This document shows positions 1 to 64,000 of a DNA stretch of 64,000 nucleotides, one piece after another. Numbering within the stretch: the first letter of the stretch is position 1; each line of letters begins with the position of its first letter. Origin of the DNA: a virus. The stretch is taken from the IMG/VR virus record IMGVR_UViG_3300036939_000082, positions 96,001-160,000 of that record, one strand, 5' to 3'. The position numbers and the translations under genes were made by a program. The notes under the pieces are model-generated. The model ran no database searches, was not told where the DNA came from, and saw only the letters and a list, made by a program, of their open reading frames with translations.

Positions 1-45
1 TTCAATATCGCCAAAAGCAGGTAGAGTGGTAATTGAAATTTTCAT
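1..45 (-). CDS. 5' part of an unknown ORF running off the left edge (MKISITTLPAFGDIE...)
   Basis: ATG at 45 on minus, open to the edge; candidate minus-strand -10 (TGTTACAAT) at 281-289. Confidence 0.4.
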   Translation of the reverse strand, partial: MKISITTLPAFGDIE

Positions 46-274
46 AGAACAAATAGATTGTGAACGTTTCAGACAGATTGCTCTTGTTCCAACTTTACAA
101 ACAAATGACCTTCAGTACAAACAGCAGGAATACCATTGCTAGGAATGATTGAAGCATTAATCCCCTCTTTTTGCCAATATATTGAATGGATAGTGCGGGC
201 GATCGGGCGATCGCATTTAGGACATTTTTTGTTAAAACTTAACATTCATTTGATAGATTCTTTAGATTCACAAC

Positions 275-289
275 TGTATAATTGTAACA
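275..289. promoter_or_regulatory. overlapping divergent -10 elements (TGTATAAT on +, TGTTACAAT on -)
   Basis: sequence actgtataattgtaacac; ATTGTAACA recurs at 37905, 38029 and 38420 upstream of minus-strand units. Confidence 0.4.
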
Positions 290-322
290 CGACAAAATAA
301 TTTATTAATCCAATTCAAAAAA

Positions 323-553
323 ATGATCAATAGAAGACAAGCGGAAACACTTTGTTTTCATCGGGTAATTACGGTAAACGAAGCGCGAGAAAACATAGGC
401 TTAGAACCTTTACCTAAAGGGGGCGATCGGACTGGAGTTTGGGACATCGGCGCTGGCGACAGAGATCGGGAAATAAATCCGTACTTGGCTCAAGCAGTAG
501 ATTGCTTTTTTGATGCAAAAGGTGTTTGGATACCTCCGGGTGATCGCGCATAA
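323..553 (+). CDS. small ORF carrying a phage-portal-like C-terminal motif
   Basis: ITVNEARENIGLEPLPKGGD matches the TxNEaRxxxGLxPxxGGD tail of HK97-type portals; no portal body. Confidence 0.4.
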   Translation: MINRRQAETLCFHRVITVNEARENIGLEPLPKGGDRTGVWDIGAGDRDREINPYLAQAVDCFFDAKGVWIPPGDRA

Positions 554-2312
554 GCAATTGCCAATTAGTGAAATCTATCTCACCGATCACCCCACCGCCG
601 TGGCAGTCGCAGCAAAAAAGTTAGTCGTGGGACAGCGACTTTTTTATCTCCGAGGGTACTACAAAGCCAAATTGTGGACTATACTCAAAAAAATAGGAAG
701 CAGACTTTGGCGGTCAGGCTTCCTAAATGAGTTCATAAAATTTTCAATTACCACCATGATACCACCGTTATTGCAAAATGTCCGCGAAACCGAAAAACTT
801 TCTTTCTTCTCCCCTGAAATAGCTGCAATTATTGGCGTAGAGGCTGCAACGGTATTCTCTAAAATTCAGTGGTGCGTCGAGAATCCAGAAATGAAGGGTA
901 TGATCGCCCCCGATGGTGCAAAGTATATCCGGAACCCGGTCGTGTGTACCAGCCAGCGCAAGTTAGAGAAAAGTCGGGAACACGGAAAGCTTGTAGACTG
1001 GCTTTCCAATTTTACTTGGGCAAGTTTTGCCAAACTTCGCAGAATTTTTACCACTCTTGAAGATATCGGACTCATCATTGCCAAGAAGATTCGGGCTCAG
1101 TTTTGGGATCAGTGCAAGTATTATACGGTAAACTACCAAAAGCTGGCTGAACTACTGAAACGCCCGCCGCTACCCATTTGTTCAAATCAAACACATCGAT
1201 CTGCGGAAACCGATCACCTCGATTTGTCGAATGGTAACAAATCATATCAAAATACCTTTTCAAAAAAAGTCTTTCAAGATCCACACCCTCAAGAAGCGCG
1301 CAAACCGAAGTCAACAGTAAAAAAGAAAGTGAGGGGGGCTTTAATTGAAAATCCGATCGCCCAACAAGATCCGCCAACAGCACAGCCGATCGCCGAAAAG
1401 ATTTTTCACGCGCCTGAATATAAATCAGAGTCTACCGTCACAACTGAAGTTCAAGGATTGGACGAAAGTTCCGCAAGGTTCAGTTCGGTTAATCAAACTC
1501 AACAAAAAGATTTTTTCTACAAGTTGCTGGTATATGCCCAGGAGTGCGTCAACATCAATTGTCCCGAGGGATACACCAAAGCTACAATCCGCGAACTCAA
1601 ATCCGGCGATCCAGACCCGATCGCCCAATTGTTGTGGGAAGAGTACCTTGCGGGCGAAGAACTCGGTAGCCGCGTTGTTCCGTTTGGATACAGATTGCGA
1701 GGCGTACCGGAGCGGATTGTCGGGGAGGCGATCGCCCAAGACCAGCGAGGGAAAGTAGGCGCTACTGGCACGGAAGCTGTTGTAAATGCTGCGAGAAGTT
1801 TGGCTAAAGCTCCCGTAGTCCGCGCCGTTGCCGACGCTGCCCGCTTGCAGTTAATCCGCGCTAGCGAAGAAGCTGCGAAGCAAGAGGCGCTGGGGATACC
1901 TCCCGAACGGGCGATTGCCAACTGTTTGCCAACTTATGCTACGGCGATTGTACCAATCAGTTCGTTGGTCGCACCAGAACCGGAAAAATTGATCCAGGGG
2001 GCGATCGGAGAAGAGAAAGAAAAAACTGAAGAACTTATACTAACAGAGGAACTGACAGAGCTGGAACAGGTAGATAATCAAGCGAAAAAGGTTGCTTTTG
2101 CCCAGATCAAGGAAATCTTGAGCAAGTGCAAAACCGCAGTATCCCCAAGACAGCGCATTCGAGAAGCTAACTTGCGGGAAGCGGCGTCGTTACTTTCAAT
2201 GGAGAAAACTTCTGAAAAGACGGTAGAAACAGAAAATTTGGGTGATCGGGGCGATGGCTTGGGCGAGTATTTGCTTCAACTTGAAGCTAGAAACGAGGAA
2301 GATATTTGGTGA
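510..2312 (+). CDS. phage/plasmid replication initiator (N-terminal winged HTH, lambda O/DnaD-like); likely start ATG 756
   Basis: SPEIAAIIGVEAATVFSKIQW...FTWASFAKLRRIFTTLEDIGLI...DQCKYYTVNYQKL matches phage replisome-organiser wHTH initiators. Confidence 0.6.
   Translation: MMQKVFGYLRVIAHKQLPISEIYLTDHPTAVAVAAKKLVVGQRLFYLRGYYKAKLWTILKKIGSRLWRSGFLNEFIKFSITTMIPPLLQNVRETEKLSFFSPEIAAIIGVEAATVFSKIQWCVENPEMKGMIAPDGAKYIRNPVVCTSQRKLEKSREHGKLVDWLSNFTWASFAKLRRIFTTLEDIGLIIAKKIRAQFWDQCKYYTVNYQKLAELLKRPPLPICSNQTHRSAETDHLDLSNGNKSYQNTFSKKVFQDPHPQEARKPKSTVKKKVRGALIENPIAQQDPPTAQPIAEKIFHAPEYKSESTVTTEVQGLDESSARFSSVNQTQQKDFFYKLLVYAQECVNINCPEGYTKATIRELKSGDPDPIAQLLWEEYLAGEELGSRVVPFGYRLRGVPERIVGEAIAQDQRGKVGATGTEAVVNAARSLAKAPVVRAVADAARLQLIRASEEAAKQEALGIPPERAIANCLPTYATAIVPISSLVAPEPEKLIQGAIGEEKEKTEELILTEELTELEQVDNQAKKVAFAQIKEILSKCKTAVSPRQRIREANLREAASLLSMEKTSEKTVETENLGDRGDGLGEYLLQLEARNEEDIW
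1175..1249 (+). repeat. degenerate 23-bp period repeats inside the initiator gene (possible iterons)
   Basis: CATTTG/GATCTG/GATTTG at 1175, 1198 and 1221; units 1181-1203 and 1204-1226 match at 15/23; AT-rich stretch follows. Confidence 0.3.
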
Positions 2313-2313
2313 C

Positions 2314-2456
2314 TTGACATCATCCACCCCGGCGTAAACACACGGGGATTTTGAAAACTCGTGACACATTTACCAGGAACTTTCTTAATCGGGTGGTGGA
2401 ACTTTTAAGTTATTGAGTCGTTGATTTTGTAGGACTGAAGTCCGTTTACGCTGAGG
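2314..2456 (-). mobile_element. orphan IS200/IS605 right-end remnant
   Basis: TTGAC...CCCCGGCGTAAACACACGGGG-ATT has the same 21-nt hairpin layout as the tnpB element right end at 5780-5814; no ORF. Confidence 0.5.
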
Positions 2457-2467
2457 GAGATCGAATA

Positions 2468-2476
2468 TGCTATAAT
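2468..2476 (+). promoter_or_regulatory. extended -10 promoter TGCTATAAT
   Basis: consensus TGnTATAAT 26 bp before the ATG at 2503. Confidence 0.55.
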
Positions 2477-2502
2477 TTTAGGAACTCAACAAGTGAATCA
2501 AT

Positions 2503-2823
2503 ATGCTGCTCAAAATTCAACTTCCGCAACAAGAGAAAAAACATATAAATTTGCCAAATGGACTTACTTTTGTCTGTGAAGTAATAGGTTCCTCAACCGA
2601 AAATTTACAACAAACAGCATGGATTATCAATCCAGAAAGCTTAGCACTTAGTTCTTCTTATTCTCTTGAAAAGAGTTCATTGGTAAAATTTCTATCATTG
2701 ATACTTGTAAGAAAAGAGGATGTTTTTAAATTAATAGTTTATTCAAAAACAAACTGGGATGATAACTGCGACACCCTTGATGTCATTTCGGTGGAAGAAG
2801 TTTTTGGTTTTCCAGCTATTTAG
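2503..2823 (+). CDS. hypothetical protein, paralog family X copy 1
   Basis: MLLKIQLPQQ...LVRKEDVFKL...LDVISVEEVFGFP is homologous to 3406..3780. Confidence 0.7.
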   Translation: MLLKIQLPQQEKKHINLPNGLTFVCEVIGSSTENLQQTAWIINPESLALSSSYSLEKSSLVKFLSLILVRKEDVFKLIVYSKTNWDDNCDTLDVISVEEVFGFPAI

Positions 2824-2848
2824 CTATAGACGAGAAGATCGATTGAAT

Positions 2849-3238
2849 ATGTTAGTTAAAAATGTTGAAAAAGTAATTGAATTTGATTCATTGGATGTTG
2901 CAAAAAAAGTTGTGTCTCACCTACATCACGTCGAAATTGATATCACTGCCGATCGCGCGCTGTTGAAATTCATCAAATTTGATGGCGCAGCTTTTGATTT
3001 AGCGCGAGCGTTAGAAGGAGTGGGACTAACAGGATGGAAGATTTTAAATACAGTTAAATTTTCTCAACCTATAGCTCGCTGCTTTCCTATTTTTGAAATT
3101 AGTCTCGATCCGAATACAATTCAAGAACTTACAAATTGTTTTTCTCGAATAGAGAAAGCCATACTAGCTGTTTCATTTCAGATGTACAAATCTCAACGTT
3201 TAACAGAACTTGTTTCTAGGGAAGACGAACTAAACTAG
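2849..3238 (+). CDS. hypothetical protein (likely start MLVKNVEK at 2849)
   Basis: open frame; start context aatatgttagt resembles its neighbours. Confidence 0.6.
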   Translation: MLVKNVEKVIEFDSLDVAKKVVSHLHHVEIDITADRALLKFIKFDGAAFDLARALEGVGLTGWKILNTVKFSQPIARCFPIFEISLDPNTIQELTNCFSRIEKAILAVSFQMYKSQRLTELVSREDELN

Positions 3239-3405
3239 GAAACTTTTCTGGCTGGGCGGTAAAACTTTTGAATGGTTGGGGGATACCGCATTGTGAGATT
3301 TTAATAGCGATCGGTTGCAAAGACTTATCGGACAGCTCTGATCGTGTAGAACCACAACCAGTAAAAAATGTGCTAAACTTCTAAAAATTCAATAGGTATA
3401 TCAAT

Positions 3406-3780
3406 ATGTTAGTCAAAATTCAACTTCCGCCACAAAAGAAAGAAGAAATAGAATTGTTAAATGAATTTTCTTTTACGTCTGAAGTGATTAGTTTTAATGA
3501 GGGTTTAATATATACCGGATGGAGTGTTAATCCTAAAGGTTTTTTAGAGCTTTCCAGTTCCAATGAATTACCAAATTTTATATCACTAATGCTTGTAAAA
3601 AAAAACAGAGAAAATGTTTTTAAGTTAAAGGTTAGATGGGAATTGTACGGTATTTGCAGTCAAGTTACTCTTGATGTCAGCTCTGTTAAAGAAGTTTTTG
3701 ATTTTCCTCAAATTCAACCCATATGCAACGTGAACAAACGAAGACCGTGGTTTAGCAGACTATTTGTTTCAAATAGATAA
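3406..3780 (+). CDS. hypothetical protein, paralog family X copy 2
   Basis: MLVKIQLPPQ...ENVFKL...LDVSSVKEVFDFP; candidate promoter TGCTAAACT near 3372. Confidence 0.7.
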   Translation: MLVKIQLPPQKKEEIELLNEFSFTSEVISFNEGLIYTGWSVNPKGFLELSSSNELPNFISLMLVKKNRENVFKLKVRWELYGICSQVTLDVSSVKEVFDFPQIQPICNVNKRRPWFSRLFVSNR

Positions 3781-3962
3781 ACCCAACGAGGAATGTGTTT
3801 GGTAGGCGATCGCCCCGATTGTATAGAACCCTAACCCTTGCAAGCCAAGGGTAATCAAATTTTTTACAAAAAGGACTCAAAAAAGGTTTTGGAGTTTTGA
3901 AGATGCTGGGCGATCGAAGACAGAATGTGTCATAATAGTGGAAACTTACTCTGCAAATCAAT

Positions 3963-4306
3963 ATATCAATAAAAGTACAGATTTTACCGCAAAAAAAACA
4001 AGGAATAGAATTACTGAATGAATTTTCTTTTACGTCTAAAGTGTTGTTTTTAACAGAAAATTTTGTACGAACAGAATGGAATCTTGAAACAAAAGGATTA
4101 GGCTTCGATAATGCTAATAAATTTTTACAATTTTCGTCATTGATTCTTGTAAAAAAGAAGATACTTTTAGGCTAAAAGTTGAATTTGGAATAGACATAGA
4201 TGGCGTTTGTATCTGTACAACTTTTGATGTTGAATCGGCTGAAAAAGTTGCTAATTTTCCATCAATTCACCGTAGGCATAAAAAACAAAAATGGCTAACA
4301 CTATAA
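3963..4306 (+). pseudogene. paralog family X copy 3, decayed
   Basis: ATA replaces ATG; +1 A in A9 (3991-3999) and -1 A in A6 (4151-4156); corrected frame reads IELLNEFSFTS...LVKKEDTFRL...FDVESAEKVANFP. Confidence 0.65.
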
Positions 4307-4827
4307 GTATTTGGATCGAGATTGATGGATGTGAGTCTGAGGTTGAATCTGTTTTTCAACGAATGAAAAGTGACCACAATATGTTTGACTTTAAGTCTTT
4401 AATTCCATTACCTGTTAACACACGTTGTGATAGGAATTGGTGTTACAACAATTGGGGATCAGGCAGTAATTCTATGTATTTTGAGCGGTTAACTTCAAAT
4501 ACAGTTTATTTTGAGACAGCAAATTCATATCCCGGTTTCATAATTAAGGCTTTGGCTTTAGCCTATCCCAAGTTACGATTAAAAGTTGAATGGATTGAGG
4601 AAAGCCTAGAAAGTGCGGGTCGCTGGATACTGTGTGGTGAAAACTATTCTTATCTAGAAGAAGAAAGTTACTTCTGTTGGAAGCAAAAAACTTCAAATTG
4701 TCTCATTCATTTGTTGAATGTGAAATATCAACTTGACCGTTATACAGAATGGTTAAAAGACTCTGATTCGGACGCCGAGTTTGCTGATTGTTGCAGTTAT
4801 TATCTCAACTTGCTTGAATTAAAGTAA
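4291..4827 (+). CDS. DUF1281/YubB ferredoxin-like domain protein
   Basis: FDFKSLIPLP...WCYNNWGS...YFETANSYP...LALAYPKL pattern. Confidence 0.6.
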   Translation: MANTISIWIEIDGCESEVESVFQRMKSDHNMFDFKSLIPLPVNTRCDRNWCYNNWGSGSNSMYFERLTSNTVYFETANSYPGFIIKALALAYPKLRLKVEWIEESLESAGRWILCGENYSYLEEESYFCWKQKTSNCLIHLLNVKYQLDRYTEWLKDSDSDAEFADCCSYYLNLLELK

Positions 4828-4874
4828 ATATAGTATGTGACTAATTGATATTAGTAATCTTTTCGATCGCCCGA

Positions 4875-5735
4875 CTACAACAAAAAATCGCTAGTAAACA
4901 AGTCAAAGTTATTGAGTCCTATAAATTTAAACTCTTCAAACTTGTCCCGCGAGTTAAAAACGTTGTGCAATTTGATGACGTTAGACGATCGCTCGATTAC
5001 CGACAAACATTCTAACGGTACGCTGTTTACCACAAATTGATTGTTTGTAGTTAGGATGAATTGAACTGGCGATCGATTGCTATATTCTACTAAATACTTA
5101 GTGATAAGAGGTGAAGATTCATAGTCTAGCTTGCATCCAAAGTCATCGACAACAACAGTTTTAGGTGTATCTGTTGGAGGTTCGCGAAGAATTAAGCCTT
5201 TGTTCGGACTTGTCCCAAAATCGTAAAATTTTAGTGAGTCAGCCCAAAGATATAATAATCTTAAAAACGGATATTGAGCATAGCGATACTGGATATAATT
5301 TTCAGGTTGCGCTATTACGGTTTTTGTTTTGTGGGCTTGAAATTTAACGTCTTCTTGTAAATTTTCCGCATAAACGGTACTTTCGCCTGACTGGTTCCTA
5401 TCTAGTAATACTAGCAAAATATACCTGCTTGCATCGCTGCATACAATCAACTGTTCTTTGCTTACAAAACCTTCTTGTATTTTAAGCAAGTATTCTATGC
5501 GGTAGCCTGGTTTGCCAGTATCGAACAATAGACGCCATTCGTGATTTTCTGTTTCAACAATTTCGACTCCCCTAAGTAGTTCTGTTAACCTACCTATTGC
5601 TTTTAAAAGCCTAGATTTGCCACTGGCATTTTTACCTACAATTAAATTAAGTTGACCAAATTGACATTTCTCGATTCGCCATTCATTCGTTAAACCTTGG
5701 TTGGCGATATACTCAAAGGTGATTAAGTTCTTCAT
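4875..5735 (-). CDS. AAA/ABC-type ATPase, apparently internally deleted; start ATG 5735
   Basis: Walker A GKNASGKS, Walker B VVVDDFG, QFILTTN; very short spacing with no ABC signature segment. Confidence 0.65.
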   Translation of the reverse strand: MKNLITFEYIANQGLTNEWRIEKCQFGQLNLIVGKNASGKSRLLKAIGRLTELLRGVEIVETENHEWRLLFDTGKPGYRIEYLLKIQEGFVSKEQLIVCSDASRYILLVLLDRNQSGESTVYAENLQEDVKFQAHKTKTVIAQPENYIQYRYAQYPFLRLLYLWADSLKFYDFGTSPNKGLILREPPTDTPKTVVVDDFGCKLDYESSPLITKYLVEYSNRSPVQFILTTNNQFVVNSVPLECLSVIERSSNVIKLHNVFNSRDKFEEFKFIGLNNFDLFTSDFLL

Positions 5736-5781
5736 TCGGCAAGCCCTGATTGGCGATATACTCAAAGGTGATTAAGTTCTT
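5684..5781. repeat. 49-bp tandem duplication of the ATPase 5' end
   Basis: 5701-5732 is identical to 5750-5781 (32 bp); 5 differences in the rest, 4 synonymous. Confidence 0.9.
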
Positions 5782-5950
5782 GACCATCCACCCCGACCTA
5801 AAGGTGCGGGGATTCCCAATTATCACTAATTGGATTTCTGCTTCGTAGCACCAGCCTTTCGAGACTTACACTCTTCGGGTCTTACGGTCGCTCCACAGAC
5901 TGAAACGGCTAGCCCAGCCGCCAAAATATTTTTTGCCGCATTAATGTCGC
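5760..5950 (-). ncRNA. predicted omegaRNA overlapping the tnpB 3' end; guide GAACTTAATCACCTTTGAGT
   Basis: established TnpB architecture (scaffold to the right end, guide from the flank); 5' boundary is a guess. Confidence 0.5.
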
Positions 5951-7094
5951 GGTCATGCTTCGTTCCACAATCAGGACATTTCCATTCCCGGATACTTAAG
6001 GGCATTTTTTCAACAATGTGACCGCAGTTTCCACAACGCTTAGAACTGGGAAACCAGCGGTCTATTTTTATCAAGTCGCGTCCGTACCAGTCACACTTGT
6101 AACTTAGCTGGCGAATTAATTCACCCCAGCTAGCGTCACTGATAGCAAAGGCTAACTTGTGGTTCTTTACCATGTTCTTGATGGCTAAATCTTCAACTAC
6201 AATCGTTTGGTTTTCACGAATGAGTTGAGTCGTTAGCTTGTGAAGAAAATCTTTGCGGACATCGACTATCTGCGCGTAGACTTTGGCGACTCGTTTCCGA
6301 GCCTTTTCCCGATTATTGCTGCCCTTCTGCTTCCTTGCTAAATCTTTTTGCTTTCTCTTCAGCTTTTTCCGAAGCTTTTTAAAAGTTCTTGGATTAGCGA
6401 TTTTGTCGCCGTCGCTAGTAGCAATCAGACTGGTGATTCCCATATCCAGTCCGATTGTTTTCTTTATTTTAGGAAACGGTTGAATTGTATAATCGTCTAC
6501 CAATATAGAGACAAACCAAAGACCCGCAGGCGTCAATTTTACCGTAATAGTAGACGGGATGCACCCTTGAGGAATTTGTTTGCTCCAGCGAATTGGGAGC
6601 GGTTCACTGCATTTAGCTAAAAAAACCTGTCCGTTCTTCCAACGGAAGGCAGACTTGGTAAATTCAGCGCTACCACCGTTATGCTTTTTTTTGAAATTAG
6701 GATACTTGGCTCGCCCTGCAAAAAAGTTGGCGAACGCTGCCTGAAGATGGCGAAGTCCCTGTTGGAGGGGAACGCAGCTAACTTCATTCAGAAAATCGAG
6801 TTCTTCTTCTTTCTTCCAGTGCGTTAGCATTGAAGAAGTTTCACCGTAACCCACTCTTTCTTGGCGCTCGTACCAAGATTCTGTTCGGTAAACCAAAGCC
6901 TTGTTGTACACCAACCGAGTACATCCTATTGTCCGTCGCAAGAGGTTTTCTTGCTCGATAGTTGGGTAAAATCGGTAGCGATAGGCTTTTTCCATCTTCA
7001 CAGTCTAACACGTCTTTTGTGATGTTCTTGGCTGTGTGTTGTATATTTTTGTAAAGCCGTTCTAGAAGGACGGGGTTTCCACCCACTTTTTTTG
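5780..7094 (-). mobile_element. IS200/IS605-family element, tnpB only (IS1341-like)
   Basis: right-end hairpin CCCCGACCTAAAGGTGCGGGG (5791-5811) ending in TCAA on minus; left end GGAAACCCCGTCCTTCTAGAACGGCTTT near 7053-7080; no tnpA. Confidence 0.85.
5826..7001 (-). CDS. tnpB: TnpB RNA-guided endonuclease
   Basis: AYRYRFYPT HTH, RuvC GLDMG / VVEDL / DRDINAA, zinc finger CGNC..CPDC; catalytic residues intact. Confidence 0.95.
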   Translation of the reverse strand: MKMEKAYRYRFYPTIEQENLLRRTIGCTRLVYNKALVYRTESWYERQERVGYGETSSMLTHWKKEEELDFLNEVSCVPLQQGLRHLQAAFANFFAGRAKYPNFKKKHNGGSAEFTKSAFRWKNGQVFLAKCSEPLPIRWSKQIPQGCIPSTITVKLTPAGLWFVSILVDDYTIQPFPKIKKTIGLDMGITSLIATSDGDKIANPRTFKKLRKKLKRKQKDLARKQKGSNNREKARKRVAKVYAQIVDVRKDFLHKLTTQLIRENQTIVVEDLAIKNMVKNHKLAFAISDASWGELIRQLSYKCDWYGRDLIKIDRWFPSSKRCGNCGHIVEKMPLSIREWKCPDCGTKHDRDINAAKNILAAGLAVSVCGATVRPEECKSRKAGATKQKSN

Positions 7095-7104
7095 ATGATT
7101 TTAC

Positions 7105-8130
7105 TTGAAAATGGTTAAATCATTTGATTATAGCAGTTTGTCTGTTCAAGATCGCGAGCTGTACCAGTGGGGACAGAACCTTCCGCTGGGCATATTTTTA
7201 AACGGCGATCGCCTCCGCGAGTACACCCTCAAGCCGTACATTGGCCATCACGACGTGCTGCTCGGACGGCTTGAAGATGAAAATAGGGAAACCCCCGATC
7301 GCCTGATCCGGATTTTTTCGCAGTTCTTGCCGCAAATTGTGGAGACGATCGACGGGTGGCCGCTTGCCGAGGTAGCTGCCAAGCTAAACACTTCGCCTCC
7401 GCGCTTGTTTCAAGGGATGTACCTAGCTGATATTTTGAGCTTGCTTTTGAATGTTAGGTGCAAGGGAACGGGGCCTCAAATTGCGATTCCTTGTACCTGT
7501 CCTTACTGCGGTCACAAAATCAACCACAGAGAATCGGGCGATCTCTACACCCACGATTTATCTTCTGTGATACTGCGAGGATGCGATACGCTCCTCAACC
7601 CTCCATTGTTTCACGTACAGTTAGCTCGTCCAGTCGATAATACCGACAAGTGTTACTGGGAACCTCCAAGATTTAAAGAAGTTTCTTTGGAAGCAAGCGA
7701 CGCATTTTCCAAGATTAAGTTGCAGGCAGCAGATGCTTTGATCTCCATGTCCGATGAAATGCTCGATAAATTGCATTACCGAGACTACAATAAAATTCAG
7801 CGGGCGATCGGGCAAATGTGGTTCGGTCCGGAGCAAACGATTCCGATGGACTGCCCGAGCTGTCGGGGAGAATGGGTATCGTTCGTCAATTCCGATTTTT
7901 ACTTCTCAACGTTTACTCCGCCACGACCAAATCAAAAAATTGGTTCTGTTGAGAAATATTTTAACGAACTCGATTTTTTCTTCCGAACCGGAGAGCAAGC
8001 TCCTCGAAACGACGTATTTGAGATGACTCCTTCTTCTAGAGAGTTTTGGATTAAAAAATTGTCAGAAATGTACAAAAAACAAAAAGAAGAAATGGATAAA
8101 TCAGCAGCAAAATCTAAAAGTAGGCGCTAA
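7105..8130 (+). CDS. baseplate hub assembly chaperone, T4 gp26/gp51-like
   Basis: LADILSLLLNVR...CTCPYCG, second CPSC, C-terminal MTPSSREFWIKKLSEMYKKQKEE. Confidence 0.55.
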   Translation: MKMVKSFDYSSLSVQDRELYQWGQNLPLGIFLNGDRLREYTLKPYIGHHDVLLGRLEDENRETPDRLIRIFSQFLPQIVETIDGWPLAEVAAKLNTSPPRLFQGMYLADILSLLLNVRCKGTGPQIAIPCTCPYCGHKINHRESGDLYTHDLSSVILRGCDTLLNPPLFHVQLARPVDNTDKCYWEPPRFKEVSLEASDAFSKIKLQAADALISMSDEMLDKLHYRDYNKIQRAIGQMWFGPEQTIPMDCPSCRGEWVSFVNSDFYFSTFTPPRPNQKIGSVEKYFNELDFFFRTGEQAPRNDVFEMTPSSREFWIKKLSEMYKKQKEEMDKSAAKSKSRR

Positions 8131-8196
8131 TACAGATTGAAATGGCAATTGTCCGATCGCCCTCTTTCAAAAAACACCTTACCGTTAATAAAAATT

Positions 8197-8481
8197 ATGA
8201 TTTGTGTAGACTACTTACAAACAATCAAACCGAAAAGTAAGTCAGTATCAAGATTTGGTAACCAATGGTGTCATCTCTTTTCCGATAATGGAAATATTGA
8301 AGAGTTGCATCAAATGGCACTCAAAATAGGCTTGAAAAAATCCTATTTTCAAAATCACGCTTTTTTGCCTCATTACGACTTGATTCCTAGCAAAAGGGAA
8401 TTAGCTCTAAAAAATGGGGGCGATCGAAAAAGAGTCAGCTTCAACCATTCGCGAAGCAATGTTAAAGGCAAAAGCAAATAG
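8197..8481 (+). CDS. DUF4031-family protein; C-terminus probably frameshifted at G5 (8416-8420)
   Basis: WCHLFSD...EELHQMALKIGLKKSYFQ...HYDL; removing one G gives GAIE...stop at 8494. Confidence 0.7.
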   Translation: MICVDYLQTIKPKSKSVSRFGNQWCHLFSDNGNIEELHQMALKIGLKKSYFQNHAFLPHYDLIPSKRELALKNGGDRKRVSFNHSRSNVKGKSK

Positions 8482-8645
8482 ACAAATAATTTAGTTCCGC
8501 TTGTCTGATTGCCTACCAATAAAAAAAAGGTCACATCAAGAATATATTCTTAGCGTGACTTTTTTGTTGTAAAATTGGCGTTAAGGGCAATCGATCCAAA
8601 CGATTTGCACTTAACTAAACACTCAACTCTATACCGGAGAGCCAA

Positions 8646-9134
8646 ATGTCTAAAGCAATGGTATCATGGTTCGATCAATTTCCAGAATATAATGGTCAGA
8701 AAATTGAAATCCGAGGCAAGTATGGGTATGTCTCGGTTCGAGATATTAGCAAAGCACTCGGAAAACGATTCAACAACTGGACTAGAACCCAATTTGCAAA
8801 AGACGTGTTAGAAGAACTTTCACTTTTAACGGGTCTGCCCGTCGCTAATGCTGACACAGAATTAGCGATCAAGAGCGACTACTCAGAAATGAGTAGTCGC
8901 TCAAAAGCTTTGATAGACTACGTTAGAGGCGATGAAGGATCTATTTTTGTTCATCCATCAGTAGCGTTCGCTTATTCAATGTCAGATGCTCGATTTTTTG
9001 CTCGGATCAGTCTGTGGTTGTCGCAAATGCAGGAATTTGGGACAGTAAACCCCCACGTTAAAGATTGGACTCAAGAGGAATTTCGTCGCGGGCTACAATT
9101 TAACCGCGACGACATTGACGAACTAAACAGTTAG
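8646..9134 (+). CDS. KilA-N domain DNA-binding protein
   Basis: YNGQKIEIR..GYVSVRDISKALGKRFNNWTR...GSIFVHPSVA. Confidence 0.75.
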   Translation: MSKAMVSWFDQFPEYNGQKIEIRGKYGYVSVRDISKALGKRFNNWTRTQFAKDVLEELSLLTGLPVANADTELAIKSDYSEMSSRSKALIDYVRGDEGSIFVHPSVAFAYSMSDARFFARISLWLSQMQEFGTVNPHVKDWTQEEFRRGLQFNRDDIDELNS

Positions 9135-9162
9135 CCCGATCGCCCGCCCGCATCCAAAAACT

Positions 9163-9208
9163 AAACACACGCCCCGTCAGGGTTCCCTCTGGCGGGTTTT
9201 TTATTTTT
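9163..9208 (+). promoter_or_regulatory. leader motif A copy 1 (AAACAC-N-CGCCC, hairpin, T-tract, ATG)
   Basis: aaacacacgccccgtcagggttccctctggcgggttttttattttt. Confidence 0.75.
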
Positions 9209-9326
9209 ATGAGCTTTGAATCAAAAATAACCCCAGAAAAAGTTCAAGCAACGCATATTAAAGAAGGATTTGTGATGGGCTGGATGCCCGGAGTAATTGT
9301 AGATGTAAACGATCCAGAGAAAATCG
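9209..9326 (+). pseudogene. truncated copy of the first 39 codons of the gp5/VgrG-like gene
   Basis: same amino acids as 10064-10181 with 8 synonymous differences; breaks at ATCG. Confidence 0.85.
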
Positions 9327-9344
9327 CCCACCGCCCGAAAAATC

Positions 9345-9382
9345 AAACACTCGCCCCACCAGGGTTTCCCTCTGGTGGTTTT
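9345..9382 (+). promoter_or_regulatory. leader motif A copy 2
   Basis: aaacactcgccccaccagggtttccctctggtggtttt. Confidence 0.75.
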
Positions 9383-9439
9383 ACATTAAAATGCAAAATA
9401 AAATATGCTAGAATAGTTTCAAAACTAACAGAAAGAACA

Positions 9440-9904
9440 ATGATAGAACACTTAATGATTCAATCCAGATTGTCAGCCATGCTATTTTCTGGATCAATAA
9501 AGTACAGCGATACTCCGCTACCCAGTTCTTTTTTTTCGACTATTTTAATCGGTGGATGCGATGACATTGGAACGTATACTGAGACAACTTACGTGAAAAA
9601 GGTACTGTATTCAACATCAAGCCTTACTTGCTTTGCTTTTGAAGTTGTTGCCGACTTGACTAGACTTTACAGATTAGAGCAAAAAGATAAATACGGTCAT
9701 TCGATGGCACAAATATCTGAATCAGACAAAAAAGGTGTGGTTTTATTGGCTACTCCAATACAAAGCTTTAGTGAATTTGAAGAATTATGGTATTGTGATT
9801 ATACCGAATTACTCATTAAATCTTTAGGTGATTTACCAATAATTAGGACACTGTCTGAACCAATGGTAGCCGTGCGTGAAGAATCTTCCTTGTTGTATTC
9901 ATAA
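9440..9904 (+). CDS. hypothetical accessory protein (likely start MIEHLM at 9440)
   Basis: own extended -10 TGCTAGAAT at 9406-9414; the longer 9209 ORF is a chimera. Confidence 0.6.
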   Translation: MIEHLMIQSRLSAMLFSGSIKYSDTPLPSSFFSTILIGGCDDIGTYTETTYVKKVLYSTSSLTCFAFEVVADLTRLYRLEQKDKYGHSMAQISESDKKGVVLLATPIQSFSEFEELWYCDYTELLIKSLGDLPIIRTLSEPMVAVREESSLLYS

Positions 9905-9907
9905 AAA

Positions 9908-10005
9908 TTAACACTCTTCAACCTAAAGGTACGAAGATTCTTTGTTTTATGTGTTGACTTGCTTAGGTAGGATTACTCTAAATCCAGGGTTCTGAATATA
10001 TCCAA
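9908..10005 (-). mobile_element. orphan IS200/IS605 right-end remnant
   Basis: TTAAC...CTTCAACCTAAAGGTACGAAG-ATT is a compensatory variant of the 5791-5811 hairpin. Confidence 0.55.
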
Positions 10006-10017
10006 CAAAAAAAAACT

Positions 10018-10063
10018 AAACACTCGCCCCGCCAGGGTTTCCCTCTGGTGGTTTTTTATTTTT
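10018..10063 (+). promoter_or_regulatory. leader motif A copy 3, directly before the spike gene
   Basis: aaacactcgccccgccagggtttccctctggtggttttttattttt-ATG. Confidence 0.8.
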
Positions 10064-13000
10064 ATGAGTTTTGAATCCAAAATAACCCCAGAAAAAGTCC
10101 AAGCGACGCATATCAAAGAAGGATTTGTGATGGGCTGGATGCCCGGAGTAATTGTAGACGTGAACGATCCAGAGAAGATCGGTCGCGTTAAAGTCAAGTG
10201 CGAACTGCTTTCTGAAACCACCAATATGCCGAACGAAGATGACGGCTGGGTTTGGGTGACGGAAGAGTTCACTGCAAATGGCGTACCCGGTGGCTCCCAC
10301 CGTCCGCTAGCTGAGGGTACGTTAGTTGCTTTGATTCCGATGTTTGGCGACCCTACAAAACTGTTAGTATTTGGCTGTTTGCCGAACCGAGTCGATCGCC
10401 CGCATCCAGATTTTGACAGATCGCACGGAGTTACTGGCAGCGCATCGGCGGGCGGCACGATCGAAATCAACAACGACAAAGACGGTTCCTATTTCAAAAC
10501 TTTTGCGAGCAAAGCCGTACAGTCGGTGTCTGGCGACGGTTCTATCCTTCAGGAGTCGCCGGGGAAGGCTAGAGTTCACTTGATGAAAGACGGCGCTGCT
10601 AGCGTTGAAAACGACAATGCCAGCTTTACCGCCTCGCCGGAAGGCAGCTTAAACGCGCGATCTCTCGGCGGTGCCACTATCAATTTGAACAAGGACGGAA
10701 CGCTGTCGATCGCCTGCGCCGAAAAATCTCAGTTGAGCCTGAACAGCAAAAACGCACATTTAGAAGGACCCCTGCGCCGCCATTCGCGCTTGCTTGCTGA
10801 AGCTAGGGGATTTTTGTCGGCAGATTTAGATCGAGGCGTCAAGCTTCTGAAAAAGTTAGAAAAATTAACTGAAGGTTTTGAAACCGGAACGTTCGGCACA
10901 TCGCATTACATTTACGAGGCTGACGGAATTTTGCAGGGGTTGCGAGATGGAATAGCTGTCAACCTGCCAAAAGGAATTGCTATTTTACAAGAACTAAAGT
11001 CTGCTCCTGCTGTCGATTTGGGCGAAAGTTTAGACGGTCAACTGCGCGAAGCTCTGAGGATCGAGTTAGACAAAATAGTTAACATTGCGGAGAAATCGGT
11101 TGCCAAGGACAAACCTGGAAGCGCGATCGTCGCCACCGCGCTGGGGATGATACCGAAGGATCTCAAGAAACTGCTGGCACTATTAGACGCTGAAGAAAAA
11201 AAAGCGCTGTTTGCTAGGCTGGACGCGATCGTCCCCACATTAGATGCGCTGAGGTACGACGTTGTTTTGCAGAAGGAAGCACTAATAGCCGAGATAGTTC
11301 CCAACGGCTGGCATTCGATCGACGCGATCGTCAAAATGCGCTTGCAAGACAAAATCAAAGGAATGGAAGATACTATTAATCCCAAACCGGAGCGCTTAGA
11401 AAAATTTACAATCAAAAAAGAGAAAGAATGGTGGGACGAGCTGCCGGAAAGAGTGCAAGGGGCGATCGGGCAACTCGGGGAATACTCTGAATTCGCTAAA
11501 GGCAATATGGGCATTTACCAGTTGCACAAAGGCGACGAAACCTTGACAGAACAAGCAGTTTCCCGCGTGTTCAGCAACCAAGATTTAAAAGCTGCTAAAT
11601 TCTTGACAAAAGAACAGCTAGCCGACAAAGACCGAGAAGCCAAACAAATTGAAGAAGACAAAAAAAATGTGGACAAGTTGGTTCCCGGCGAATCTCCGCT
11701 ATCAACTTTGTTTGGTGAAGTTATTCAGGGCTTGATCGAAAAAACCGAGAAAACCTTAAATGCAGTATTGAAAGGACAGAAAAGTATTAAAGGAATTGCA
11801 CCGCTAGAACACTTAGCGTTTCTGCTGCTTCGAGACGACGTACTCTTTAACAAAAATATATTAGTTGAACCGCTCAAAGAAGTTGGTAAACATTTTGAAG
11901 TAGCCAATAACTCTTCTGAGGACATCCTGCAAAACTCTGTAGAAAAAGTATTGCCTAAAGCTTGCAAGGAATTGGCGCAAAAATTGATTCCAATCCTAGA
12001 GTCGGCGATCGACGATTACGGCAAATTACTTCGCGCCGTTCCCGACGAACCCAAGGGTGCAAGGATTACAGCCCGCGAAACCTACGTGCAGATGGAGTCA
12101 AATCGCGGCGACAAAGGGGCGATCGCCCGCATTGGCAAAGAAGGTGCTCAGATAATGGGACCGGAGTTTGCTCCCAACCTTCGAGTATCTATGTACGCCG
12201 ACAAAGCCGGCGGAGGTATGAACGCGGGAGAAAAAGGCGGCGGAGTTCGAGTTGAGCGGCGGATGGCAGAGATTCTAGGACCGGAACGCAAAGACGGAGA
12301 GTTGCCGGAGCGGGAGGAAGACAAGCCTGGAACAGGTAAAAAAGGCGGTCGCAAGTTATTTTCCGAAGGGCAGCGGCGGAAGCAAGGCGGCGAACAGGAC
12401 AAAGCTACAAAGCGACCGAGGTACGACGATTTAGAAGAAAAAGACCGGATGGTGCGGACTTCCTTGTTTGCTGACGCTTACGGCGGCGCTGGAACTTTGT
12501 CGGGAGGGCGCGGAGCCGGTTCGATCGTCCACCTAGAAAAAGCCGAGACTTTCGGTCCAGAAATTGAATTGGACGGTAAAAAACTGCGGACTGGCAGTTT
12601 TGTCTTCGCTCAGGAAGCGGGAAGCGAGGCTGCCGACGGTGCGATATCTTACGTTGCGCGCGATCGGGCTGAAGTTCTCGGACCGGAAAGAGCTGAGGGC
12701 GAGTTCAAAGACGAACAAGACGAACCCCCCGCTAGCGATAAAGATGGGTTTGATTTTGACCTCAAGTCGGTCAAGTTTAAGAAGGGGGGCGATCGGGAAG
12801 AAGGTAAAACCGGAAAATTTGCAGATCCGGAAGCTAAGAAAAAATTGAGAACTTGTCTGTTTGCCGATCGGAAAGGACTGGTTGGCGGCAAGTCCGGCGG
12901 GGACGGAGCTTGTTTTTCAGCAGACGAAACCAAAAGCGGAATGCACGGACCGGCGATCGAAATTGAAGGCAAAAAAACTCGGTCTGGGATGCAAGCAGCT

Positions 13001-14476
13001 CCCGAAGAAACGGCTATGTTTGCTCCTGGCGACGGAGCTATGACTGTTGTTGGAGCCAACCGCGCTGAAGTTCTGGCTCCTGTTCGCAATGACGGCACTC
13101 ACGACGACGACGATTACGAACCGCCTAGCGACCTCGGTGGGTTTAAATTTAATCCCTTGGTTGCAAGATCGATGGAAAAAGGAGGTAGCGCAAAAGAGAA
13201 GCAGTTGGAAAAGCCTAAAGAATCCAAATTAAGAAGCTCTATGTGCGCTGAAAAAAATGGAACCGTGTCGATGAAATCTGGTGGCGACGGCGCTTGCAGT
13301 TTTGTCGATCCGGTGAAAAGCGGAATACTCGGTCCAGCTATTGAGAAGGAAGGGAAAAAAGTCAGAACAGAACTGTTTGCGTGGGAAAACGACATCGGCA
13401 TGAAAGGAGCCGGCGAGAAAGCGGCAATCAGCTACGTGAGCGAAAAAATTGGGGAGTTGCTGGGACCGCAAGTCGAAGATGCGATCGGGGAATTGATCCG
13501 TACCAACATTTTTGCTGATGAAAAGTCGGCAACTGTCTGGGCCGGAGGCAAGGATGGAGCGATGACCGTCGTGACTCAAGAGCTTGCCAAGATGCTCGGT
13601 CCGTCGGGCAAAGGTTTGTTGGAAATGGTAAAAACTTACTCTCAATTTGTAGGCGCAGACGGAGTTTCTAAATTGAAGCTTGCCGAGAAAGTTGCTGAAC
13701 TGTTGGGACCTGACGGAAAAAAAGCGATGCAAATCGGCATGGATTTTGTGAAGCTGCTAGGACCCGGCGGATCTCAAATGGCGATGGCAGAACATGGATT
13801 GAAGCTTTTAGGAATCGACGGCAAATCGGGGCTTCAGATGTTGGGTAAAGTAACTAAGCTGTTGGGACCCGGCGGCAAGGTTTCTCTAAGCATCAGTCCG
13901 AAAAAGTTGCTGTCCAAGGGTCTGGGCGGCGTACTCAGCATGGGCGGATCTGGAACATCGCTGTCGTCGATTGGCACAACTGTATTCCGCAACGGCTCTG
14001 AGGATGGTTCTAAGGGTGTGGGAGTATTGCTCGATCCAAAGAGTGGCTTGCTGTCGCTAAGTTCGTTTTTCTCGGGCGACCACAATAAGCCCCCGGCTGC
14101 GACCGACGAAGATAACGACAATGACGACGATAAGCCCGAAGAACCGATCGCCTGGAACCATCAATCTGCTAGGGTAGCGCTTCAAGGGCGCAACGCACAC
14201 ATCCAATCGTTCGACGAAGACGGCTCGTCTTGCAACGAAGTTCTGTGTACGCCGGATGCCGTTTATGTTCAGGGAAAAAAGATTGTGGTGCGATCGCTCT
14301 CAGACCCTGAAGAAGGAGAAGAACCGGAAACACTGCACGAGATCGAGGTTAGCGAAGATGGGGTATTAATTGATGGTGTTAATCTTTCGATTTTGAGCGA
14401 AATTCAGTCGTTAATAAGTTCGATACTTTCTAGGCTTATTTTTCTGGAGTCATCAATGGGTTCTTCTAGTAGATAG
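10064..14476 (+). CDS. baseplate central spike, T4 gp5/VgrG/GpV-like, very long
   Basis: OB-fold GVIVDVNDPEKIGRVKV...GWVW...GTLVAL..FGDP; beta-strand repeats ending (E/K)xLGP; helical insert. Confidence 0.8.
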   Translation: MSFESKITPEKVQATHIKEGFVMGWMPGVIVDVNDPEKIGRVKVKCELLSETTNMPNEDDGWVWVTEEFTANGVPGGSHRPLAEGTLVALIPMFGDPTKLLVFGCLPNRVDRPHPDFDRSHGVTGSASAGGTIEINNDKDGSYFKTFASKAVQSVSGDGSILQESPGKARVHLMKDGAASVENDNASFTASPEGSLNARSLGGATINLNKDGTLSIACAEKSQLSLNSKNAHLEGPLRRHSRLLAEARGFLSADLDRGVKLLKKLEKLTEGFETGTFGTSHYIYEADGILQGLRDGIAVNLPKGIAILQELKSAPAVDLGESLDGQLREALRIELDKIVNIAEKSVAKDKPGSAIVATALGMIPKDLKKLLALLDAEEKKALFARLDAIVPTLDALRYDVVLQKEALIAEIVPNGWHSIDAIVKMRLQDKIKGMEDTINPKPERLEKFTIKKEKEWWDELPERVQGAIGQLGEYSEFAKGNMGIYQLHKGDETLTEQAVSRVFSNQDLKAAKFLTKEQLADKDREAKQIEEDKKNVDKLVPGESPLSTLFGEVIQGLIEKTEKTLNAVLKGQKSIKGIAPLEHLAFLLLRDDVLFNKNILVEPLKEVGKHFEVANNSSEDILQNSVEKVLPKACKELAQKLIPILESAIDDYGKLLRAVPDEPKGARITARETYVQMESNRGDKGAIARIGKEGAQIMGPEFAPNLRVSMYADKAGGGMNAGEKGGGVRVERRMAEILGPERKDGELPEREEDKPGTGKKGGRKLFSEGQRRKQGGEQDKATKRPRYDDLEEKDRMVRTSLFADAYGGAGTLSGGRGAGSIVHLEKAETFGPEIELDGKKLRTGSFVFAQEAGSEAADGAISYVARDRAEVLGPERAEGEFKDEQDEPPASDKDGFDFDLKSVKFKKGGDREEGKTGKFADPEAKKKLRTCLFADRKGLVGGKSGGDGACFSADETKSGMHGPAIEIEGKKTRSGMQAAPEETAMFAPGDGAMTVVGANRAEVLAPVRNDGTHDDDDYEPPSDLGGFKFNPLVARSMEKGGSAKEKQLEKPKESKLRSSMCAEKNGTVSMKSGGDGACSFVDPVKSGILGPAIEKEGKKVRTELFAWENDIGMKGAGEKAAISYVSEKIGELLGPQVEDAIGELIRTNIFADEKSATVWAGGKDGAMTVVTQELAKMLGPSGKGLLEMVKTYSQFVGADGVSKLKLAEKVAELLGPDGKKAMQIGMDFVKLLGPGGSQMAMAEHGLKLLGIDGKSGLQMLGKVTKLLGPGGKVSLSISPKKLLSKGLGGVLSMGGSGTSLSSIGTTVFRNGSEDGSKGVGVLLDPKSGLLSLSSFFSGDHNKPPAATDEDNDNDDDKPEEPIAWNHQSARVALQGRNAHIQSFDEDGSSCNEVLCTPDAVYVQGKKIVVRSLSDPEEGEEPETLHEIEVSEDGVLIDGVNLSILSEIQSLISSILSRLIFLESSMGSSSR

Positions 14477-14579
14477 AACTTGATTGCTGTCGAAAAATAG
14501 AATAATTGTGTTCAAATCTTTGTGGTTGTGTCACAGATGTAGTATAATAGTAATATGTAAACACAAAGCAGTTAACCTC

Positions 14580-15122
14580 ATGAATCTCCAACAACACGCA
14601 GTATCTGTTATGTCCGTAGAGCAATTAATCAGCTTTGGTTCTTCAAATTTTTACGACGAAAACTGTGAGGAACTAGACCTGTTTCCTATTTTATCTTGGA
14701 AAGACATTGTTAATTGGGTTACGTGGTTTTTAGATGAAAAGCCTCGACAGGATTTTAGTCCAGAGGCTATTCGGGAGACAATTGAAGAATGGTTTCCTTC
14801 TGAGTACCATTTTGACGGTGACACCTATGTTTCCGATCCTGAAATTTACCAATCTGAACTAGAAGAGTCTGTTGCTCGTTATGAAGAAATAGACTACTTG
14901 CCACAGATCGGTAAATGCAAGTTTTATCCGACGCTAGGCACGATCGTTTTTAAAGGAATAAACTATTATGAGGATTCTAACATTTTCAACGATAGTGGTT
15001 ATACCTACAAGCGAACTGAGTCTGTATGTAGGATTTCTGTTCAAGAATATGAAGCTAAGATTCTTGCTATGCAAGAAAAAATGACGGTGGCACTGCTTCA
15101 CCTAAAGCGACCAACTGAATAA
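14580..15122 (+). CDS. acidic hypothetical protein
   Basis: ATG 14580 follows TAGTATAAT (14540-14548). Confidence 0.6.
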   Translation: MNLQQHAVSVMSVEQLISFGSSNFYDENCEELDLFPILSWKDIVNWVTWFLDEKPRQDFSPEAIRETIEEWFPSEYHFDGDTYVSDPEIYQSELEESVARYEEIDYLPQIGKCKFYPTLGTIVFKGINYYEDSNIFNDSGYTYKRTESVCRISVQEYEAKILAMQEKMTVALLHLKRPTE

Positions 15123-15230
15123 CAAATATCTTTTGGGTTGCGAAAAAGACCAATAAACTAAAAAGCTCATTGATAAATTGAATTTTATCAACGAGCTTTT
15201 TAATTAGAGTAGATCGAGTAAACCAAAATA

Positions 15231-16043
15231 ATGAATCCCAAAACAATGACCAAAAACCATATAGTCTCTTTCTCAAGTGGCAAGGCTTCTTGGCTTGCTG
15301 CCAAGATAGTTGCTGAAAAATTTGGCACCAACAATCTGTGGTTAGTATTTGCCGATACGACAATTGAAGACGAGGATAATTACAGATTCCTTGAAGAAGC
15401 AGCCACGAACGTCGGCGGTCAGTTAATCCGTCTTAAGGACGGTCGAAATCCCTGGGACATTTTTAATGAAAAGCGGTTCATTAACCATCAGCAATCTAAT
15501 TGCTCGATCGAGCTTAAGGTCAAACCTTGCGAAGCGTGGATCAACGCCAATTTTTTACCAGAAGACACGGTTTTATACTTTGGAATTGGTTTTGAGGAGT
15601 TGCATCGAATGAAGGTGATCGCCAAAAACTGGCATCCATTCCAAGTAGAAACTCCACTCTGCTGGGGAGATCGCTGGGCAGACCAACAAGAAATTAATCG
15701 CCAGCTACGACTAAACAATCTCAAACAGCCGAGACTTTATGACATGGGTTTTGCCCATGCTAATTGTGGTGGCTTTTGTACAAAAGCAGGTTTAAAACAC
15801 TACCGCAACCTCTTGAAACATTTACCAGAGGTTTACGCGCACCACGAACAAAAAGAGCAAGAGTTTTTAAAACTGATCGACAATGATTCAATCGGTCTTT
15901 TGCGACGCACAAAAAACGGAATTACCAAGGGTCTTACCCTTAAAGCGTTTAGGGAGGAAATAGAAGCAGCACCCGTCCAACTTTCTTTTGACTTTGAAGA
16001 ACTTGGTGGGTGTGGTTGCTTTATTGACACCCCTAAGTCATAG
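15231..16043 (+). CDS. PAPS-reductase-like / adenine nucleotide alpha-hydrolase phage protein
   Basis: VSFSSGKAS PP-loop, VFADT.IEDED.YRF, Cys motifs NCSIELK, NCGGFC, GCGC. Confidence 0.7.
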   Translation: MNPKTMTKNHIVSFSSGKASWLAAKIVAEKFGTNNLWLVFADTTIEDEDNYRFLEEAATNVGGQLIRLKDGRNPWDIFNEKRFINHQQSNCSIELKVKPCEAWINANFLPEDTVLYFGIGFEELHRMKVIAKNWHPFQVETPLCWGDRWADQQEINRQLRLNNLKQPRLYDMGFAHANCGGFCTKAGLKHYRNLLKHLPEVYAHHEQKEQEFLKLIDNDSIGLLRRTKNGITKGLTLKAFREEIEAAPVQLSFDFEELGGCGCFIDTPKS

Positions 16044-16051
16044 CACTATAC

Positions 16052-16087
16052 AGCCCTTGATCATTTACTGATCGAGGGCTTTTTTTT
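16052..16087 (+). terminator. intrinsic terminator
   Basis: agcccttgatca-tttac-tgatcgagggct followed by T7. Confidence 0.75.
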
Positions 16088-16149
16088 GACAAATTTTAAA
16101 TCAAATGTTGCGGGTGATTGTGTATAATTTAAAAAAACCAATAAAATAA

Positions 16150-16683
16150 ATGAGAAAAGTCGTTATACTGCGATCCGCAGAAGATGCTAAAAAAATAGCA
16201 TCACACCTTTACAATGTCGATCGCGCCAACAATCATCTGATATTCTCTGACTTCGATCCGAGTGCTTTTAAATGTGTTGTTGCATTAGAAGGTTTAAATG
16301 AAAAATCGTATGAATATTTTGTTGGAACCATTTTACTAGAGGTAAAACTTTCTAATAAGTTATACTCGCTGAAACTTCCTGTCAAACGTAGAGTTAGCGG
16401 TAACGTAGATTCTTCGGGTTATGACGATTTTACGTTATTTTTAACCCCTGAAGTGTTGTCTATGGCTGAAATAGTGCAAAATTTTCCAAATTGTTTTCGT
16501 TGGCAAATAGGTGCTTCAGTTCTCGATGTTGATCATACGCCATTTATAGATATTGACTACGTGGCATTTTTAATAAGGTGGAATGATGATATCTGCAATT
16601 ATCATTTATTTATTAGCGACAAAAAGAAATCTGGACTTTTTTCACTTTTTGGCGTACAACAATTTACTTTTGAAGATGTTTGA
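16150..16683 (+). CDS. hypothetical protein
   Basis: open frame with upstream TGTATAAT. Confidence 0.6.
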   Translation: MRKVVILRSAEDAKKIASHLYNVDRANNHLIFSDFDPSAFKCVVALEGLNEKSYEYFVGTILLEVKLSNKLYSLKLPVKRRVSGNVDSSGYDDFTLFLTPEVLSMAEIVQNFPNCFRWQIGASVLDVDHTPFIDIDYVAFLIRWNDDICNYHLFISDKKKSGLFSLFGVQQFTFEDV

Positions 16684-16786
16684 TATTTTTGATAGAAATA
16701 AGGCGGGTGATCTAGTGGGCGATCGTCCGCTAATTTACTTTGTAAAAAGCTGAAAAATAGCAAGGCACTATTATTAACTCATTACG

Positions 16787-17341
16787 CTAAAAATTGTATA
16801 CATTATTGTCGTATTTTTTGAGTGCGTCGTAAGCCTGTTTTACCCATCGAGCATCAGCTAGTGCATTGTGAGCGTCTTCTGGTTTTGGCGGCAAATCTTT
16901 TCGTTTTAACCCTAGTTGATTCATCCATTGGATAACGTCATTGCAATACTGCGGATAACCCTCGGGAAGATCGATCATGCAACCAAATATCCAACAAAAT
17001 ACTACCCAATCATAACTAGCCCAACCTGCCCAAAATTCAATTTCATTTTCATCGGGAACAATAAAATCCAAAAGCTCTTTTTTTATTTTTTCTCGCGATT
17101 TCCAGGCTTTTGATTCATACCGCTGTCGAAGTGACACTTCCGTAGACTTGAACGAGCCTGGACGCGGTGGTAATTTATTCAATACATTTTCCACAACCCA
17201 CTCAGAGGCTGTACTTGCATCAAATTCTTCGCTGATTGCGTAATATTCACGTCCATCTTCTGCTACAATCCCAATCGAGATTAAGTCAATCGTTTTCTTT
17301 TTGCTTGATTCAATAAACTCGGTATCTAGGTGATATTCCAT
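16787..17341 (-). CDS. DEDD 3'-5' exonuclease, Rv2179c-like
   Basis: LDTEF..LISIGIVAEDGREYYA, WASYDWV, HNALADARW. Confidence 0.8.
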   Translation of the reverse strand: MEYHLDTEFIESSKKKTIDLISIGIVAEDGREYYAISEEFDASTASEWVVENVLNKLPPRPGSFKSTEVSLRQRYESKAWKSREKIKKELLDFIVPDENEIEFWAGWASYDWVVFCWIFGCMIDLPEGYPQYCNDVIQWMNQLGLKRKDLPPKPEDAHNALADARWVKQAYDALKKYDNNVYNF

Positions 17342-17449
17342 TTTGTGAATAAATTAGATTTAGAACTATTTTACTTCAAACTGGATGTTCGTCGCCAACA
17401 ATGGGATTTAACTTAGTTACAAATTTAGGCACAATCCAGCAGGATTAGC

Positions 17450-17686
17450 TCAACTACCCCCATTAGACTCGCGCATGGGGCAGAACCGATCGCCGAAGAT
17501 CTGGAAAAGCCAAGGATTTGGTTGGGGTGCAGGCGGGATAAAGGAGGTAACGGGTTGCGGGCGATCGTCCAAGGTTTTGTTAAAATCAAGCAAGCGGTAG
17601 ACTGTGGCATTGCCAACACTGGGTTTTGACAGCAGCTCTCGATCGCTCGATTGGCTCGATATGTTTTGCGCGATCGACGGTATCAC
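17450..17686 (-). CDS. small Pro-rich hypothetical protein
   Basis: ORF only. Confidence 0.3.
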   Translation of the reverse strand: MIPSIAQNISSQSSDRELLSKPSVGNATVYRLLDFNKTLDDRPQPVTSFIPPAPQPNPWLFQIFGDRFCPMRESNGGS

Positions 17687-17957
17687 TATTAATTATTTAG
17701 TGTTGAGTAAAAATATGCCATATAATCGCGCTCGTGAAATACTGAAAAACCCTAATGCTAGCGCCGCAAACTTACTTAAAGCTTACGCCAACATGAACAT
17801 GGAATTTGGGCGCTATACAGCAAATCCAAGATCGCAGAAAGTTAATGATGAAGGGGAAGAGGAAGGGGAGCTTGAAGCCGATCTGGATTTTCGGTACATG
17901 GTCGTTATTCAGGCACTAGAATTGCGAATTCACCAAAAATTCAGAAGGGGCGCTTAA
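17604..17957 (+). CDS. hypothetical protein (start uncertain, possibly MPYNRAR)
   Basis: ORF followed by a bidirectional hairpin at 17993-18029. Confidence 0.5.
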   Translation: MALPTLGFDSSSRSLDWLDMFCAIDGITINYLVLSKNMPYNRAREILKNPNASAANLLKAYANMNMEFGRYTANPRSQKVNDEGEEEGELEADLDFRYMVVIQALELRIHQKFRRGA

Positions 17958-17992
17958 CACTCTGATCGCCCCGCCCGTACCACCTCCACAAC

Positions 17993-18085
17993 AAAAAAGC
18001 GCTAACATCACAAGGATTTCAGCGCTTTTACAGTCTTAACATGGGTGTTGGCGAGGAGGCTAACCTTCCCGAGTATAGCCTCACT
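17993..18085 (-). ncRNA. candidate ~90-nt sRNA
   Basis: -10 TGCTAAACT (18092-18100), hairpin GAGGCTA...TAGCCTC, terminator with T6, no substantial ORF. Confidence 0.4.
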
Positions 18086-18111
18086 ATTTAGAGTTTAGCA
18101 CGATCGCCCAC

Positions 18112-18318
18112 TTAGAATGTTGCATCTTTTCCATATTTTTGCTTAAACCAATTTTTGAATTCTTGTATATTGGCATCAAAAGGATACGCCTGCTGATCGA
18201 CAGGAAGCGCTAGCCATTCCAATCTACTTCTTTCTCTATTTAGCTCGCACAGCGGTGGTGGGGTTTTTCTGCGGGCTTCGCAACTTTCTTCAGACTCGAC
18301 ATCATCAAATTCTGGCAT
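18112..18318 (-). CDS. small hypothetical protein
   Basis: ORF with promoter-like upstream sequence. Confidence 0.5.
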   Translation of the reverse strand: MPEFDDVESEESCEARRKTPPPLCELNRERSRLEWLALPVDQQAYPFDANIQEFKNWFKQKYGKDATF

Positions 18319-18386
18319 TATTTTTGCAAATAGGTTGAAATTGTGTAATTGTTATACATATTAGCACGGGCGCTCAAGAACTATAA

Positions 18387-19130
18387 TTAACTGTTTTCAG
18401 CTAACCAGCAATCAAAACTATCCCACATCCACCGATCGTATTCCATTCCCAAACTTCGGGTTTTGATCGCCAGCCTTACCTCATTTTTTATGGCAGCGCG
18501 ATCGACTGCACTTAAAAGATGCCAATTCTCTTTTGTGGTATCAATTATCAAGCTTGACTTAGAGGTTATTCTTTCAAAGCAGTATCGGATTGCAAAAATC
18601 GTTAATTCACCAAGATACGTATTTTTTGCAATTGCTATATCTAATTGTTGTGAATCACAGGTTAATTGATAAAAATCATGCCAAATCGATGGAAATCCTA
18701 TTACTCCTTCGCGCTCAATCGCTTCTTTTAAATCTTTTACTATTAGTTGTCGTTCCTTAGCTGAAATCAATTCCCAATAATATTTAATACCATCAATACA
18801 GCGATTGTTGCTTTCTGTCTGGGCGATCGGTCTTGCTGCATAGCGAAGAGCGCATATCGCAATAATACCGATTTTTGCTGGCTCTTTAGATTGAAGCTCC
18901 GATATCAACTGGTTCTCTACAAGCAAAACAATATTTGGTTCGACAGGCGGATTCAGTGTTGGAGCCTGAAAGGCATCGCCAAATATCCCCGAGAACTCCC
19001 ACAGAGATAAATCTAAAAAACCCTCTTTGTCTGTTGCCAGCTTAATATTTTTCTGTCTTAAATATTTTTTCCCAGTTTCGGTGATCTTAACTTTAACTCG
19101 ATCGTTTAGGTTTAAGTGGGTGATACTCAT
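18387..19130 (-). CDS. phage hypothetical protein: N-terminal domain plus two tandem helical repeats
   Basis: LNDRVKVKITETG...LWEFSGIFG; repeats ALRYAAR...W / AIRYCFER...W. Confidence 0.65.
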   Translation of the reverse strand: MSITHLNLNDRVKVKITETGKKYLRQKNIKLATDKEGFLDLSLWEFSGIFGDAFQAPTLNPPVEPNIVLLVENQLISELQSKEPAKIGIIAICALRYAARPIAQTESNNRCIDGIKYYWELISAKERQLIVKDLKEAIEREGVIGFPSIWHDFYQLTCDSQQLDIAIAKNTYLGELTIFAIRYCFERITSKSSLIIDTTKENWHLLSAVDRAAIKNEVRLAIKTRSLGMEYDRWMWDSFDCWLAENS

Positions 19131-19158
19131 TTTATTTGCTTTGATTTGCGTTTACTTG

Positions 19159-19167
19159 TGATATAAT
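19159..19167 (+). promoter_or_regulatory. extended -10 TGATATAAT for the 19257-19864 operon
   Basis: consensus match, divergent from 18387..19130. Confidence 0.55.
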
Positions 19168-19256
19168 ACCATATTACGTCGATCGCCCGAAAATTAATCT
19201 TTTAACTCGGGAGCGAACCGCATCTGTAGCCTTTAGATAGGAAGTATTTAAACCGT

Positions 19257-19538
19257 ATGCCAGAAGATAATACTGAATTTTCGCGAAAGCTTGAAGAGTT
19301 ATTTTCCTACCACCCGCCTAAAAACGAAGCTGAACAACAGCTTCATGCGGTAATTAATGAAGCTTCGATCGCCTACGCAAAAGCGTTAGCTGGCGTTATA
19401 AAAAATCCCGCAGAATTGACAACTGTTTTGCGGAAAGTCCAAGAAGCTAGAAATTTAGCCAACTTCGCTGTATCTTGCGAACGTGTGGGGATTTCTTACC
19501 GCGATTTGTTTTCGCCAACCACATCGAACCCACAATAA
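19257..19538 (+). CDS. small helical-hairpin protein, Acb2/Tad1-like nucleotide sponge candidate
   Basis: LFSYHPP...QLHAVINEA...AELTTVLRKVQEARNLANFAV fits the F-x-YH-x-P...E-x-s-l-a-x-t-K-l-x-EA-x-x-w-AN-x-a-i pattern. Confidence 0.55.
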   Translation: MPEDNTEFSRKLEELFSYHPPKNEAEQQLHAVINEASIAYAKALAGVIKNPAELTTVLRKVQEARNLANFAVSCERVGISYRDLFSPTTSNPQ

Positions 19539-19546
19539 GTATCGAA

Positions 19547-19864
19547 ATGTCTGATTTTCCAGTAGAAAAACAAGTTTTAACACATCATGTTGAGAATCCC
19601 TGCTCAGTTAACCGTGAATATCTGGAAAAACTGTTAAATGATTCAGTCAAAGAAGTACATATCTTTCACGGAAAACAAATGGTAGTTTCTTACTATTTGC
19701 CGTGTGGTTTTACTGTTACAGGGGAATCAAATATCATCGACCCTGAAAAATTCAACTTTGATATTGGCGAAAAACTGTGCTACGAAGTTGCAATTAAACA
19801 GCTTTGGCAATTGGAGACTTATCGAATGCAGTGCAATATGTATTCTGAGGCTGGCGTAGAATAG
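19547..19864 (+). CDS. N4 gp49/Sf6 gene 66 family protein (Acb4-like sponge candidate)
   Basis: LPCGFTVTGES..IDPEKFNFDIGEKLCYEVAIKQLWQLETY matches the Phage_gp49_66 consensus. Confidence 0.8.
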   Translation: MSDFPVEKQVLTHHVENPCSVNREYLEKLLNDSVKEVHIFHGKQMVVSYYLPCGFTVTGESNIIDPEKFNFDIGEKLCYEVAIKQLWQLETYRMQCNMYSEAGVE

Positions 19865-19873
19865 ATTATTGAG

Positions 19874-19918
19874 AAAGGAGAGGGGGCGATCATTTTAAAC
19901 GATCGCCCCCTCTCCTTT
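19874..19918. terminator. bidirectional terminator with an 18-bp stem
   Basis: aaaggagagggggcgatc / gatcgccccctctccttt between convergent genes. Confidence 0.85.
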
Positions 19919-19943
19919 AGCTATTAGCTAGCCTATCTTGCTG

Positions 19944-20516
19944 TTACTTGTTTTCGTCCGGTGGTAGAGCATTTTGACTTGCTTTTTCGCCCAAACGACG
20001 AGCTACGTCAATTGCTCGTCGAAACCCTGACCGTCGCTTAATTTCTTCAGGTTCCACCTTGATGCCCGCCATTTCCAGTCTTTCCCATTCTCGTGACTTC
20101 ATGTAGGCAATTTCCTGTTGCGTGGGCATAACAATTGGTTCTTTTATTGGAGCGCTTGATCGAGAATTTACCTGCTTAGCAATCCGTTCGCATTCCAAAA
20201 AGTAACCTCGAATCAACTTACCTTGAGGTGTTCGAGCTATCATTCCAAACTCTTTTAGGCAATTGGCTGTCAAAAAGTATAAATGGCTAGAACGCCCACC
20301 AGAAGCCTTTTTAACCTGTTGGTTATTTTGATCCTGACTGCTGAGGTTGTTTGACATAAAGACGTAATCTACGCCTTCATCGAAATAAGACTCAAGTGTG
20401 TTTAACGCTTTTTGTTTTGTCGAATATCCTAGCCAGACCCATGCTTGTGAAAAATCCACGGGAAATTGTTCAGGAGAATCCAGCAAACTTTGTGCGAGTT
20501 CTATGTTAAAATCCAT
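19944..20516 (-). CDS. phage antirepressor-type DNA-binding protein (AntA/KilA-like)
   Basis: FPVDFSQAWVWLGYSTK...FDEGVDY...GGRS..Y.LT..C.KEFGM..RTPQGKLIRGYFLECER. Confidence 0.75.
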   Translation of the reverse strand: MDFNIELAQSLLDSPEQFPVDFSQAWVWLGYSTKQKALNTLESYFDEGVDYVFMSNNLSSQDQNNQQVKKASGGRSSHLYFLTANCLKEFGMIARTPQGKLIRGYFLECERIAKQVNSRSSAPIKEPIVMPTQQEIAYMKSREWERLEMAGIKVEPEEIKRRSGFRRAIDVARRLGEKASQNALPPDENK

Positions 20517-20601
20517 GAAGCTGACCTGTGATAGAGGTTAGTGTTCCTAGGGTTTCGGTGTTAGCTGCACCAGCCCGTGAGGAACATTTTTATTATATCT
20601 T
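20517..20601 (-). promoter_or_regulatory. promoter and structured leader of the antirepressor gene
   Basis: GATATAAT, then gttcct...ggtg-cagctaa-cacc...aggaac nested hairpin. Confidence 0.5.
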
Positions 20602-20909
20602 GGCAAGCTCGGTAATTACCAATCGTCTCGTTTCAAAAAAATGGCAGTCGAACGAACCACGCATGATTTGACCGACCGATCGCCAGCTACAGTTATGCGA
20701 TCGCGTTAGGCGGAACGAGCCGAAACAGAGGGTCGCCCGATGACCAGCGAAAAAATTGCAGAAAAGTCGGGATTTGGCGAAGATTGACGGGTGTTGCGGG
20801 TGATCGGGCAAAACCGATTGAATTAATTAATCTAATTTAAAGCACAAAAAAAGCCTTTGGAAGTGTTAATTCCAAAAGCTTTTTACATCGATCTAGTGAA
20901 TAATTTGCA

Positions 20910-21347
20910 TCAACCCAGTGAATAAGTAGTTGCGTTACTGATGCAATTCAATTGGTGTAGAAGAATCTCCCAATTTGGATCGTCATAACGGATGACTATT
21001 GCGGGAACAGATTCACCGCGTAGTGGATCGAGTTTGTATGCTCTTAATGCTGCATAGCACTGAAAGTGACCCGACAGAATCTGGTAAGAAGGATTTATTT
21101 CGTCTCCCTTCCTTAGCAAGACTGGAGGAGTCACGAACCCGCCTATCTCTAAACTCTTTTGCGCTGCGTAGTTTAAATTATCTTCAGAAAATTTTAATTC
21201 AGAGTGATCGGCGGGATCAAAGTGAATTTTTTTAACTGCAACAATCGTCAAGAGTAATTTGTGCATAATTTGCGTGTTACATTGTTTTTGTTCTACAACA
21301 ATTATATCACACAATTCACTAGAAAAACTCGTATTGTTCCCAATCAA
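20910..21347 (-). CDS. ParB/Srx-like N-terminal domain protein (cyanobacterial type); possible start 21266
   Basis: VAVKKI...FSEDNL..AAQ..LEIGG.VTPPVLLR...YQILSGHFQCYAALRA...GESVPAIV. Confidence 0.65.
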   Translation of the reverse strand: MIGNNTSFSSELCDIIVVEQKQCNTQIMHKLLLTIVAVKKIHFDPADHSELKFSEDNLNYAAQKSLEIGGFVTPPVLLRKGDEINPSYQILSGHFQCYAALRAYKLDPLRGESVPAIVIRYDDPNWEILLHQLNCISNATTYSLG

Positions 21348-21355
21348 AATTTGTT

Positions 21356-21616
21356 CTATGTTTTATTCGATCTTCTTAATATTTCTTTTTTGACTTCAAT
21401 TCCTATAGTATCCACGCGATTAGACCTTCTATAAGTGTCTATCGTTTCATCATCCATTTCATCGACCCATAATGTAATTAAACTTTTGTGGAATTCAGTA
21501 GGTTGTTTTTTGTAACACAAACCTGAAAAGTCTTCTTGATTAACTACAGACTTGAATGTTTCGCAGAAAAACGCTGTCTTTAAAAGAAAACTTAAGAAAT
21601 GCTTGTTAATGCTCAT
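21356..21616 (-). CDS. hypothetical protein
   Basis: ORF only. Confidence 0.4.
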   Translation of the reverse strand: MSINKHFLSFLLKTAFFCETFKSVVNQEDFSGLCYKKQPTEFHKSLITLWVDEMDDETIDTYRRSNRVDTIGIEVKKEILRRSNKT

Positions 21617-21899
21617 AATTTTTGTTTTGTGTTTTTGACTTCAATTAATCATAACATACAAACACTAGAAAAGTTCGTACTGTGCGCGATCGCTGATAAA
21701 TTCAATTAAAGTTTCAACTGAACCTACTACCTTTAGCTCTGTTATATCATCCGTCGATAATTCCATTTTCTTTGTCAAAATATTCATTTTCGTCGCTAAA
21801 CTTTCCGATCGCGCATTCTCCACTATCTAATACAAAGATCGAGTAACCTGCTTTTAGTAATCTCAACAAAGCTTCCATCCTATCCTTCCTTTTGTCCAT

Positions 21900-23420
21900 T
21901 TATTCTTGGAAATATAATGGCGCTCCGTCCATCGCAGCCCGGGATGCTTTTTGTAGTTCAATTCCTAGGTATAAACAATGGGACGCTAGTATTCCGGGAC
22001 AAGCTTTCAGGATTTGAAAACCCAATTCCTGTGGGTCTTTTCCAGCAAAAAACTGAAGGGGTTCGTCGCCCGGGCTGGGTGAAATGTGTTCGACTTCAAT
22101 TGACTGGTTTTCGTCATTTACTGATATCAAAAAACTCCCAACAGGATCTGCAAACGATCGCGCTTCTTTTTTTGCAAGGCGATCGTACTGTTCGGCTATC
22201 AATTTATCTGCGTAGTCCCAACAGTCATCGTAAATATGAGCGCTTTGACTGATGGTGATTAGTGGTCCCATTTTTAAGTCGTAGCACGATCGCCCAGCAA
22301 TTTCATCTCGAATGTGCTGCTGCAAAGCCCGCAGTCCCATAGCATTAGCGGGCCACCCACTAAACATATCGTTGCTGCGGAAAATCGCTGTCATCGACAT
22401 TTCCTCATTGACGACTCGCACCCAAATTTGATTCAAGCAGGGACTGCCACCTAAATCGTGATCGGTCACATCCCACAGCGACATGACTGCACTAGCGGCG
22501 TCAATCTCTTCTATTAACTTTTTAATGACTTGTTCGATTTGGTCGCGTCCGCCAAACCAAGAACGGAGGCGCTGCCCGTAAGTGTATTTAACACCTTCGA
22601 CATAGGGCGCATCTTCTAAAATTTGCGATTTATATTTTTCGAGAAAAGCGCGATCGCACGACAGGTAGTTTGGTTCAGGAAAATAGAATTCTTCGGGTTC
22701 GTCAGTAACGATTGCCATCAAGTCTATTAGCTCTTGCCAGTGACCGCCATAACCTGTCGGTCGAACGGTTCCCGTGGTTTTAATGCGGTGGATGATTTTT
22801 ACCCAAGTTTCCGCGATCGTCTTGCCTTCAATCCGATGCCCGTACCGATCGCCCGGAAGAGCTTTTGGTACTTCTTGTTCTGGAACCGGATAACTCTTGG
22901 GTGCGCCCCAAGGTACAGTGTTTTTTGGCGCACTCCACGCCTCGTTAATGCAATCTTTAATTTTGCTGACAACAACCCACGATAGAGAATCTCGGAGCAG
23001 GTTTAAATCGGATTCAGGAATTTCAGCATCTATGTAACCCTTGCCTTGGAAACATAAACTGTTGCTATCTTTATTTTCTTTCCAGTCACAATTAATCACC
23101 CACGCTTCTTGTCCTAGATCGGTAACTCCGCGATCGCATCCATAGTGCAAGAACCACAGCAAAACTTCGATCGCCCCACTATTTCGATCTGCCTCGGTCG
23201 CGTTCAACAATACCAAATGCCTGATTTGCGGATTTGCCAACAAGTTTCTTACCAAGAAGCTAATACCGCGAGTGGGGGAATACAGTTGCCCGATCGCCCC
23301 GTAGTCTTGTAGACTTAATTTTTCTTTAATGACCTTGGCTGGCGTCCACCCGGTAATTACCGCAACATTTCCACTACCGCAACTGATTTGGTTTTGTTTG
23401 GCGATCGGATTGTATTTCAT
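21900..23420 (-). CDS. thyA: thymidylate synthase with MtrA-like N-terminal and DUF4346-like C-terminal domains
   Basis: YTYGQRLR, GGSPCL (catalytic Cys), FRSNDM, WPAN (Asn, dUMP type), SAHIYDD. Confidence 0.8.
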   Translation of the reverse strand: MKYNPIAKQNQISCGSGNVAVITGWTPAKVIKEKLSLQDYGAIGQLYSPTRGISFLVRNLLANPQIRHLVLLNATEADRNSGAIEVLLWFLHYGCDRGVTDLGQEAWVINCDWKENKDSNSLCFQGKGYIDAEIPESDLNLLRDSLSWVVVSKIKDCINEAWSAPKNTVPWGAPKSYPVPEQEVPKALPGDRYGHRIEGKTIAETWVKIIHRIKTTGTVRPTGYGGHWQELIDLMAIVTDEPEEFYFPEPNYLSCDRAFLEKYKSQILEDAPYVEGVKYTYGQRLRSWFGGRDQIEQVIKKLIEEIDAASAVMSLWDVTDHDLGGSPCLNQIWVRVVNEEMSMTAIFRSNDMFSGWPANAMGLRALQQHIRDEIAGRSCYDLKMGPLITISQSAHIYDDCWDYADKLIAEQYDRLAKKEARSFADPVGSFLISVNDENQSIEVEHISPSPGDEPLQFFAGKDPQELGFQILKACPGILASHCLYLGIELQKASRAAMDGAPLYFQE

Positions 23421-23435
23421 TGTTTGTGCTTGTGT

Positions 23436-23672
23436 TTAGTTTAAATTGTTGGTTGCATAAAGCATTCCTCGTTCAACTCGAATCATCCCGTGTACTTGCC
23501 AAAACTCAACAGCATTTTTGATTTTCCAATCTGGAGTATTTAACAATTGAGCAAGAATGATTTGATTTGGAGGGATTGGGGCGATCGACACAAGTTCCAA
23601 GACTTTTCTGTAGAGGTGTCGATCGCCCATCGCGACTGAATCCATTAAACGCAATGGTAGATCGCTTTTCAA
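23436..23672 (-). CDS. small winged-helix protein
   Basis: PPNQIILAQLLNTPDWKIKNAVEFWQVHGMIRVERG. Confidence 0.5.
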   Translation of the reverse strand: MKSDLPLRLMDSVAMGDRHLYRKVLELVSIAPIPPNQIILAQLLNTPDWKIKNAVEFWQVHGMIRVERGMLYATNNLN

Positions 23673-23674
23673 TT

Positions 23675-26104
23675 TTAGAAGCCTCCCGGTATTTCTTCTG
23701 TAATTTCCATTGGTCTTGTTTTCGGAGACTGCAATTTTGCTTTTTGGGTAGAAGGTTTTGAGGGCTTTGCTAACGACTCAAAGTCGATCAAGTTTCTGCA
23801 TTTAAAGCGATCGACCAATATTATAGCGTTAACTTGTTTTTGCCCTCCTCCGTCGTACATCGCTTGTAACTCGCTCGCACTAAATACGTCCGTCAGCGGA
23901 ATTGCGTTTGTCTCTAAATACGCTATTCCGTTTTGGACTTGATAACCACAAAGCCATTCTTTGATTGTTTCTACCGAGTAAATGCTACTACTAGGATCGT
24001 CTTTAATCTTAGTAGTAATTTTTGCTTCTTCGCTTACTGCCTGAGTTTTAGACTTAGATATCCCGACTTCGATTGCAGCAATATCTTCTTTTGTTAGAAG
24101 GAGTTCTGCTATCACTTTCAACCTAGTTTCAATTTTTTCTAGGGCTGACAAATTTCCTTCTCGGTAATATCCAGCTATCTTGTCTAGTTCGCAGGAGCAG
24201 TCGATCGCCCGGTCTATAATCGCATCTGCTTCCTTTTGACTGGGGACAACAGATCGGACAATTACCTGAGCATCGGCTGCATTCTTGAAATAATAGAGGC
24301 ACAACCATTCTTTGCCGGAAACTGACGCCAGATAATCCGCAAGTTGAGGAAATTCAACTGACATTTCCTTGAGTACGGATTGAACTTTAGATCCATCTTC
24401 GATCGCCCGATATCCCTTTAACAGCAATTCATCTGCCTTGGTTATCTCTCCTTCCGAGAAAGTTATCTCAACTCTTTCAGCTTCTGGTTCTTGGATTTCA
24501 GGTTGAGACAGCGCTTTTAGATCGAGCCTTAATCTATACAGCTTTGTTTTGGCATTGTTTACTGCTTTTATTTCACTCTCGCACTGCTTTTTTACGGCGT
24601 TACTTATTGTAGCTAAGGCTGGATCTACGCCTAATTCTTTTTTCTTAGCTTCGAGGACATCTACCGCTTTCTGATACTCGACCTCAGCTTCTGCTACTTT
24701 GTCTTCTAGGGTTAGCGGGGTCGGCACCGCAGGTAGTGTTTCTGTCAAATCTTTCTGGGCGAACCGATCTATATCCAGCTCGACTGTGCGATCTTTGTCT
24801 ACTGGTTCAATAAGAACAACCGGGTTTTCGATTTCAACAACTGAACAATCGCTTTTTTCGAGAGGCAGGGATTTGACGTAACTGCGCAAAATTAAATTTT
24901 GGGTTTCGTCTGGCTGAGCCTTAAAAATTTCTACTTTCTCTTCAACCGGAAGTCCTAGGAACGCTTCAAGCGAGAGCTTGGGCTGCATTTCTGCTGCGGC
25001 GAATTCTTGACCGTCTTTGTAAGCCTTGCCTACTTCTTTTGTTAGCTCGTCAATTTGCTTCTGAAGAACTTGCGCTGTTTCCGTTTTAGCCTTTTCCACA
25101 GCCAAGGAAACCTTCTCTGCGTTACCAGACTCATCCAAGAGATACAAAAGCTCGGGGATTGGACTACCTTTTTTACCTTTAATGATTTGCTTTTTCGGCA
25201 CTTCTACTAAGCGACCGTCCAATAGCAACACCAAAGCCTTATCATCGGCAAGAAGGGCTTTAAATATTCCGCACCTGTTGTAGTGTTCAACTTCATCTCC
25301 CTGTATCAAACAGGGTTCGTGTAACTTGGGAGCTTTTTGTTCTTTGAGAGCGACGGTTCCGCGCGGGATTTCTTTCTCTTCCCCGGAACAATCAACCCTT
25401 ACTTTTATTGAATCAGTGTCGGGACAGTAATCGACAACTTCTGCTCGATATGTGGCGTGGTTTTCCTTGAATTCGACGCGATCGCAGTCGGGAACGGAAT
25501 GCAATTTTATCAGTCTTCCTATGTCCGAGGGTTTAACGCCGTTCTTTTCGACACCATCTTTTTCCTTGATGGTAATTTCGACCAGTTCGGCTAATATACT
25601 TCCTGCCACATCAATTTTTTTGGCGATCGGATCTTGTAGCACCCCTGGGAATTGGACTTTTGACAAAGTATCTGGAAGTTTGTCCATGATTGCATTTGCC
25701 GTGTCAAAACCCGTGTTTCCAAGAATGAAGTGAATGTCCTCTTCTACATCTTCAAGCTGCTGCGTGTAGTCCCACAGTCTGCGACCTTTCTCTATATCTT
25801 TCCGCAGCGCTGGGCTAAAATTCTGTTTGATAAATCTTTGAGCTTGTTTGGTTTCTTGAGAGGCTTCTGCCAAATTCAAAATTCTGCGAGAAACTTTTCC
25901 TATTTTCAAGAAATGTTCTTTAACCGTTTCTATTACCTGTGCTGTATCCGCAGCGATGGTTGCGAGCAATTGTTCTGCGTCGATCGTCCAGTCTTGAACT
26001 GGATTTAACTCGGAAACAACAGGGGAGGCTACTTGACAATCGAGTTCGATATCCTTCATAATATTACCTGAATGTCTTTTTTTTCTGCGGAGTCGCTCCT
26101 CCAA
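23675..26104 (-). CDS. large coiled-coil hypothetical protein with two SH3/KOW-like segments (likely start MKDIELD)
   Basis: 809-aa ORF; GDEVEH...GIF...ALVLLLDGRLVEVPKKQI. Confidence 0.6.
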   Translation of the reverse strand: MEERLRRKKRHSGNIMKDIELDCQVASPVVSELNPVQDWTIDAEQLLATIAADTAQVIETVKEHFLKIGKVSRRILNLAEASQETKQAQRFIKQNFSPALRKDIEKGRRLWDYTQQLEDVEEDIHFILGNTGFDTANAIMDKLPDTLSKVQFPGVLQDPIAKKIDVAGSILAELVEITIKEKDGVEKNGVKPSDIGRLIKLHSVPDCDRVEFKENHATYRAEVVDYCPDTDSIKVRVDCSGEEKEIPRGTVALKEQKAPKLHEPCLIQGDEVEHYNRCGIFKALLADDKALVLLLDGRLVEVPKKQIIKGKKGSPIPELLYLLDESGNAEKVSLAVEKAKTETAQVLQKQIDELTKEVGKAYKDGQEFAAAEMQPKLSLEAFLGLPVEEKVEIFKAQPDETQNLILRSYVKSLPLEKSDCSVVEIENPVVLIEPVDKDRTVELDIDRFAQKDLTETLPAVPTPLTLEDKVAEAEVEYQKAVDVLEAKKKELGVDPALATISNAVKKQCESEIKAVNNAKTKLYRLRLDLKALSQPEIQEPEAERVEITFSEGEITKADELLLKGYRAIEDGSKVQSVLKEMSVEFPQLADYLASVSGKEWLCLYYFKNAADAQVIVRSVVPSQKEADAIIDRAIDCSCELDKIAGYYREGNLSALEKIETRLKVIAELLLTKEDIAAIEVGISKSKTQAVSEEAKITTKIKDDPSSSIYSVETIKEWLCGYQVQNGIAYLETNAIPLTDVFSASELQAMYDGGGQKQVNAIILVDRFKCRNLIDFESLAKPSKPSTQKAKLQSPKTRPMEITEEIPGGF

Positions 26105-26171
26105 GAGCGCCCGCTTTTTTTTAGTCTACCAGAATGCCCTAAAAAGATCCACTAATCATACTTAAAATTTG

Positions 26172-27134
26172 CTATGGCTTGAGCAGCCCGATTGCCATTA
26201 AATCGTCAATTAAGGCTTTCAGGCTCTCTGCCAGCCTTGCTGTCGTGACTGTGGATGTTACGAAACTTTGACGGTTGGGGTTTCCTGTAGGCGAAACCCA
26301 CCCCATAGCCGACGGGTTGCTGCCGGAGATTACGCGCCCGTAGGCATCAACCACAACTCTTCCGTATGTAGCTGGCGTCACTCCAGTAATTGCCAAGTCG
26401 ATCGCGTCCGGCGCAACAGCAATCCGAGAGCTAGAGGCGCTCACAACTTCTAAAGCTTGTCCGGAATTGATTAACCCGTTACCCCCGATTAGCTGTCCCG
26501 CAGCCGAAACTTGAGTGAAAGTTAGGGGTGTGGTGTTGAGGGAGATCGTCCCGGAAGTGATTAGCGCAAATCCCCGGTTCCTGTTTACCACCCCTTCAGA
26601 AACAAAGCAGTACATCCCTTTCAGAACTAGACCCGAAGTGTTGGCGTCGGTTGCTCTAGTTAAAGTCCAGGCAACAGTAGCAGACCCAATATTGGTAACG
26701 GTGTAAATTCCATTTTGCAGTGCTGAAGTTTGGTTCCAAACCAATACCCGATCGCCCAAAGCTAGCGGAATTGTGTCAATGGTAACAACTGACAGCGCGC
26801 CCGTATTGGTAAGTACGTTGTTTGCGAAGGATGCAGCGAGATTTCCGGTAGTGGCAACCCTGACGGAAGCTTTGATATCCAGTCCGGACAGGGCGACATC
26901 TATATTGACTTCTGTCTGAGTCAACCGTTTCTGAAGCTCGACGATTGCCGCTGCGTTTGCAACTACCGCCTCGGTCAAAACTTCTCTAGCTAAAGGGAAT
27001 CCGCCAGCCTGAATTCCATCGTGAACTACGGCTGTCTTTTTTTGGGTGTCTACAGTGATCTGTCCTTCTAAACCTTTAAAGACTTGGTTTTTAGCGGTAT
27101 CTCCCCGGAAATGTTTGACAATGCCGATACTCAT
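26172..27134 (-). CDS. tail/head fibre protein with Mtd-N-like N-terminus
   Basis: FRGDT...GQITVDT.KKTAVVHDG..AGGFPLA; ATTGNL...ID...GDRVLV.NQ...NGIY...WTL.RATDA. Confidence 0.8.
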   Translation of the reverse strand: MSIGIVKHFRGDTAKNQVFKGLEGQITVDTQKKTAVVHDGIQAGGFPLAREVLTEAVVANAAAIVELQKRLTQTEVNIDVALSGLDIKASVRVATTGNLAASFANNVLTNTGALSVVTIDTIPLALGDRVLVWNQTSALQNGIYTVTNIGSATVAWTLTRATDANTSGLVLKGMYCFVSEGVVNRNRGFALITSGTISLNTTPLTFTQVSAAGQLIGGNGLINSGQALEVVSASSSRIAVAPDAIDLAITGVTPATYGRVVVDAYGRVISGSNPSAMGWVSPTGNPNRQSFVTSTVTTARLAESLKALIDDLMAIGLLKP

Positions 27135-27329
27135 TTAGAGTTCTCCTCCATCAATTGTTGTATCGCCCAAGTCCAAAAAGTTTACAATTTGATTTCCTTG
27201 CTGCGACACTACTTGAGCCAGCAATTTTCGCACCAATTCGGCGTGAACTTCGGAATTAGGCGCGATCGGTTGAATGTTAGGAGTAGAATTGCCCGTGAGG
27301 TCGATCGACACGATTGATGGAACTAGCAT
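27135..27329 (-). CDS. small fibre-associated protein ending TIDGGEL
   Basis: shared C-terminal motif; stop abuts the next ATG. Confidence 0.55.
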   Translation of the reverse strand: MLVPSIVSIDLTGNSTPNIQPIAPNSEVHAELVRKLLAQVVSQQGNQIVNFLDLGDTTIDGGEL

Positions 27330-27443
27330 TGTATCACCCCGCTAATAACAGCGAACAAACTTTGGCGGACAAAATTATTGACGATTCTTTTATCTTTCCA
27401 AAAACATTATTTTTTGTCATTTTACTTCTTTTAGTGCAGGCAT

Positions 27444-27656
27444 TTAAAGCACTCCGCCGTCTAACGTGATATCTTGAAATATGTTGTCAATACCTTGAAT
27501 GTCTGTCATGTCGTGAAGATGTACGGCATTTGCTTTTGCAGACAAATCAGTCTCGAGTTTTCCTACCGTAACAACCGAATTAGGAGTATTTAATTGCTCT
27601 ACATTTTCGATAGGATTTCCGTCCATATCGATGGCAGCGCCAAAAGTTATTGCCAT
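27444..27656 (-). CDS. small fibre-associated protein ending TLDGGVL
   Basis: IDMDGNPIENV...HLHDMTDIQG (phage fibre repeat-like). Confidence 0.6.
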   Translation of the reverse strand: MAITFGAAIDMDGNPIENVEQLNTPNSVVTVGKLETDLSAKANAVHLHDMTDIQGIDNIFQDITLDGGVL

Positions 27657-27809
27657 AGAAATCGGTTGTTCGTTTCAAATAAAACTACTGTCTGCGTTAA
27701 CTGCTCGTTATGCAAAAAAAGTACAAATACTTAGAAATACCTTAATACTCGTGTTTGCATCATTTTTTTAGTTGACGCCCAAGCTGTACAGGGAAGCACA
27801 AGATTTAGA

Positions 27810-28688
27810 TCACATTACCCCGCCATCAATAACAGACAGTTCTTGCTGCACGAACGCGCAACTAGCAATTTCATTGGTTGCAGCACCTGCGATTGCTGTT
27901 GGAACAGTTCCGAAATCAGCTAGCGTACTGGGATTTTTGCCTGCAGTTGCCCTGCCGTAGGCATCAATCGTGATTATTCTGTACTCGCCAGGAGTAATTG
28001 CGGTAGTTGCTAAGTCGATCGCGTCTGCTGACACGACAATTCTTTGATTGGAAGCGCTTGCTACATTCAGCGTATTTCCATTTTTGGTTAGACCGTCACC
28101 GGGGGTGATCTGGCCTGCACCGCTGAACTGGGTAAATACTAGCGGAGTTGTATCGAGGGCGATCGGGTTTTTGGTTGCTAGCGTAAATCCAATACTGGCG
28201 TTTGCAGCACCTTCTGTAACGTAAGTGTACGTTCCCGACGGCATTTCAGAGCTAATGTCTGCGTCTGCATCGCGGATCAAAGTCCAAGGAACCGAAGCGG
28301 AACCGGGGTTGACCACCCGAAAGATCCCGTTTTGAGTTGCAGCGGTTTGATTCTTGACCAAAACGCGATCGTTTGCTGCTAGCAACACCTCGTCGATTGT
28401 TAGAGCTGCTAGCGTCCCAGTATTTGTCAGAGTCTTGTTGGCGTAGGACGCAGAGAGGTTGCCCGTTGTTGCAACCCGACAAGCAGCTTTAGTATTTAAT
28501 CCTTGAACAGCACTTCCAACAGCGTCAACAACAAAAGCGCGATCGGCGACTATTATACCGCCTGGAGTCGCTCCGTCTTGAACCCTCAGAGCCTTGAGTC
28601 CGGTGTCTAGAATTACTTCTCCCAACAAGCCCGTGTAGGTACTAGCTTTGTCGGTAGTTCCGCGTTTAAATAAAACTGTTGACGGCAT
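27810..28688 (-). CDS. tail fibre protein with Mtd-N-like N-terminus, ending VIDGGVM
   Basis: FKRGTT...GEVILDT...VQDG.TPGG; paralog of 26172..27134. Confidence 0.8.
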   Translation of the reverse strand: MPSTVLFKRGTTDKASTYTGLLGEVILDTGLKALRVQDGATPGGIIVADRAFVVDAVGSAVQGLNTKAACRVATTGNLSASYANKTLTNTGTLAALTIDEVLLAANDRVLVKNQTAATQNGIFRVVNPGSASVPWTLIRDADADISSEMPSGTYTYVTEGAANASIGFTLATKNPIALDTTPLVFTQFSGAGQITPGDGLTKNGNTLNVASASNQRIVVSADAIDLATTAITPGEYRIITIDAYGRATAGKNPSTLADFGTVPTAIAGAATNEIASCAFVQQELSVIDGGVM

Positions 28689-28691
28689 TTA

Positions 28692-29882
28692 TTATTTCCT
28701 CGCTTCTAATACTGTAATTCGACCCCGCAGTTCTTCGTTTGCTTGAGCTAATTCCTGAACGGCTTTAATCAAAGGCGCGATCAGTTCGTCGTACCCAATG
28801 CTCAATACATCATCTCCGCCACTGCGCGAGTGATCTTGAAGTCCGCCGAAATCTAAGCCTGTAGTTTTAATTAAATCTGCGACTTCTTGAGCTATAAGCC
28901 CGTGATGGAATCGTTTTTTCTTTTGGCTGCCGTCGTGAACGATATTGGCAAGTTTGCTTCTTTCTTGCCACTCTGCCATAATTGCGTCGTAAGCCGATTT
29001 CTCTTCATCCGAAACGTCTGGTAGTAAAGGTGGTGGCATAGGAGTGCGGTAAGAATCGCGCATATCCCAGCGGTAATCTACAGGTCTTAAAGCTTTTATA
29101 AACTCAAGACCTAAAACTGTCGGTCTAATATCTGCTTTGTCTCTTGCATCCGATCGGTTTTGAACTGTTCCGAAGACAAATGTAGTTGTTGCGCTGTCGC
29201 CCAACTGCACTTGATTTGATGCGCTCACGCTAGCGCCAGCTCCTATACCCGTACAATTAACCAACCCGGCTTGATTTAAAGCAGCAAATCCAACTGCTGT
29301 ATTGTTGTTGCCTGCTGTATTTGGGTTGAGAGCTAAAGTCCCTACTGCTACGTTGCTAGAACCAGAAGTATTTTCGTTTAGCGCATACATCCCCACACCT
29401 ACATTGTTCCCCCCAGTTGTGTTTTTGTTAAGACACAAAACACCTACTGCTGCGTTTTGAGAACCTGTAGTGTTGCGGGTCAACGCAAGACCAGCTCCAA
29501 TATTGTATCCGCCCGTCGTGTTAAAAGAGAAATCTCCGCCACTTCCTATTATGGTATTGTGAACGCCTGTTGTGCTTCCACCAACAGCTCCGCCACCACT
29601 CAATAACATAAAGCAGTTGCTATTATTTTTGTTAGCAATTGCTACTCCGTTAAAAAAAGCGTTTCCATTATTATCTATAGAAGCATTTACAGATTTTATT
29701 TTTTTACCTGTTATGCCGTCAAAGGCTACAATCTTAGAGTCTACGCTTGACTCTACACCTTCAACAACGGTCGCCTTAAACGCTGTGTTTTCAGCTCGAA
29801 CTTTTGTTAGTTCCGCTGCTACCGTGTTTTGCAGCGAAGTGGTGCTAGATACCAGCAACCCAACTTGATGTTCTAAACTCAT
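28692..29882 (-). CDS. tail fibre/spike with YadA-like repeats and C-terminal peptidase S74 intramolecular chaperone
   Basis: NxAVG..AL..NTTG repeats; RSDARDK...LRPVDYRW...HGLIAQEV...YDELIAPLIKAVQEL; ATG 29882 follows GGAG. Confidence 0.85.
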   Translation of the reverse strand: MSLEHQVGLLVSSTTSLQNTVAAELTKVRAENTAFKATVVEGVESSVDSKIVAFDGITGKKIKSVNASIDNNGNAFFNGVAIANKNNSNCFMLLSGGGAVGGSTTGVHNTIIGSGGDFSFNTTGGYNIGAGLALTRNTTGSQNAAVGVLCLNKNTTGGNNVGVGMYALNENTSGSSNVAVGTLALNPNTAGNNNTAVGFAALNQAGLVNCTGIGAGASVSASNQVQLGDSATTTFVFGTVQNRSDARDKADIRPTVLGLEFIKALRPVDYRWDMRDSYRTPMPPPLLPDVSDEEKSAYDAIMAEWQERSKLANIVHDGSQKKKRFHHGLIAQEVADLIKTTGLDFGGLQDHSRSGGDDVLSIGYDELIAPLIKAVQELAQANEELRGRITVLEARK

Positions 29883-29936
29883 ATATCTCTCCAAAACAAC
29901 AGAGGCCGCCCAAATAGCTTGGACGGCCGACGTAGC
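29883..29936 (-). promoter_or_regulatory. leader motif B copy 1 (GCTACGTC, 10-bp stem, U-rich tract, RBS)
   Basis: gctacgtc-ggccgtccaa-gctat-ttgggcggcc-tctgttgttttggag. Confidence 0.75.
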
Positions 29937-30054
29937 AAATTATTTATTTTTTATAGAGTGCTGCAAAAGCAGCACTTTCAACCCGATCGCCCGCGCAATC
30001 TCAGGATTTCTGTACCAAGCATATCGCGAAGGACGAAAACTTGCAAATTTTTAG

Positions 30055-30474
30055 CTAACCTTCGTCTTGAGGCTCCCAACTTTTGAATCCCGCCTGCTCG
30101 GGTCGGATAATGCAGGTTTGATTGATCGGGTCGCGCAAGGCGCTGGCAATTGCCGAAGGAACTCCGTGCATCCCCACTCGCCAATCTACTTTGTTAATTG
30201 ACTGGGTATTTCCCGCATTCACAGCACCCTGCGGCGCGTCAGAATTGCTGTTGCGGGTATAAATTGCCAAGTTTCCGTCAGAGATGGCGACCGGTTCCCT
30301 GCCGCGATACAAGTATTCGCCAGTTAACATACCTTCTTGGAAAAATACTATGCGATATTCGGCGACCGCACTCCACCCGATAACCCTAAATTCGGTTGGC
30401 GGGCGAAGTTTGTGAGGATTGGGGATGATTTTGCCGTCTTCTTTTATCAGTCTTTGGTAAAAATAAGGCTCCAT
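30055..30474 (-). CDS. hypothetical protein coupled to the lysin (likely start MEPYFY at 30474)
   Basis: ATG 1 bp after the lysin stop. Confidence 0.55.
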   Translation of the reverse strand: MEPYFYQRLIKEDGKIIPNPHKLRPPTEFRVIGWSAVAEYRIVFFQEGMLTGEYLYRGREPVAISDGNLAIYTRNSNSDAPQGAVNAGNTQSINKVDWRVGMHGVPSAIASALRDPINQTCIIRPEQAGFKSWEPQDEG

Positions 30475-30475
30475 A

Positions 30476-32002
30476 TCACACCATTTTAATTTGTGGGTGC
30501 GGCAAAACATCGCGGGGATTGACATCCTGGCCGTTAATGTAAACACCGAAATGTAGGTGAATGTTTTGCTGTCCGTACCCACAATCGGCACCAAAACCAG
30601 AACAACCACGCATTGCAATTTTCTGACCCGCTTGTACGGACTGACCTTCGGTGACGAGAAGAGGTGCTTGAAGGTGCATATACACGCTCTCCGTGTTGTC
30701 CCCGTGGTCGATGCGGATCATCCTGCCTTCTCCACCGCTAGGATCGCTTTTAGCTATTTTTACTTTGCCTGATTTGGCTGCAAATATTGCATCCGGATCT
30801 GGTCCAGAACCGAAACCGCCGTAATCGATTCCAGCGTGATGTCGCCCTCTAGCGCTTCCCCATTCGCACCTAGGTCCTGCAACTGTGTTTCCTTCAATAG
30901 GCATCGGCGATCGCCACCCTTGCTTTGAAACCGGCATTCCGCTTACCGTAACAGTCTGGGCAACGGCGCTTTCTGGAGCGGCTTGGTGTTTTTGCGGGGC
31001 GTCCGGTTTGGAAGCGTCGCCCCGAAACAGTTGAATTTTGGCGTTGGGGTCGGGTTTAAATGCCGTCACTTCCGCTTCGAGGCGATCGCCAAACAAGAAG
31101 AGAACTTCTTCCACAGTATAGGTATCGTCCAGTCCTTCTCCCAATCCCCGCGCTTCAAATGTCAGACCGGCGTCTAATTTTAAAATATCCGGCTGACCGT
31201 GAACGTCGAGGCAGAATTGAGCTATGTGAGTTTTGTGGGAGTCAAGGGCCATCAACCCCAGCGCTGCTTCCATCGCCCCCAACTGAGAAGTTGGGTTGTG
31301 CTGACCGACCATCGCGACCGCAGGCGCTCCCCCGGTATCAAAATCGGTTGCACCGGTGTTGCCGGGAAGGGCTGGCATCCCATCAATCCCCGACTTAAAA
31401 ATTTCCATTCCGCGATCGATCGCGGGCTTGAAGGTTCTGCCGAAATCGTTGTCGTGACCGTTGGGATTGCCCTGTATTTTGCGCCTTACCTCGTGCCAGT
31501 CTTGAGCCTCGGCAGAAATTTGACAGTTTTGGTTTGCATTGTGCTTTCCCTGCCAGTACATTACTGTTATTTTTGCTGCAATTTCTGGCTGTCCGGCTAG
31601 TTCTGGATTTTGCAGCAAAGGCAAATTCAACAGCTTCCCAAACATTTCGTAGTTGTAAGTATGCGTTAGTTGAATATACCCCCGTCCGCGAAAATTACTA
31701 CCTCCTTCGACTGATGAGCTTCCTGGTCCTATTTCTGATGCCGGTGTAAAATTCAGGGTTTCCGTTCCCATTGTGGCAATAATGCCAACAAGTTGATTCT
31801 TTGATTTCAACCCAGCTTCATTCATCGCTCTTAGAATGTAAGGCAAGTTTTTCCGGATCGAGTCAAGATCGAACTGAGGTAAAACTTTTTTTACGTCCTC
31901 CGGCGTCGGATAGGATTGCTGCGTCGGTTGCTGCGTGGCGGGGGCGATCGGTTTGGTTGCAGGAGTTGCAGGGGCGATCGGCTTAGTTTTTGTGTCTTCC
32001 AT
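30476..32002 (-). CDS. tail-associated peptidoglycan hydrolase: GH19 domain, gp27-like hub segment, M23 endopeptidase
   Basis: GTET..F.P..E...FRGRGYIQLT...NY; LDAG.TFEARGLG...YTVEEV; HAGID, VYMHL, HLHF. Confidence 0.85.
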   Translation of the reverse strand: MEDTKTKPIAPATPATKPIAPATQQPTQQSYPTPEDVKKVLPQFDLDSIRKNLPYILRAMNEAGLKSKNQLVGIIATMGTETLNFTPASEIGPGSSSVEGGSNFRGRGYIQLTHTYNYEMFGKLLNLPLLQNPELAGQPEIAAKITVMYWQGKHNANQNCQISAEAQDWHEVRRKIQGNPNGHDNDFGRTFKPAIDRGMEIFKSGIDGMPALPGNTGATDFDTGGAPAVAMVGQHNPTSQLGAMEAALGLMALDSHKTHIAQFCLDVHGQPDILKLDAGLTFEARGLGEGLDDTYTVEEVLFLFGDRLEAEVTAFKPDPNAKIQLFRGDASKPDAPQKHQAAPESAVAQTVTVSGMPVSKQGWRSPMPIEGNTVAGPRCEWGSARGRHHAGIDYGGFGSGPDPDAIFAAKSGKVKIAKSDPSGGEGRMIRIDHGDNTESVYMHLQAPLLVTEGQSVQAGQKIAMRGCSGFGADCGYGQQNIHLHFGVYINGQDVNPRDVLPHPQIKMV

Positions 32003-32047
32003 AAATAAAAAAAACTACCTAGGGAATCCCAGGCAGGGCGCGTGTTT
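32003..32047 (-). promoter_or_regulatory. leader motif A copy 4, directly before the lysin
   Basis: aaacacgcgccctgcctgggattccctaggtagttttttttattt-ATG. Confidence 0.7.
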
Positions 32048-32138
32048 TGCTTTGGTAACAGGCGGGTGGGCGATCGGGTTAGATGTTCAGTTTCTCAATA
32101 TCGTCGCGATTAAATTGCAGCCCGCGTCGAAATTGCTC

Positions 32139-32429
32139 TTAAGTCCAATCTCGAACGTGGGATTTACACATCGGATTTAACGCATTTAAAAATCGAAACA
32201 ACTTTTCTGTTGAAAAACCTGTCAGTTTTCCTTTGATCAACGCTGACATTTCTTGTTGGTCAATTCCTAATACTTCTGCTGCTTGAACTTGATTCAGTTT
32301 CCTTTGACGGAGGATCTTATTTATCTGTCTTACCAATTCAGCCTTTGCCAGCATTTCACCAGAATTAAGTAAACCCAAATCACTAAATATATTGCCACTA
32401 CTGACTTGAATGTTCATTTCTTTCCTCAT
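32139..32429 (-). CDS. HigA-like XRE HTH antitoxin, orphan
   Basis: SSGNIFSDLGL...KAELV..I...R.LNQ.QAAEVLGIDQ..MSAL..GKL.GFSTEKL. Confidence 0.8.
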   Translation of the reverse strand: MRKEMNIQVSSGNIFSDLGLLNSGEMLAKAELVRQINKILRQRKLNQVQAAEVLGIDQQEMSALIKGKLTGFSTEKLFRFLNALNPMCKSHVRDWT

Positions 32430-32585
32430 TATTTACTTTTCATTTTATTCTATCTTAGTTGTTCTATGGGTCTATTGATAAAAAAAAGCAATCAAGGGGA
32501 CTCTTCTTTGCGAGTCGATCGCCCTTAAGAGCCAGTCATTTGTCGAACAGCCCGATCGCCCACCATTGCCGTTAAGCCCAAAAAC

Positions 32586-32645
32586 AAGTATAATGACCTA
32601 AAACCTTTACAGCAAGCCCTTTCTGGGTATCCCAGAAAGGGCTTT
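32586..32645 (+). promoter_or_regulatory. -10 element and 14-bp-stem leader hairpin before the kinase
   Basis: AAGTATAAT, then aagccctttctggg-tat-cccagaaagggctt. Confidence 0.6.
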
Positions 32646-32663
32646 ATATTTTAAAAGCACACT

Positions 32664-34589
32664 ATGCTCACAAGTAAAAATTTTTTAGGGCTTCCGGCAC
32701 TTCCCCAGGGACGTACTTTGTCAAGTGAAGAGATATCCAGTGCAGCGATCGCCCTTGCAGCCAAAGTGAAGGAGATTGTTGGGTGCGACGGCGTGTTGGT
32801 ATGCGAGTTTAACTTAATACTGCCAAATCAAGGGCCGAGGATTATTGCAGACGCTTCTAAAGACAGGTGGAATGAAATAATAAACAAGGAATTTGTTGGC
32901 AGGCATTTAAGAAGTTTGTCGCAGCAAATTTACGCAAGTGTTGATATGAGCAAAGACAATTCTCCATACCACGAAGAGCTTTCTAGCCTTGGCATTGGCT
33001 CTGTTCTCAGCGGTTGCATAGAGGTTAACAATCTAGAATGGGGTGCGCTGATCTGCTGGAATAAAAATAGCTGCGAATGGGAAGAAAGCAATTTATTGTT
33101 GATTTTACAGACCTGTCAGTATTTAGAATACGCGATCGCCAGATCGATGTTGAAATCCGTATTTGTAGATCGGGGTCATACAAAAACAATCAGTAAAATT
33201 AAGTCATTGCTCAATACTCCAAGCGATTGGAAAACATTCCAAGTGTTGGTCAAAGCCTCTCTTCAGTCTTTAAGACAGTTGTTTCAAGCCAGCAATTGCT
33301 CTATATTGGTAGGCAACGAATGTTTGTTTACGCTAACAGAAGATCGCTTGTCAGTAACGAGAACCCCTTACTATCAGGACATAGTAACTAAAGACTTGGT
33401 TGTAGTTCCAATCTTTATCAACAGCATTCATTGGGGTTTTATAGAGATAGAATCGCCTTATCTTCCGTGGGATGAAGTAGAAAGTACGTTTTTGAGGAAA
33501 GCCGGGTTTATAATTTGTAGCGCGATCGCCAACAAAGAGTCTGATTACCTTCAAGCTTATTATTTAGATAGGATCATAGAAACAGCACCTATCGTTCTTT
33601 ACAAGCTTGACAAGTTAGGGATTTGCACTTTTTGCTTAGGCAACAATCTAGTTGATTACCAAATTTTTCATAAAGAACTGCTAGGAAAGAATATTTTTGA
33701 AGAGAATGCAGGATATCCAAAAAACCAACAATTTTTCAAGGAAGCTTTTGAACTTAGCACGCATTCGGGATTTGTAAGTGCTAACGGAACAATTTTTCAC
33801 AACCATACCGTACTGCTAGAAAACGGAGAAATTATAGGTGTCGCGATCGATTACACAGAACAGTTTACATTTCAAAAAGATTTGGAAACTGTTGTATACT
33901 CATTGTCTCACGACTTACAGGAACCGTTGAGGGCAATTTCCAACAACCACAAGCTACTAGAAAATAGATTGACAGCAATTGGAGTTCAGGATGATGAAAT
34001 CAGCAACCGCTTAAAAAAAGGATCGTCAAGCGTCAAAAAGTTATCTGAATTGATTGAAGAACAGTTGCAGTTGAGCCGAATAAACTCGACCAAAAAACCA
34101 TTTGAACAAAATGACAGTAAATCTATTATTCAAGAAGCGATAGATAATTTATCGGATTTAATAACTAGGAAAAACGCGCAAATTGAATTTGTGACACCTT
34201 TTTTTCCGACTATTAGCTGCGATCGCTCTCAAATGGTTTCGCTGTTTCAAAATTTAATTGGCAATGCTATCAAATTCAACAATCTTACCGAGCCTCCCTC
34301 AGTATGGATTAGCTGCAATTTAGAAGGAACTAGATTTTGGAAATACGGAATTGCCGATAACGGTATCGGTATAGATCCGCAGTATCAAAAACAAATTTTT
34401 GAAATTTGGAAAAGACTCCACAGTGAATCTGATTTCCCCGGCACAGGAATGGGGTTAGCTATTTGTCGCAAAATAATTAATCGACACAAGGGTAATATTT
34501 GGGTCGAATCAGAAGGCGACGGTACTGGAAGTATATTTTACTTTACAATTCCAGCGTCAACAGAAGGATTGTTGTTTAGTGCAATTTAA
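32664..34589 (+). CDS. GAF-GAF-PAS sensor histidine kinase with Cph1/BphP-type kinase core
   Basis: SHDLQEPLR, FQNLIGNAIKF, DNGIGID, GTGMGLAIC; two GAF-like domains and one PAS-like domain. Confidence 0.9.
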   Translation: MLTSKNFLGLPALPQGRTLSSEEISSAAIALAAKVKEIVGCDGVLVCEFNLILPNQGPRIIADASKDRWNEIINKEFVGRHLRSLSQQIYASVDMSKDNSPYHEELSSLGIGSVLSGCIEVNNLEWGALICWNKNSCEWEESNLLLILQTCQYLEYAIARSMLKSVFVDRGHTKTISKIKSLLNTPSDWKTFQVLVKASLQSLRQLFQASNCSILVGNECLFTLTEDRLSVTRTPYYQDIVTKDLVVVPIFINSIHWGFIEIESPYLPWDEVESTFLRKAGFIICSAIANKESDYLQAYYLDRIIETAPIVLYKLDKLGICTFCLGNNLVDYQIFHKELLGKNIFEENAGYPKNQQFFKEAFELSTHSGFVSANGTIFHNHTVLLENGEIIGVAIDYTEQFTFQKDLETVVYSLSHDLQEPLRAISNNHKLLENRLTAIGVQDDEISNRLKKGSSSVKKLSELIEEQLQLSRINSTKKPFEQNDSKSIIQEAIDNLSDLITRKNAQIEFVTPFFPTISCDRSQMVSLFQNLIGNAIKFNNLTEPPSVWISCNLEGTRFWKYGIADNGIGIDPQYQKQIFEIWKRLHSESDFPGTGMGLAICRKIINRHKGNIWVESEGDGTGSIFYFTIPASTEGLLFSAI

Positions 34590-34591
34590 AA

Positions 34592-35008
34592 ATGATGGCT
34601 AAGCATAGTGTTTTACTGGTTGAAGATTCGCCTGATGACGCTGAAATAGCAAAGATTGCTTTTGAAAAGACACAGCTCGACATCAATTTAGAAGTAGTTA
34701 AAACCGGGAGATCTGCTATTCTGAGATTGCAAGAAGTAAATCAACCGGATTTGGTTATTCTCGACTGGAATTTACCGCTCGTGTCGGGAAAAGAAGTTTT
34801 GTTTTTTATCAAAAGAACAGCAAGAATTAAGAGAATTCCTGTAGTTGTTCTGACTACATCAAAGAACACCCAAGATATAACTGATGCTTACGACGGTCAC
34901 TGCAATGCCTACACAGTAAAGCCATTAGAGTTTGATGACACGATAGAGCTGTTAAGCTCGATTGCGAATTTTTATTGCAGGTACACATTATCACCCAAAG
35001 AGCTATGA
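34592..35008 (+). CDS. Rcp1-like single-domain response regulator
   Basis: LLVEDS..D, LVILDWNLP, IPVVVLTTS, Y.VKP. Confidence 0.9.
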   Translation: MMAKHSVLLVEDSPDDAEIAKIAFEKTQLDINLEVVKTGRSAILRLQEVNQPDLVILDWNLPLVSGKEVLFFIKRTARIKRIPVVVLTTSKNTQDITDAYDGHCNAYTVKPLEFDDTIELLSSIANFYCRYTLSPKEL

Positions 35009-35916
35009 CAAGCGAGCGCGAGCCAATACTAATAATAGATGATTCCCCGAACGACGGAGAATTTGCGGAAATAATACTCCGAGAATCAGGTTTTGACGGA
35101 GTTACTTCTACTACAAGACTGTCTGATGCGATAGAAATCTTAAAAGCTGACAATACAATCAAGCGAGTTGTATTGGACTTGGGGGGGTTGGTAAGAAAAT
35201 CAGACAACCCTCTTGCTGCGTTAAACGCACTGGAAGCAGAAGGTTTTCCCGATCTTCAAATAGTCGTACTAACAGGAAACAAAAACCCCGCTCTTGTTCG
35301 AGAAATAGAAAAAAGAGGGTATCAGTGTTTGACAAAAGAAAATGCACTAGATTTAGTCGAAAAATCTAGTGCTCTGCCAGATGCCATCGCCAAGCTTGAA
35401 TCAAGCAACCTTAATCTGCGACAAAATATTCACGTAAACGAGCTGTTTGCAAGAGTTAAGAGGCTAGAAACTCAGATTGATGGAATACTTTTGCTTTCGG
35501 GAACAAGTAACTTGCAATCGCTAGCCATCGATGTTAAAGCCATAGAGTCTCAACTCAATTTGTTGTACGAACTAAAAGACCGCATCGCAGAGTTTGAACG
35601 TAGCGATCAAATTCTGCGCGAAACTATTGGCGAATTTCGACTAGAAATAAAAGTTATAAATACCGAGAAAAATATTGAGCTTTTGAAGTTGCTGAGCAAA
35701 GCTATTTGGCTGTTAAAACTCAATCAAAAATTTTGCAATTTGTGCGTTTTTGTGTTTACGGAAATGTATAAGATGGTATTTGAAAATATAAAAATAATCT
35801 TGCTTGGATGTGCCACCACAATAGTTGTCACTTCTTCTTTTTGGCACAAGTTAACAGATAATTTACCTGAAATACAAGAAAAAATCAAAACTACAATAGA
35901 AAATCTTTTGCGTTAA
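35005..35916 (+). CDS. receiver domain + coiled coil + C-terminal hydrophobic segment
   Basis: ILIIDDS, VVLDL, VVLTG, CLTK; ATGA overlap with the upstream stop; IILLGCATTIVVTSSFW. Confidence 0.75.
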   Translation: MTSEREPILIIDDSPNDGEFAEIILRESGFDGVTSTTRLSDAIEILKADNTIKRVVLDLGGLVRKSDNPLAALNALEAEGFPDLQIVVLTGNKNPALVREIEKRGYQCLTKENALDLVEKSSALPDAIAKLESSNLNLRQNIHVNELFARVKRLETQIDGILLLSGTSNLQSLAIDVKAIESQLNLLYELKDRIAEFERSDQILRETIGEFRLEIKVINTEKNIELLKLLSKAIWLLKLNQKFCNLCVFVFTEMYKMVFENIKIILLGCATTIVVTSSFWHKLTDNLPEIQEKIKTTIENLLR

Positions 35917-36338
35917 TTTAAAGATCTAAAAGTTAATGACAGGCGATCGCCCTCAATGTTCCAACCAATCAGCTCAACCAGATCGCCGTTCAAGTGGTGG
36001 CGCGATCGGATCAGCAGCGGCGGAACCTCAAATATTTTAGTCTCCAAAATCACCAACCGCCCCGAAACCGTTCTATCGTTAAATTTTTGCAGTCCCCAGT
36101 CAGATCGCATTTTTTCGGCAACCGCAAGGGCTGTTTTTAGATCGGCGATCGCGCTGTCTAGTTTTTCCGGTGGGGCGATCGTTACCGCTTCCGCAGCTTT
36201 GGTTGCATCCAGTCTGACGACCCAAGCTTTGAACTCATTGATTTTAACGATAAACTGTTCCAATGCAAAAATTAATTCTGATTCTGTGTTATACATGACT
36301 TGCGCTCGATCGCTTTTCCCTCTACAATACATTGGCAA
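35913..36338 (-). CDS. hypothetical protein
   Basis: ORF convergent on 35005..35916. Confidence 0.5.
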   Translation of the reverse strand: MPMYCRGKSDRAQVMYNTESELIFALEQFIVKINEFKAWVVRLDATKAAEAVTIAPPEKLDSAIADLKTALAVAEKMRSDWGLQKFNDRTVSGRLVILETKIFEVPPLLIRSRHHLNGDLVELIGWNIEGDRLSLTFRSLN

Positions 36339-36715
36339 CCAGTATTAAGGCAAATCAGATGCAAGCAGTTTTCCAAGAGCTACAGGAATTAATTACCGTT
36401 TTAAACGGTTTCGCTCCGGCTCTCGAACAGGCGATTGGTAGAATTAAATCACTGCGGGCCGAACTCAATTCACTGAAAGGCGAAGAACTAGCAGAAGACG
36501 AAAAACAAGCTAAGGATGAAGAAGCTCTGCTCGGAACCTTGAGAGCATTTACCTCTACTATTAGTACGATGTCACAAAAAGTTACAGAGGTAGTTGCCGA
36601 GGAGCCAGCACCAGTCGAGCTTGAAGTCGGACAGCCTCCCGTCCAGCCAGATACTGCTGTTCAATCAGTCACGACAATTCCACCAGTTCCTCCAGTTCAA
36701 ATTCCTACTGCTTAA
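36332..36715 (+). CDS. coiled-coil protein with Pro-rich tail
   Basis: ORF followed by a 41-bp palindrome. Confidence 0.55.
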   Translation: MATSIKANQMQAVFQELQELITVLNGFAPALEQAIGRIKSLRAELNSLKGEELAEDEKQAKDEEALLGTLRAFTSTISTMSQKVTEVVAEEPAPVELEVGQPPVQPDTAVQSVTTIPPVPPVQIPTA

Positions 36716-36739
36716 CATTTTTGACGCATTTTTGACACA

Positions 36740-36780
36740 AGAAAGCCTCGCAGAAACTCAGAGTTTCTGCGAGGCTTTCT
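36740..36780. terminator. bidirectional terminator/palindrome with 20-bp arms
   Basis: agaaagcctcgcagaaactc-a-gagtttctgcgaggctttct. Confidence 0.8.
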
Positions 36781-36806
36781 ATTTGATAGAGGGACTCAAA
36801 GATTTA

Positions 36807-37319
36807 CTAAGAGATTTTTTGTCCTATTTTGTTGCACGACGGACATTCCGGTCGTGTGAGTTCAACAAAACTATCTGGTAGCGAGTACCAAGTATCTTGG
36901 TTTTTGCATTTTGGGTCGCTACATTTATATTCCTCTGTTTGGGGATATGATTTTCGAGCAGGGTAGATGTGTTGGTACTCCTCAACGGGAACACCAAGCC
37001 ATTCAACGTGTTGTTCGACGCTTTTTGGTAATATCGAATGTAGTACCAGGGTATTTTCCCTCCAAACTAAAACGTTTTCACCATTGATAGCATTTGCGAT
37101 CTCAGTGGGAATCCCGTCGTCGTTTATTTCGCATTCTTCTTCCATGTCGAAAAAAATGTACACTTCTGGACATGGTGGAAAATCTTGATCGATTCCCGTC
37201 CAGTCTTCTACACTGACATCAGAATTGGCGATCATTTTGCGAATGCGTTCTGCAATTTGTTCCGCTATTTTTTCAGAGTAAGCGTGAATTTGATACTTAA
37301 CTAATGTCTGTGTTTTCAT
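36807..37319 (-). CDS. acidic hypothetical protein with C-terminal zinc ribbon
   Basis: CSDPKC...CPSC. Confidence 0.65.
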   Translation of the reverse strand: MKTQTLVKYQIHAYSEKIAEQIAERIRKMIANSDVSVEDWTGIDQDFPPCPEVYIFFDMEEECEINDDGIPTEIANAINGENVLVWRENTLVLHSILPKSVEQHVEWLGVPVEEYQHIYPARKSYPQTEEYKCSDPKCKNQDTWYSLPDSFVELTRPECPSCNKIGQKIS

Positions 37320-37432
37320 TGTCGTTCGTGTTTAAAACTATATTTAGTATAACATATTTAGCATATTAATTTTCACAAAATAAACGCACCGCGTAAATTA
37401 ATTTACGCGGTGCGTTTTAACGAAGTAATAAA

Positions 37433-37870
37433 CTACATAGCTAATAAGAGTTTGTTTTTCGCACTCTCTTCCTCGGACAAGGGATTAACTTGATCTGTTT
37501 TTACGATTTCCCAGAACATCCTTTGGAGAAGTTCGGAATTTTCTTTGCAAGCCACAATTGCTTGCCCGTCTATTCTTGAAGGAATATACGACTCTACATC
37601 GATATTCACGCGCAAAAAAGGTTCACATTCTACCCATTCTCCGATTTTTCGATTGAAACGCTTGGAATGCTTTTCTACTTTGATCCTGCATTTCTTGTAT
37701 TTCAATGTGACGGTTTCAAGTTCACTAGGAGTGACATCGATCACTTTTTGGAAAATCAGAAACCAGTGAGAGTGCCTGGGGTTGAAAAATCCACCAAACA
37801 TTTCTCCTGGCTCAAGTTGCCAAACGAGTGTGTTTTCGGAGTTATCGGTAAGAGGATGTTTGTAAGGCAT
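37433..37870 (-). CDS. hypothetical protein (likely start MPYKH at 37870)
   Basis: ORF between a promoter and a palindrome. Confidence 0.6.
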   Translation of the reverse strand: MPYKHPLTDNSENTLVWQLEPGEMFGGFFNPRHSHWFLIFQKVIDVTPSELETVTLKYKKCRIKVEKHSKRFNRKIGEWVECEPFLRVNIDVESYIPSRIDGQAIVACKENSELLQRMFWEIVKTDQVNPLSEEESAKNKLLLAM

Positions 37871-38098
37871 GATTTTCACGCTTTTGCGTTTGTGTTTATA
37901 CTTTATTGTAACACGGTTAACATATTTTTGTAAAATAAAAAACATCGCAAAATTTTTAATTACGCGATGTGTTTTTAACTGTTTATTTTTGAGCGCGCTT
38001 TTTTCTAAGTTCGCTCTTGCGTGTATTTATTGTAACATATTTAACGAGTCAATTGACATAAAAACGCATCGCGTAAATTAATCGCGATGCGTTTTTGT

Positions 38099-38386
38099 TT
38101 ATTTGAGAGATTTTCTAATAACTTCTAAATCTGGGAGACTGTCAGTCTTTACAACTTTCCAATGCTTCAAGTTTCGATAAATACTTTGATAGTGTTTTTT
38201 AACGTATTCATCCGAGCATTCTGCGTAGTCTGGTAATTGGCTTCTCATGGCAGTAATTCTCGTAGCATGAGTCCCGCACCGCTTGTCAATTCCCCACAAT
38301 TCTTTTTTAGGCATTAAGTGTGGCGCACTTTTGGGAATGTGAACTGGGAATGCTATTTGATAGTTGATTCTTGTCTTGACGGTCAT
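38099..38386 (-). CDS. small basic hypothetical protein
   Basis: ORF between a promoter and a palindrome. Confidence 0.6.
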   Translation of the reverse strand: MTVKTRINYQIAFPVHIPKSAPHLMPKKELWGIDKRCGTHATRITAMRSQLPDYAECSDEYVKKHYQSIYRNLKHWKVVKTDSLPDLEVIRKSLK

Positions 38387-38443
38387 AATTTTACGCTATT
38401 TGTTTTATGTTTCTCAATAATTGTAACACAATTGCAACTTTTA

Positions 38444-41400
38444 TTACTGCTTGGCTTTTTCAACAATATCTCGCAACTGAGTGCGAATAACTCTTTGCGC
38501 CTGCGGTGATTCCAAATGCTTCATAATTTCGCCCAATAACTCTTCCGCTGCAAAACTTGGATTTGCTCCCTGAACTACAATGTCTCCAAAAACAAATTGA
38601 ACGTTAAATTCTGTTGTCTGCGAAGATGCAGCGGGCGGAAGGGGAATTGGGGTTGCGGGGACAGGCAATGCTCGAAGGCTGGAAACCTCTACCCGATCGC
38701 CCTGGTTGATCGATTCCAATAAAGGTAGGTTCGACCGCGTAGCAGCAGCATTGACAACAAACTCCCCAGGCGACGCCAGAATAGGTACGCGATCGCCCGT
38801 AGATGTTCCCATTCCCGATATCAAACCGCCAGTCGCATAACGCTGTACTGGCTGAACCTGCAGCGGGTGGCTCGGCAAAGGCTGACTCCGCAGCGAAGGA
38901 GCGAACAATCCGCCGACGAACGGAATATTAGCTAAAACCCCCATTGAATTAGTTACAACCCACTGAATCAGATTCCAAATTCCTTGGAAAACTCTAGTAA
39001 TAGCGCTTCCTACAACAACAAATGTTTCTTTTAGTACCCACCCGACCGCCACAACTCCAGAAATTATCGCCAAAAAAGGTGCGGCTGCAACTACCGCAGC
39101 AGAAATACCCGCAATCACAGCCCCAATACCGCCCGTGACGGCTGGAACGACAGCCGCAGCAAAAACTCCTCCTATTGTCGCCAGCGCGCTCCCGACTCCC
39201 GATACAGCAGAGCCGATCGCCCCAACAGCGCCTGTTATGCCAGCAAGCACCGCGCCAAAATTTGCTGCCAAAGTTAAAGTAACGACTGTTCCGGCAATCG
39301 CAGCGCCGACAGTTGCTACTGCTCGAACAATTTTGGAGACAGCGTTAAATACAAATCCTAGCGTTTTAATTACACCGATCAGTACGAATGAAATTGTTTT
39401 AATGATTTTAATCAAACTAAAAGTTAAAGTTTTAACTGGAATCAGCAATACATTGATAATTGATGATGCCAAACCTGATATGTTTCCATCCACTCCGCTA
39501 AAGATGCTGGCGATCGTCCCAAAAATTTGAGCGAATGGCTCGACGATGGTATTTCCCAATTCGACGAGCGCGCTCCACACGCTATCAATTTCCTGAAAGA
39601 GCGTTCCAGTTACTTGGGCGATCGAATCCCAAATTCCCCCAAAAACGCCTGCAACGATACTCCCGATAAAGCTGAAGACTTTTCCCAATACCCATCCAAC
39701 TGCCACAATTCCCAGAAGCAAAGGAATAAAAGGAAGGAAGGGGGAGATTGCTGCGGTTGCTGAGGCAAGGATTGCACTCAAACCGCTGAGAATCACTGGA
39801 ACTAAGACTCCGCTAAATATTCCAGCGACACCGGTGGCAATAGTTGAAAACTCAATTAACGCGAGACTCAACCCAGCAACAAACGCTCCAGCACTTACAA
39901 ACAGTCCCCCTATTTGCGTTAAAGAAGAAAATACCGCTAAAGCAGCGCCTATCCTCAACAGCGATTCAACCAATACGCCAAATACAGTAAAAGCAAATTT
40001 GCCCGCTTGGATTAACGATCCAATGATTCCTGCAACTGTTCCCACGATTGCAGAAGCAACACTGGAAATAGACTCAAGAATCCACGAGCTAAAATTGCCC
40101 AGACTATTTTTTGCATTTTCCACAACCTCTTGAATGCCGCCAATGTTGTCTTTGTAAGATCGGTACAGCAAAAATAGGGCAGAGCTAATTCCCAATATCA
40201 AAGGTAAAAACGGCAGCAGCGGTACAATCATTGATTTGTAGGCAAGTTTGGCAGCACCCGCGACAAATCCGTAAGATGCGGCGATCGCCCCGTTAGCGCC
40301 GCCCACAATTCCTGCTTTAGTCAAAGCAGATGCGGCGATCGCGCTGTCTGCAGCTACGGAACTTGCTGCGTTCGTTGCGTAAAAAGCTCGCATCCCCGGC
40401 ATCGCCGTCCGAATATCTAAGAATGAAGTCACCAAGTCATTCATCATAAATATCGGTGTCGCTAGTTGCGGGGCGATATTCGACAATACGGAACCGATCG
40501 ACAGAGAGAGACTTCTAACGCTTTCACCGACCTGCTTCCTAGCAGCGGTATCTTGCTCGACTGCTAACGTTACTCGCCGATGAGCAGATTCTAGATTCTT
40601 CAAACCTTGAGTATAGACTTTGCTATCGATCGCCCCTTGTTTGTAGAGATCGTTCAACCGCACCTGCCTCGCTGTAATTCTGTGAAGGTTGGTTTGGGAC
40701 TCTACCGGATTCCGACTAACGCTCGACATTGCCAACTTCGCATCAAACTTCAACCCGCCAAGCGCTTCGCCAGCTTCGGCAATTTTAGACGGAGATAGCG
40801 CGGTGAGCGATCGATCTAAAAATCTGTAAATTGCATTGCCTTCAATCTTTGCCGACAGCGCCAAGTCCGACAGCCGACTTTGAATAGTCTCTGTAGTGTT
40901 GACCCAGTTTTTGCGAATCCAGTAAGTCGGTCCCGGCGAGGCTTCCGACAAATCGCCCTGCAATTGCTGTCCGGTTTGTTTCGCTTTCCTGCCGATGCCC
41001 GCGATCGCCCCGACAATTTTGCCTCCGGTTTTTTCCCAAATTGCGCCCACTGTTTTTAAAGGCTGTTCGAGGAACTGGGCGATCGCTGCACCTAGTTCTC
41101 CTAACTCCGACATTAGTCGCCCTTTCAATTCTGTGGCGTTGCTACCGAGAACGCCGATACTAGCAATTATGTCGGGAATCCCTTTGAAAACGCTAAAGAT
41201 GTCGAACGGCAGGGAAACATCTAGACCTAACTTGAACAGAGCAACGCCTACATCTTTTAGTCCAACCAATATTTCAGCTACAACGCCTGCCATCTTCAAT
41301 CCAAAAGTACCGATATCTTTTGCAAAACCGAGGAAACTGCCAGCAATCTCGCTCGCGGTCAGCGCAACGCCCGCTAATTGTGCCTTGAAGCTTGCAAAAC

Positions 41401-44400
41401 CTTCTTGTACCCCCGCGAAGGCTTCCTTGGATTTTCGAGAGAATGACGACAGAAGCGCAACAAACCTCAATACAGATTTGTATAAACCTAGAACGGCGGT
41501 CATTACCCGAGCCGGCCAGTCCAGCACAAAACGAAATGCCCATACAAACTTTAGTGCGAAGGCAGACAGCTCAATTCCTATTTGGGTAAAAACCCACAAA
41601 ACCTTGAACAAAGGTGGGAGTACAGTTGTAGAAAAATTAACTATTCCAGCTAGTATTTTGCCGACAACTTGCCCGAAGTCTTTACCCGCAGAAGCTGCGC
41701 GATCGGTGTCGCGACCAGCAGAAGTCAATCCCTGAGAAAACTGCCCCAAGTTTTTTAGAATCCATCCCAAAAATTCACCCAAATGTCTGACAGCAGATGA
41801 AACGCCTGTTAGTTTTGATGTCATTTCATCGGAGGCGATCGCCCCGCTGTTTACCGCTCTAGCAATATCGAACAAAGTTTGACCAAAATCAATAGCTGAC
41901 TTACTCGCAGAAATCACTATACCGATCAAATCTGTCAGGGGCTGCTGAACCTCAGAAAATAAACTGGTTGCAAAATTAGAGATGAATCCATTTAGGGATT
42001 TAAACCCATTTTTTATTACATCTAATAAATTAAATTTCGCAATAATTTGAGTGGCTACCCATGTCGCAGGCGCTATCAACTGTAGCAGCGAGTTTGTTAT
42101 CTTGGTAACGGCTTCCTTCCACGCTTCAGGAATTTTGACTGTTGGGCTGTGATTCAATAAACCGATCAATGTCTGACCCAGCCATTTGGCAAAGTCTGCG
42201 ATCGGAGTCAATATGGTTTGAAATTCTGCTGCAAACTTCTCCCATTTCCTTTTAATCCAGTCTGCTGCTTTCCCAAAGGCGATCGGGACTTCTTGTAGGG
42301 CTTGCTCAAATAGTTGAGGAACTCTAGAGCTGAAATCTTGCAACCCCGTCAAAACAGTTAAGAACAAATCCTTTCTGTTCAAGAATTCCGTGAGGCGCTG
42401 CCATTGAGCCTGGACGGAAGCGATCGCGCCATTTATACTGGGAATAATTTTAGCGATTTGCTCTTTCACTTTTTCAAACAAAGAGGGAATAGATTCGCCA
42501 AAATTTTTCATTTTTGCAGAAATACCTGTAAATAAATCCGCAGAACTCAAGAAGGTAATAAAATTCGGCCATTCCGACTTAATCCAAGATATTGTTTCGC
42601 CAAACTTTGTACCAATCAACGTTAGGAAGTCCAAAGCTCCTGGAATCATTGGAGTCTCAGACAACCAAACAGATAATTTATTCCATTTCTCTTGAATAAA
42701 TGCAACCGTATTGCTAAGCCTTTCCCCCAGCAAAGCAATTTTGACAAACAGATTTTGAATTGCCGGGATCTCGAATTTCAATCCAACTTCGATCGCCCAC
42801 GCAGACAGCCTACCGCTTAAGTCTTTTAACCTATCAAAAAATCCTTGAAATATTTGCCCGGTAGCCAGCGACTTCTGAACTTCCGACCATTTTTCTCTTA
42901 ACAAACCCGAAAACAATGTAAATTCCAATCCGACCTTAAGCAATCTATCAAACAGCCAACTGAATAAATTAGTTCCGCTCATCCAGCCTACAAACTTACT
43001 CCACGCAGCCTCCAAAATATTTACGGTTGAGAGAAAAGCTTGAGAGATATTTTCTGGCTTAAAAGCTTCGCGCAGCCGATCGCCCGCAACTCGAAATAGA
43101 TCGCTCTGTCGCAACCAGTCTCCTAGCTGTTGCCACGATGATTGAACTTTGACGATCGCCCGATCGAAGTATTCCTCAACGTTCAACATCTTCATGATTT
43201 GGCGGAACTTCGACTCGACTGCAGAAATTGCACCGCCAAACCCTTTCTGAACTGCCGCTGCAATATCTGGGGGCAGTGCGACGAGAATAGTGTTGAAAAA
43301 GCCGCGCCAGAAGTCTCCGACATATTTGAGGGGCGCTGTTAGAGCTTCTGTGATTCCCGGCACCAATCTTTTAAGGCGATCGGGAATTGACTCGGAAGAT
43401 CCGTCTATGGAGCCAAATAGTTGGCTGATGCCGGTGATCGCATCCTTGAACGTAAAATTCTTGATAGACTCCTGAACCTGAAAAATTCCATTTTTAATCG
43501 ACTGCACCGCGAGATCGACCTGTTCCGCGAAAAGTTGTTTGATGGCTGGAAAATGGTGTTTAACGCTGTCGATCGCAAACGCCACAGCATCAGTCACTGA
43601 CTTGACTGCGTTAATCAATATGGATGCAACCATTTCTCCTGCTTGCTCTCCCGACTTGAAGGCTAAAAAGAAGTTATTGATAGATTCAGTTGCGCGTTTG
43701 AGGGTAAAGCCTAACGGTCGGAAAACTTGCTCGATCGCCTCACCGATTCCCCGCAACACTTGGAACGAACCTCGGGCGATCACCTTCAACCCATCGTCCG
43801 CGCTGCGCCCAAAATTCTCAAACGCAAATCCCAGCCCTCGAAAGCCTTCTTGAATTAAAGTAAAATCTCCTTTGAGCGCGGGCAGTATACCTAGGGCGAT
43901 CGTTTTGAAAGCACCCGCCGCTTCCACCAAGCCCCACAGCGCTCCAGCCAAAATCTTGCCCGCGCCAATCCCAATCTTAATTAGCCCGGTCAAAATCGTG
44001 CGGATACCCAAGAAGTTTGCAGCGATTACCGCAGCCGTAAAAGCGACCCCCCCCAGCACTAGAAGCAGCGGAGAAATGCCCGACAGGGAAAATAGTCCGA
44101 AGGCGATCGCCGACAAGCTCATGCTGTTGAATCCCGACAGTACCCCTCCAACTCCATACTTGAAGTTACCGAAGAAGTCGCGAGCCGCATCCCCTAGTTC
44201 CACAAAATTGAGAGTTAGCAAGGCTTTTGCCGATCGTCCAACAAAGTCAACCAAATCGTTGCCCAATTGACTCAGACTGCTTGTAACATACTCCATCCCC
44301 GGTGCAAACAGAATACTGGCACTGCCTACTCCGCGATCTGCAAGATACTGATAGCGGTCGCCCACGGCTAACGCGAAAAAACTTGCAGCTCTAATCGCCT

Positions 44401-47400
44401 GACTTTTGAGATCGTTTGTTGGCGGTGACAGCAATATCTCGCTAGCGGAATTTGTTAAGTTACCGCGCAGGATCGATCCGGTTTCCTTGGCGTTTGCTTG
44501 AATATCGCCCATCCACCCGCCGATCGCCCCAACAGTTTTTTCCCAGTAGTGGCGAATCCAGTAAGTCGGACCGGGAGATCCTTCGGAAACAGCCTTTTGT
44601 AATTCGTACCCAGAATCTTCTGCTGGCTGCACCAAGGAATTAATGTTTGCAGTAATAGCTGAAGCGGTATTGACCCATGCCGCATTTGTACTGGCAGCGC
44701 CTAAATCGCCCAATCCGATCGCCCCGGTCACACCGACACCAACCGTGTTGGCAGTTTTCGGGGCTGCACCGCTAAATATTCCCGCACCTGCTTTGGCAGC
44801 CAAGTACGTTTTTTTCTCGATAAAGTCTTGTTTTCTTGAAGAGATAAAATCTTTAGTTTTGTCAATTCCAGATTTAACTGTACCTTGAATAGAGTTTGCA
44901 ATTTTTGGCGCATTTTCTTTTATACCTTGAATCAAAAAACTCAAGAATTTTTGTGCGGAACTTGTTTCTGCAACTTCTAACGGCAAAAGGTTTTCACGAG
45001 ATCGATCGGCGATCGCCTGTTTAACGGGCAATTGCATAGGTGGGTGTAAAGTGTTTATTGCCATTAGAATTTCGCCTAATACACTATTTATTGCTTCCAG
45101 TTGTACAATTTGTTGCGACTTCCCAGGCTGTCCCGGTGCAAGTTTAATTGCATCATTCAAAGAATCTTGTCCAACCAATGCTTTATCTAGCAATGCTCGA
45201 TCGGGAATCTTCGCTCCCACGGATGCAGCCGTAGCACTCAACCTAGCATTAGAGAACATCCCTTCTTGATTTTTGGCAGATGCTGCCAATTGCTCTTCTA
45301 TATATTTTTGACCGGCTTGATTGATTTTGTAGACATCTTCTGTTTGACCCAGCAGTCCGCCAAGACCTTTTTTCTGTACAGTAATCTTCGTTGCCAAACC
45401 TGCGTATTCTGCTTGAGAGGATAATGATTTTGAATTCAATCCTTGGAGTATCGTGTCTGCAATCTTAAGTTCTTCTTTCTGCATCTGAGTTTGAACTTGC
45501 GTTCTAAACGCAGATTCTTTGTCAAATACATTTCTAATTTCTATAAAATCGGGAATGTGTACCTTATCTAACAGTGGAATTCCCTCTAACGGATTCCATC
45601 CTCTTTTTTGTTGATCTAAATCATTGGAAATATCTTTTTGTCTTGATTGTTCGGTTCTTTTTTCCCATCCTTCACCTTTTAAACCAAGCCCTATTTGATA
45701 TTTGCGCTGCGCTGACACAGAACTTTTTCCTAAATCGGGAGCTTGAGCGGTTGCCAATGACCTTGTTTCTTCTTGAGGCTTGTCAAGTAGAGCAAGCAAA
45801 GATTTAGTATAAAAAGCAATGCGATCCAATGTAGAAACTATTGATACAAAAAGTCCTCTATGTAGGTACAATTCAGACTCGATCGCCCGAGAACCTTGGG
45901 TGAAAAAACCTTCCATTCCGACATAAGTGTTTGTCAGTGAATTTTTGGTATTAACAACAGCTTCTTTACCTTGACTAACAACTAAGTTTGCCTGTTTTGC
46001 TTTACCACTAAAGAAATTGCCAACTGGCGAAAATATACCCGTCAATATGCCAGCAACTTCTTTGGCGGGAGTTAGCAGCCAATTCATTGCCCCTGATATT
46101 CTTTCCACCGCCCCTTCCCATGCAGTTGGGATTTTCTCTGTGGGGTTGTGATTTAAAGCGTCAATAAGACCCAATGCTATTTCTAAAGCAGTATCGACCA
46201 ACGGCATATCGAGAAACCAGTGTACAAACCCCGTCCAAGCTTTTTGAATTGCTTGAACAGAACCGGAGAATAGATTACTAATTGCGGTTGTCAGCTTAAC
46301 CGTTTTTGTCCTAATATCCGCAAAGTCAGTAGTGAAAGCAAGCGTTAGAACAGATAGAGCTGTTGTTATGCCTCCGATTCCCAGTATCAACGTGCCAAGT
46401 TCCCCTAACATTCCTAACCCAAAAATCGGCTTAAGTAAATTGCCAAATTTAGAAATGCTTTTGCCCGCTCCGCTTTGTTGCAGTGTTCCCAACATTGCTG
46501 GAGCGGTTACTGTTGGAGATCCTCTTTGAACAAAGCCGCCCATACTCCGGGCAGAGTGACTTAGCTGCGGTGGCGCTTCCCTTGAGAATCTTCTTTGAAG
46601 CATCGCTTCTATTCTTGTCGCTAGATTCTTATTTCTTTCTTTGTTCGTGGCAAACCTCCAAAGTGTTTGCGCCTGTGCGGTCTGCTGCTGCCTGATTTGA
46701 GCGTGGAGAAGTTGAGCTTGAGTGTCTAATTTCTTACCAACGGAATCAAGAGGCGACAGTACCGAAGTAAGTGCAGCGACGACTTTGCCGAAGCCTATCT
46801 GTAAATTGTCTTGCCACGACAATTTCTGTTTTTCACCCGTAGCTCCTAATGCTATTGAATTGATAAATTCTGTTTTGCGTCGCTGCTTGGCATCATCGGC
46901 TTGGAGCGATTCGGACATTTCTTCTCCTACCCCCTTCGCTGGAGCGACCATCCCTTGTATCGAGCCTGTTATGCTTGCAACAGCTCCCTCCCATGCTGTC
47001 GGTATCTTCTCCGTAGGGTTGTGGTTGAGAGCGTTTATTAAGCCCTGCGCTACGTTCAGTGCTGGCTGTACGATCGCCATCAATTTCCCGCCAAACGCAT
47101 CAATAAATCTTTGCCACGCAGCGGTAACAAAGGCGATCGGCGCTGACAGGGCTTGAGAAAGCATATCGCCAGCAGATCGCGCCAAACTTCCAATACCTAA
47201 AAAGTTGTTTTTAAAGGCTAAATACAAGCCCCCCGCAGCTAGCCCGATCGCCGCAACCCCTGCAATCAAAGGAGCTAGCGGTAGCGCTGCTGCTCCCACC
47301 GCTCCGGCGATCGCTCCGCCAATGCCAGTTAGTCCGGCGATAGTTGCTCCCGACACCGAGACTATCGCTCCAAAACTAGCTCCCAACGCAGCCAGTACCG

Positions 47401-50400
47401 GAGCGGCCAGTCCGCCAACCGCCCCGATCAAAGTAAACAGTTCTGTTACCTTGTAAAGACTTTGGGCAGTTTCTTCGTCGATAAAACCCATGTTTTGCAG
47501 CGAAAAGAAAGCTGTCTGCGCCGCAAACCCGGCGGCTGTCACAGCACCGCCCACGGCCATTCCAGCCTTGCCAACTCCTCCCACCGCGCCGACTAATTTA
47601 TGAAAAAATCCAACTGATTTGGTTGTAGCCTGTTCTGCCGCTTGAGGGATGCGGGCGATCGACTGCTGGGTAACTTGCGTCGCGCGCTGCATATCTCGGG
47701 CAATCTCTGCTCCCGTTCCCGCCGCCGCCTGAGCCATTTGATTCATGTTTGCAGTGGTAGAGTGTTCGGTATTTTTCCAGGCTGCGCTGGTCACGTCGGA
47801 TGCGCGGTGGTTGAGGCTGCTCACAATCTTGACTCCCGCCCACGCAGCGCGCTTCACCATCGTCCACCAATTATTCCCGGTAATTCTGTTGGTGGCTTCT
47901 TGCCACGCAGTTTCAGTGCGGGTAGCAGCCCCTTGAAAGTAAGTAGAAATTCCTCTGGCTGCGGACGAAGCGCCCTTCAGTATTGATGCGGATATCTTCT
48001 CGGTCAAGGGGAGTATATTGTTACCATATTCAGCCATCCCGCTGTCAATGCTAACGTCGGCCGAATCTATCAGTCCGCGACGCTCTAAACTCCGGTAGTG
48101 CCGCCGCCCTCCCCGGCTGGCTTCTCTAATTGTTGTTTCGCTTTGGGGAATTGCAGCTTGGCGCGATCGCGCGTTCAGCGCATCAGCTCCTTGTCCAACT
48201 TTTTGAGAAGCAGTCTTCAGCAATTCAGCAAGTCCAAACAAAGCTGCTTTTGCCTTAGAAGCAGGAGAGTTAAACTGTTTGGTGTATTCAATCCGATCCC
48301 CCAAAGTTGCTGCGCGGCGTTTAGCAGCAAGACCCAGCCTAGAGTCCCCTTGAGACTGAGCTAGTCTTTCTGCTGCCGCTTTGTGCTTTTGTAAATTTGC
48401 AATATCTTTGTTGCCAAAAACATTAGAAAAAAAGTTTTTGATACCAGAAAACAAATTGCCGATCGCCCCTAAGATTCCGCCTTGCTGCGATCTCGCTTGG
48501 TTCCCCGCTTGACCCAACACTCCGGCAACCGCCTTAAACAGTTCCCCTGCTTTGTCAACTATTTTAACCGTCCAAGATTTAGCTCGTTCTGCATCAAATC
48601 CGCTGGCGCGATCGACAAAAAACTTTGACATCGAATCGCCGCTGCGGGCTAAAAATCGGGAGAAATTATTAAGGAAATTGCTGAACGGGTTTGTCCCGAT
48701 CAACCCTTCGACTTCGCGGGCGATTCGGTTGGTTCCGACTGACATAGCGATTCGGGCGCGATCGATGATGCTCGAAATCCCAATCAATACTGGTTTGCCC
48801 AGTACGGGAGAGATATCTGCAACTATTTTTTTAACAAGTCCACCTGCTCCCGTTTTCGCTGCGAGTGCTGTTACGCCCCCGGTAAAATTCTTTATCAATT
48901 CAGGGAATGCTTTAGCAAAAAATACCTGATAAGGTGCAACAGACTTCGCTGTGTAATTAGGATTTTCAATGATTTCGCGAGCCCTAGCTTCATTTACATC
49001 TAAAGCTTTTCCTAAAGCTTTAGTAATATCTTCAATCTTGTTGCTCATCCCTAATTTGTTGAGTCTGTCTTTGATTGAAATATTATTGCCATTGCTATCT
49101 TTTTGATCTTTTAGGATGGACTGCAAGATAGTGTCTTGAGTTTTTCGATCCTTAATATCAGTTTTCGTAAGCTCTGCAAACATTTGACCCATAAATTGAT
49201 AATGGGTTTTCGGGGCTTTCTCACGCCCTTCTGTCATCATGTGTTCCAAGCTGTTTCGCTGAGCAGTTCTGAAATCTTTATTTAACTTCTCGATTCTTTG
49301 AACAAATTTAGATCCTTTGATACTAACTTCTGCTGCTTTATACAGATCGCCAGCTAGTTTTATTGACGAATCTTTGGCAGATAAAGCTGACTTGTAAATA
49401 CCGGAGTAAAAATTGCGGAGCGGGCGCACAATATTTTCCGCCATTTCTACACTCATAAAAGGTATTTTGATCAATTTTGATTCTAGAGAGTCTATTTTAT
49501 CAATTGTTGATCGATTAAATCGCTCGAAACCCGCATCTAGGTTTTCAAGAAAAACCTGTACGTTAACTTTTAGCTGTTCTAAAGGATTTTTTAGTTTAAC
49601 TTTATCAATATTCTTGAGTTCGCGTGCCGAAGACAAACCAATCAAGCTAGCAATTTGTTCTTGCTGTTCCTGACTGGCTTTTAAAACAAATTTACCAGTC
49701 AACAAGTATTGATCGAATACAGCAGCAAGTGAGTCATCTCTGCGGAGACTGTTTCGCAAATCGTTTAATTCATCTTTGCCTCCTATACCAGCATTGGTTA
49801 ATTGTTTTTGCAGCGTATCAAAATCTGTTTCTTTGAGCTGTTTACCCCGATCGCCCGTACCGTGCGTTAGAAACCTTCGCAACTTTTGAATGTCTTCTTT
49901 GTTTAAATCGGGCGCGGATTTTAGTCTATCTAAGAATGTCTTTAGCCCATCCACCCCCTTAAACTCAGATCGCTTCTCGCCAAAACTAGCTTCTAGCATT
50001 CCAGTTAGTTTGGTAATTTCTTGACCTGTAGCTTCTCGCTGAAACTTTCCTGTTTCTATAAATTGATTAAAAAATTGATGCAACTGTTTGTGTTCTGGTT
50101 CCCTCAATTTTCTCAAAAGTCCATCTAGGTTGCCGTGTATTGGGTTGTTTTTAACTAAAGCGTCAAGTCCTCTTTCTCGCGCCCGTTTCAACAATAAGGC
50201 AGCACTAGCTTCAGATTGAATCAATTTTTCAGTTCTAGCTTGAACTATTCGCGCTTGAATTGCGATTGTTTTGTCAAATCGCATAGATTCTAATATCTTG
50301 GGAATACCAGTCCATCCAAAGAAGGTGCGAGCTAGTGTATTGCGAGTAGAAGTAACTTGCCCTTCTAGCAAGTTAGAAGACTGCTGCATTGCAGTACCAA

Positions 50401-53400
50401 GATTTCTCACGCCTTCTACGGCTACATTGCCAAATCCAGTAACTACTTGTCTCGACCTCCCAGAAGCTTCTTGAAGTTCTTTCGCAGCCTGCTTATTTGC
50501 CGATTCAAACTCTTTAAAAGAGGGTATAGTTACTGCAATAAAATCAGCTTGTCGCTGATTAATCTTGTTGATAACATCCTTGACGACCTTTTCGTATTCT
50601 CCACGGTGAAGAGTCTCCCCTATTGTTTTTGCTGTTTTTATTTGAGCTGCATAAGCCTTGATTTCGTCTTCGCCAAACATATTTGTACCCGGTTTCCCCG
50701 GTCTGTCTGACGATCTAATGTTTGACAAAACCGCCATCATGCTATCTCGAAAAGCGTTTAGTTTGCTCGCGTAAGTGCTTTCTGCAGACTTTAGCGCACC
50801 TCTAATCTTTTCAGACGAAGCGGCAGTGTCAATCGATTTATCTCCTTTATCTTTGAATCTAGACAGTTGAATGTCGAAAGCTCTCTCGCTATCTGGTTTA
50901 TCTTTCGATACTTGCGGTAATTTTGTCTTGCTTACGTAAAGGTATTCGGCTTTAATATCTTCAACGTGCAAATTAGCCATCGCCTTCTGGAAATTATTCA
51001 AAAGGTCAATCGCCACATTCTTGCCACCGGCTAACTTCACTAGCTCTTCGTTGCTCGGGGCATTGCCAAATCGAGAAAATTCAGCATCCAACCCGGATCT
51101 TTTCGCTGCCTCCCGGCGTATGTTTTCAAACTGCAAGCCCCGCCCCGCCTTGACATTTTCGCCGCCCCGACCGCTCATTTTTAGCAGTTGGCGACCGATA
51201 TCGGTAACTTGGTACTGTTCTATACCGAATCGGTTGCGACGTTTTTCTACAGCCGCTCCGCTCACGCCCTCGGTAATGCCGTTTTTGTCTTTGAGGTAAT
51301 ATCGGCGTTCTGCATCTGCCAATCCTTTCCCAAAATCAGTTCCCCGCTTGACTTCGGAAATCAAAGCGCGTTCCGATAATGCCTGTTCTTGTCGCTGGGC
51401 TTTAGCTAACTCTTTCTGATAGCGCAGCGCAGCCTTTGATTTGCCAACCCTTTGATCTCCAAGCATTGTCGCTTGCTGCTGAGTTTGGAAGTCTTGAGAA
51501 TAAGCCAGCGGGTTGGCAATTCCGGCAACTGTCGATCTGCGGCGCACTTTATTTGCAACTTCGCTCAAGCCAACCTGTACGTTAGCGCTGCTAGCAACTT
51601 GCTTGACCCGATCGCCCACGCCTGCTATTGCCTCCGAAACTTGCAAGATGCGTCCGACAAACAAGAGCACGTTGCTGGAAATCATCTGGAACGCACCGCC
51701 GATATTCCGCGTCAGCAGCAGCGCGATCGCGAAGACTCCCGAACCGATTACCGGAAGAAATTTAACAAATTGTTCTGCGAGGTTGCCGATGAACCCAGTT
51801 AAATCCGGGGATACATACAGCCCTAAGAATCCCGCTATTCCCTGCATCGCCACATTCAATGCGTCGATCGGGTGCTGGAGGGCGGTGATGATTTTATCTA
51901 AAGTCTGAAATCCGGTAGCGTACTCGTAAGACAAGAATCCGCCGAGTTCGATCAGTCCCACGATCGCGAATTGGATCGGACTCAGCAATCCGTAAATTCT
52001 ACCCAACACGCTAGCAACCGCCAAAATCTCCGGCCAAAAATCCGCAGCAAACCGAACTAATTTATCGAGTTGCAACTGGCGGACGTAAACCATCACCCCG
52101 GCGGTTGCTGCGACTAAATTTTTGGCAAAGAGTTCCGTCAATCTGGTGATTTCACCGATCGGATCTCGGATCAGCCTGACAATTTCAGCAGCGCTTGCCC
52201 CGACGATCGCCCCTACTGTTTTACCCAAATAGGCGATCGCGCCTACTGCCCGCATCGCTGTCTGCTGAAACCCGAAGTTGATGACTCCAAACAAATCGCT
52301 AAAAATTTGCTTGACTAGCGGTACAAAGTTACCGCGCAACAATGCTGCGATCGCGTCACCGTACTGCTGCGTCTTCAGTCGGATCAGTTTAAATGTTGCC
52401 AATATTGCAATCAGCACACCATCTGCCACCGCTACCGCCGCGAGAAGTACGCCCGCTAGCGGGTTTATGACGGAGAACTTAAAGACGTTGGCAAGGATAG
52501 ACGAAACTCCGACAATCTCGTGAACCGTTACCCCAATACCTGTCCCTAATTTGTCAAAGACATCCATAACGGTTGCAGCCATCCCCGGTATCGCCTTCAA
52601 GAATCGGAACAGCACTTCACCGAGATCGACTACCACAAACCGCATGACTTCCAACACCTTGGCGACGGGCATCAAACTGACACCCAAAAGTCTGGTATTG
52701 GCGATCGCGTCTAACATCTCTTGATTGACTGGTTTCAGGATGTTGTACCAAAACAGCATCGTCAGACCCAATCTACTGACAATCTGGACGATCGGGGAAA
52801 CCATCATCAATCCTTGGACGAGCTTGATAAATACTTTCATCGGACCCGATGCGCTTTCAAGGATTTCAACTAGCGATACCAAACGCTTCTCTCTCTCAGC
52901 CAGTCTCCTCGCTGCGGGAGTAGCTAAAACTTGGAATATTTCAGCTTGTTTCCTAGAAATAAAGTCCAGCGGAACTGCACTCCCCGATACCAACCTCGCA
53001 ACTTCGTTCAAGCTCCTATTCAATCCCAGTGCAATATCGACAGGGTTGATGTAGTTAGCAAGATTAAATATTTGGGACAATCCTCCAAAACCACCCTTCT
53101 TAATAATTCCCGCCAATCCTTTGGTTCGGATGTAAAAAGCCAAGAACTTAAAAGCTGCTGCCGGGTTGAGAGCTTTCATCAGGATATTAGAAACGGGACT
53201 TAACCCTTCTCTAAATGCGTAAACTGCTCCCGACATTAAATCGGTAAAAATCTTTCTGTAGCTTGAGAAAAGAGCAACTAATTGTTTTGTCGGAAAAAAC
53301 CTCAGCAGCAGATTTAGGTAGCGGGGCGCAGATGCCACAATTAACTGAAAGAATCCGCCCAGAGCTTTAGTTGCAACCAAAAACGCAGCCGACAAGTGTT

Positions 53401-56400
53401 TGCCGATATAGGGAATTTCGAGGATTAAGCCAGCAATGCCAATTACTGCGCGATCGATCGCCAGCAACATTGTTCTTCCAACAGCAGCAGCGACAGATTG
53501 AGCGTTAAGCGAGATCGCCCGCAGGATATCCGTAATTGGAGTCAGCTTGCTGATAATTTCCTGCAATACCGCCAATACTGGCAAAGTAACGATTGCATTG
53601 AAAGTAAAAATAACGAGAGAGGAAATAGCGGAAATAGTCCTGAGCGCAGCGGGTAAAACGGTTCCAGTCAAAAAGCCCATAATCCCCTGAACTGAAGGAG
53701 ACTTAGCTAGCGACACCAGTGCCTTTTCCATCGGCAAAATAGCAGTCACTAGCGGTATCAGGGGCGGCAGCGCCGAGAAAAGCGGGAAAGAAGTAAATGG
53801 ATTGAAACTTAAAATTGGTTCGATTCCGGCGTAAATTTCCTTCCCAATTTCCTTGGACAAATCTCCGACGCGGTGGAGGTAAGCAATCAGTCCTACTAGC
53901 GGGCCTCGAATAAAATCTTTAATTGCTAAGTAAGTTTTGTCGATATCAACATCGATCGCCATTCCCCCCGGGAACATTGCGGGCATGGACTTCGTAAAAG
54001 TTGTCAATCCCTCGCTCAGCCCCTCATTTAACTTCTGCTTCATCCCGACTGACAGGGAATTGAAAATTTTGTCGGAAGTTTTTTCTAGAAATTCCGGCAT
54101 TGCATCGATCGCGCCCATGAATCCCCGCTCAATTCCCCGGATCAATCCGGTGGAAGTGGCGATCGCAATTAGCCCCGGCATCGCATATAAGAAAGCCCTG
54201 GGAATTCCTTCTCCAATAATGAACGCTAACTCTGGAACGATTAGCGCTGCACCTTCTTCTAACTGAGCTAGCAGAGTTAGCGGCAGCGACGACAAAGTTA
54301 GCAGTGTAAAACTGAGAAAGTCAAAATTTTCTTTAACTCCATCAATAATACCCCGCTCGAAGTCTCTGATTTTTGTAACCGCTTCACCAATAACTGAAAG
54401 CTTTCTAACGGAGTTAGCGACTAAATTAATCGCCCCTCCGAGCAGTTGCTGCTGAGCCTCCATTCTTGAGGATTCTGTTATATCTCCAATACCTAGAAAG
54501 GCACGGTTGACCAAACCTGCAGCGTTCCGAATCCTAATAAATAGCTTTTCTAAAAAGGCGATCGTGTAATCCCACTTTTCTCGAATCATATAGGTCGGTC
54601 CCGGCGATGCCTCAGCCAATCCCCCTTGCAACAATTTGCCAATCTGGGCTACGAAATCAGCAAAAGGTGTCAGCAAGTTTTTGATGTAGTTCAGCGTGTA
54701 ATTCCACGAATTCTCGATCGCCTTGCCAGCCAACTGAAAGGGCTGCGCGACGAACTTGAAAATATCGCCTCCGATCGCCCGCCCGGATTTCCGCCAAGCT
54801 TCAAAAGCCGCGGTCGCATATTCAATCGCACTGCTGACTGCTGCAAACGGAGCGGTTAATACCGAACCCGCAACAGATGTGGGAATATCTAGCGCAGCGA
54901 GCAGCGCTTCTGTAAATCCTTGAATTATTCCAACCGCGAAACCGGCAACGGAACTGACGGCGCTGAAAATAGTACCCAGTAAATTGATTTCTGGGTTGAT
55001 TTGTTCGAGGATGGCGTTCAATGCGAGGAAACTGGCGATCGCGATACCGAGCGGAGACAGCGCAAACGACACCGACATCGAAGCCAGCGACCTCGAAACC
55101 ACTGCAATATTTCGCGCAATCCCGCTCAATCCAAAATTGACATCCCTAGATGTGGAAGCAATCGTGTCAGAGAAAGCTTCCGCAGCAAACGAGGCAGTCT
55201 TGAACGGATTGGAAGCCGTACCTTCAAAAGCTCCCATCGCCGCCGGGAAAAATCCGGTCAGCGGAATCACGCTAGCTTGCAGTGCAATTCCAGCAGCAGT
55301 GGCAGTAGCAGCGGCTTGCGAAAATCCAAACAGCACTACACCGACTGTTCCGACAGCAACCGACACCGCCGCAAACCCTGCCGCAAGCACCCCAACTCCG
55401 GCAATCAATCCTCGAACAGGAGACGGCAGGTTGGCGACTGCCAGCAACAGTTTGGTTGAAGCGTCGGCAATCGCGCGCACGATCGGGGCGATCGGTTCGA
55501 TCAAATTAACCTGAACTGCTTCAAAAGCAGAACTGAGCGATCGGAACGAACCCGCCAGGTTATTTTCCATCACCTGCGCCATCGTTTTAGCTGCGCCGGA
55601 TTTCCCTTTAAATTCAATCCCCAGTTCGCCCATCGCTGAGGTTAGTTTGCTGACTGCCGCATTTGCGTCGGGAGCAGTCGTCAAGATCGCATCAAATAAA
55701 TTCTCGCCTTCGGGTATTTGAAAATATCCCGACAACTGACTTAACTGGGCACTCGAAAGATTTCCTAGATATTCATTTGATTTAACTAGGGCGATCGTAG
55801 CAGCATCTAATTGTTGCAGCGCATTTTGATAGTTGCCTGCTTCCCGCAGGAGCGAAGTAAAAACATCTTTATCTGTGGCTAATTTGTCTATACCCTGAGA
55901 TTTAAACAACTTCTCATAATCTTCAACAGCAAAGGAACTGCCCCTACCCGCCAAGCTCAGGCGAGTAAATTCTTGCATTTGGCCGATCGCAGCCGATGCG
56001 CCCGAGATGCCAGTCGTACCAAAAATATCTTTTAATGCAGTAATTTGCTTTGATTGAGCAATTTGTCCTAATTTTTCTACGTCGTCGCCTGCTTGAATTA
56101 TGGAATCCAAGGAAGCCGGATCTAATTGCAGGTTCGTACCGATATCTTGCATGACATCGACAATATTTCGCATTTTGCCGCTCGTATCGGTCAGCGAAAT
56201 ACCGTATTCGTTTAGCGCCATCCTGCCCCTTAGCGTAGGTGCAGCTAATTTTAGGAATGCTCCCCTCGCAGCCGTTCCAGCTTTATCTGCTTGAATCCCG
56301 GCGTTTGACATTACCCCAATCAACGCCGAGGTTTCTTCAATTCCCGCGCCAAACAGAGCGGCGTTTGGCGCAGCGTAACTCATCGCTACACCCAACTGCT

Positions 56401-57409
56401 GAATGTTGGTATTTGCGCTAGCAGCCGAAAGCGCCATAACATCGGTAATGTGTCCTAAATCGCTAACTCCCATCCGCATCCCGCTGAGCACGTTGGAGGC
56501 AATATCGGCCGATTCAGCCAATCCCAGTTGTCCGGCCGAAGCTAAATCCAAAGTTGCCGGAACCCCCGCAAAAATCTGTTGAGCGTTAAAGCCCGCCGCC
56601 GCCAAATATTTTTCGGCATCCGCAGCCTCTCCTGCGGTAAATCGAGTTGTCGCCCCCAATAACTTGGCTTTTTCCCGCAACCGATCTAAATCCTTGCCAG
56701 TAGCTCGCGAGATAGCTGCCACCGCACTCATCTTGTCGTCAAAATCAGCAAAAACTTGAATGGCTTCTTTTCCGGCTTGCTTCAGAGGATTGAGCGCTAT
56801 ATTCCCAACTTGATTGAGCGCTCCAAACTCGCCCTTCCTTTGGGAGAAAAACGCAGCTTTGCGTTCGGCATCGTGCAGGGCAAGCTTGTCCTTGATGACG
56901 CGCTGCTGCCGTTTGAGGACTTCGGTAAATTCCCGCTCCGCTGCCGTTTCGCCCTGAACTTGCTTTCTTAATTCTTTCAGGTTTTTAACGTAAGCGTTGA
57001 CAGCGGTTGTGGCTTTCTTGAACTGGCGATCGTCTAGCACGTCTCCAAAATCAATATTTGCCGCAGTAGCTTTCAATGCCCTAAACTCAGCTTTTAGAGG
57101 CTGCAAGCTCTTTGCCATGCTTCCGGAAGCAGTGTCGAGCGAGCGGGCTGCAGATTTAAATTGACCTGCCAGCCCGCTGCTGTCTACGGATTTGGAAGCG
57201 TCGGCAACCGCTTTTTCCATGCTGCGCAAGTGTTTGACGACAGATTTCATGGAAGAAAAACTGCCGTCTGCAACTAAGAAATTAAACTGACCAACCAGTC
57301 CGTAACGATCTAGACTCTCTTCCAAGATTGCCCCCAAACAACAAAAGCCGCCCCATTGGGTGGGGCGGCCGACGTAGCGTGATATATTAATTTCATTGAA
57401 TTGTACCAA
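38444..57409 (-). CDS. giant phage tail tape measure protein (TP901-like core); probable start TTG 57325 (~6293 aa)
   Basis: FADFDDKMSAVAAIS.AT...REKAKLLGATTRFTA.EAA...LDLASAG...SADIASNVL; C-terminal YATGG...TGDRVP.LASPGEFVVNAAAT; uninterrupted frame. Confidence 0.92.
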   Translation of the reverse strand: MVQFNEINISRYVGRPTQWGGFCCLGAILEESLDRYGLVGQFNFLVADGSFSSMKSVVKHLRSMEKAVADASKSVDSSGLAGQFKSAARSLDTASGSMAKSLQPLKAEFRALKATAANIDFGDVLDDRQFKKATTAVNAYVKNLKELRKQVQGETAAEREFTEVLKRQQRVIKDKLALHDAERKAAFFSQRKGEFGALNQVGNIALNPLKQAGKEAIQVFADFDDKMSAVAAISRATGKDLDRLREKAKLLGATTRFTAGEAADAEKYLAAAGFNAQQIFAGVPATLDLASAGQLGLAESADIASNVLSGMRMGVSDLGHITDVMALSAASANTNIQQLGVAMSYAAPNAALFGAGIEETSALIGVMSNAGIQADKAGTAARGAFLKLAAPTLRGRMALNEYGISLTDTSGKMRNIVDVMQDIGTNLQLDPASLDSIIQAGDDVEKLGQIAQSKQITALKDIFGTTGISGASAAIGQMQEFTRLSLAGRGSSFAVEDYEKLFKSQGIDKLATDKDVFTSLLREAGNYQNALQQLDAATIALVKSNEYLGNLSSAQLSQLSGYFQIPEGENLFDAILTTAPDANAAVSKLTSAMGELGIEFKGKSGAAKTMAQVMENNLAGSFRSLSSAFEAVQVNLIEPIAPIVRAIADASTKLLLAVANLPSPVRGLIAGVGVLAAGFAAVSVAVGTVGVVLFGFSQAAATATAAGIALQASVIPLTGFFPAAMGAFEGTASNPFKTASFAAEAFSDTIASTSRDVNFGLSGIARNIAVVSRSLASMSVSFALSPLGIAIASFLALNAILEQINPEINLLGTIFSAVSSVAGFAVGIIQGFTEALLAALDIPTSVAGSVLTAPFAAVSSAIEYATAAFEAWRKSGRAIGGDIFKFVAQPFQLAGKAIENSWNYTLNYIKNLLTPFADFVAQIGKLLQGGLAEASPGPTYMIREKWDYTIAFLEKLFIRIRNAAGLVNRAFLGIGDITESSRMEAQQQLLGGAINLVANSVRKLSVIGEAVTKIRDFERGIIDGVKENFDFLSFTLLTLSSLPLTLLAQLEEGAALIVPELAFIIGEGIPRAFLYAMPGLIAIATSTGLIRGIERGFMGAIDAMPEFLEKTSDKIFNSLSVGMKQKLNEGLSEGLTTFTKSMPAMFPGGMAIDVDIDKTYLAIKDFIRGPLVGLIAYLHRVGDLSKEIGKEIYAGIEPILSFNPFTSFPLFSALPPLIPLVTAILPMEKALVSLAKSPSVQGIMGFLTGTVLPAALRTISAISSLVIFTFNAIVTLPVLAVLQEIISKLTPITDILRAISLNAQSVAAAVGRTMLLAIDRAVIGIAGLILEIPYIGKHLSAAFLVATKALGGFFQLIVASAPRYLNLLLRFFPTKQLVALFSSYRKIFTDLMSGAVYAFREGLSPVSNILMKALNPAAAFKFLAFYIRTKGLAGIIKKGGFGGLSQIFNLANYINPVDIALGLNRSLNEVARLVSGSAVPLDFISRKQAEIFQVLATPAARRLAEREKRLVSLVEILESASGPMKVFIKLVQGLMMVSPIVQIVSRLGLTMLFWYNILKPVNQEMLDAIANTRLLGVSLMPVAKVLEVMRFVVVDLGEVLFRFLKAIPGMAATVMDVFDKLGTGIGVTVHEIVGVSSILANVFKFSVINPLAGVLLAAVAVADGVLIAILATFKLIRLKTQQYGDAIAALLRGNFVPLVKQIFSDLFGVINFGFQQTAMRAVGAIAYLGKTVGAIVGASAAEIVRLIRDPIGEITRLTELFAKNLVAATAGVMVYVRQLQLDKLVRFAADFWPEILAVASVLGRIYGLLSPIQFAIVGLIELGGFLSYEYATGFQTLDKIITALQHPIDALNVAMQGIAGFLGLYVSPDLTGFIGNLAEQFVKFLPVIGSGVFAIALLLTRNIGGAFQMISSNVLLFVGRILQVSEAIAGVGDRVKQVASSANVQVGLSEVANKVRRRSTVAGIANPLAYSQDFQTQQQATMLGDQRVGKSKAALRYQKELAKAQRQEQALSERALISEVKRGTDFGKGLADAERRYYLKDKNGITEGVSGAAVEKRRNRFGIEQYQVTDIGRQLLKMSGRGGENVKAGRGLQFENIRREAAKRSGLDAEFSRFGNAPSNEELVKLAGGKNVAIDLLNNFQKAMANLHVEDIKAEYLYVSKTKLPQVSKDKPDSERAFDIQLSRFKDKGDKSIDTAASSEKIRGALKSAESTYASKLNAFRDSMMAVLSNIRSSDRPGKPGTNMFGEDEIKAYAAQIKTAKTIGETLHRGEYEKVVKDVINKINQRQADFIAVTIPSFKEFESANKQAAKELQEASGRSRQVVTGFGNVAVEGVRNLGTAMQQSSNLLEGQVTSTRNTLARTFFGWTGIPKILESMRFDKTIAIQARIVQARTEKLIQSEASAALLLKRARERGLDALVKNNPIHGNLDGLLRKLREPEHKQLHQFFNQFIETGKFQREATGQEITKLTGMLEASFGEKRSEFKGVDGLKTFLDRLKSAPDLNKEDIQKLRRFLTHGTGDRGKQLKETDFDTLQKQLTNAGIGGKDELNDLRNSLRRDDSLAAVFDQYLLTGKFVLKASQEQQEQIASLIGLSSARELKNIDKVKLKNPLEQLKVNVQVFLENLDAGFERFNRSTIDKIDSLESKLIKIPFMSVEMAENIVRPLRNFYSGIYKSALSAKDSSIKLAGDLYKAAEVSIKGSKFVQRIEKLNKDFRTAQRNSLEHMMTEGREKAPKTHYQFMGQMFAELTKTDIKDRKTQDTILQSILKDQKDSNGNNISIKDRLNKLGMSNKIEDITKALGKALDVNEARAREIIENPNYTAKSVAPYQVFFAKAFPELIKNFTGGVTALAAKTGAGGLVKKIVADISPVLGKPVLIGISSIIDRARIAMSVGTNRIAREVEGLIGTNPFSNFLNNFSRFLARSGDSMSKFFVDRASGFDAERAKSWTVKIVDKAGELFKAVAGVLGQAGNQARSQQGGILGAIGNLFSGIKNFFSNVFGNKDIANLQKHKAAAERLAQSQGDSRLGLAAKRRAATLGDRIEYTKQFNSPASKAKAALFGLAELLKTASQKVGQGADALNARSRQAAIPQSETTIREASRGGRRHYRSLERRGLIDSADVSIDSGMAEYGNNILPLTEKISASILKGASSAARGISTYFQGAATRTETAWQEATNRITGNNWWTMVKRAAWAGVKIVSSLNHRASDVTSAAWKNTEHSTTANMNQMAQAAAGTGAEIARDMQRATQVTQQSIARIPQAAEQATTKSVGFFHKLVGAVGGVGKAGMAVGGAVTAAGFAAQTAFFSLQNMGFIDEETAQSLYKVTELFTLIGAVGGLAAPVLAALGASFGAIVSVSGATIAGLTGIGGAIAGAVGAAALPLAPLIAGVAAIGLAAGGLYLAFKNNFLGIGSLARSAGDMLSQALSAPIAFVTAAWQRFIDAFGGKLMAIVQPALNVAQGLINALNHNPTEKIPTAWEGAVASITGSIQGMVAPAKGVGEEMSESLQADDAKQRRKTEFINSIALGATGEKQKLSWQDNLQIGFGKVVAALTSVLSPLDSVGKKLDTQAQLLHAQIRQQQTAQAQTLWRFATNKERNKNLATRIEAMLQRRFSREAPPQLSHSARSMGGFVQRGSPTVTAPAMLGTLQQSGAGKSISKFGNLLKPIFGLGMLGELGTLILGIGGITTALSVLTLAFTTDFADIRTKTVKLTTAISNLFSGSVQAIQKAWTGFVHWFLDMPLVDTALEIALGLIDALNHNPTEKIPTAWEGAVERISGAMNWLLTPAKEVAGILTGIFSPVGNFFSGKAKQANLVVSQGKEAVVNTKNSLTNTYVGMEGFFTQGSRAIESELYLHRGLFVSIVSTLDRIAFYTKSLLALLDKPQEETRSLATAQAPDLGKSSVSAQRKYQIGLGLKGEGWEKRTEQSRQKDISNDLDQQKRGWNPLEGIPLLDKVHIPDFIEIRNVFDKESAFRTQVQTQMQKEELKIADTILQGLNSKSLSSQAEYAGLATKITVQKKGLGGLLGQTEDVYKINQAGQKYIEEQLAASAKNQEGMFSNARLSATAASVGAKIPDRALLDKALVGQDSLNDAIKLAPGQPGKSQQIVQLEAINSVLGEILMAINTLHPPMQLPVKQAIADRSRENLLPLEVAETSSAQKFLSFLIQGIKENAPKIANSIQGTVKSGIDKTKDFISSRKQDFIEKKTYLAAKAGAGIFSGAAPKTANTVGVGVTGAIGLGDLGAASTNAAWVNTASAITANINSLVQPAEDSGYELQKAVSEGSPGPTYWIRHYWEKTVGAIGGWMGDIQANAKETGSILRGNLTNSASEILLSPPTNDLKSQAIRAASFFALAVGDRYQYLADRGVGSASILFAPGMEYVTSSLSQLGNDLVDFVGRSAKALLTLNFVELGDAARDFFGNFKYGVGGVLSGFNSMSLSAIAFGLFSLSGISPLLLVLGGVAFTAAVIAANFLGIRTILTGLIKIGIGAGKILAGALWGLVEAAGAFKTIALGILPALKGDFTLIQEGFRGLGFAFENFGRSADDGLKVIARGSFQVLRGIGEAIEQVFRPLGFTLKRATESINNFFLAFKSGEQAGEMVASILINAVKSVTDAVAFAIDSVKHHFPAIKQLFAEQVDLAVQSIKNGIFQVQESIKNFTFKDAITGISQLFGSIDGSSESIPDRLKRLVPGITEALTAPLKYVGDFWRGFFNTILVALPPDIAAAVQKGFGGAISAVESKFRQIMKMLNVEEYFDRAIVKVQSSWQQLGDWLRQSDLFRVAGDRLREAFKPENISQAFLSTVNILEAAWSKFVGWMSGTNLFSWLFDRLLKVGLEFTLFSGLLREKWSEVQKSLATGQIFQGFFDRLKDLSGRLSAWAIEVGLKFEIPAIQNLFVKIALLGERLSNTVAFIQEKWNKLSVWLSETPMIPGALDFLTLIGTKFGETISWIKSEWPNFITFLSSADLFTGISAKMKNFGESIPSLFEKVKEQIAKIIPSINGAIASVQAQWQRLTEFLNRKDLFLTVLTGLQDFSSRVPQLFEQALQEVPIAFGKAADWIKRKWEKFAAEFQTILTPIADFAKWLGQTLIGLLNHSPTVKIPEAWKEAVTKITNSLLQLIAPATWVATQIIAKFNLLDVIKNGFKSLNGFISNFATSLFSEVQQPLTDLIGIVISASKSAIDFGQTLFDIARAVNSGAIASDEMTSKLTGVSSAVRHLGEFLGWILKNLGQFSQGLTSAGRDTDRAASAGKDFGQVVGKILAGIVNFSTTVLPPLFKVLWVFTQIGIELSAFALKFVWAFRFVLDWPARVMTAVLGLYKSVLRFVALLSSFSRKSKEAFAGVQEGFASFKAQLAGVALTASEIAGSFLGFAKDIGTFGLKMAGVVAEILVGLKDVGVALFKLGLDVSLPFDIFSVFKGIPDIIASIGVLGSNATELKGRLMSELGELGAAIAQFLEQPLKTVGAIWEKTGGKIVGAIAGIGRKAKQTGQQLQGDLSEASPGPTYWIRKNWVNTTETIQSRLSDLALSAKIEGNAIYRFLDRSLTALSPSKIAEAGEALGGLKFDAKLAMSSVSRNPVESQTNLHRITARQVRLNDLYKQGAIDSKVYTQGLKNLESAHRRVTLAVEQDTAARKQVGESVRSLSLSIGSVLSNIAPQLATPIFMMNDLVTSFLDIRTAMPGMRAFYATNAASSVAADSAIAASALTKAGIVGGANGAIAASYGFVAGAAKLAYKSMIVPLLPFLPLILGISSALFLLYRSYKDNIGGIQEVVENAKNSLGNFSSWILESISSVASAIVGTVAGIIGSLIQAGKFAFTVFGVLVESLLRIGAALAVFSSLTQIGGLFVSAGAFVAGLSLALIEFSTIATGVAGIFSGVLVPVILSGLSAILASATAAISPFLPFIPLLLGIVAVGWVLGKVFSFIGSIVAGVFGGIWDSIAQVTGTLFQEIDSVWSALVELGNTIVEPFAQIFGTIASIFSGVDGNISGLASSIINVLLIPVKTLTFSLIKIIKTISFVLIGVIKTLGFVFNAVSKIVRAVATVGAAIAGTVVTLTLAANFGAVLAGITGAVGAIGSAVSGVGSALATIGGVFAAAVVPAVTGGIGAVIAGISAAVVAAAPFLAIISGVVAVGWVLKETFVVVGSAITRVFQGIWNLIQWVVTNSMGVLANIPFVGGLFAPSLRSQPLPSHPLQVQPVQRYATGGLISGMGTSTGDRVPILASPGEFVVNAAATRSNLPLLESINQGDRVEVSSLRALPVPATPIPLPPAASSQTTEFNVQFVFGDIVVQGANPSFAAEELLGEIMKHLESPQAQRVIRTQLRDIVEKAKQ
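57326..57378 (-). promoter_or_regulatory. leader motif B copy 2, before the TMP
   Basis: gctacgtc-ggccgcccca-cccaa-tggggcggct-tttgttgtttgggg; TGGTACAAT at 57400-57408. Confidence 0.75.
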
Positions 57410-57413
57410 AAAT

Positions 57414-58259
57414 ATGGATTTAAGAGAATCGGTAGCAAAAGCCCAATTACAGCTACTCGGAATTCAATCGACGATCGAAGCTGAAGGTTGGGACAAAGAT
57501 CCGGATTGGGTAACGCGAGGTAAAGACGGTAAATTTGGGGCAAAAGATAGTTCCGATGGGGAAGGGTCAAACAAAAATCTACAAAATTTAAAAATAGAAG
57601 ATTTGCAAGCAAGTTATGAGTTATTAACTAAACAGGCAAAAGAAGTGTACGCCAACACAATAAATTCTGAAAGCTCAAAAAAAGTACACAATAAAATTTC
57701 TACTGCAATTGCTAAATTCTTTGATACCAATACTGGTAAAATTTATAAACAAGCAGTAGAAGAGTGCAAAAAAGTAGAACCAAAAAAATATATAGATGTC
57801 GTAAACCAAAAAATAAAACAACATCCCTTAGAAGCGGAGATTGGAGCGGTAATACTTGGAACATTAACCGGACTGTGTTTGGCGGGGACAGCAATATTTG
57901 CCTCGGAAGCACTTGTAGCGGCTGCTGCTTTCAGTATTAACGCAGCAGCAAAACAAGAAACTAAATTGAGCGCGATAGCAGCGGGACAAGCAGTTAGAAA
58001 TAAAGTTGATAACACAATTAAGGCTGGTGTTGCCGGAGTTTTAGTCAACAAGTCACGTCAGAAGTTGGAAGACAAAGCAACAGAGGGATTCAAAAGAAGA
58101 GAACAAACAAACAAGATAGTTGACGAATTAAAATTAAAGTCGGTCTTAGAAAAAAAACAGGCAGAGAAGTTTGCTGAGTTAATATATGACGCTTATGCAG
58201 ATCCTTCGGAAAGAATAAATAACGAGCTACAGTTATTAGACAAGCTATTAAAAAAATAA
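57414..58259 (+). CDS. hypothetical protein with RGKDGKFG motif and a hydrophobic segment
   Basis: WVTRGKDGKFG; AVILGTLTGLCLAGTAIFA. Confidence 0.6.
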   Translation: MDLRESVAKAQLQLLGIQSTIEAEGWDKDPDWVTRGKDGKFGAKDSSDGEGSNKNLQNLKIEDLQASYELLTKQAKEVYANTINSESSKKVHNKISTAIAKFFDTNTGKIYKQAVEECKKVEPKKYIDVVNQKIKQHPLEAEIGAVILGTLTGLCLAGTAIFASEALVAAAAFSINAAAKQETKLSAIAAGQAVRNKVDNTIKAGVAGVLVNKSRQKLEDKATEGFKRREQTNKIVDELKLKSVLEKKQAEKFAELIYDAYADPSERINNELQLLDKLLKK

Positions 58260-58277
58260 AGACAACCATTATTTACG

Positions 58278-58318
58278 AAAATAGGGGCGCATTCAAATAC
58301 TGAATGCGCCCCTATTTT
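58278..58318. terminator. bidirectional terminator
   Basis: aaaataggggcgcattca-aatac-tgaatgcgcccctatttt. Confidence 0.85.
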
Positions 58319-59727
58319 TAGCTTCGGAACGTTACTTGGAGTTCCCCGGTTAAGAAATTAAAGCGTATTGCCTCAATCCTTGCGATCGTGCGAACGATCG
58401 CGCTAGTTATTCTTTTGATATCCTCTTTTGAAAAGGGACATCCTTTCTTTTCTGCCTCAAGCACAGCTTGTGCTTGTTTTACAAGAGTTTCTTCTATTGT
58501 CTGTTTAGCGTTTTCTAACTCTGAACCAGGTGGAATACGAGAGAGTGATTCCTTAACTGCTTCATTTGCAGATTCCAACTGAGCGATCGCATCCTGCCTA
58601 GAGGTTGGTTCGTTCGACTTTGGAATGTCCAGTTTTTCAACAGCTTCGACCGTCATAGTAACTGGTAAACCGTCCACTTCAACAGTGGTGGTTTCAGATG
58701 CCAGAACTACTGGACTTGGCGACACAATTTCTTGTGCCGTAAGTGATTTTGCTGCATCAACTATCGTTGGCAGCAAGCAACGCACTGCCGCTGCTGAGAC
58801 GGCTATGTATTGTAGCCCCACAGGGAGGGCTAGCGTTATCAATTTAGCGGTTCCGATCAGCCTGATAGCTGATTCGACCGCCTCGGCAGCTATCTGAAAC
58901 GATGTACGCGGCGGCACATCGCAGGAAATATCTACTTTAACAGTCAGTGACTGTCCGTTGGGGCTTTTGAGTTGCACCCCTTTGGTTTTGCTGATATTTA
59001 TTTTAAGCGTACCTCCTTTTACAAGGAGGGGACTTAGATCCTTGCGGGCGATCGCAATTTCGATCGCCCCTTCAGGAATTAATCCGGGAAAAAATGCTAA
59101 TTCGTTGCGGTCGATCGCCCATACAGATGCGCGATCGCTCGACTGAACCAGAATTTTTTCTTGCCCTATTTCGACAGAAACAGTTTCTGCCTCAAAGAGG
59201 GCTTCTTTGGGAATAGTGAAAGATATAGATTCCCCATCCTTGAGCGGGTCGTCTATTATAAGGGTTTGCATTGCAATCACTCCGTCCGGCGCGATCGCCG
59301 ATAATGAAAGAACATTTCCAGCAATCTGGATGTGTACCTTGTCAGCGATAGCGCCAAACTTATTAATTGATTTCCACGTCTTCGTGGATAGTTCAACGCG
59401 GGCGATCGGATCGCCTACATTGATACTTGGAATTTCTATTCGATCGGAAACGCAGAAGACTCCTATATCGGTGATTGAAAGTATGTTTTCTTCTCGATCA
59501 AAAGCGAATCTCAATTCTTGTTTTGGATCGAGAATATCGCAATCTTCCTTGTCTGCTTGAGCTTTCCAAGACTCGTCGCCCCCTTCTACTGCAATCTTTA
59601 TTATCGTAGTTACAGAATTAACTTGAGAAAAGATTTTAGCTTTTCCAAATCCGTCGTAGCTAATAACGCTAGAGTTGTCAGCAGAAAGCAGGGTTGAGAA
59701 TTGTTCGATCAACATAGTGAATACCAT
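58318..59727 (-). CDS. divergent DNA polymerase III beta-clamp-like protein with C-terminal helical extension
   Basis: FFPGLIPEGAIEIAIARKDL and SFQIAAEAVESAIRLIG...LITLAL...RCLLPT resemble DnaN domain junctions. Confidence 0.4.
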   Translation of the reverse strand: MVFTMLIEQFSTLLSADNSSVISYDGFGKAKIFSQVNSVTTIIKIAVEGGDESWKAQADKEDCDILDPKQELRFAFDREENILSITDIGVFCVSDRIEIPSINVGDPIARVELSTKTWKSINKFGAIADKVHIQIAGNVLSLSAIAPDGVIAMQTLIIDDPLKDGESISFTIPKEALFEAETVSVEIGQEKILVQSSDRASVWAIDRNELAFFPGLIPEGAIEIAIARKDLSPLLVKGGTLKINISKTKGVQLKSPNGQSLTVKVDISCDVPPRTSFQIAAEAVESAIRLIGTAKLITLALPVGLQYIAVSAAAVRCLLPTIVDAAKSLTAQEIVSPSPVVLASETTTVEVDGLPVTMTVEAVEKLDIPKSNEPTSRQDAIAQLESANEAVKESLSRIPPGSELENAKQTIEETLVKQAQAVLEAEKKGCPFSKEDIKRITSAIVRTIARIEAIRFNFLTGELQVTFRS

Positions 59728-59813
59728 TTTTTTGTTTTTACTCTCGTATTATAGCATATATTATCTATACAAAGTATAATAAAGAAGTAAGCATTCAAAG
59801 CAATTAAAAAACA

Positions 59814-62800
59814 ATGAATAACGAAGCAATTGGACGTGCAAACCTCAAAGCAGTGCAAGTCCTAAAATCTCTGTGCGGAAAACTTCCTTCGCAAGAAGAA
59901 AGACAAATCCTTGCAAGATTTACGGGTTGGGCCGCGATCGCCGATGTTTTCGATACATCCAAAAATGGGTGGCGAAAAGAAGTCCGCGACGAACTCCAAA
60001 CATTGTTGACAGATAAAGAATACGCGGAGGCAGTCGCTTCCACGTTTAACGCCCACTACACATCCTTCCCCGTAGTAAAAGCCATGTGGGACGGATTAGT
60101 TGCGCTCGGATTGAAAGGCAAAATTAACGCCCTTGAGCCGGGGTGCGGTATCGGGCGATTTATTGAATGCGCTCCGCCCGACTTAGATATAGATTGGGTA
60201 GGAATAGAGCGGGACATCATTCCCGCAGCGATCGCCCGAGCAATTCACCCGCAGGCAAAAATCATAAATCAAAAGTTTCAAGATTTTAACTGCGAGGGTT
60301 TGTTCGATCTGGCGATCGGCAACATCCCGTTTGGGGATATTAAAATCGGGAGTCTAAATATTCACAACTTCTTTATCAAGAAGTCAATAGATTTAGTCCG
60401 CCCCGACGGGTTTGTAGTCCTGATCAGCACATCAGGTACTCTAGATGCTCGCGGTAATACTTTCCGCGAACTCCTCAGCAATTCAGTCAGTTTAGTAGGC
60501 GCAATCCGCCTGCCAAACACTGCCTTTTTGGAAGAGAACACGGAAATAACCACCGACATTTTGGTTTTCAAGAAAGAATCTTGTGAAAACAAAAGTTGGA
60601 CGGCATCACCAGAAATTCAGTCGATCGCTTACGGCAAAGGATTTAAAGAAGCGTTTGCACACCTCTTGCCCGAGCGCCTAAAGCCTGAAGACTGGATAAA
60701 AAAAGCTTATGACAACATGAGCGGAATCGGATCGAAACTAGGACATTTAAAACATCTACATCTAAACGGGTACTATCTGTTTAACCCATCAATGATGCTC
60801 GGCGAACTAGCTGAGTGTGAATTGTACGGAGGACGCATAGCACTCAAAGGTGACGGTCGCGACTTGTCACAAGAAATAGTCCGCTGTTTCAAAGAGTTTA
60901 AATCGGGTTACGAACCAGCCAAAACTCAAACAATTGAAATGGCAGACCCGGAAGTCACTTGCATCCCCCACAATCACTTTTTCTGGAAAAATCAGAAACT
61001 ATGGCAAAAAGGGAAATTTAAGGCTTTTGAAGTAGTCAAAGAAGTTGAAAAAATTGACTCGATGCTCAAGCTATGGGGAGATTTGGAAAAACTTTTGAAG
61101 GCTCAACAAGGTCAAGACGAAGATCGATTGATTGAATGTCGTAACGATCTCAATGATTCCTACGAGCGTTGGATCGAAAAATACGGCTATCTCAATAGCC
61201 CCGCGAATATCAAAGTTTGCTGCACCGACCCGCGCTATTACCTGTTAATGGCGCTGGAGGTTCCAGCGAAAATGTGTGGCTACAGCTTCAAAGAGTTGCT
61301 AAAAAGCACGCAGCATTTTAGCAAAGCCGACATCTTTACCAAAAGAACAGCTTCACCTAAAATCACTCCTGAATCCGCAGATTCAATCGAAGACGCGATC
61401 GTTCTGTCCCTAAATCAATTTGGGAAGATCGATACCGACTTTTTAATTAAACTGCGCGGCGAAGGAGTAATCGACGAACTTGAAAAAAGTTCGTCAGCTT
61501 TCTTCGACACCAGTACCTCAACTTGGGTATCTGCTGAGCAATATCTCAGCGGCAACGTTCGAGAAAAACTGGCAATCGCCCAACTTGCTAGCAACAGCAA
61601 AAATATAGAAGCACTGGAGTTAATTCAGCCTCTATATTTCTTGCCAAAAGCCAGCACCGAAACCAGGGCGGAAGTTGCAATCCGCCTTGGAGCGTCCAAG
61701 TGCGAAGCCGATATTTCGATTTACTACCAAGTTCTGTTCGGCTCCACCTGGATTCCAGCCCATTACTACGGGCAATTCGCATCCGATTTGATGGATGCAC
61801 CCGTAGAAATCGCATACATCCCGCACCCGATCGACTGCTATAGGGTCACACCCTATTACACGATCGCCCGAAGTGCCGCAAACAAGCAGCGCTGGGGAAC
61901 GCCAAAAGCCGATTTCCTATCGCTGTTAGAAATGGGATTAACTCAGAAAGACCCCATTATTAAAGACATTGTTGACAAAAAAGCAGTTGTCAACGTACAA
62001 GAAACGGAAAATGCTAGGGCCAAGCTGCAAGAAATCAAACAAAAGTTTGCAGAGTGGCTTTACCTCGATGTTGATCGCGCCGAACATATTACGCAGCTCT
62101 ACAACGAACAGTTTAACTGTTTTGTAGACCGCAAATACCGAGGCGAAGTATTGACATTAGCCGATGCTAATCCAGATTTTATCTGGCGATCTCACCAAAA
62201 AAACGCCATTTGGCGAACGCTCCAAGAAGACGCTGTTCTGTACAGCCATTCTGTGGGAGCAGGCAAAACCGCCGCAATGGTCGCCAGTGCTATGGAATTG
62301 CGCCGACTGGGACTCGCCAACAAACCGATGATCGTAGTGCTTAATTCTACGATTTCAGGAATAGAAGCAGAGTTTCGACGACTGTATCCATTTGCTAAAC
62401 TCAAAGTTTCGACCCAGGAATCGCTGTCACCGGACAACCGCAAACGGTTTTGTACGGAGATAGCGATGGGAGACTGGGATTGCGTTATTATCACGCATAC
62501 CCAGTTCAAGACAGGTATATCTTTGTCGCCAGAATCAACTCTTGTTTTTCTAGAGGAAGAGCTAAAAATAGCCGATCGAGTTTTACTAGAAGCTATAGAA
62601 AATGGCGACAAAAAATCGATCAAACAAATTGCAAAAGCAAAAGAAAGAATCGAATCAAAAATTGCAGCATCCATCGAAGCTGCCAACCAACAAAAAGACG
62701 GGGTAATCTACCTCGAAGAAACCGGGGTTGACGCTTTCTTTATAGATGAAGCTCACGCCTTCAAAAACTTGCCTTATCACACGAGGCAAACAAACGTAGC

Positions 62801-64000
62801 AGGTCTACCAAACACATCTTTCTACAGCCGAAAAAACGGCGGGACACTTACATCTCGCAGTTTCGACTGCTACATGAAAGTTCGGTGGATGCTATCTACA
62901 AAGAAAAAAGTGGTCTTTGCCACGGGAACGCCAGTGTCGAACACGCTGGTCGAGTCTTGGACAATGATGCGCTATCTAGCGCCGTCCATGCTGAAAAAAG
63001 CAGGCATTGAATCCTTCGATTCGTGTTTGTCAACATTTTTCAACCTGACGACGAGCGCCGAACAAACTCCTACCGGGTACAAAACCCGAACTCGGTGCAG
63101 CGGCATCGTGAATTTACAAGTATTCATGTCGCTGTGGCGATCGTTTGTAGACGTACAATCAGCCAAAATGCTGAATTTGCCCGCTCCCGACCACGAAATA
63201 ATCCCAGTTGAATGTCCGGCATCAACCGAGCAGGCAGCCTATATGGACTACCTGATCGAACGGCTGTACAGCATTCAAAAAAGGTTAGTAGCACCTGACG
63301 AGGACAACGCTCTAAAAGTTTACACGGATGCCCGCGCCGCCTTCGGTATTGACATCCGGTTGAGGTGGAAGGATGGCAAAGACTTTATTTACAACAAAAT
63401 CAATACTTGCGCCCTCAACGTCTACCGCATCTGGAAACTGGGAGCCCCAGCAAAAGCAGCACAAGCTATCTTCTGCGACTTCTCAACACCCAAAGACGGC
63501 AAAGTCTTTGAAGCGTACACGTCCTTGCGCGACGTTCTAATCTTGTTGGGCATCCCTGCCAAAGAAATAGCCTTCATCCACGACGCTAAAACCGATAGTA
63601 CTCGCAAAAAAATGATGGCGAAAGTTAATTCCGGCGAAATCCGAGTTATTTTGGGTTCGACTCAAAAACTCGGAACCGGAGTCAACATTCAATCTCGACT
63701 GCTGGCCGTTCACGACATGGATTGTCCCTGGAGGCCTTCAGATATCGAACAGCGATCTGGGCGCATCGTGCGCCAAGGCAACTTGTTCGACAAAGTGTTT
63801 ATTTTCCGCTATGCCACTCAAGGCGTGGAAGGTAAGCCCGGTTTCGATTCCTACATCTGGGGTGTAATCCTTCAGAAACTAGAATCGTTCCAAATCTTGA
63901 TGTCGGGAGAAGCTCCCGGTAACGCCAGCGACGACATTGACCCGTTTGTAGCTTCTGCTGCAACGATGATGGCGATCGCCAGCGGTGACGATCGCATCAA
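59814..64000 (+). CDS. DarB-like N6-methyltransferase/SNF2 helicase fusion, 3' end off window
   Basis: own translation from ATG 59814; motifs checked in frame: FTGW, AHYTS, LEPGCGIG, GNIPF (60321), HSVGAGKT (62247), DEAH (62745), ATGTPVSN, PWRPSDIEQRSGRIVRQGN. Confidence 0.88.
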   Translation, partial: MNNEAIGRANLKAVQVLKSLCGKLPSQEERQILARFTGWAAIADVFDTSKNGWRKEVRDELQTLLTDKEYAEAVASTFNAHYTSFPVVKAMWDGLVALGLKGKINALEPGCGIGRFIECAPPDLDIDWVGIERDIIPAAIARAIHPQAKIINQKFQDFNCEGLFDLAIGNIPFGDIKIGSLNIHNFFIKKSIDLVRPDGFVVLISTSGTLDARGNTFRELLSNSVSLVGAIRLPNTAFLEENTEITTDILVFKKESCENKSWTASPEIQSIAYGKGFKEAFAHLLPERLKPEDWIKKAYDNMSGIGSKLGHLKHLHLNGYYLFNPSMMLGELAECELYGGRIALKGDGRDLSQEIVRCFKEFKSGYEPAKTQTIEMADPEVTCIPHNHFFWKNQKLWQKGKFKAFEVVKEVEKIDSMLKLWGDLEKLLKAQQGQDEDRLIECRNDLNDSYERWIEKYGYLNSPANIKVCCTDPRYYLLMALEVPAKMCGYSFKELLKSTQHFSKADIFTKRTASPKITPESADSIEDAIVLSLNQFGKIDTDFLIKLRGEGVIDELEKSSSAFFDTSTSTWVSAEQYLSGNVREKLAIAQLASNSKNIEALELIQPLYFLPKASTETRAEVAIRLGASKCEADISIYYQVLFGSTWIPAHYYGQFASDLMDAPVEIAYIPHPIDCYRVTPYYTIARSAANKQRWGTPKADFLSLLEMGLTQKDPIIKDIVDKKAVVNVQETENARAKLQEIKQKFAEWLYLDVDRAEHITQLYNEQFNCFVDRKYRGEVLTLADANPDFIWRSHQKNAIWRTLQEDAVLYSHSVGAGKTAAMVASAMELRRLGLANKPMIVVLNSTISGIEAEFRRLYPFAKLKVSTQESLSPDNRKRFCTEIAMGDWDCVIITHTQFKTGISLSPESTLVFLEEELKIADRVLLEAIENGDKKSIKQIAKAKERIESKIAASIEAANQQKDGVIYLEETGVDAFFIDEAHAFKNLPYHTRQTNVAGLPNTSFYSRKNGGTLTSRSFDCYMKVRWMLSTKKKVVFATGTPVSNTLVESWTMMRYLAPSMLKKAGIESFDSCLSTFFNLTTSAEQTPTGYKTRTRCSGIVNLQVFMSLWRSFVDVQSAKMLNLPAPDHEIIPVECPASTEQAAYMDYLIERLYSIQKRLVAPDEDNALKVYTDARAAFGIDIRLRWKDGKDFIYNKINTCALNVYRIWKLGAPAKAAQAIFCDFSTPKDGKVFEAYTSLRDVLILLGIPAKEIAFIHDAKTDSTRKKMMAKVNSGEIRVILGSTQKLGTGVNIQSRLLAVHDMDCPWRPSDIEQRSGRIVRQGNLFDKVFIFRYATQGVEGKPGFDSYIWGVILQKLESFQILMSGEAPGNASDDIDPFVASAATMMAIASGDDRI

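Follow-up and report, generated by a model that had tools for sequence, protein, structure and literature searches.

An Acb4-family protein and an Acb2-like hairpin encoded side by side in a cyanobacterial provirus: a candidate pair of nucleotide-signal sponges

Results

A two-gene unit between oppositely oriented phage genes

The window analysed here is a 64,000-nucleotide stretch of an IMG/VR provirus record of ~189 kb, and it carries phage genes for baseplate, fibre and lysin proteins together with a 6321-aa tape measure. HIP1 sites are present at 43 copies against 1.2 expected, a count that is the signature of a cyanobacterial host. Within this window we found two small genes on the plus strand, ORF A followed by ORF B, which are flanked on both sides by minus-strand genes. 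The upstream neighbor (18387-19130) is divergent from ORF A across an intergenic region of 126 nt, and the downstream neighbor (19944-20516) is convergent with the unit. Given this arrangement of its flanks, the unit must bring its own start and stop signals. The module outlined in a first-pass annotation of the sequence, a 93-aa reading frame, a 105-aa reading frame 8 nt later and an 18-bp stem, was confirmed, and its features are as follows.

19159-19167, plus strand: putative extended -10 promoter element TGATATAAT, read from the sequence
19257-19538, plus strand: ORF A, 93 aa, Acb2-like helical hairpin of the Acb2/Tad1-hairpin superfamily (PF24729), divergent cyanophage clade
19547-19864, plus strand: ORF B, 105 aa, sponge homologue of the Acb4 family (PF13876, N4 gp49/Sf6 gp66)
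19874-19918, strand not applicable: GC-rich hairpin with an 18-bp stem and a 9-nt loop, likely a bidirectional terminator or transcript-stabilising stem

The element at 19159-19167 is a perfect match to an extended -10, and the best -35 that accompanies it is TTGATT at a spacer of 15 nt. A sigma-70 consensus scan called no promoter at these positions because the -35 is poor; the promoter proposed by the first-pass annotation thus keeps its -10 element but lacks a call from the scan, and we regard a promoter upstream of ORF A as plausible. Transcripts from this putative start would carry a leader of ~80-90 nt. A single transcript from this element probably covers both genes and ends at the hairpin. 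The genes may also be translationally coupled, as the ORF A stop codon and the ORF B start are separated by 8 nt with no Shine-Dalgarno sequence.

The hairpin downstream of ORF B is formed by arms at 19874-19891 and 19901-19918, which make 18 perfect pairs around the loop. The 76-nt stretch containing it folds at -39.2 kcal/mol (z = -7.3), and none of 200 shuffled sequences folded as well. There is no U-run except for the UUU that closes the stem, and a consensus scan found no canonical intrinsic terminator at 19874-19918. A role as bidirectional terminator or transcript-stabilising stem is likely. The hairpin, which also holds partial HIP1-like GCGATC cores, is located between convergent genes and is kept, directly after the ORF A homologue, in the closest related virus.

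ORF B is a member of the Acb4 family

The assignment of ORF B to the N4 gp49/Sf6 gp66 family, made earlier from the sequence alone, was upheld by HMM search, profile-to-PDB search and predicted fold, all of which agree. ORF B scored 46.9 bits against PF13876 (E = 4e-12; cut-off 27), a match that recurred in a six-frame search of the whole record. A search of PDB sequences with the single ORF B sequence returned only noise, and a profile built from 81 ORF B homologues found SPO1 Acb4 (gp1.3; 9E4W, chain 9e4w_A) as its sole PDB hit, with an E value of 6.5e-6. The AlphaFold2 model (pLDDT 87) has the order helix-strand-strand-strand-helix, and the top ten Foldseek hits to this model were all chains of 9E4W (probability 1.0; E = 1e-4 to 4e-4; TM 0.53-0.68), followed by the next unrelated entry at E = 0.04. 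PF13876 corresponds to the Acb4 family (Chang et al., bioRxiv 10.1101/2024.12.30.630793), in line with the first-pass annotation, and all nine Acb4 proteins tested in that study, SPO1 gp1.3 and eight diverse homologues, bound 3'3'-cGAMP. ORF B is thus a clear member of the Acb4 family.

ORF B and SPO1 Acb4 share a three-strand core set between N- and C-terminal helices at an identity of ~20%, and ORF B has in addition a disordered N-terminal extension of ~20 aa. Six of ten ligand-contact positions of SPO1 Acb4 are kept or conservatively replaced in ORF B (K36 to K43, F48 to F55, V56 to I63, F62 to F69, N63 to N70, and I66 to I73). At the other four, the guanine-reading glutamate E49 is replaced by T56, and the three phosphate contacts Y57, T70 and K81 are replaced by I64, L77 and Q88. 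T56, I64 and Q88 are common residues among the 81 homologues; L77 is rare. The cyanobacterial host also sets ORF B apart, as this phylum is absent from the hosts listed in the Acb4 study (bioRxiv 10.1101/2024.12.30.630793).

ORF A connects to the Acb2 hairpin through its relatives

The first-pass annotation had ranked its call for ORF A below that for ORF B, and rightly so, since a Pfam search with ORF A itself gave no hit, PF24729 included. The family link is instead carried by its relatives: 26 of 33 close homologues (54-82% identity) match PF24729, with a best E value of 6e-7, and two of the 33 exceed the 27-bit cut-off. A profile of the ORF A family gathered 335 relatives at E <= 1e-3, the remoter of which score 25-92 bits against PF24729, compared to 59.6 bits for the validated Acb2 of JBD67. 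Protein-language-model neighbors of ORF A likewise carry PF24729. When searched against the PDB, a broadened family profile (A2) found Acb2 homologue 43 (9PTQ) as its best hit (E = 0.007), followed by Tad1 chains, which matched through the hairpin only (E = 0.9). Acb2 and Tad1 were reached by this profile alone, as a narrow profile (A1) and the single ORF A sequence each returned only noise from PDB sequences, and an hhalign comparison of A2 with JBD67 Acb2 alone found nothing. A search of genome contigs for loci related to ORF A gave no confirmed relatives, and the hits of a tblastn search of an annotated phage collection were all weak (E >= 8e-3) and fell on unnamed proteins from actinophages, from phages of Brevibacillus and from a single cyanophage (Arthronema virus TR020).

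The AlphaFold2 model of ORF A (pLDDT 86) consists of a hairpin of two helices (residues 24-47 and 51-77) preceded by an N-terminal helix (residues 6-16). Compared with 48,161 chains, the model matched 9PTQ second (Z = 6.7; rmsd 1.8 Å over 61 of 69 residues), making Acb2 homologue 43 both the best profile hit in the PDB and the best low-rmsd structural match, and a second-look structural alignment placed T4 Vs.4 with cGAMP (7UQ2) first (Z = 6.2). These Z scores of 6-7 against Acb2 structures are not separated from those of unrelated helical hairpins, for which the field spans 5.8-7.2. Foldseek gave no hit to the ORF A model at E <= 0.001 and ranked Vs.4 18th.

ORF A shares with characterised Acb2 proteins (PaMx33 and JBD67 Acb2; T4 Vs.4, 7UQ2/8H2J) the ~90-aa two-helix hairpin, a short N-terminal segment bearing a base-stacking tyrosine, and a second helix that ends in E-A-x-x-x-A-N/C, and the genes of both occupy a phage accessory slot. 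The motif that the first-pass annotation had pointed to is present as F16-S17-Y18-H19-P20-P21 followed by K60, E63-A64 and A68-N69. We rejected an identity as Tad1 on architecture: Tad1 proteins (~125 aa) place a beta-sheet domain before the hairpin, whereas ORF A is 93 aa with an all-helical model that lacks this N-terminal domain. Of the original Acb2/Tad1-like label, the hairpin-only architecture of Acb2 therefore stands and the Tad1 part falls away.

A divergent subclade with an altered pocket

The signature residues of ORF A are F16, Y18, H19, P20, P21, H30, N34, R65 and N69, together with a clade-specific C-terminal tail, G-I-S-Y-R-D-L-F. Y18 aligns with Y8 of T4 Vs.4 and Y11 of Acb2, the base-stacking tyrosines before helix 1, and 104 of 120 family sequences have tyrosine at this position. 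JBD67 Y11 was located through Pfam model coordinates, as the long inter-helix insert of JBD67 caused it to be misaligned by MAFFT; JBD67 Y11 and ORF A Y18 both fall at PF24729 model position 2. The helix-1 lysine that salt-bridges dinucleotide phosphates (PaMx33 K26, T4 K23), which in PaMx33 Acb2 is essential for cGAMP binding, is not kept and is replaced by N34 in ORF A. N34 is invariant among the close homologues, and asparagine is found in 91 of 120 sequences of the wider set.

On helix 2, ORF A has a clade-specific arginine, R65, that faces N34, and the two positions co-vary. Where position 34 is non-basic, position 65 is basic in 105 sequences and not in 1, and where position 34 is basic, position 65 is basic in 3 sequences and not in 13 (Fisher p = 7e-14, a value that takes no account of phylogeny). 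These sequence patterns suggest that the charge for phosphate binding has crossed the hairpin, from helix 1 to Arg65 on helix 2. Because N34 replaces the lysine and a basic residue at 65 co-varies with it, we assigned ORF A to a divergent subclade within the superfamily rather than to canonical Acb2. Conserved His19 and His30 and the conserved C-terminal Y-R-D-L-F are further additions relative to characterised Acb2. The cyclic-trinucleotide residues of PaMx33, R67 and T74, correspond through T4 D61 and T68 to A52 and R59 in ORF A and are not kept; this pocket is variable within the Acb2 family, and T4 Vs.4 also lacks it and does not bind cA3.

Two Acb2 homologues assayed by Hadary et al. (2025, bioRxiv 10.1101/2025.08.24.671296, Table S2) resemble ORF A at these positions. 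By eye from that table, homologues 14 and 17 share its F-x-Y-H start, asparagine at the lysine position and A-R-M-x-A-N, and an equivalent of His30 is present in homologue 17. Each of the two is shorter or is missing the C-terminal motif of the cyanophage proteins. Homologue 14, with the Asn/Arg pattern, inhibited an Escherichia albertii CBASS, and homologue 17, with the His/Asn/Arg pattern, had no inhibitory effect on any of the seven systems assayed, which comprised two of CBASS, three of Thoeris and two of Pycsar (bioRxiv 10.1101/2025.08.24.671296).

These residues bear on the alternative that only ORF B is a sponge, and that ORF A is a hairpin of the PF24729 fold without the canonical nucleotide pocket. 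ORF A could then be a protein-binding inhibitor of a defense effector, or an accessory or regulatory partner of the cargo in the slot. The loss of the canonical lysine to Asn34 would fit such a role, as would the failure of homologue 17, which carries the same signature, the similarity of ORF A to Acb2 structures at a level no better than unrelated helical hairpins, and the presence of ORF A but not ORF B in half of the lineages surveyed. However, Tyr18 and the covariation between positions 34 and 65 point to a stacking-plus-phosphate pocket under selection, CBASS inhibition was seen with homologue 14, which is of the Asn/Arg type, and the negative result with homologue 17 may stem from untested ligands or poor expression. 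All characterised PF24729 proteins, moreover, are sponges, and we consider a non-sponge ORF A unlikely.

ORF B is a swappable insert, and the two families recur together

In the closest related virus (L003), ORF A and the hairpin are present and ORF B is absent. The difference between the two loci is a clean indel of ~350 bp, made up by ORF B and lying between the stop codon of ORF A and the hairpin, which identifies ORF B as a swappable insert and the hairpin as the downstream border of the slot that holds it. The tandem ORF A-ORF B pair recurs in another lineage (L019), and genes of the two families occur in other arrangements, no more than 1.5 kb from each other, in L004, L015 and L016/17. 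The Acb2-like and Acb4 families are found <=1.5 kb apart in five lineages.

Two small genes at tight spacing, with putative signals of their own and a history as an accessory indel, could also reflect an unrelated juxtaposition or some other type of module (a toxin-antitoxin pair or a host-directed moron, for example) in which the family likeness would be functionally meaningless. We set aside a toxin-antitoxin pair, as Pfam and PHROG scans placed neither protein in a toxin or antitoxin family. More generally, the characterised members of both families are all sponges and the families recur together in several arrangements, making a meaningless likeness highly improbable.

Known fusions of sponges offer a precedent for such pairing. 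Acb4-Tad2 of Pasteurella phage Pm86 and Sequestin-Acb4 of phage YH6 each join Acb4 to a second, unrelated sponge, resembling the pairing proposed here, and allow one locus to block more than one signal. The fusions are single polypeptides, whereas ORF A and ORF B form two cistrons with 8 nt between them and the partner of Acb4 is an Acb2-like hairpin. In the literature that we searched, with no search aimed at this particular pairing, we found no published cassette of Acb2 and Acb4.

The fusions also bear on which signals the pair might cover. Both proteins could act on CBASS-type cyclic oligonucleotides, giving broader anti-CBASS coverage (of different dinucleotides, or of a dinucleotide and a trinucleotide) rather than the combined anti-CBASS and anti-Thoeris activity that the first-pass annotation had suggested. 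Among the Acb2 homologues tested, most act against CBASS rather than Thoeris, only 10 inhibiting type I Thoeris, and every Acb4 protein tested binds 3'3'-cGAMP. The structurally characterised one of these type I Thoeris inhibitors is Acb2 homologue 43, the best low-rmsd match to the ORF A model, which sequesters 3'cADPR. Extra beta-strands at its N and C termini help to form its pocket, however, and its lysine is present, whereas ORF A has Asn34 and a model N terminus that is helical, without a beta-strand. Against coverage of CBASS alone, the trinucleotide-pocket residues of ORF A are not kept, and the known Acb4 fusions carry anti-Thoeris partners (Tad2 and Sequestin), which suggests complementary coverage. 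We regard two anti-CBASS sponges as a serious possibility, if short of an even chance.

Discussion

Taken together, we infer that this locus is quite probably a counter-defense operon of a cyanobacterial provirus, in which two unrelated small proteins are expected to act as homo-oligomers that sequester nucleotide second messengers. The targets would be the second messengers of the host's abortive-infection immunity. ORF B, with the alpha-beta-beta-beta-alpha core of Acb4, would be expected to assemble as a tetramer with cyclic dinucleotides buried at the interfaces between protomers, and its expected ligands are CBASS signals of the 3'3'-cGAMP type. ORF A, as an Acb2-type hairpin, is expected to form a hexamer, in whose pocket Y18 would stack on a base and Arg65 on helix 2, facing Asn34, would supply the basic residue that binds phosphate. 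Its ligand would be a phosphate-bearing nucleotide, for which a cyclic oligonucleotide of CBASS is the most likely candidate, ahead of a cADPR isomer of Thoeris.

A bolder proposal is that the cyanophage clade with His19, His30, Asn34, Arg65 and the C-terminal Y-R-D-L-F is a re-wired Acb2-type sponge for a signal that the characterised sponges of the family do not cover, with ORF B as a partner re-tuned against c-di-AMP. Candidate signals would be a cyclic oligoadenylate of cyanobacterial type III CRISPR or an undescribed product of CBASS or Thoeris, and ORF B would be an Acb4 of the Gram-negative type re-tuned to exclude c-di-AMP. We hold this proposal as doubtful.

To our knowledge, characterised signal sponges come from phages of Proteobacteria, Firmicutes and Bacteroidetes, and none from a cyanophage. 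It is credible that the locus described here, in which the ORF A protein has an altered pocket, extends this known form of counter-defense to cyanophages. It opens no new category, as both families and the principle of multiple sponges have been described, and the pairing of sponges is known from fusions. An unfused operon of Acb2-like and Acb4 genes with natural relatives that lack ORF B would be a clean system in which to ask whether paired sponges are additive or complementary, and the apparent movement of a charge across the hairpin in an Acb2 subclade offers a simple and mutable hypothesis on how sponge pockets are re-wired. Cyanobacteria use c-di-AMP in their own physiology (PMC5897029, PMC5986932), which sets them apart from the Gram-negative hosts in which tests have been made to date. 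Because Acb4 homologues of Gram-negative phages bind c-di-AMP while cyanobacteria rely on it, this locus allows the published proposal that sponges spare the housekeeping signals of their hosts to be tested directly.

Layout of the two-gene cassette

The first-pass annotation had proposed a module of two putative sponges, Acb2/Tad1-like and Acb4-like, with a promoter and a terminator, and we found both genes (ORF A and ORF B) and the 18-bp-stem hairpin in place. The cassette is a plus-strand island flanked by minus-strand genes:

19159-19167, read in the sequence: perfect extended -10, TGATATAAT
19257-19538, plus strand: ORF A, 93 aa
19547-19864, plus strand: ORF B, 105 aa, starting 8 nt past the ORF A stop codon
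19874-19918: hairpin with a perfect 18-bp stem and a 9-nt loop

Since the cassette is preceded by a divergent gene and followed by a convergent one, which encodes an Ant-like protein, it needs transcription signals of its own. The 76-nt hairpin stretch folds at -39.2 kcal/mol (z = -7.3). Consensus scans called neither a promoter at TGATATAAT nor a terminator at the hairpin, as the former has a poor -35 and the latter lacks a U-run; 'promoter' and 'terminator' serve here as labels only, for putative signals. The surroundings also include:

15231-16043, plus strand: PAPS-reductase-like protein (phrog_424)
16787-17341, minus strand: Rv2179c-like 3'-5' exoribonuclease (PF16473, phrog_2259), 2 kb upstream of the cassette
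21900-23420, minus strand: thymidylate-synthase-like protein, 506 aa, fused to a pterin-binding DUF4346 domain

The thymidylate-synthase-like fusion and the PAPS-reductase-like protein may represent a DNA base-modification (anti-restriction) module near the sponge cassette.

ORF B is a new Acb4 family member

ORF B scored 46.9 bits with PF13876, whose cut-off is 27. The PF13876 protein gp1.3 of phage SPO1 is the CBASS sponge Acb4, a tetramer with four bound 3'3'-cGAMP molecules (PDB 9E4W), and cGAMP was bound by 8 of 8 diverse PF13876 homologues (Chang et al., bioRxiv 10.1101/2024.12.30.630793). A profile built from 81 ORF B homologues (A4) had 9E4W as its sole PDB match (E 6.5e-6). The AF2 model of ORF B (pLDDT 87) comprises a helix, three strands and a long helix, like Acb4, and in Foldseek its best ten matches were all 9E4W chains (probability 1.0), with the next unrelated entry at E 0.04. 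These family, profile and fold matches bear out the Acb4-like call and add ORF B to the Acb4 family as a new member.

We then aligned the SPO1 Acb4 sequence (from NC_011421) to the ORF B family. The SPO1 contacts K36, F48, V56, F62, N63 and I66 correspond to ORF B K43, F55, I63, F69, N70 and I73, whereas SPO1 E49, Y57, T70 and K81 are replaced by T56, I64, L77 and Q88. T56, I64 and Q88 are common in the ORF B clade, which includes Pasteurellaceae prophage proteins, and Leu at position 77 is rare. An N-terminal extension of ~20 residues, which the model shows as disordered, is shared by ORF B and its closest homologue.

ORF A as a divergent hairpin of the Acb2 type

Searched alone, ORF A gave no meaningful Pfam match and hit only PHROG 1454, a family of unknown function. 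It has 47 close homologues, and 26 of the 33 that were aligned matched PF24729, the Acb2/Tad1 hairpin family, two of them above the cut-off. An exhaustive profile search with the ORF A family returned 335 relatives at E <= 1e-3, and eight of nine sampled relatives, one of them from the related locus L011, matched PF24729 at 25-92 bits; the validated JBD67 Acb2 scores 59.6 bits. The best PDB match of a broadened ORF A profile was Acb2 homologue 43 (9PTQ; E 0.007), followed by Tad1 entries (E 0.9), and the protein-language-model neighbours of ORF A were PF24729 clusters.

In the AF2 model of ORF A (pLDDT 86), a helix at the N terminus precedes a two-helix hairpin. In a second-look structural alignment, T4 Vs.4 with cGAMP ranked first (Z 6.2), and a Foldseek-independent search of 48,161 chains placed 9PTQ second (Z 6.7, 1.8 A rmsd, 61 of 69 residues). 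Because these Z values overlap those of generic hairpins, the structure is consistent with Acb2 but not decisive. ORF A lacks the Tad1-type beta domain and thus has the Acb2 architecture. The PF24729 matches of its homologues and the profile match to 9PTQ support the Acb2/Tad1-like call and put ORF A, as a divergent member, in the Acb2/Tad1-hairpin superfamily.

A basic residue has apparently moved within the ORF A pocket

In PaMx33 Acb2, Y11 stacks on cyclic dinucleotides and K26 forms salt bridges, and both residues are essential (cited Acb2 work). We added T4 Vs.4 (from NC_000866) to a MAFFT alignment of the ORF A family. ORF A Y18 pairs with T4 Y8 in this alignment and with JBD67 Y11 by Pfam coordinates, and the Lys position (T4 K23) is N34. 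ORF A therefore fails one canonical Acb2 residue test, apparently with a compensating change. Asn at position 34 is invariant in the cyanophage clade, and the wider set has it in 91/120 sequences; Arg occupies position 65, in the second helix, in 105/120. Where position 34 is non-basic, position 65 is basic in 105 sequences and not basic in one; where position 34 is basic, the numbers are 3 and 13. The two positions thus co-vary (Fisher p = 7e-14, ignoring shared ancestry). The hairpin turns at residues 48-50, which places positions 34 and 65 at equal distances on either side, where they should be opposite one another. We read the pattern as a probable charge swap, which would retain a phosphate contact in the ORF A pocket.

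H19, H30 and N69 are also conserved in the ORF A clade, and its C-terminal G-I-S-Y-R-D-L-F is missing from shorter relatives. The trinucleotide-pocket residues R67 and T74 of PaMx33 correspond to A52 and R59 of ORF A and are not conserved. T4 Vs.4 likewise lacks a conserved R67/T74 pocket, and does not bind cA3 (cited Acb2 work).

Acb2 homologues spanning 4,204 sequences have been assayed; most active homologues inhibited CBASS and ten inhibited type I Thoeris, and the solved structure of Acb2_43 has a pocket built with an added beta-strand (Hadary et al., bioRxiv 10.1101/2025.08.24.671296). Among the F-x-Y-H-type proteins in Table S2 of that study, most of those carrying Arg in place of the Lys inhibited an E. 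albertii CBASS, as did no. 14 (Asn, A-R-M-L-A-N); no. 17 (His, Asn, A-R-M-Q-A-N), whose signature comes nearest to that of ORF A, inhibited 0 of 7 assayed systems. By analogy with these homologues, our best guess is that the ORF A clade binds CBASS signals.

The cassette in related loci

Metagenomic contig L019 carries the tandem pair as well, each gene at ~80% protein identity; its two genes are separated by 11 or 29 nt, according to which stop is assigned to the upstream gene. At L004, L015 and L016/17, an ORF A homologue and an Acb4 homologue are divergently oriented, 0.4-1.4 kb from each other; at L003, L005, L006, L007/8 and L009/10 an ORF A homologue is present with no Acb4 within ~4 kb. 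The closest relative, L003, is a 188,553-bp record collinear with the window at 75-84% DNA identity, and the same hairpin directly follows its ORF A homologue. Window positions 19530-19878, exactly ORF B, are matched by 35 bp in L003, indicating that ORF B is cargo gained or lost between ORF A and the hairpin.

L003 also has no DNA match to the greater part of the Ant-like gene or to a portion of the 247-aa upstream gene (20021-20643 and 18552-18915). Because these parts and ORF B are unmatched, the 2.5-kb stretch appears as a gene-flux hotspot.

Source virus

The window covers positions 96,001-160,000 of a 188,942-bp IMG/VR provirus record (98% complete by CheckV). Phage DNA makes up at least most of it, and its phage genes encode baseplate-like and spike proteins, a fibre with an S74 chaperone and an M23/chitinase lysin. 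The HIP1 octamer, GCGATCGC, a hallmark of cyanobacterial genomes, occurs 43 times in the window against 1.2 expected; its density is uneven, with 30 sites in 32-64 kb versus 13 in 1-32 kb. The closest named ORF B homologues are annotated 'Gp49 family protein' in Nostoc and Aulosira. Other features of the window are:

5826-7001, minus strand: TnpB/OrfB_IS605 gene, encoding a Cas12f-like TNB domain, inserted in the region of baseplate and spike genes
32664-35916, plus strand: GAF-HisKA-HATPase histidine kinase and receiver-domain protein, between the lysin and tape-measure regions
38444-57409, minus strand: tape-measure ORF, 6,321 aa, with a PhageMin_Tail domain near the N terminus
59814-63998, plus strand: ORF of >1,395 aa running past the window end, with helicase domains (SNF2, DEAD, ResIII) in the C-terminal half

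The histidine kinase and receiver-domain protein look like a phage-borne two-component pair. Tail length scales at ~1.5 A per residue; if this applies, the 6,321-aa tape measure would correspond to an exceptionally long tail of near 0.9 um.

A variation within a known theme

Fusions that pair Acb4 with other sponges, Acb4-Tad2 and Sequestin-Acb4, have already been described, and the Acb4-Tad2 fusion blocks both CBASS and Thoeris. With its genes unfused in a cyanophage and its ORF A pocket apparently re-wired, the cassette is a variation within this known theme rather than a category of its own.

In the alignment of PF24729 relatives (A2), a basic residue is found in helix 1 (position 34) or helix 2 (position 65), and rarely in both or neither. 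Judged from these sequences, the placement of the basic residue at 34 or 65 may be a general sub-typing rule for Acb2-like sponges.

What the first reader, a model, noticed from the sequence alone, without database searches (positions are those of the whole stretch)
29883..57408. Leader motif B: near-identical 5' UTR before the TMP and the fibre operon, 27 kb apart
Both read GCTACGTC, a 10-bp stem (GGCCG(C/T)CC(C/A)A), a 5-nt loop, T(T/C)TGTTGTTT and an RBS. There is a 13-bp exact match (29924-29936 = 57366-57378) plus compensatory stem changes, while the loops differ. In the TMP case the motif lies downstream of a -10. A terminator in the UTR of a 19-kb gene implies an antitermination switch, with GCUACGUC as a possible loading site.
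Basis: partly seen in the sequence, partly recalled or inferred. Interest (0 to 1): 0.72.

Follow-up and report, generated by a model that had tools for sequence, protein, structure and literature searches.

The report
Shared hairpin leader before phage tail genes
Two tail gene units of a large cyanobacterial phage (the giant tape-measure gene and the tail-fibre operon) begin with the same short RNA hairpin that looks like a transcription stop signal; it is a real, lineage-specific leader, but nothing here shows a new kind of switch.

Summary
On the minus strand, 29936-29889 and 57378-57331 share GCTACGTC, a 10-bp GC-rich hairpin, a U/G-rich tract and an SD (38/48 identical; exact 13-mer). There are exactly two copies in the 189-kb phage.

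The only close relative available (G001) has both copies at the same two places. Pairing is kept there by compensatory and wobble changes, except for one A·C mismatch. The GCTACGTC box is not kept (GCTATGTC, GCTACGCA).

TMP relatives at 50% and 38% identity carry unrelated GC hairpins plus a U-tract at the same spot. A diverged version of the leader (hairpin + YGTYGTTT + RGG) heads the sheath operon.

The TMP copy scores as a strong intrinsic terminator, the fibre copy as borderline. No co-directional gene lies directly upstream of the TMP copy, so both hairpins are very probably in 5' UTRs.

I found no homologue of Q, NusG or sigma-70 region 2.

Best reading (0.42): a leaky, promoter-proximal terminator-type attenuator. 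Main rival (0.30): a 5' stabiliser or translation module. A dedicated antitermination switch loaded at GCUACGUC is unsupported (about 0.1).

Verdict: a new member of a known kind, of moderate to low interest. The same motif was also noted in another window of this scan.

The parts
29929..29936 (-). Site A box GCTACGTC (GCTATGTC in the sister phage)
29904..29928 (-). Site A hairpin: GGCCGTCCAA / loop GCTAT / TTGGGCGGCC, 10 bp with one U.G that pairs only on the sense strand. Stem dG -17.5 kcal/mol, terminator score d=-7.
29883..29903 (-). Site A tail: TCTGTTGTTTT, SD GGAGAG and spacer ATAT. The fibre/spike gene then starts at ATG 29882 (28692..29882).
29937..30046 (-). Fibre leader upstream part. 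Candidate sigma-70-type promoter TTGCAA (30046-30041) - 17 nt - TATGCT (30023-30018), with both hexamers kept and the spacer diverged in the sister phage; predicted TSS about 30011. Then hairpins H0 and H1 (H1 29976-29957, replaced by a different hairpin in the sister phage) and a 21-nt fully conserved A-rich block ending in GCTA.
   Evidence: the promoter is an inference
57371..57378 (-). Site B box GCTACGTC (GCTACGCA in the sister phage)
57346..57370 (-). Site B hairpin: GGCCGCCCCA / loop CCCAA / TGGGGCGGCT. Stem dG about -19 to -20.5 kcal/mol, terminator score d=39, comparable to the phage's gene-end terminators.
57323..57345 (-). Site B tail: TTTGTTGTTT, SD GGGGG, spacer CAATC and the probable TTG start codon of the TMP (gene 38444..57325, about 6293 aa).
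57379..57438 (-). TMP promoter region inside the 88-nt divergent spacer and the first codons of the plus-strand gene. Candidates: TTGCTA (57438-57433) - 18 nt - TATTTT (57414-57409), TSS about 57402; or the proximal TAATAT/TATATC (57389-57381), TSS inside the box.
   Evidence: inference only
57380..57388 (+). Extended -10-like TGATATATT of the divergent plus-strand gene (ATG 57414). It abuts the box, so the AT-rich block next to site B is at least partly another gene's promoter.
   Evidence: inference

Best explanation
Motif B is this lineage's version of a leader module that heads the phage's tail transcription units. Its order is: promoter region, GC-rich RNA hairpin, U/G-rich tract (UUUGUYGUUU), Shine-Dalgarno, start codon.

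The hairpin forms in the mRNA. Because a U-tract follows it directly, it most likely works as a promoter-proximal, leaky intrinsic terminator, that is, an attenuator or 'valve'. Part of the polymerases stop about 45-130 nt after initiation, and only read-through transcripts reach the gene. The effect should be strongest at the 19-kb TMP gene (canonical stem plus U4GU2GU3, and a weak TTG start codon) and weak at the fibre operon.

Shown: the sequence repeat, its RNA-strand pairing, its conservation at both orthologous sites, its terminator-like score, and its position with no co-directional gene directly upstream at site B.

Inferred: the promoters and TSS, actual termination, and any regulation. 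A cyanobacterial precedent for this read-through architecture is the 'actuaton' (PMC5386190).
For: - Two copies only, 38/48 identical, local alignment about 12 sd above shuffles.
- Pairing is kept in 39/40 stem cells over four sequences. There are G-C to A-U and A-U to C-G double changes, and five U.G wobbles that pair only on the sense strand.
- Terminator score at site B is d=39, within the range (0-48) of about 45 gene-end terminators of the same genome.
- Site B lies in an 88-nt divergent spacer, so it must be downstream of the TMP promoter.
- Site A is preceded by TTGC(A/G)A-17-TATGCT, with hexamers conserved and spacer diverged in G001.
- TMP relatives at 50% and 38% identity carry unrelated 16-bp and 10-bp GC hairpins plus a U-tract 20 and 7 nt before the homologous start codon.
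- Hairpin + YGTYGTTT occurs 4 times against 0.18 expected, always in minus-strand leaders, including the one before the sheath operon.
- The TMP uses TTG where relatives use ATG.
Against: - No TSS or 3'-end data exist, and the promoters are weak consensus matches.
- The fibre copy and its orthologue have interrupted U-tracts and score at or below threshold (d=-7), whereas the phage's genuine terminators use unbroken T-runs.
- The best conserved part of the tail is the distal GUYGUUU, not the stem-proximal U's that matter most for termination.
- A related leader heads the high-copy sheath operon, which weakens a 'low-copy valve' rationale.
- In relative G003 an extended -10 (TGCTACAAT) would put the TSS only about 6 nt before the hairpin. 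That position is typical of a stabiliser.
- B1 carries an A.C mismatch in the stem.
Confidence: 0.42

Rival explanations
1. A non-terminating 5'-UTR module. The GC hairpin sits at or near the 5' end of the late mRNAs and protects them from 5'-end-dependent decay (cyanobacteria have RNase E and RNase J). The U/G-rich tract next to the SD acts as a ribosome-loading or enhancer site. The terminator look would then be incidental.
For: - AT-rich -10-like elements end 3-9 nt before the box at both sites, and a 21-nt block there is 100% conserved at site A while the flanks are about 75-80% identical.
- In G003 an extended -10, TGCTACAAT, predicts a TSS about 6 nt before the hairpin.
- The sequence-conserved part is the distal GUYGUUU beside the SD.
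- Hairpin sequences are freely replaced while position is kept.
- U-tracts are interrupted, unlike those of genuine terminators.
- The module also heads the high-copy sheath operon.
- A 19-kb mRNA would benefit from a protected 5' end (inference).
Against: - A 9-10-bp GC stem followed by UUUU is physically expected to terminate part of the transcripts (site B d=39).
- If the distal promoters are the real ones, the hairpins lie 32-83 nt from the 5' end, too far for the classical 5'-terminal protection.
- At site B the AT-rich block is also explained by the plus-strand promoter.
Confidence: 0.3
2. One reading: a tight leader terminator that is overcome late in infection by a dedicated phage antitermination factor that loads at GCUACGUC or the hairpin. 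This would be lambda Q/N-like logic applied to dispersed late units.
For: - Terminator anatomy in the leaders of two (or three) separate tail units of a phage whose structural genes are dispersed, which would fit a common gate.
- The record is classed as a provirus, where tight late-gene silencing is useful.
- The box plus hairpin is shared by two units 27 kb apart.
Against: - No homologue of Q, NusG or sigma-70 region 2 in the 98%-complete record.
- The box is mutated in both copies of the sister phage. Three of the 14 differences in the 231-nt site B alignment (94% identical by count) fall within the 13-mer. The box is also absent in G003 and G004.
- Loops differ in every copy.
- The fibre copy is a weak terminator.
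- The box can be read as the 5' strand of a basal helix with UGUYGU, and all observed changes fall on unpaired or wobble-compatible positions.
Confidence: 0.1
3. A portable regulatory cassette kept mainly by descent and recombination (PeSL-like). The repeat would be a duplicated promoter-leader that marks module boundaries and serves as a homology anchor for swapping fibre and accessory modules, with no role for the shared sequence beyond being a leader.
For: - Both copies sit at mosaic junctions between G000 and G001. The fibre N-terminus is not alignable while the upstream gene is 89% identical.
- The divergent gene at site B keeps only its first about 45 residues.
- Tandem relic copies of the related leader, with the first codons duplicated, lie before the sheath operon.
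- PeSLs are composite terminator/promoter repeats with lineage-specific stems (PMC4122927).
Against: - Pairing is maintained by compensatory and wobble changes, and a hairpin is retained at the same place in relatives whose sequence is unrelated. This argues for selection on the RNA structure itself.
- Recombination history explains the origin of the repeat, not what the hairpin does.
Confidence: 0.13
4. A DNA-level site: the palindrome is an operator for a dimeric DNA-binding protein or a cruciform. Alternatively, the similarity is chance.
For: Near-perfect inverted repeats containing CGGCCG, placed next to promoters.
Against: - Half-site sequences change between copies while complementarity is kept.
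- Wobble pairs work only on the sense strand (5 cells against 1).
- The alignment lies about 12 sd above shuffles, and orthologous conservation rules out chance.
Confidence: 0.05

Closest known systems
Intrinsic (Rho-independent) terminators used as 5'-leader attenuators; in cyanobacteria the 'actuaton' arrangement (PMC5386190)
   Same: GC-rich stem, short loop and an immediately following U-rich tract, lying between a promoter and the coding region, so that the mRNA arises only by read-through.
   Different: No data show a discrete short RNA or termination here. The U-tracts are interrupted by G/C. There is no alternative antiterminator fold. Two to four related copies serve different tail units of a phage.
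Lambda-type late control: pR' - tR' terminator - Q antiterminator (own knowledge)
   Same: A terminator placed shortly after the late promoter and before long structural genes.
   Different: No Q-family protein was found. There is no -10-like pause element in the box, and there are several dispersed units rather than one late operon. The hairpin lies only 9-20 nt before the SD/start.
5'-terminal stabiliser stem-loops (E. coli ompA leader, phage SP82 and T4 gene 32 leaders; own knowledge)
   Same: A stable hairpin at the start of an mRNA just upstream of the RBS. It would be useful for a very long transcript.
   Different: Those elements need to be within a few nt of the 5' end and have no U-tract. 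Here the TSS is unknown.
PeSL composite terminator/promoter cassettes of T4-like phages (PMC2839356, PMC4122927)
   Same: Short repeated stem-loop-plus-promoter motifs at gene boundaries, with lineage-specific stems, associated with indels and module exchange.
   Different: Going by their name (promoter-early stem loop), PeSLs belong to early cassettes. Here the stem-loop appears to follow the promoter and heads late tail units. The order of parts within a PeSL was not checked in the papers.
Leader motif A of the same phage
   Same: A terminator-like hairpin plus T-run directly before structural-gene start codons, in several copies.
   Different: Different stem (CCGYCAGGG..CCCTCTGGYGG), unbroken T-runs, no SD, and usually close behind a co-directional gene.

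Membership tests
Intrinsic terminator | GC-rich stem of about 5-14 bp with a 3-8-nt loop | tested here: met
   10-bp stems with 7-8 G-C pairs and 5-nt loops. Stem dG is -17.5 and about -19 to -20.5 kcal/mol; MFE of the 48-56-nt cores is -19.6 and -23.1.
Intrinsic terminator | U-tract directly 3' of the stem | tested here: inconclusive
   Site B has UUUUGUUGUUU (d=39). Site A has UCUGUUGUUUU (d=-7), and its orthologue is similar or worse.
Intrinsic terminator | Produces RNA 3' ends in vivo or in vitro | not testable with these tools
   No transcript data were available.
Lambda Q-type antitermination module | Q-family antiterminator gene in the phage | tested here: not met
   PF06530 and PF03589 gave no six-frame match in the 98%-complete record. 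NusG and Sigma70_r2 gave none either.
Lambda Q-type antitermination module | Conserved promoter-proximal loading or pause element shared by all controlled units | tested here: not met
   Only GCTAYG is invariant in four copies. The box is absent at the sheath-operon leader and in G003 and G004.
5'-terminal mRNA stabiliser hairpin | Hairpin within a few nt of the transcript's 5' end | not testable with these tools
   Proximal -10-like elements would give 2-8 nt. The distal candidates give 32-83 nt.
PeSL-type shuffling cassette | Repeated stem-loop/promoter motif at indel or mosaic junctions | tested here: inconclusive
   Both copies sit at junctions between conserved and replaced sequence, and relic tandem copies exist. 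Only two genomes could be compared.
Any Rfam family | Match at the gathering threshold | tested here: not met
   No match in the window. Only sub-threshold matches were found, the best being PyrG leader at 25 bits against a gathering score of 65.

The most novel reading that the evidence does not exclude
The hairpin leaders (motif B, its sheath-operon relative and perhaps motif A) are the cis sites of an unrecognised phage antitermination or RNA-binding system. This system would co-ordinately open the dispersed late tail units of giant-tailed cyanophages in a host that lacks Rho. Lineage-specific stems would co-evolve with the factor.
Probability: 0.1. Interest if true: 0.7.

Novelty: new member of a known kind. 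Interest (0 to 1): 0.33.

Why it matters
The element gives a concrete, testable handle on how a phage with scattered structural genes and a 19-kb tape-measure gene sets or times expression of its tail parts in cyanobacteria, where late-gene control is almost unstudied. If the hairpins terminate, they are natural, tunable attenuators. If they stabilise, they are compact 5' modules for very long mRNAs. As it stands, this is an ordinary-looking leader hairpin confined to two closely related metagenomic phages.

Tried and rejected
- Exact-pattern scans for the motif in viral, genome and metagenome collections. Only the sister phage has it; the other 15 hits are chance matches in 51-74% GC DNA, apparently coding.
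- Rfam at gathering and permissive thresholds: nothing.
- Q, NusG, sigma-70 r2/r4 and HK97-capsid family searches in the genome. There were no relevant hits; the r4 matches are sub-threshold HTH repeats.
- A fifth CM hit in G001 is an ordinary bidirectional terminator that appears to follow a tRNA-like 3' end.
- A common late-promoter word (CTAAAAA(A)TA, TTGGTACA) is not enriched at late genes.
- An RfaH ops-like GTAGCGTG exists at site B only, on the wrong strand. I judged it coincidence.
- A DGR-type hairpin was rejected because the element is at the 5', not the 3', end of the fibre gene.
- The 'low-copy valve' rationale is weakened by the sheath-operon copy.
- Fetching DNA of the giant-TMP relatives P0003-P0016 failed.
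- The TMP alignment was too long for the search for related loci.
- Relatives cannot be drawn for a virus record.
- GenBank phages hold no close relative.

Full report
WHAT IS THERE

The window is bases 96001-160000 of a 188,942-bp IMG/VR record classed as a provirus and estimated 98% complete. It has 43% GC and 127 HIP1 sites, which points to a cyanobacterial host.

Both motif copies are on the minus strand.
- Site A: GCTACGTC (29936-29929); stem GGCCGTCCAA / loop GCTAT / TTGGGCGGCC (29928-29904); TCTGTTGTTTT; GGAGAG; ATAT; ATG at 29882. The gene is a tail spike/fibre gene (phrog_4636 E=3.5e-90; Peptidase_S74).
- Site B: GCTACGTC (57378-57371); GGCCGCCCCA / CCCAA / TGGGGCGGCT (57370-57346); TTTGTTGTTT; GGGGG; CAATC; TTG at 57325. 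The gene is a giant tape-measure gene, with TMP PHROGs down to E=3.5e-73.

The ORF-list start at 57409 is not the real one. In the sister phage the 28 extra codons show 4 amino-acid changes from 7 nt differences, and homologues start at ME..DRYG.

IS IT MORE THAN CHANCE?

Yes.
- The 13-mer occurs only twice in the window and in the genome.
- The 48-nt cores are 38/48 identical.
- Local alignment scores 48, against a shuffle mean of 17.7, sd 2.4 and maximum 28.
- A covariance model built on four copies finds exactly two full copies in each of two genomes.

RELATIVES

Only one IMG/VR contig, G001 (188,553 bp, TMP N-terminus 96% identical), carries the motif, at both orthologous places. Pattern scans of the genome and metagenome collections returned only chance hits in 51-74% GC DNA.
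- In G001 the fibre copy reads GCTATGTC AGCCGTCCAA ACCTT TTGGGCGGTT GTTGTCGTTT. Pair 1 changed G-C to A-U and pair 2 changed to G.U.
- The TMP copy reads GCTACGCA GGCCACCCCA CCCAA TGGGGCGGCT, which has one A.C mismatch.

Over the four sequences, 39 of 40 stem cells pair. Sliding the partner strand drops this to 32-58%. With four sequences the shuffle statistics are weak (60/500).

Five wobble cells pair only on the sense strand, against one that would pair only on the other strand. This favours an RNA hairpin over a duplex-DNA site.

If each paralogue is used as the outgroup for the other, G000 keeps the ancestral letters and G001 has changed the box in both copies. At site B, 3 of the 14 differences in the 231-nt alignment (94% identical by count) fall inside the 13-mer. 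In G001 the two leaders are no longer significantly alike (score 21). GCTACGTC is therefore not under strict sequence constraint.

A WIDER FAMILY

Searching for a GC hairpin followed within 5 nt by YGTYGTTT gives 4 cases in the genome against 0.18 expected. All are minus-strand leaders. They are the two motif-B copies plus two tandem copies outside the window, at L050:13021-13002 (genome 92,621) and L050:12922-12904 (genome 92,522).
- The first of these is a relic whose tail, TTTGTCGTTTGAGGCAATC, closely matches the TMP tail TTTGTTGTTTGGGGGCAATC (18 of 20 positions by my count).
- The second directly precedes a 118-aa/106-aa/140-aa/1000-aa operon. The 1000-aa product is a tail sheath (phrog_23, E=1.3e-14).
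- G001 has both copies, again with altered hairpins.

More distant giant-TMP phages were reached with a degenerate pattern.
- G003 (50% identity, an 8,060-aa ORF) has a 16-bp hairpin, then TTTTGG, 20 nt before ATG GAA GAA..GAT CGC TAC GGC.
- G004 (38% identity) has a 10-bp hairpin, then ATCTTTT, 7 nt before ATG.

The stems are unrelated in sequence and neither has the box next to the hairpin. What is conserved is a GC hairpin plus a U-rich tract just before the TMP RBS.

CONTEXT

At site B the nearest upstream gene is divergent. It is a plus-strand 281-aa gene starting at ATG 57414. It looks real: its first about 40 residues are conserved in G001 while the rest is replaced. The next minus-strand gene upstream has its own bidirectional terminator at 58280-58316. 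The hairpin therefore cannot be a preceding gene's terminator and must lie downstream of the TMP promoter.

Candidate promoters at site B are weak:
- TTGCTA-18-TATTTT, with a TSS near 57402 and a 77-nt leader;
- the proximal TAATAT/TATATC, with a TSS inside the box.

The same AT-rich block holds an extended -10, TGATATATT, for the plus-strand gene.

At site A, TTGCAA-17-TATGCT (30046-30018) is kept as TTGCGA-17-TATGCT in G001 while the spacer diverges. This suggests a real promoter and a structured leader of about 129 nt with three hairpins (z=-3.9 and -4.9). The middle hairpin is replaced in G001 by a different hairpin at the same place. A 21-nt A-rich block ending in GCTA is 100% conserved.

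TERMINATOR QUALITY

I used a d'Aubenton-Carafa-type score. Site B gives d=39, inside the 0-48 range of about 45 mostly gene-end terminators of this phage. Site A gives d=-7. The sheath-operon copy gives d=18. Genuine terminators here have unbroken T5-T8 runs, whereas the motif-B family has TTTGTYGTTT. No sense-strand terminator-like hairpin lies inside the 18.9-kb TMP ORF.

REGULATORS

Six-frame family searches found no Q (PF06530, PF03589), no NusG and no sigma-70 region 2. The only region-4 matches are sub-threshold HTH repeats. Rfam gives nothing. No antiterminator fold common to both leaders is predicted.

The box letters GC.ACG can pair with UGU.GU of the tail. All observed changes (C5 to U, the UC to CA change, and U39 to C) fall on wobble-compatible or unpaired positions. 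This gives a structural reason for the box, though a weakly supported one.

READING

A 9-10-bp GC stem followed by U4 is physically expected to stop part of the polymerases. My best explanation (0.42) is therefore a leaky, promoter-proximal attenuator. It would be strongest at the TMP gene, which also uses a weak TTG start. This is analogous to cyanobacterial actuatons, where mRNAs arise by read-through of a leader terminator (PMC5386190).

The main rival (0.30) is a 5' stabiliser or translation module. It is supported by the promoter-proximal position (especially in G003), by the conserved distal GUYGUUU next to the SD, by the interrupted U-tracts, and by the copy before the high-copy sheath operon.

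A PeSL-like history as a portable leader at mosaic junctions (PMC4122927) plausibly explains the origin of the repeat. The fibre N-terminus is swapped right after the conserved leader, and the divergent gene is swapped beyond about 57500.

LIMITS

Another first-stage note (e1-5858888) flagged the same motif from an overlapping window.

Noticed in passing
window 57323-57409 (-): The TMP probably starts at TTG 57325 (about 6293 aa), not at 57409. Relatives at 50% and 38% identity use ATG at the homologous codon (ME..DRYG).
   Followed up: yes
proteins P0003-P0021; G003:C1 about 300-24,500: A family of giant TP901-type tape-measure proteins (about 5,800-7,800 aa, plus an 8,060-aa ORF in G003) occurs in cyanophage-like contigs from JGI, ENA, Logan and NCBI. 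HIP1 is abundant in G003 and G004.
   Followed up: partly
L050:12878-13085 (genome 92,478-92,685; outside the window): Tandem duplicated leader (hairpin + TTTGTCGTTT + RGG) before the 118-aa/106-aa/140-aa/sheath operon. The upstream copy is a relic without a start codon in G000. In G001 it keeps ATG plus a 7-codon mini-ORF.
   Followed up: partly
window 57414-58259 (+) versus L003:1593-2930 (-): The gene divergent from the TMP keeps only its first about 40-45 residues between the two phages (281 aa against 445 aa). DNA is about 94-97% identical from about 57270/57300 to 57500 and then unalignable, so this is a sharp mosaic junction.
   Followed up: partly
window 29957-29976 (-) versus L015:1449-1477: The middle hairpin of the fibre leader (AGUGCUGC-UUUU-GCAGCACU) is replaced in the sister phage by an unrelated AU-rich hairpin at the same position. 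Next to it is an 18-nt fully conserved HIP1-containing block.
   Followed up: no
window 58318-59727 (-): A conserved 469-aa protein of unknown function with no Pfam or PHROG hit. It has 53-69% identical homologues in metagenomes and in Microcoleus and Xenococcaceae MAGs. By eye it has a repeated beta-rich pattern reminiscent of sliding clamps; this was not tested.
   Followed up: no
window 32614-32644 (+): The kinase-like gene (32664..34589) also has a strong hairpin between a good TTGCCG-17-TATAAT promoter and its ATG. Leader hairpins are therefore a general habit of this phage.
   Followed up: no
window 58280-58316 (both strands): A bidirectional terminator shared by the convergent 469-aa (-) and 281-aa (+) genes. 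It isolates the TMP unit from upstream minus-strand transcription.
   Followed up: no

Follow-up and report, generated by a model that had tools for sequence, protein, structure and literature searches.

A 19-kb tape measure gene from a probable cyanophage with a contractile tail, and the tail of about one micrometre that it may predict

Introduction

Few dimensions of a virion can be deduced from a gene. Tail length is one of these, and it is set by the length of the tape measure protein (Katsura & Hendrix 1984, cited in PMC12619734). A minus-strand frame of 19 kb was found in a stretch of 64,000 nucleotides of viral DNA (hereafter the window; IMG/VR record IMGVR_UViG_3300036939_000082), and it raises the question of whether such a long protein is a tail ruler and what tail it would specify. 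Here we analyzed the gene, its relatives and the rest of the genome. Our main reading, which is inferred from sequence alone and to which we give a probability of about 0.6, is that the gene encodes the tail ruler of a contractile-tailed cyanophage of ~190 kb and that it predicts a tail of ~0.8-1.1 micrometres.

Tape measure gene and its flanking regions

The minus-strand frame at 38444-57409 has 6,321 codons from TTG and zero stops in the ORF listing. An initial annotation had described an uninterrupted 19-kb ORF of about 6293 residues, and both statements held, the stated length matching the start at TTG 57325 which we consider likely (Table 1). The longest frame begins at TTG 57409 (6,321 aa), and ATG 57250 is a further alternative (6,268 aa); a GGGGG run is located 5 nt upstream of TTG 57325. 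The region of the hairpin upstream of this start is conserved in the sister genome, and by its letters the hairpin resembles a terminator or an attenuator. On the other side, the terminator after the two small co-oriented genes is probably the end of the transcription unit. No RNA data set was listed among the sequencing runs that contain the sequence.

The tape measure gene is isolated: some 43 kb separate it from the genome's sheath and tube genes, the neighbouring gene upstream (287 aa) is divergent, and no tail chaperone-like ORF is present on that side. The usual positional argument for a tape measure is therefore missing, and the customary placement after tube and chaperone and before the distal-tail/baseplate genes is not seen for the 19-kb gene. 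The minus-strand ORFs at 57310-57612 and 57743-58051 were considered as tail chaperones and rejected, as they look like non-coding low-complexity translations with the plausible 287-aa gene on the opposite strand. The genes are dispersed, in the manner of T4-like phages.

Table 1. Features of the tape measure gene, its neighbourhood and the tail genes (window positions unless stated otherwise)
Feature	Position	Strand	Remarks
Tape measure gene	38444..57325	-	likely start TTG 57325, 6,293 aa; homologues begin at residue-29/30 position
9-bp G+C-rich hairpin + T-run	57336..57369	-	directly upstream of likely start TTG 57325
PF10145 (PhageMin_Tail) tape-measure core	56018..56677	-	residues 245-464, profile 1-201 of 201
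Ruler-unit module copy 1 (W...ASPGPTYMIR..W)	54530..54829	-	residues 861-960
Charged, least conserved stretch	47660..51412	-	residues ~2000-3250, 23-32% charged; family identity 0.28-0.35
Ruler-unit module copy 2 (degenerate, LNHRAS...AAW)	47687..47986	-	residues 3142-3241
Ruler-unit module copy 3 (LNHNPTEKIPTAW)	46952..47251	-	residues 3387-3486
Ruler-unit module copy 4 (LNHNPTEKIPTAW)	46079..46378	-	residues 3678-3777
Ruler-unit module copy 5 (GSPGPTYWIR..W)	44501..44800	-	residues 4204-4303
Array of ~40-aa tryptophan-marked repeats	42110..43312	-	residues ~4700-5100
Ruler-unit module copy 6 (LNHSPTVKIPEAW)	42080..42379	-	residues 5011-5110
Ruler-unit module copy 7 (ASPGPTYWIR..W)	40862..41161	-	residues 5417-5516
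C-terminal hydrophobic Gly/Ala-rich block	38996..40246	-	residues 5722-6138
Conserved C-terminal motif YATGGL.SG.GT.TGDRVP...S.GEFVVN	38690..38842	-	G6194, G6195, E6216, L6231, N6235 invariant
Two small co-oriented genes	38099-38386; 37433-37945	-	95 aa and 170 aa; function unknown
Terminator, 16-bp stem	37382-37417	-	after the 95-aa and 170-aa genes (block 37382..38386)
M23 peptidase	30476-32002		gene separate from tape measure
Three genes encoding tail fibres or tail spikes	26172..29894	-	320, 292, 400 aa; phrog_4636 E=4e-90, phrog_8745, PF13884
Candidate central spike, 1,470 aa	10064..14476	+	weak N-terminal gp5/VgrG-type OB domain
341-aa protein	7105..8130	+	weak baseplate-hub (gp26-like) match, phrog_150 E=7e-6
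Tail sheath, 1,000 aa	88300-91302 of genome G000	-	phrog_23 E=1.3e-14; atlas score 0.96
gp19-like tail tube, 189 aa	directly downstream of sheath		atlas 0.95 to Phage_TTP_2 + gp19 clusters

Identity and internal architecture of the protein

The protein is a full-length homologue of the TP901-type tape measures. Its PF10145 core scores 138.1 bits (cut-off 33.2) and reaches 145.5 bits when all six frames are searched, the PDB entry 9g8s_w ('Tail tape measure') matches residues 215-411 with E=2e-27, and tape-measure families of PHROGs match both halves, 16 of them the N-terminal and 5 the C-terminal one. It is also the sole recognisable tape measure in the genome, in which PF10145 has one match and PF09718 and PF20155 have none. 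Near the C-terminus, the motif YATGGLISGMGTSTGDRVPILASPGEFVVN (~residues 6190-6222) is conserved throughout the family. Many tape measures are known to end in a glycine-rich motif of the type ...GEFV..., and the present motif may resemble that of lambda gpH; the lambda C-terminal model PF09718 gave no match to the present protein. The canonical core named by the initial annotation is confirmed, and the C-terminal motif is present.

Between these ends the protein is built partly of repeats. Seven copies of a ruler-unit module (unit 70-115 aa) were located, and the internal repeats are 21-66% identical at the protein level. The tryptophan-marked array gives self-matches between 4718-4772 and 4964-5016 and between 4794-4950 and 4900-5059, and its residues W4759, W4803, W4841, W4909, W4947 and W5056 show no or almost no variation across the family. 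Residues 3500-4250 are poorly conserved (18-23% identity) and indel-rich in the family alignment. Twenty-one membrane-like hydrophobic segments were counted, the largest lying within the C-terminal hydrophobic block. AF2 models of residues 1950-3149 and 4400-5599 contain helices and coil but lack any strand element of at least three residues, and their pLDDT is ~40; these were made from a single sequence and for two sampled stretches of 1,200 aa only, and an all-helical structure is hence only weakly supported. Above threshold, Pfam finds no domain besides PF10145, searches of Pfam, PHROGs and PDB sequences brought up no enzyme or globular domain, and in the last of these nothing matched except a tape measure.

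Homologous family

The family comprises 23 homologues of 5,812-7,845 aa from JGI, ENA, Logan and NCBI, of which 17 cover 83-98% of the query. An alignment of 18 sequences has a mean length of 6,810 aa (sd 557, CV 8%) with invariant residues spread from end to end, and the total length was held within this variation while the sequences diverged to ~30% identity. All members have 5,800-8,200 aa and are collinear end to end, the length differences being concentrated in a few hot spots, and several are on large contigs of 180-243 kb, three of them on contigs of 242.4-242.8 kb.

A member is also available from a pure culture: the circular 223-kb plasmid pC052_F of Nostoc sp. C052 (NZ_CP040278.1) encodes WP_179070682.1, a RefSeq 'phage tail tape measure protein' of 8,170 aa. 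Its N-terminal 940 residues are 47.5% identical to our protein and it is collinear over 92% of the query; it is ~1,900 residues longer and carries four NH[NS]PT and two PGPT motifs at other positions. The same record, which is filed as a plasmid and automatically annotated, has a 1,001-aa sheath, 49% identical to the sheath of the ~190-kb genome, followed by a 175-aa tube-like gene. No paper discussing WP_179070682.1 or its tail was found.

The close relatives in the IMG/VR scan were the sister genome and one 21.6-kb fragment only, 50,697 deposited phage records contained no relative beyond the core domain (nothing closer than 33% identity, in the core only), and scanning the GTDB genome contigs with the N-terminal 971 aa gave only a weak Lentisphaerae match. 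Among 401 genomes from the phylum of a MAG bearing a sheath homologue, there was no match in those searched (E<=1e-40), a result which is uninformative on hosts. In the literature searched, no described giant cyanophage tape measure or micrometre-long contractile tail was found.

Assembly integrity and selection

A 27.6-kb Logan contig from a second assembler covers the whole stretch with 0 differences, and a 51.6-kb contig of a second biocrust study has a copy that is diverged (~85% identical), collinear and equally long. Against the sister genome, dN/dS is 0.117 for the gene as a whole and stays between 0.04 and 0.16 in each window of 500 codons, and the ORF lengths are 6,321 aa and 6,319 aa. 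Purifying selection acts on all 19 kb of the gene. Because the second assembler gives the same contig, the second study holds a collinear copy and full-length homologues exist, misassembly is excluded for the 19-kb frame as far as sequence data go; the initial annotation had named misassembly among the things that would refute it, and the independent assembly and the second study do not bear this out.

Contractile tail and the rest of the genome

The tail is contractile, because the genome encodes a sheath and then a gp19-like tube gene. A profile of 68 sheath homologues matches the solved sheaths 9ezm (E=1.7e-50), 8bky, T4 gp18, Afp and PVC, of which the phage sheaths 9ezm and 8bky are the best, well ahead of Afp and PVC. 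The structure of the tube protein gives TM 0.62-0.68 by query, reaching 0.85 at most by matched model, with only E=0.019 to PF06841. The tube-family profile found nothing among PDB sequences, and the single sheath and tube proteins found nothing useful there. The sheath-tube synteny is retained in the relatives, and among deposited phages the sheath has one weak match. Co-occurrence of the sheath with the giant tape measure covers G000, G001 and pC052_F only. Sheath homologues looked up by identity were on short contigs.

The contractile tail had already been proposed in the initial annotation from gp5- and gp26-like baseplate genes; the conclusion held, and it is far better supported by the sheath and tube genes, as these in-window matches are weak (E ~1e-4 to 1e-5). 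The 1,470-aa candidate spike reaches E=4.6e-4 with PF04717, below the cut-off, and E=5e-5 with phrog_430, and it has no match among PDB sequences; all baseplate hub, spike and wedge matches are weak, Tail_P2_I (E=1.7e-4) being another.

The genome is ~190 kb and circularly permuted, and CheckV rates it as a 98% complete virus. Its other genes include those for a portal (phrog_2662, E=3e-19), a lysin and anti-defence functions, and there is a replication module. As a possible marker in common with the published Microcoleus phages we looked for the Lys/Orn oxygenase PF13434, which is absent from this genome. Its capsid and terminase genes were not identified by name. The source is likely to be a contractile-tailed phage of a HIP1-rich cyanobacterium from desert biological soil crust.

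Comparison with known systems

The Thermus phages P23-45 (gp96) and P74-26 have giant tape measures of 5,002 aa with membrane-like segments and extremely long tails, a likeness to the present case. These are non-contractile siphoviruses of a thermophile, whereas the 6,293-aa protein is ~26% longer than theirs, the longest studied so far, and belongs to a sheath-bearing phage; the initial annotation had likewise placed it above their ~5000 aa. About 1,100 residues of RNA polymerase are present inside P23-45 gp96, of all giant tape measures the one studied best (PMC10770324); this N-terminal virion RNA polymerase (DFDGD) and the metallopeptidase domain were not detected in our protein. Its sole D.D.D string is DVDID at residue 1153, inside a hydrophobic stretch, no peptidase family was found in either half by Pfam or PHROGs, and no PDB sequence match to gp96 structures was obtained at E<=0.1. 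The P23-45/P74-26 tape measures are analogues and not family members.

Among contractile tails, T4 gp29 has 590 aa for a ~100-nm tail and P2 gpT has 815 aa for a ~135-nm tail. Both are rulers inside the tube of a sheath-bearing tail on a baseplate hub, as here, and the hub, spike, sheath and ruler genes of T4 are dispersed as they are in the ~190-kb genome; the present protein is 8-10 times longer and its core is the TP901-type PF10145. The longest contractile tails that we found described belong to large long-tailed myoviruses, namely Bacillus phage 0305phi8-36 (486 nm), phage G (453 nm) and Synechococcus phage S-CREM2 (~418 nm) (PMC7232213, PMC10665884), and our prediction is roughly double their length. 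The metagenomic Microcoleus 'jumbo' myophages My-WqHQDG and My-ElHQDG (~239 kb; bioRxiv 10.1101/2023.04.12.536658) are uncultured contractile-tailed phages of filamentous sheath-forming cyanobacteria with a size near that of the family's 242.4-242.8-kb contigs; the word 'tape' has 0 occurrences in the main text of that preprint.

Predicted tail length

In the proposed mechanism, a few copies of the ruler, as extended helical bundles, would fill the lumen of the growing tube. Starting at the baseplate hub, tube and sheath would go on polymerising up to the N-terminal end of the ruler. With the usual 0.13-0.18 nm per residue, the simplest prediction is the tail of ~0.8-1.1 micrometres. The ruler was apparently enlarged by repeated duplication of the ruler unit, of which the seven modules and the Trp-repeat array may be the visible traces. 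After contraction it would probably be expelled ahead of the DNA, and the 21 hydrophobic segments, including the ~400-aa near-C-terminal block, may at that stage form the lining of a channel across the cell envelope. The length remains an extrapolation, as no particle was imaged, and likewise the value of ~0.94 micrometre in the initial annotation is arithmetic from the rule and not a measurement.

Several points stand against this reading. Besides the lack of an imaged particle, they include the isolated position of the gene, the low confidence of the AF2 models and the poor conservation of residues 3500-4250. It is also possible, as P23-45 gp96 shows, that not every residue of a giant tape measure need be ruler; and by our own estimate a 1-micrometre sheath of 110-kDa subunits would outweigh the packaged DNA, which is a large cost. 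A bolder version, for which we find slightly more to doubt than to believe, is that the tails of the whole family are ~1 micrometre long (0.8-1.3), with ~1,400 copies of the 110-kDa sheath protein and a tail outweighing the filled head, as an adaptation to reach the trichomes through the thick polysaccharide sheaths and the bundles which filamentous cyanobacteria of crusts and mats form; in this version, successive duplications of a 70-115-aa unit would have lengthened the ruler, and tail length in the family would change in quanta. The crossing of cyanobacterial sheaths, also suggested in the initial annotation, is plausible given the biocrust source and the cyanobacterial host signature, and has no direct evidence.

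Alternative explanations

The most serious rival is that only a part of this tape-measure homologue measures the tail and the rest is cargo or conduit, for instance ejected membrane-channel or envelope-spanning material, or pieces which are proteolysed or folded back on themselves, so that the tail would be e.g. 0.2-0.5 micrometre. In its favour, P23-45 gp96 joins RNA polymerase, metallopeptidase and membrane domains to a ruler (PMC10770324), the hydrophobic segments with the block at 5722-6138 look more membrane-inserting than ruler-like, and a contractile tail of 0.9 micrometre would be without precedent beside the 418-486 nm of the longest which we found described (PMC10665884, PMC7232213); the seven modules could, speculatively and without any processing data, mark processing sites. 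Against it, Pfam, PHROGs and PDB sequence search reveal no globular or enzymatic domain, the models of the two sampled stretches show nothing but helix and coil, and total length varies little (CV 8%) despite the divergence to ~30% identity. The P23-45 tail is still ~0.8-0.9 micrometre for 5,002 aa, cargo included, and ordinary tape measures which obey the length rule, e.g. T5 pb2, commonly have hydrophobic segments. We regard this partial ruler as a live possibility, about half as likely as the full-length ruler.

The other two rivals are much weaker. That the gene serves a tail-like particle (a tailocin or an extracellular contractile injection system) or a plasmid and not an infectious phage, its length being unrelated to a virion tail, is suggested by the filing of the Nostoc relative as a plasmid and by the matches of the sheath-family profile to Afp and PVC; it is very improbable in view of the portal, tail fibres, lysin, anti-defence genes and replication module, the CheckV completeness, and the far better matches to phage sheaths, and the tape measures of eCIS are generally short. 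An artefact, whether through chimeric assembly, through the collapse of a repeat or because a pseudogene in decay is still open, is practically ruled out: nothing was found to support it apart from the fact that the record is a short-read metagenome assembly, and it is opposed by the identical span from the second assembler, the collinear copy from the second study, dN/dS of 0.12 along the entire length, the two-codon length difference from the sister genome, internal repeats too diverged to mislead an assembler, and a complete long-frame homologue in the finished Nostoc genome. The full-length tail ruler remains our preferred reading.

Significance

The family takes the reading of tail length from a gene into the range of 6,000-8,000 residues, and does so for phages with a sheath. 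If the length rule is true here, these would be the longest contractile injection devices known, and they would raise the questions of how a 1-micrometre sheath contracts in register, what such a tail costs, how a 700-kDa ruler is kept soluble without a recognisable chaperone, and whether such tails were selected for their reach through extracellular sheaths. Should the rule fail, no other tape measure would show as clearly that most of its chain serves something else. Either result is obtainable, since a cultured Nostoc strain carries a relative, and it would be relevant for the ecology of biocrusts and mats, where the phages of key cyanobacteria are almost unknown.

Gene, start site and neighbourhood

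The minus strand carries a single uninterrupted frame of 6,321 codons (ORF listing, counted from TTG) without any stop. The probable true start of the tape-measure gene is TTG 57325, which gives 6,293 aa and is favoured because the homologues, the annotated Nostoc protein included, start at the equivalent residue; a GGGGG run lies 5 nt 5' of it. The PF10145 core (PhageMin_Tail, TP901-type) is complete at residues 245-464, at 138 bits (cut-off 33.2), and PHROG tape-measure families matched both halves of the protein (16 N-terminal, 5 C-terminal). The sole solved-structure relative in the PDB sequence search was 9g8s_w 'Tail tape measure' (E=2e-27), and the alignment showed a C-terminal glycine-rich motif, ...GDRVP...S.GEFVVN..., kept across the whole family of giant homologues. 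The initial annotation had claimed an uninterrupted 19-kb ORF for ~6,293 aa with a canonical core and a C-terminal motif, and all of this held.

The gene is isolated, its upstream neighbour being a divergent gene whose 287-aa product gave no family match; from position, a role for it as a tape-measure-specific assembly factor is possible and cannot be excluded. Neither chaperone nor tube gene adjoins in the immediate neighbourhood, and downstream lie two small genes and then a strong terminator. Two minus-strand ORFs upstream were rejected as genes and appear non-coding. A 9-bp G+C-rich hairpin (GCCGCCCCA / TGGGGCGGC) with a T-run sits 11 nt ahead of the likely start. Judged from sequence alone it resembles a terminator or attenuator immediately ahead of the 19-kb gene, and this attenuator-like position may hint at antitermination governing late expression. 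The hairpin stretch is also kept in the sister genome.

Protein architecture

Searches of Pfam, PHROGs and PDB sequences detected no enzyme domain in the tape measure. A module of 70-115 aa, ending in LNH(N/S)PT.KIP.AW or (A/G)SPGPTY.IR..W, is present in seven copies along the chain with 21-66% mutual identity. AF2 prediction of residues 1950-3149 and 4400-5599 gave helices and coil with no strand elements of >=3 residues (single-sequence, pLDDT ~40, low confidence). We infer that the protein would be an enzyme-free ruler enlarged via duplicated ruler units.

Positions of genes in the window and source genome (G000), and of regions in the tape-measure protein
Feature	Position	Strand	Match
PAPS-reductase-like gene	15231-16043	+	phrog_424, E=2e-48
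Thymidylate-synthase-like + pterin-binding DUF4346 fusion, 506 aa	21900-23420	-	
Two-domain lysin, N-terminal GH19 chitinase/lysozyme-like, C-terminal M23 peptidase	30476-32002	-	
GAF-containing histidine kinase, then two response-regulator receiver proteins	32664-35916	+	
Tape-measure frame	38444-57409	-	
Hairpin and T-run	57336-57369	-	
Charged coiled-coil-like protein, 287 aa, one hydrophobic segment, divergent from tape-measure gene	57396-58259	+	
DarB-like methyltransferase-helicase, 1,766 aa	59814-64000 (on to 65114 in genome)	+	phrog_10089, E=7e-294
Tail sheath, 1,000 aa	G000 88300-91302 (7.7 to 4.7 kb before window start)	-	phrog_23, E=1e-14
gp19-type tube, 189 aa	gene next after sheath		language-model features, 0.95
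N-terminal charged region and PF10145 core	residues 1-500		
Long hydrophobic stretch, well conserved	residues 500-1950		
Charged stretch, poorly conserved	residues 2000-3250		
Gly/Ala-rich hydrophobic block	residues 3321-3401		
Variable middle	residues 3500-4250		
Array of ~40-aa repeats with invariant tryptophans	residues ~4700-5100		
Hydrophobic block, ~400 aa	residues 5722-6138		
C-terminal motif	end of chain, after the 5722-6138 block		

Source genome and tail genes

The source record (188,942 bp, from a biocrust metagenome), of which the window takes up bases 96001-160000, is labelled provirus in IMG/VR and rated 98% complete. Its map is that of the sister genome, reversed and circularly permuted, and the two ends of each record fall 2-3 kb apart within the other; the molecule is therefore either circular or circularly permuted, which casts doubt on the 'provirus' label. 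The element may live as a phage-plasmid, given the permuted map and the relative filed as a Nostoc 'plasmid'. The HIP1 octamer GCGATCGC occurs 127 times in the 189 kb, where base composition predicts 1.6 (17 sites within the tape-measure frame; 112 in the sister genome), an abundance which is a cyanobacterial signature.

The only PF10145 match in the whole genome is the tape-measure gene, and two further tape-measure models matched nowhere in it. The sheath and tube genes lie ~43 kb from the tape-measure gene. In the ESM atlas the sheath protein matched sheath clusters with a score of 0.96, and a profile from 68 of its 512 homologues matched solved phage sheaths (E=1.7e-50) and also the T4 gp18, Afp and PVC sheaths. 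The predicted tube structure gave TM 0.62-0.68 by query and <=0.85 by matched model, and the pair is syntenic in relatives. Portal, tail fibres and the GH19+M23 lysin were also found, with weak matches to hub, spike and wedge. The phage is contractile-tailed on the sheath and tube evidence, inferred from its genes; the contractile tail first proposed from gp5-like and gp26-like matches thus held, on far stronger grounds. The sheath is about twice the usual size, with tail-fibre-like repeats at residues ~210-375 (phrog_1980), and its homologues (990-1,150 aa) constitute a separate family.

The DarB-like protein, with Eco57I-like methylase, SNF2 and helicase C domains, is a possible virion-borne anti-restriction protein, and the 506-aa fusion may be a pyrimidine hypermodification enzyme; both roles are inferred from sequence alone. 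The histidine kinase and both receiver proteins are all encoded by the phage genome. The M23 peptidase, internal to many tape measures elsewhere, belongs to a separate gene here, and the PAPS-reductase-like gene has a putative spike gene on one side and small genes of unknown function on the other.

Tail length and alternative explanations

Tape-measure length determines tail length (Katsura and Hendrix 1984, as cited in PMC12619734). Each residue accounts for ~0.13-0.18 nm of tail in lambda, T4, P2, T5 and TP901-1. By extrapolation, with no particle imaged, 6,293 aa would give a tail of 0.8-1.1 micrometres; the ~0.94 micrometre of the initial annotation was reproduced arithmetically at 0.15 nm per residue and comes from this rule, not from measurement. 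At ~4 nm rise per hexameric ring such a tail would hold an estimated ~230 rings, that is ~1,400 copies of the 110-kDa sheath protein (~150 MDa) and 1,400 of the tube protein; the sheath by itself would be heavier than the 189-kb DNA (~123 MDa). The ruler would presumably be expelled after contraction, and its hydrophobic segments may make a channel across the envelope, a role that other tape measures have been proposed to play.

We lean towards the whole chain acting as ruler (probability ~0.6). The main rival, to which we give rather less weight, limits the measuring role to part of the chain: in gp96 of Thermus phage P23-45 a virion RNA polymerase takes up ~1,100 residues and a peptidase is present besides (PMC10770324), and the numerous membrane-like segments could serve as conduit. 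Against it, the searches detect no cargo domain, relatives with only ~30% identity conserve total length (CV 8%), and the Thermus tail is ~0.8-0.9 micrometre despite its cargo. A role of the product outside the virion is very unlikely.

That the frame is an artefact is all but excluded. Misassembly, named at the outset as refuting, is ruled against by a second assembler (one 27.6-kb Logan contig from the probable source run, identical across the entire 19-kb stretch), by a 51.6-kb contig from one run of a second biocrust study with a collinear copy of equal length, ~85% identical, and by 23 homologues of 5,812-7,845 aa from JGI, ENA, Logan and NCBI (5.8-billion-protein collection), 17 of which span 83-98% of the query. 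In an 18-sequence alignment (mean 6,810 aa, sd 557) invariant residues are scattered between residues 183 and 6256, and length differences concentrate at residues ~750-1000, 3000-3250, 3500-4250, 5250-5500 and 5750-6000. The copy in the sister genome (UViG 3300035684_000001, 188,553 bp) differs in length by two codons, with dN/dS of 0.117 overall and 0.04-0.16 in each 500-codon window; therefore purifying selection acts on all 19 kb.

Relatives and significance

The closest named relative, WP_179070682.1, is a collinear 8,170-aa 'phage tail tape measure protein' on pC052_F, a circular 223-kb record of Nostoc sp. C052 (pure culture, from the liverwort Blasia), which likewise encodes a 1,001-aa sheath and then a tube-like gene. 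A 5,812-aa Crocosphaera protein (NCBI) is another member. Among 50,697 deposited phage genomes there was no match outside the core domain. The ~239-kb Microcoleus myophages of a preprint may be kin, because family members sit on 242-kb contigs; this kinship is untested, and the main text of that preprint does not mention 'tape measure'. In the papers searched, the tail of P74-26, non-contractile and nearly 1 micrometre, is described as the longest of any virus (PMC10034513), and among contractile tails those of 486 nm, 453 nm and ~418 nm are called exceptional (PMC7232213, PMC10665884). The literature search turned up no description of a tape measure this large in a sheath-bearing phage.

The protein kind and the ruler principle are already known, and homologues are auto-annotated in RefSeq. 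What is new is the combination of a ruler that exceeds the longest studied by 26-63% and is modular and, as far as detected, enzyme-free, in a contractile-tailed cyanophage lineage, and this combination brings a testable prediction, that the tail would be ~1 micrometre long.
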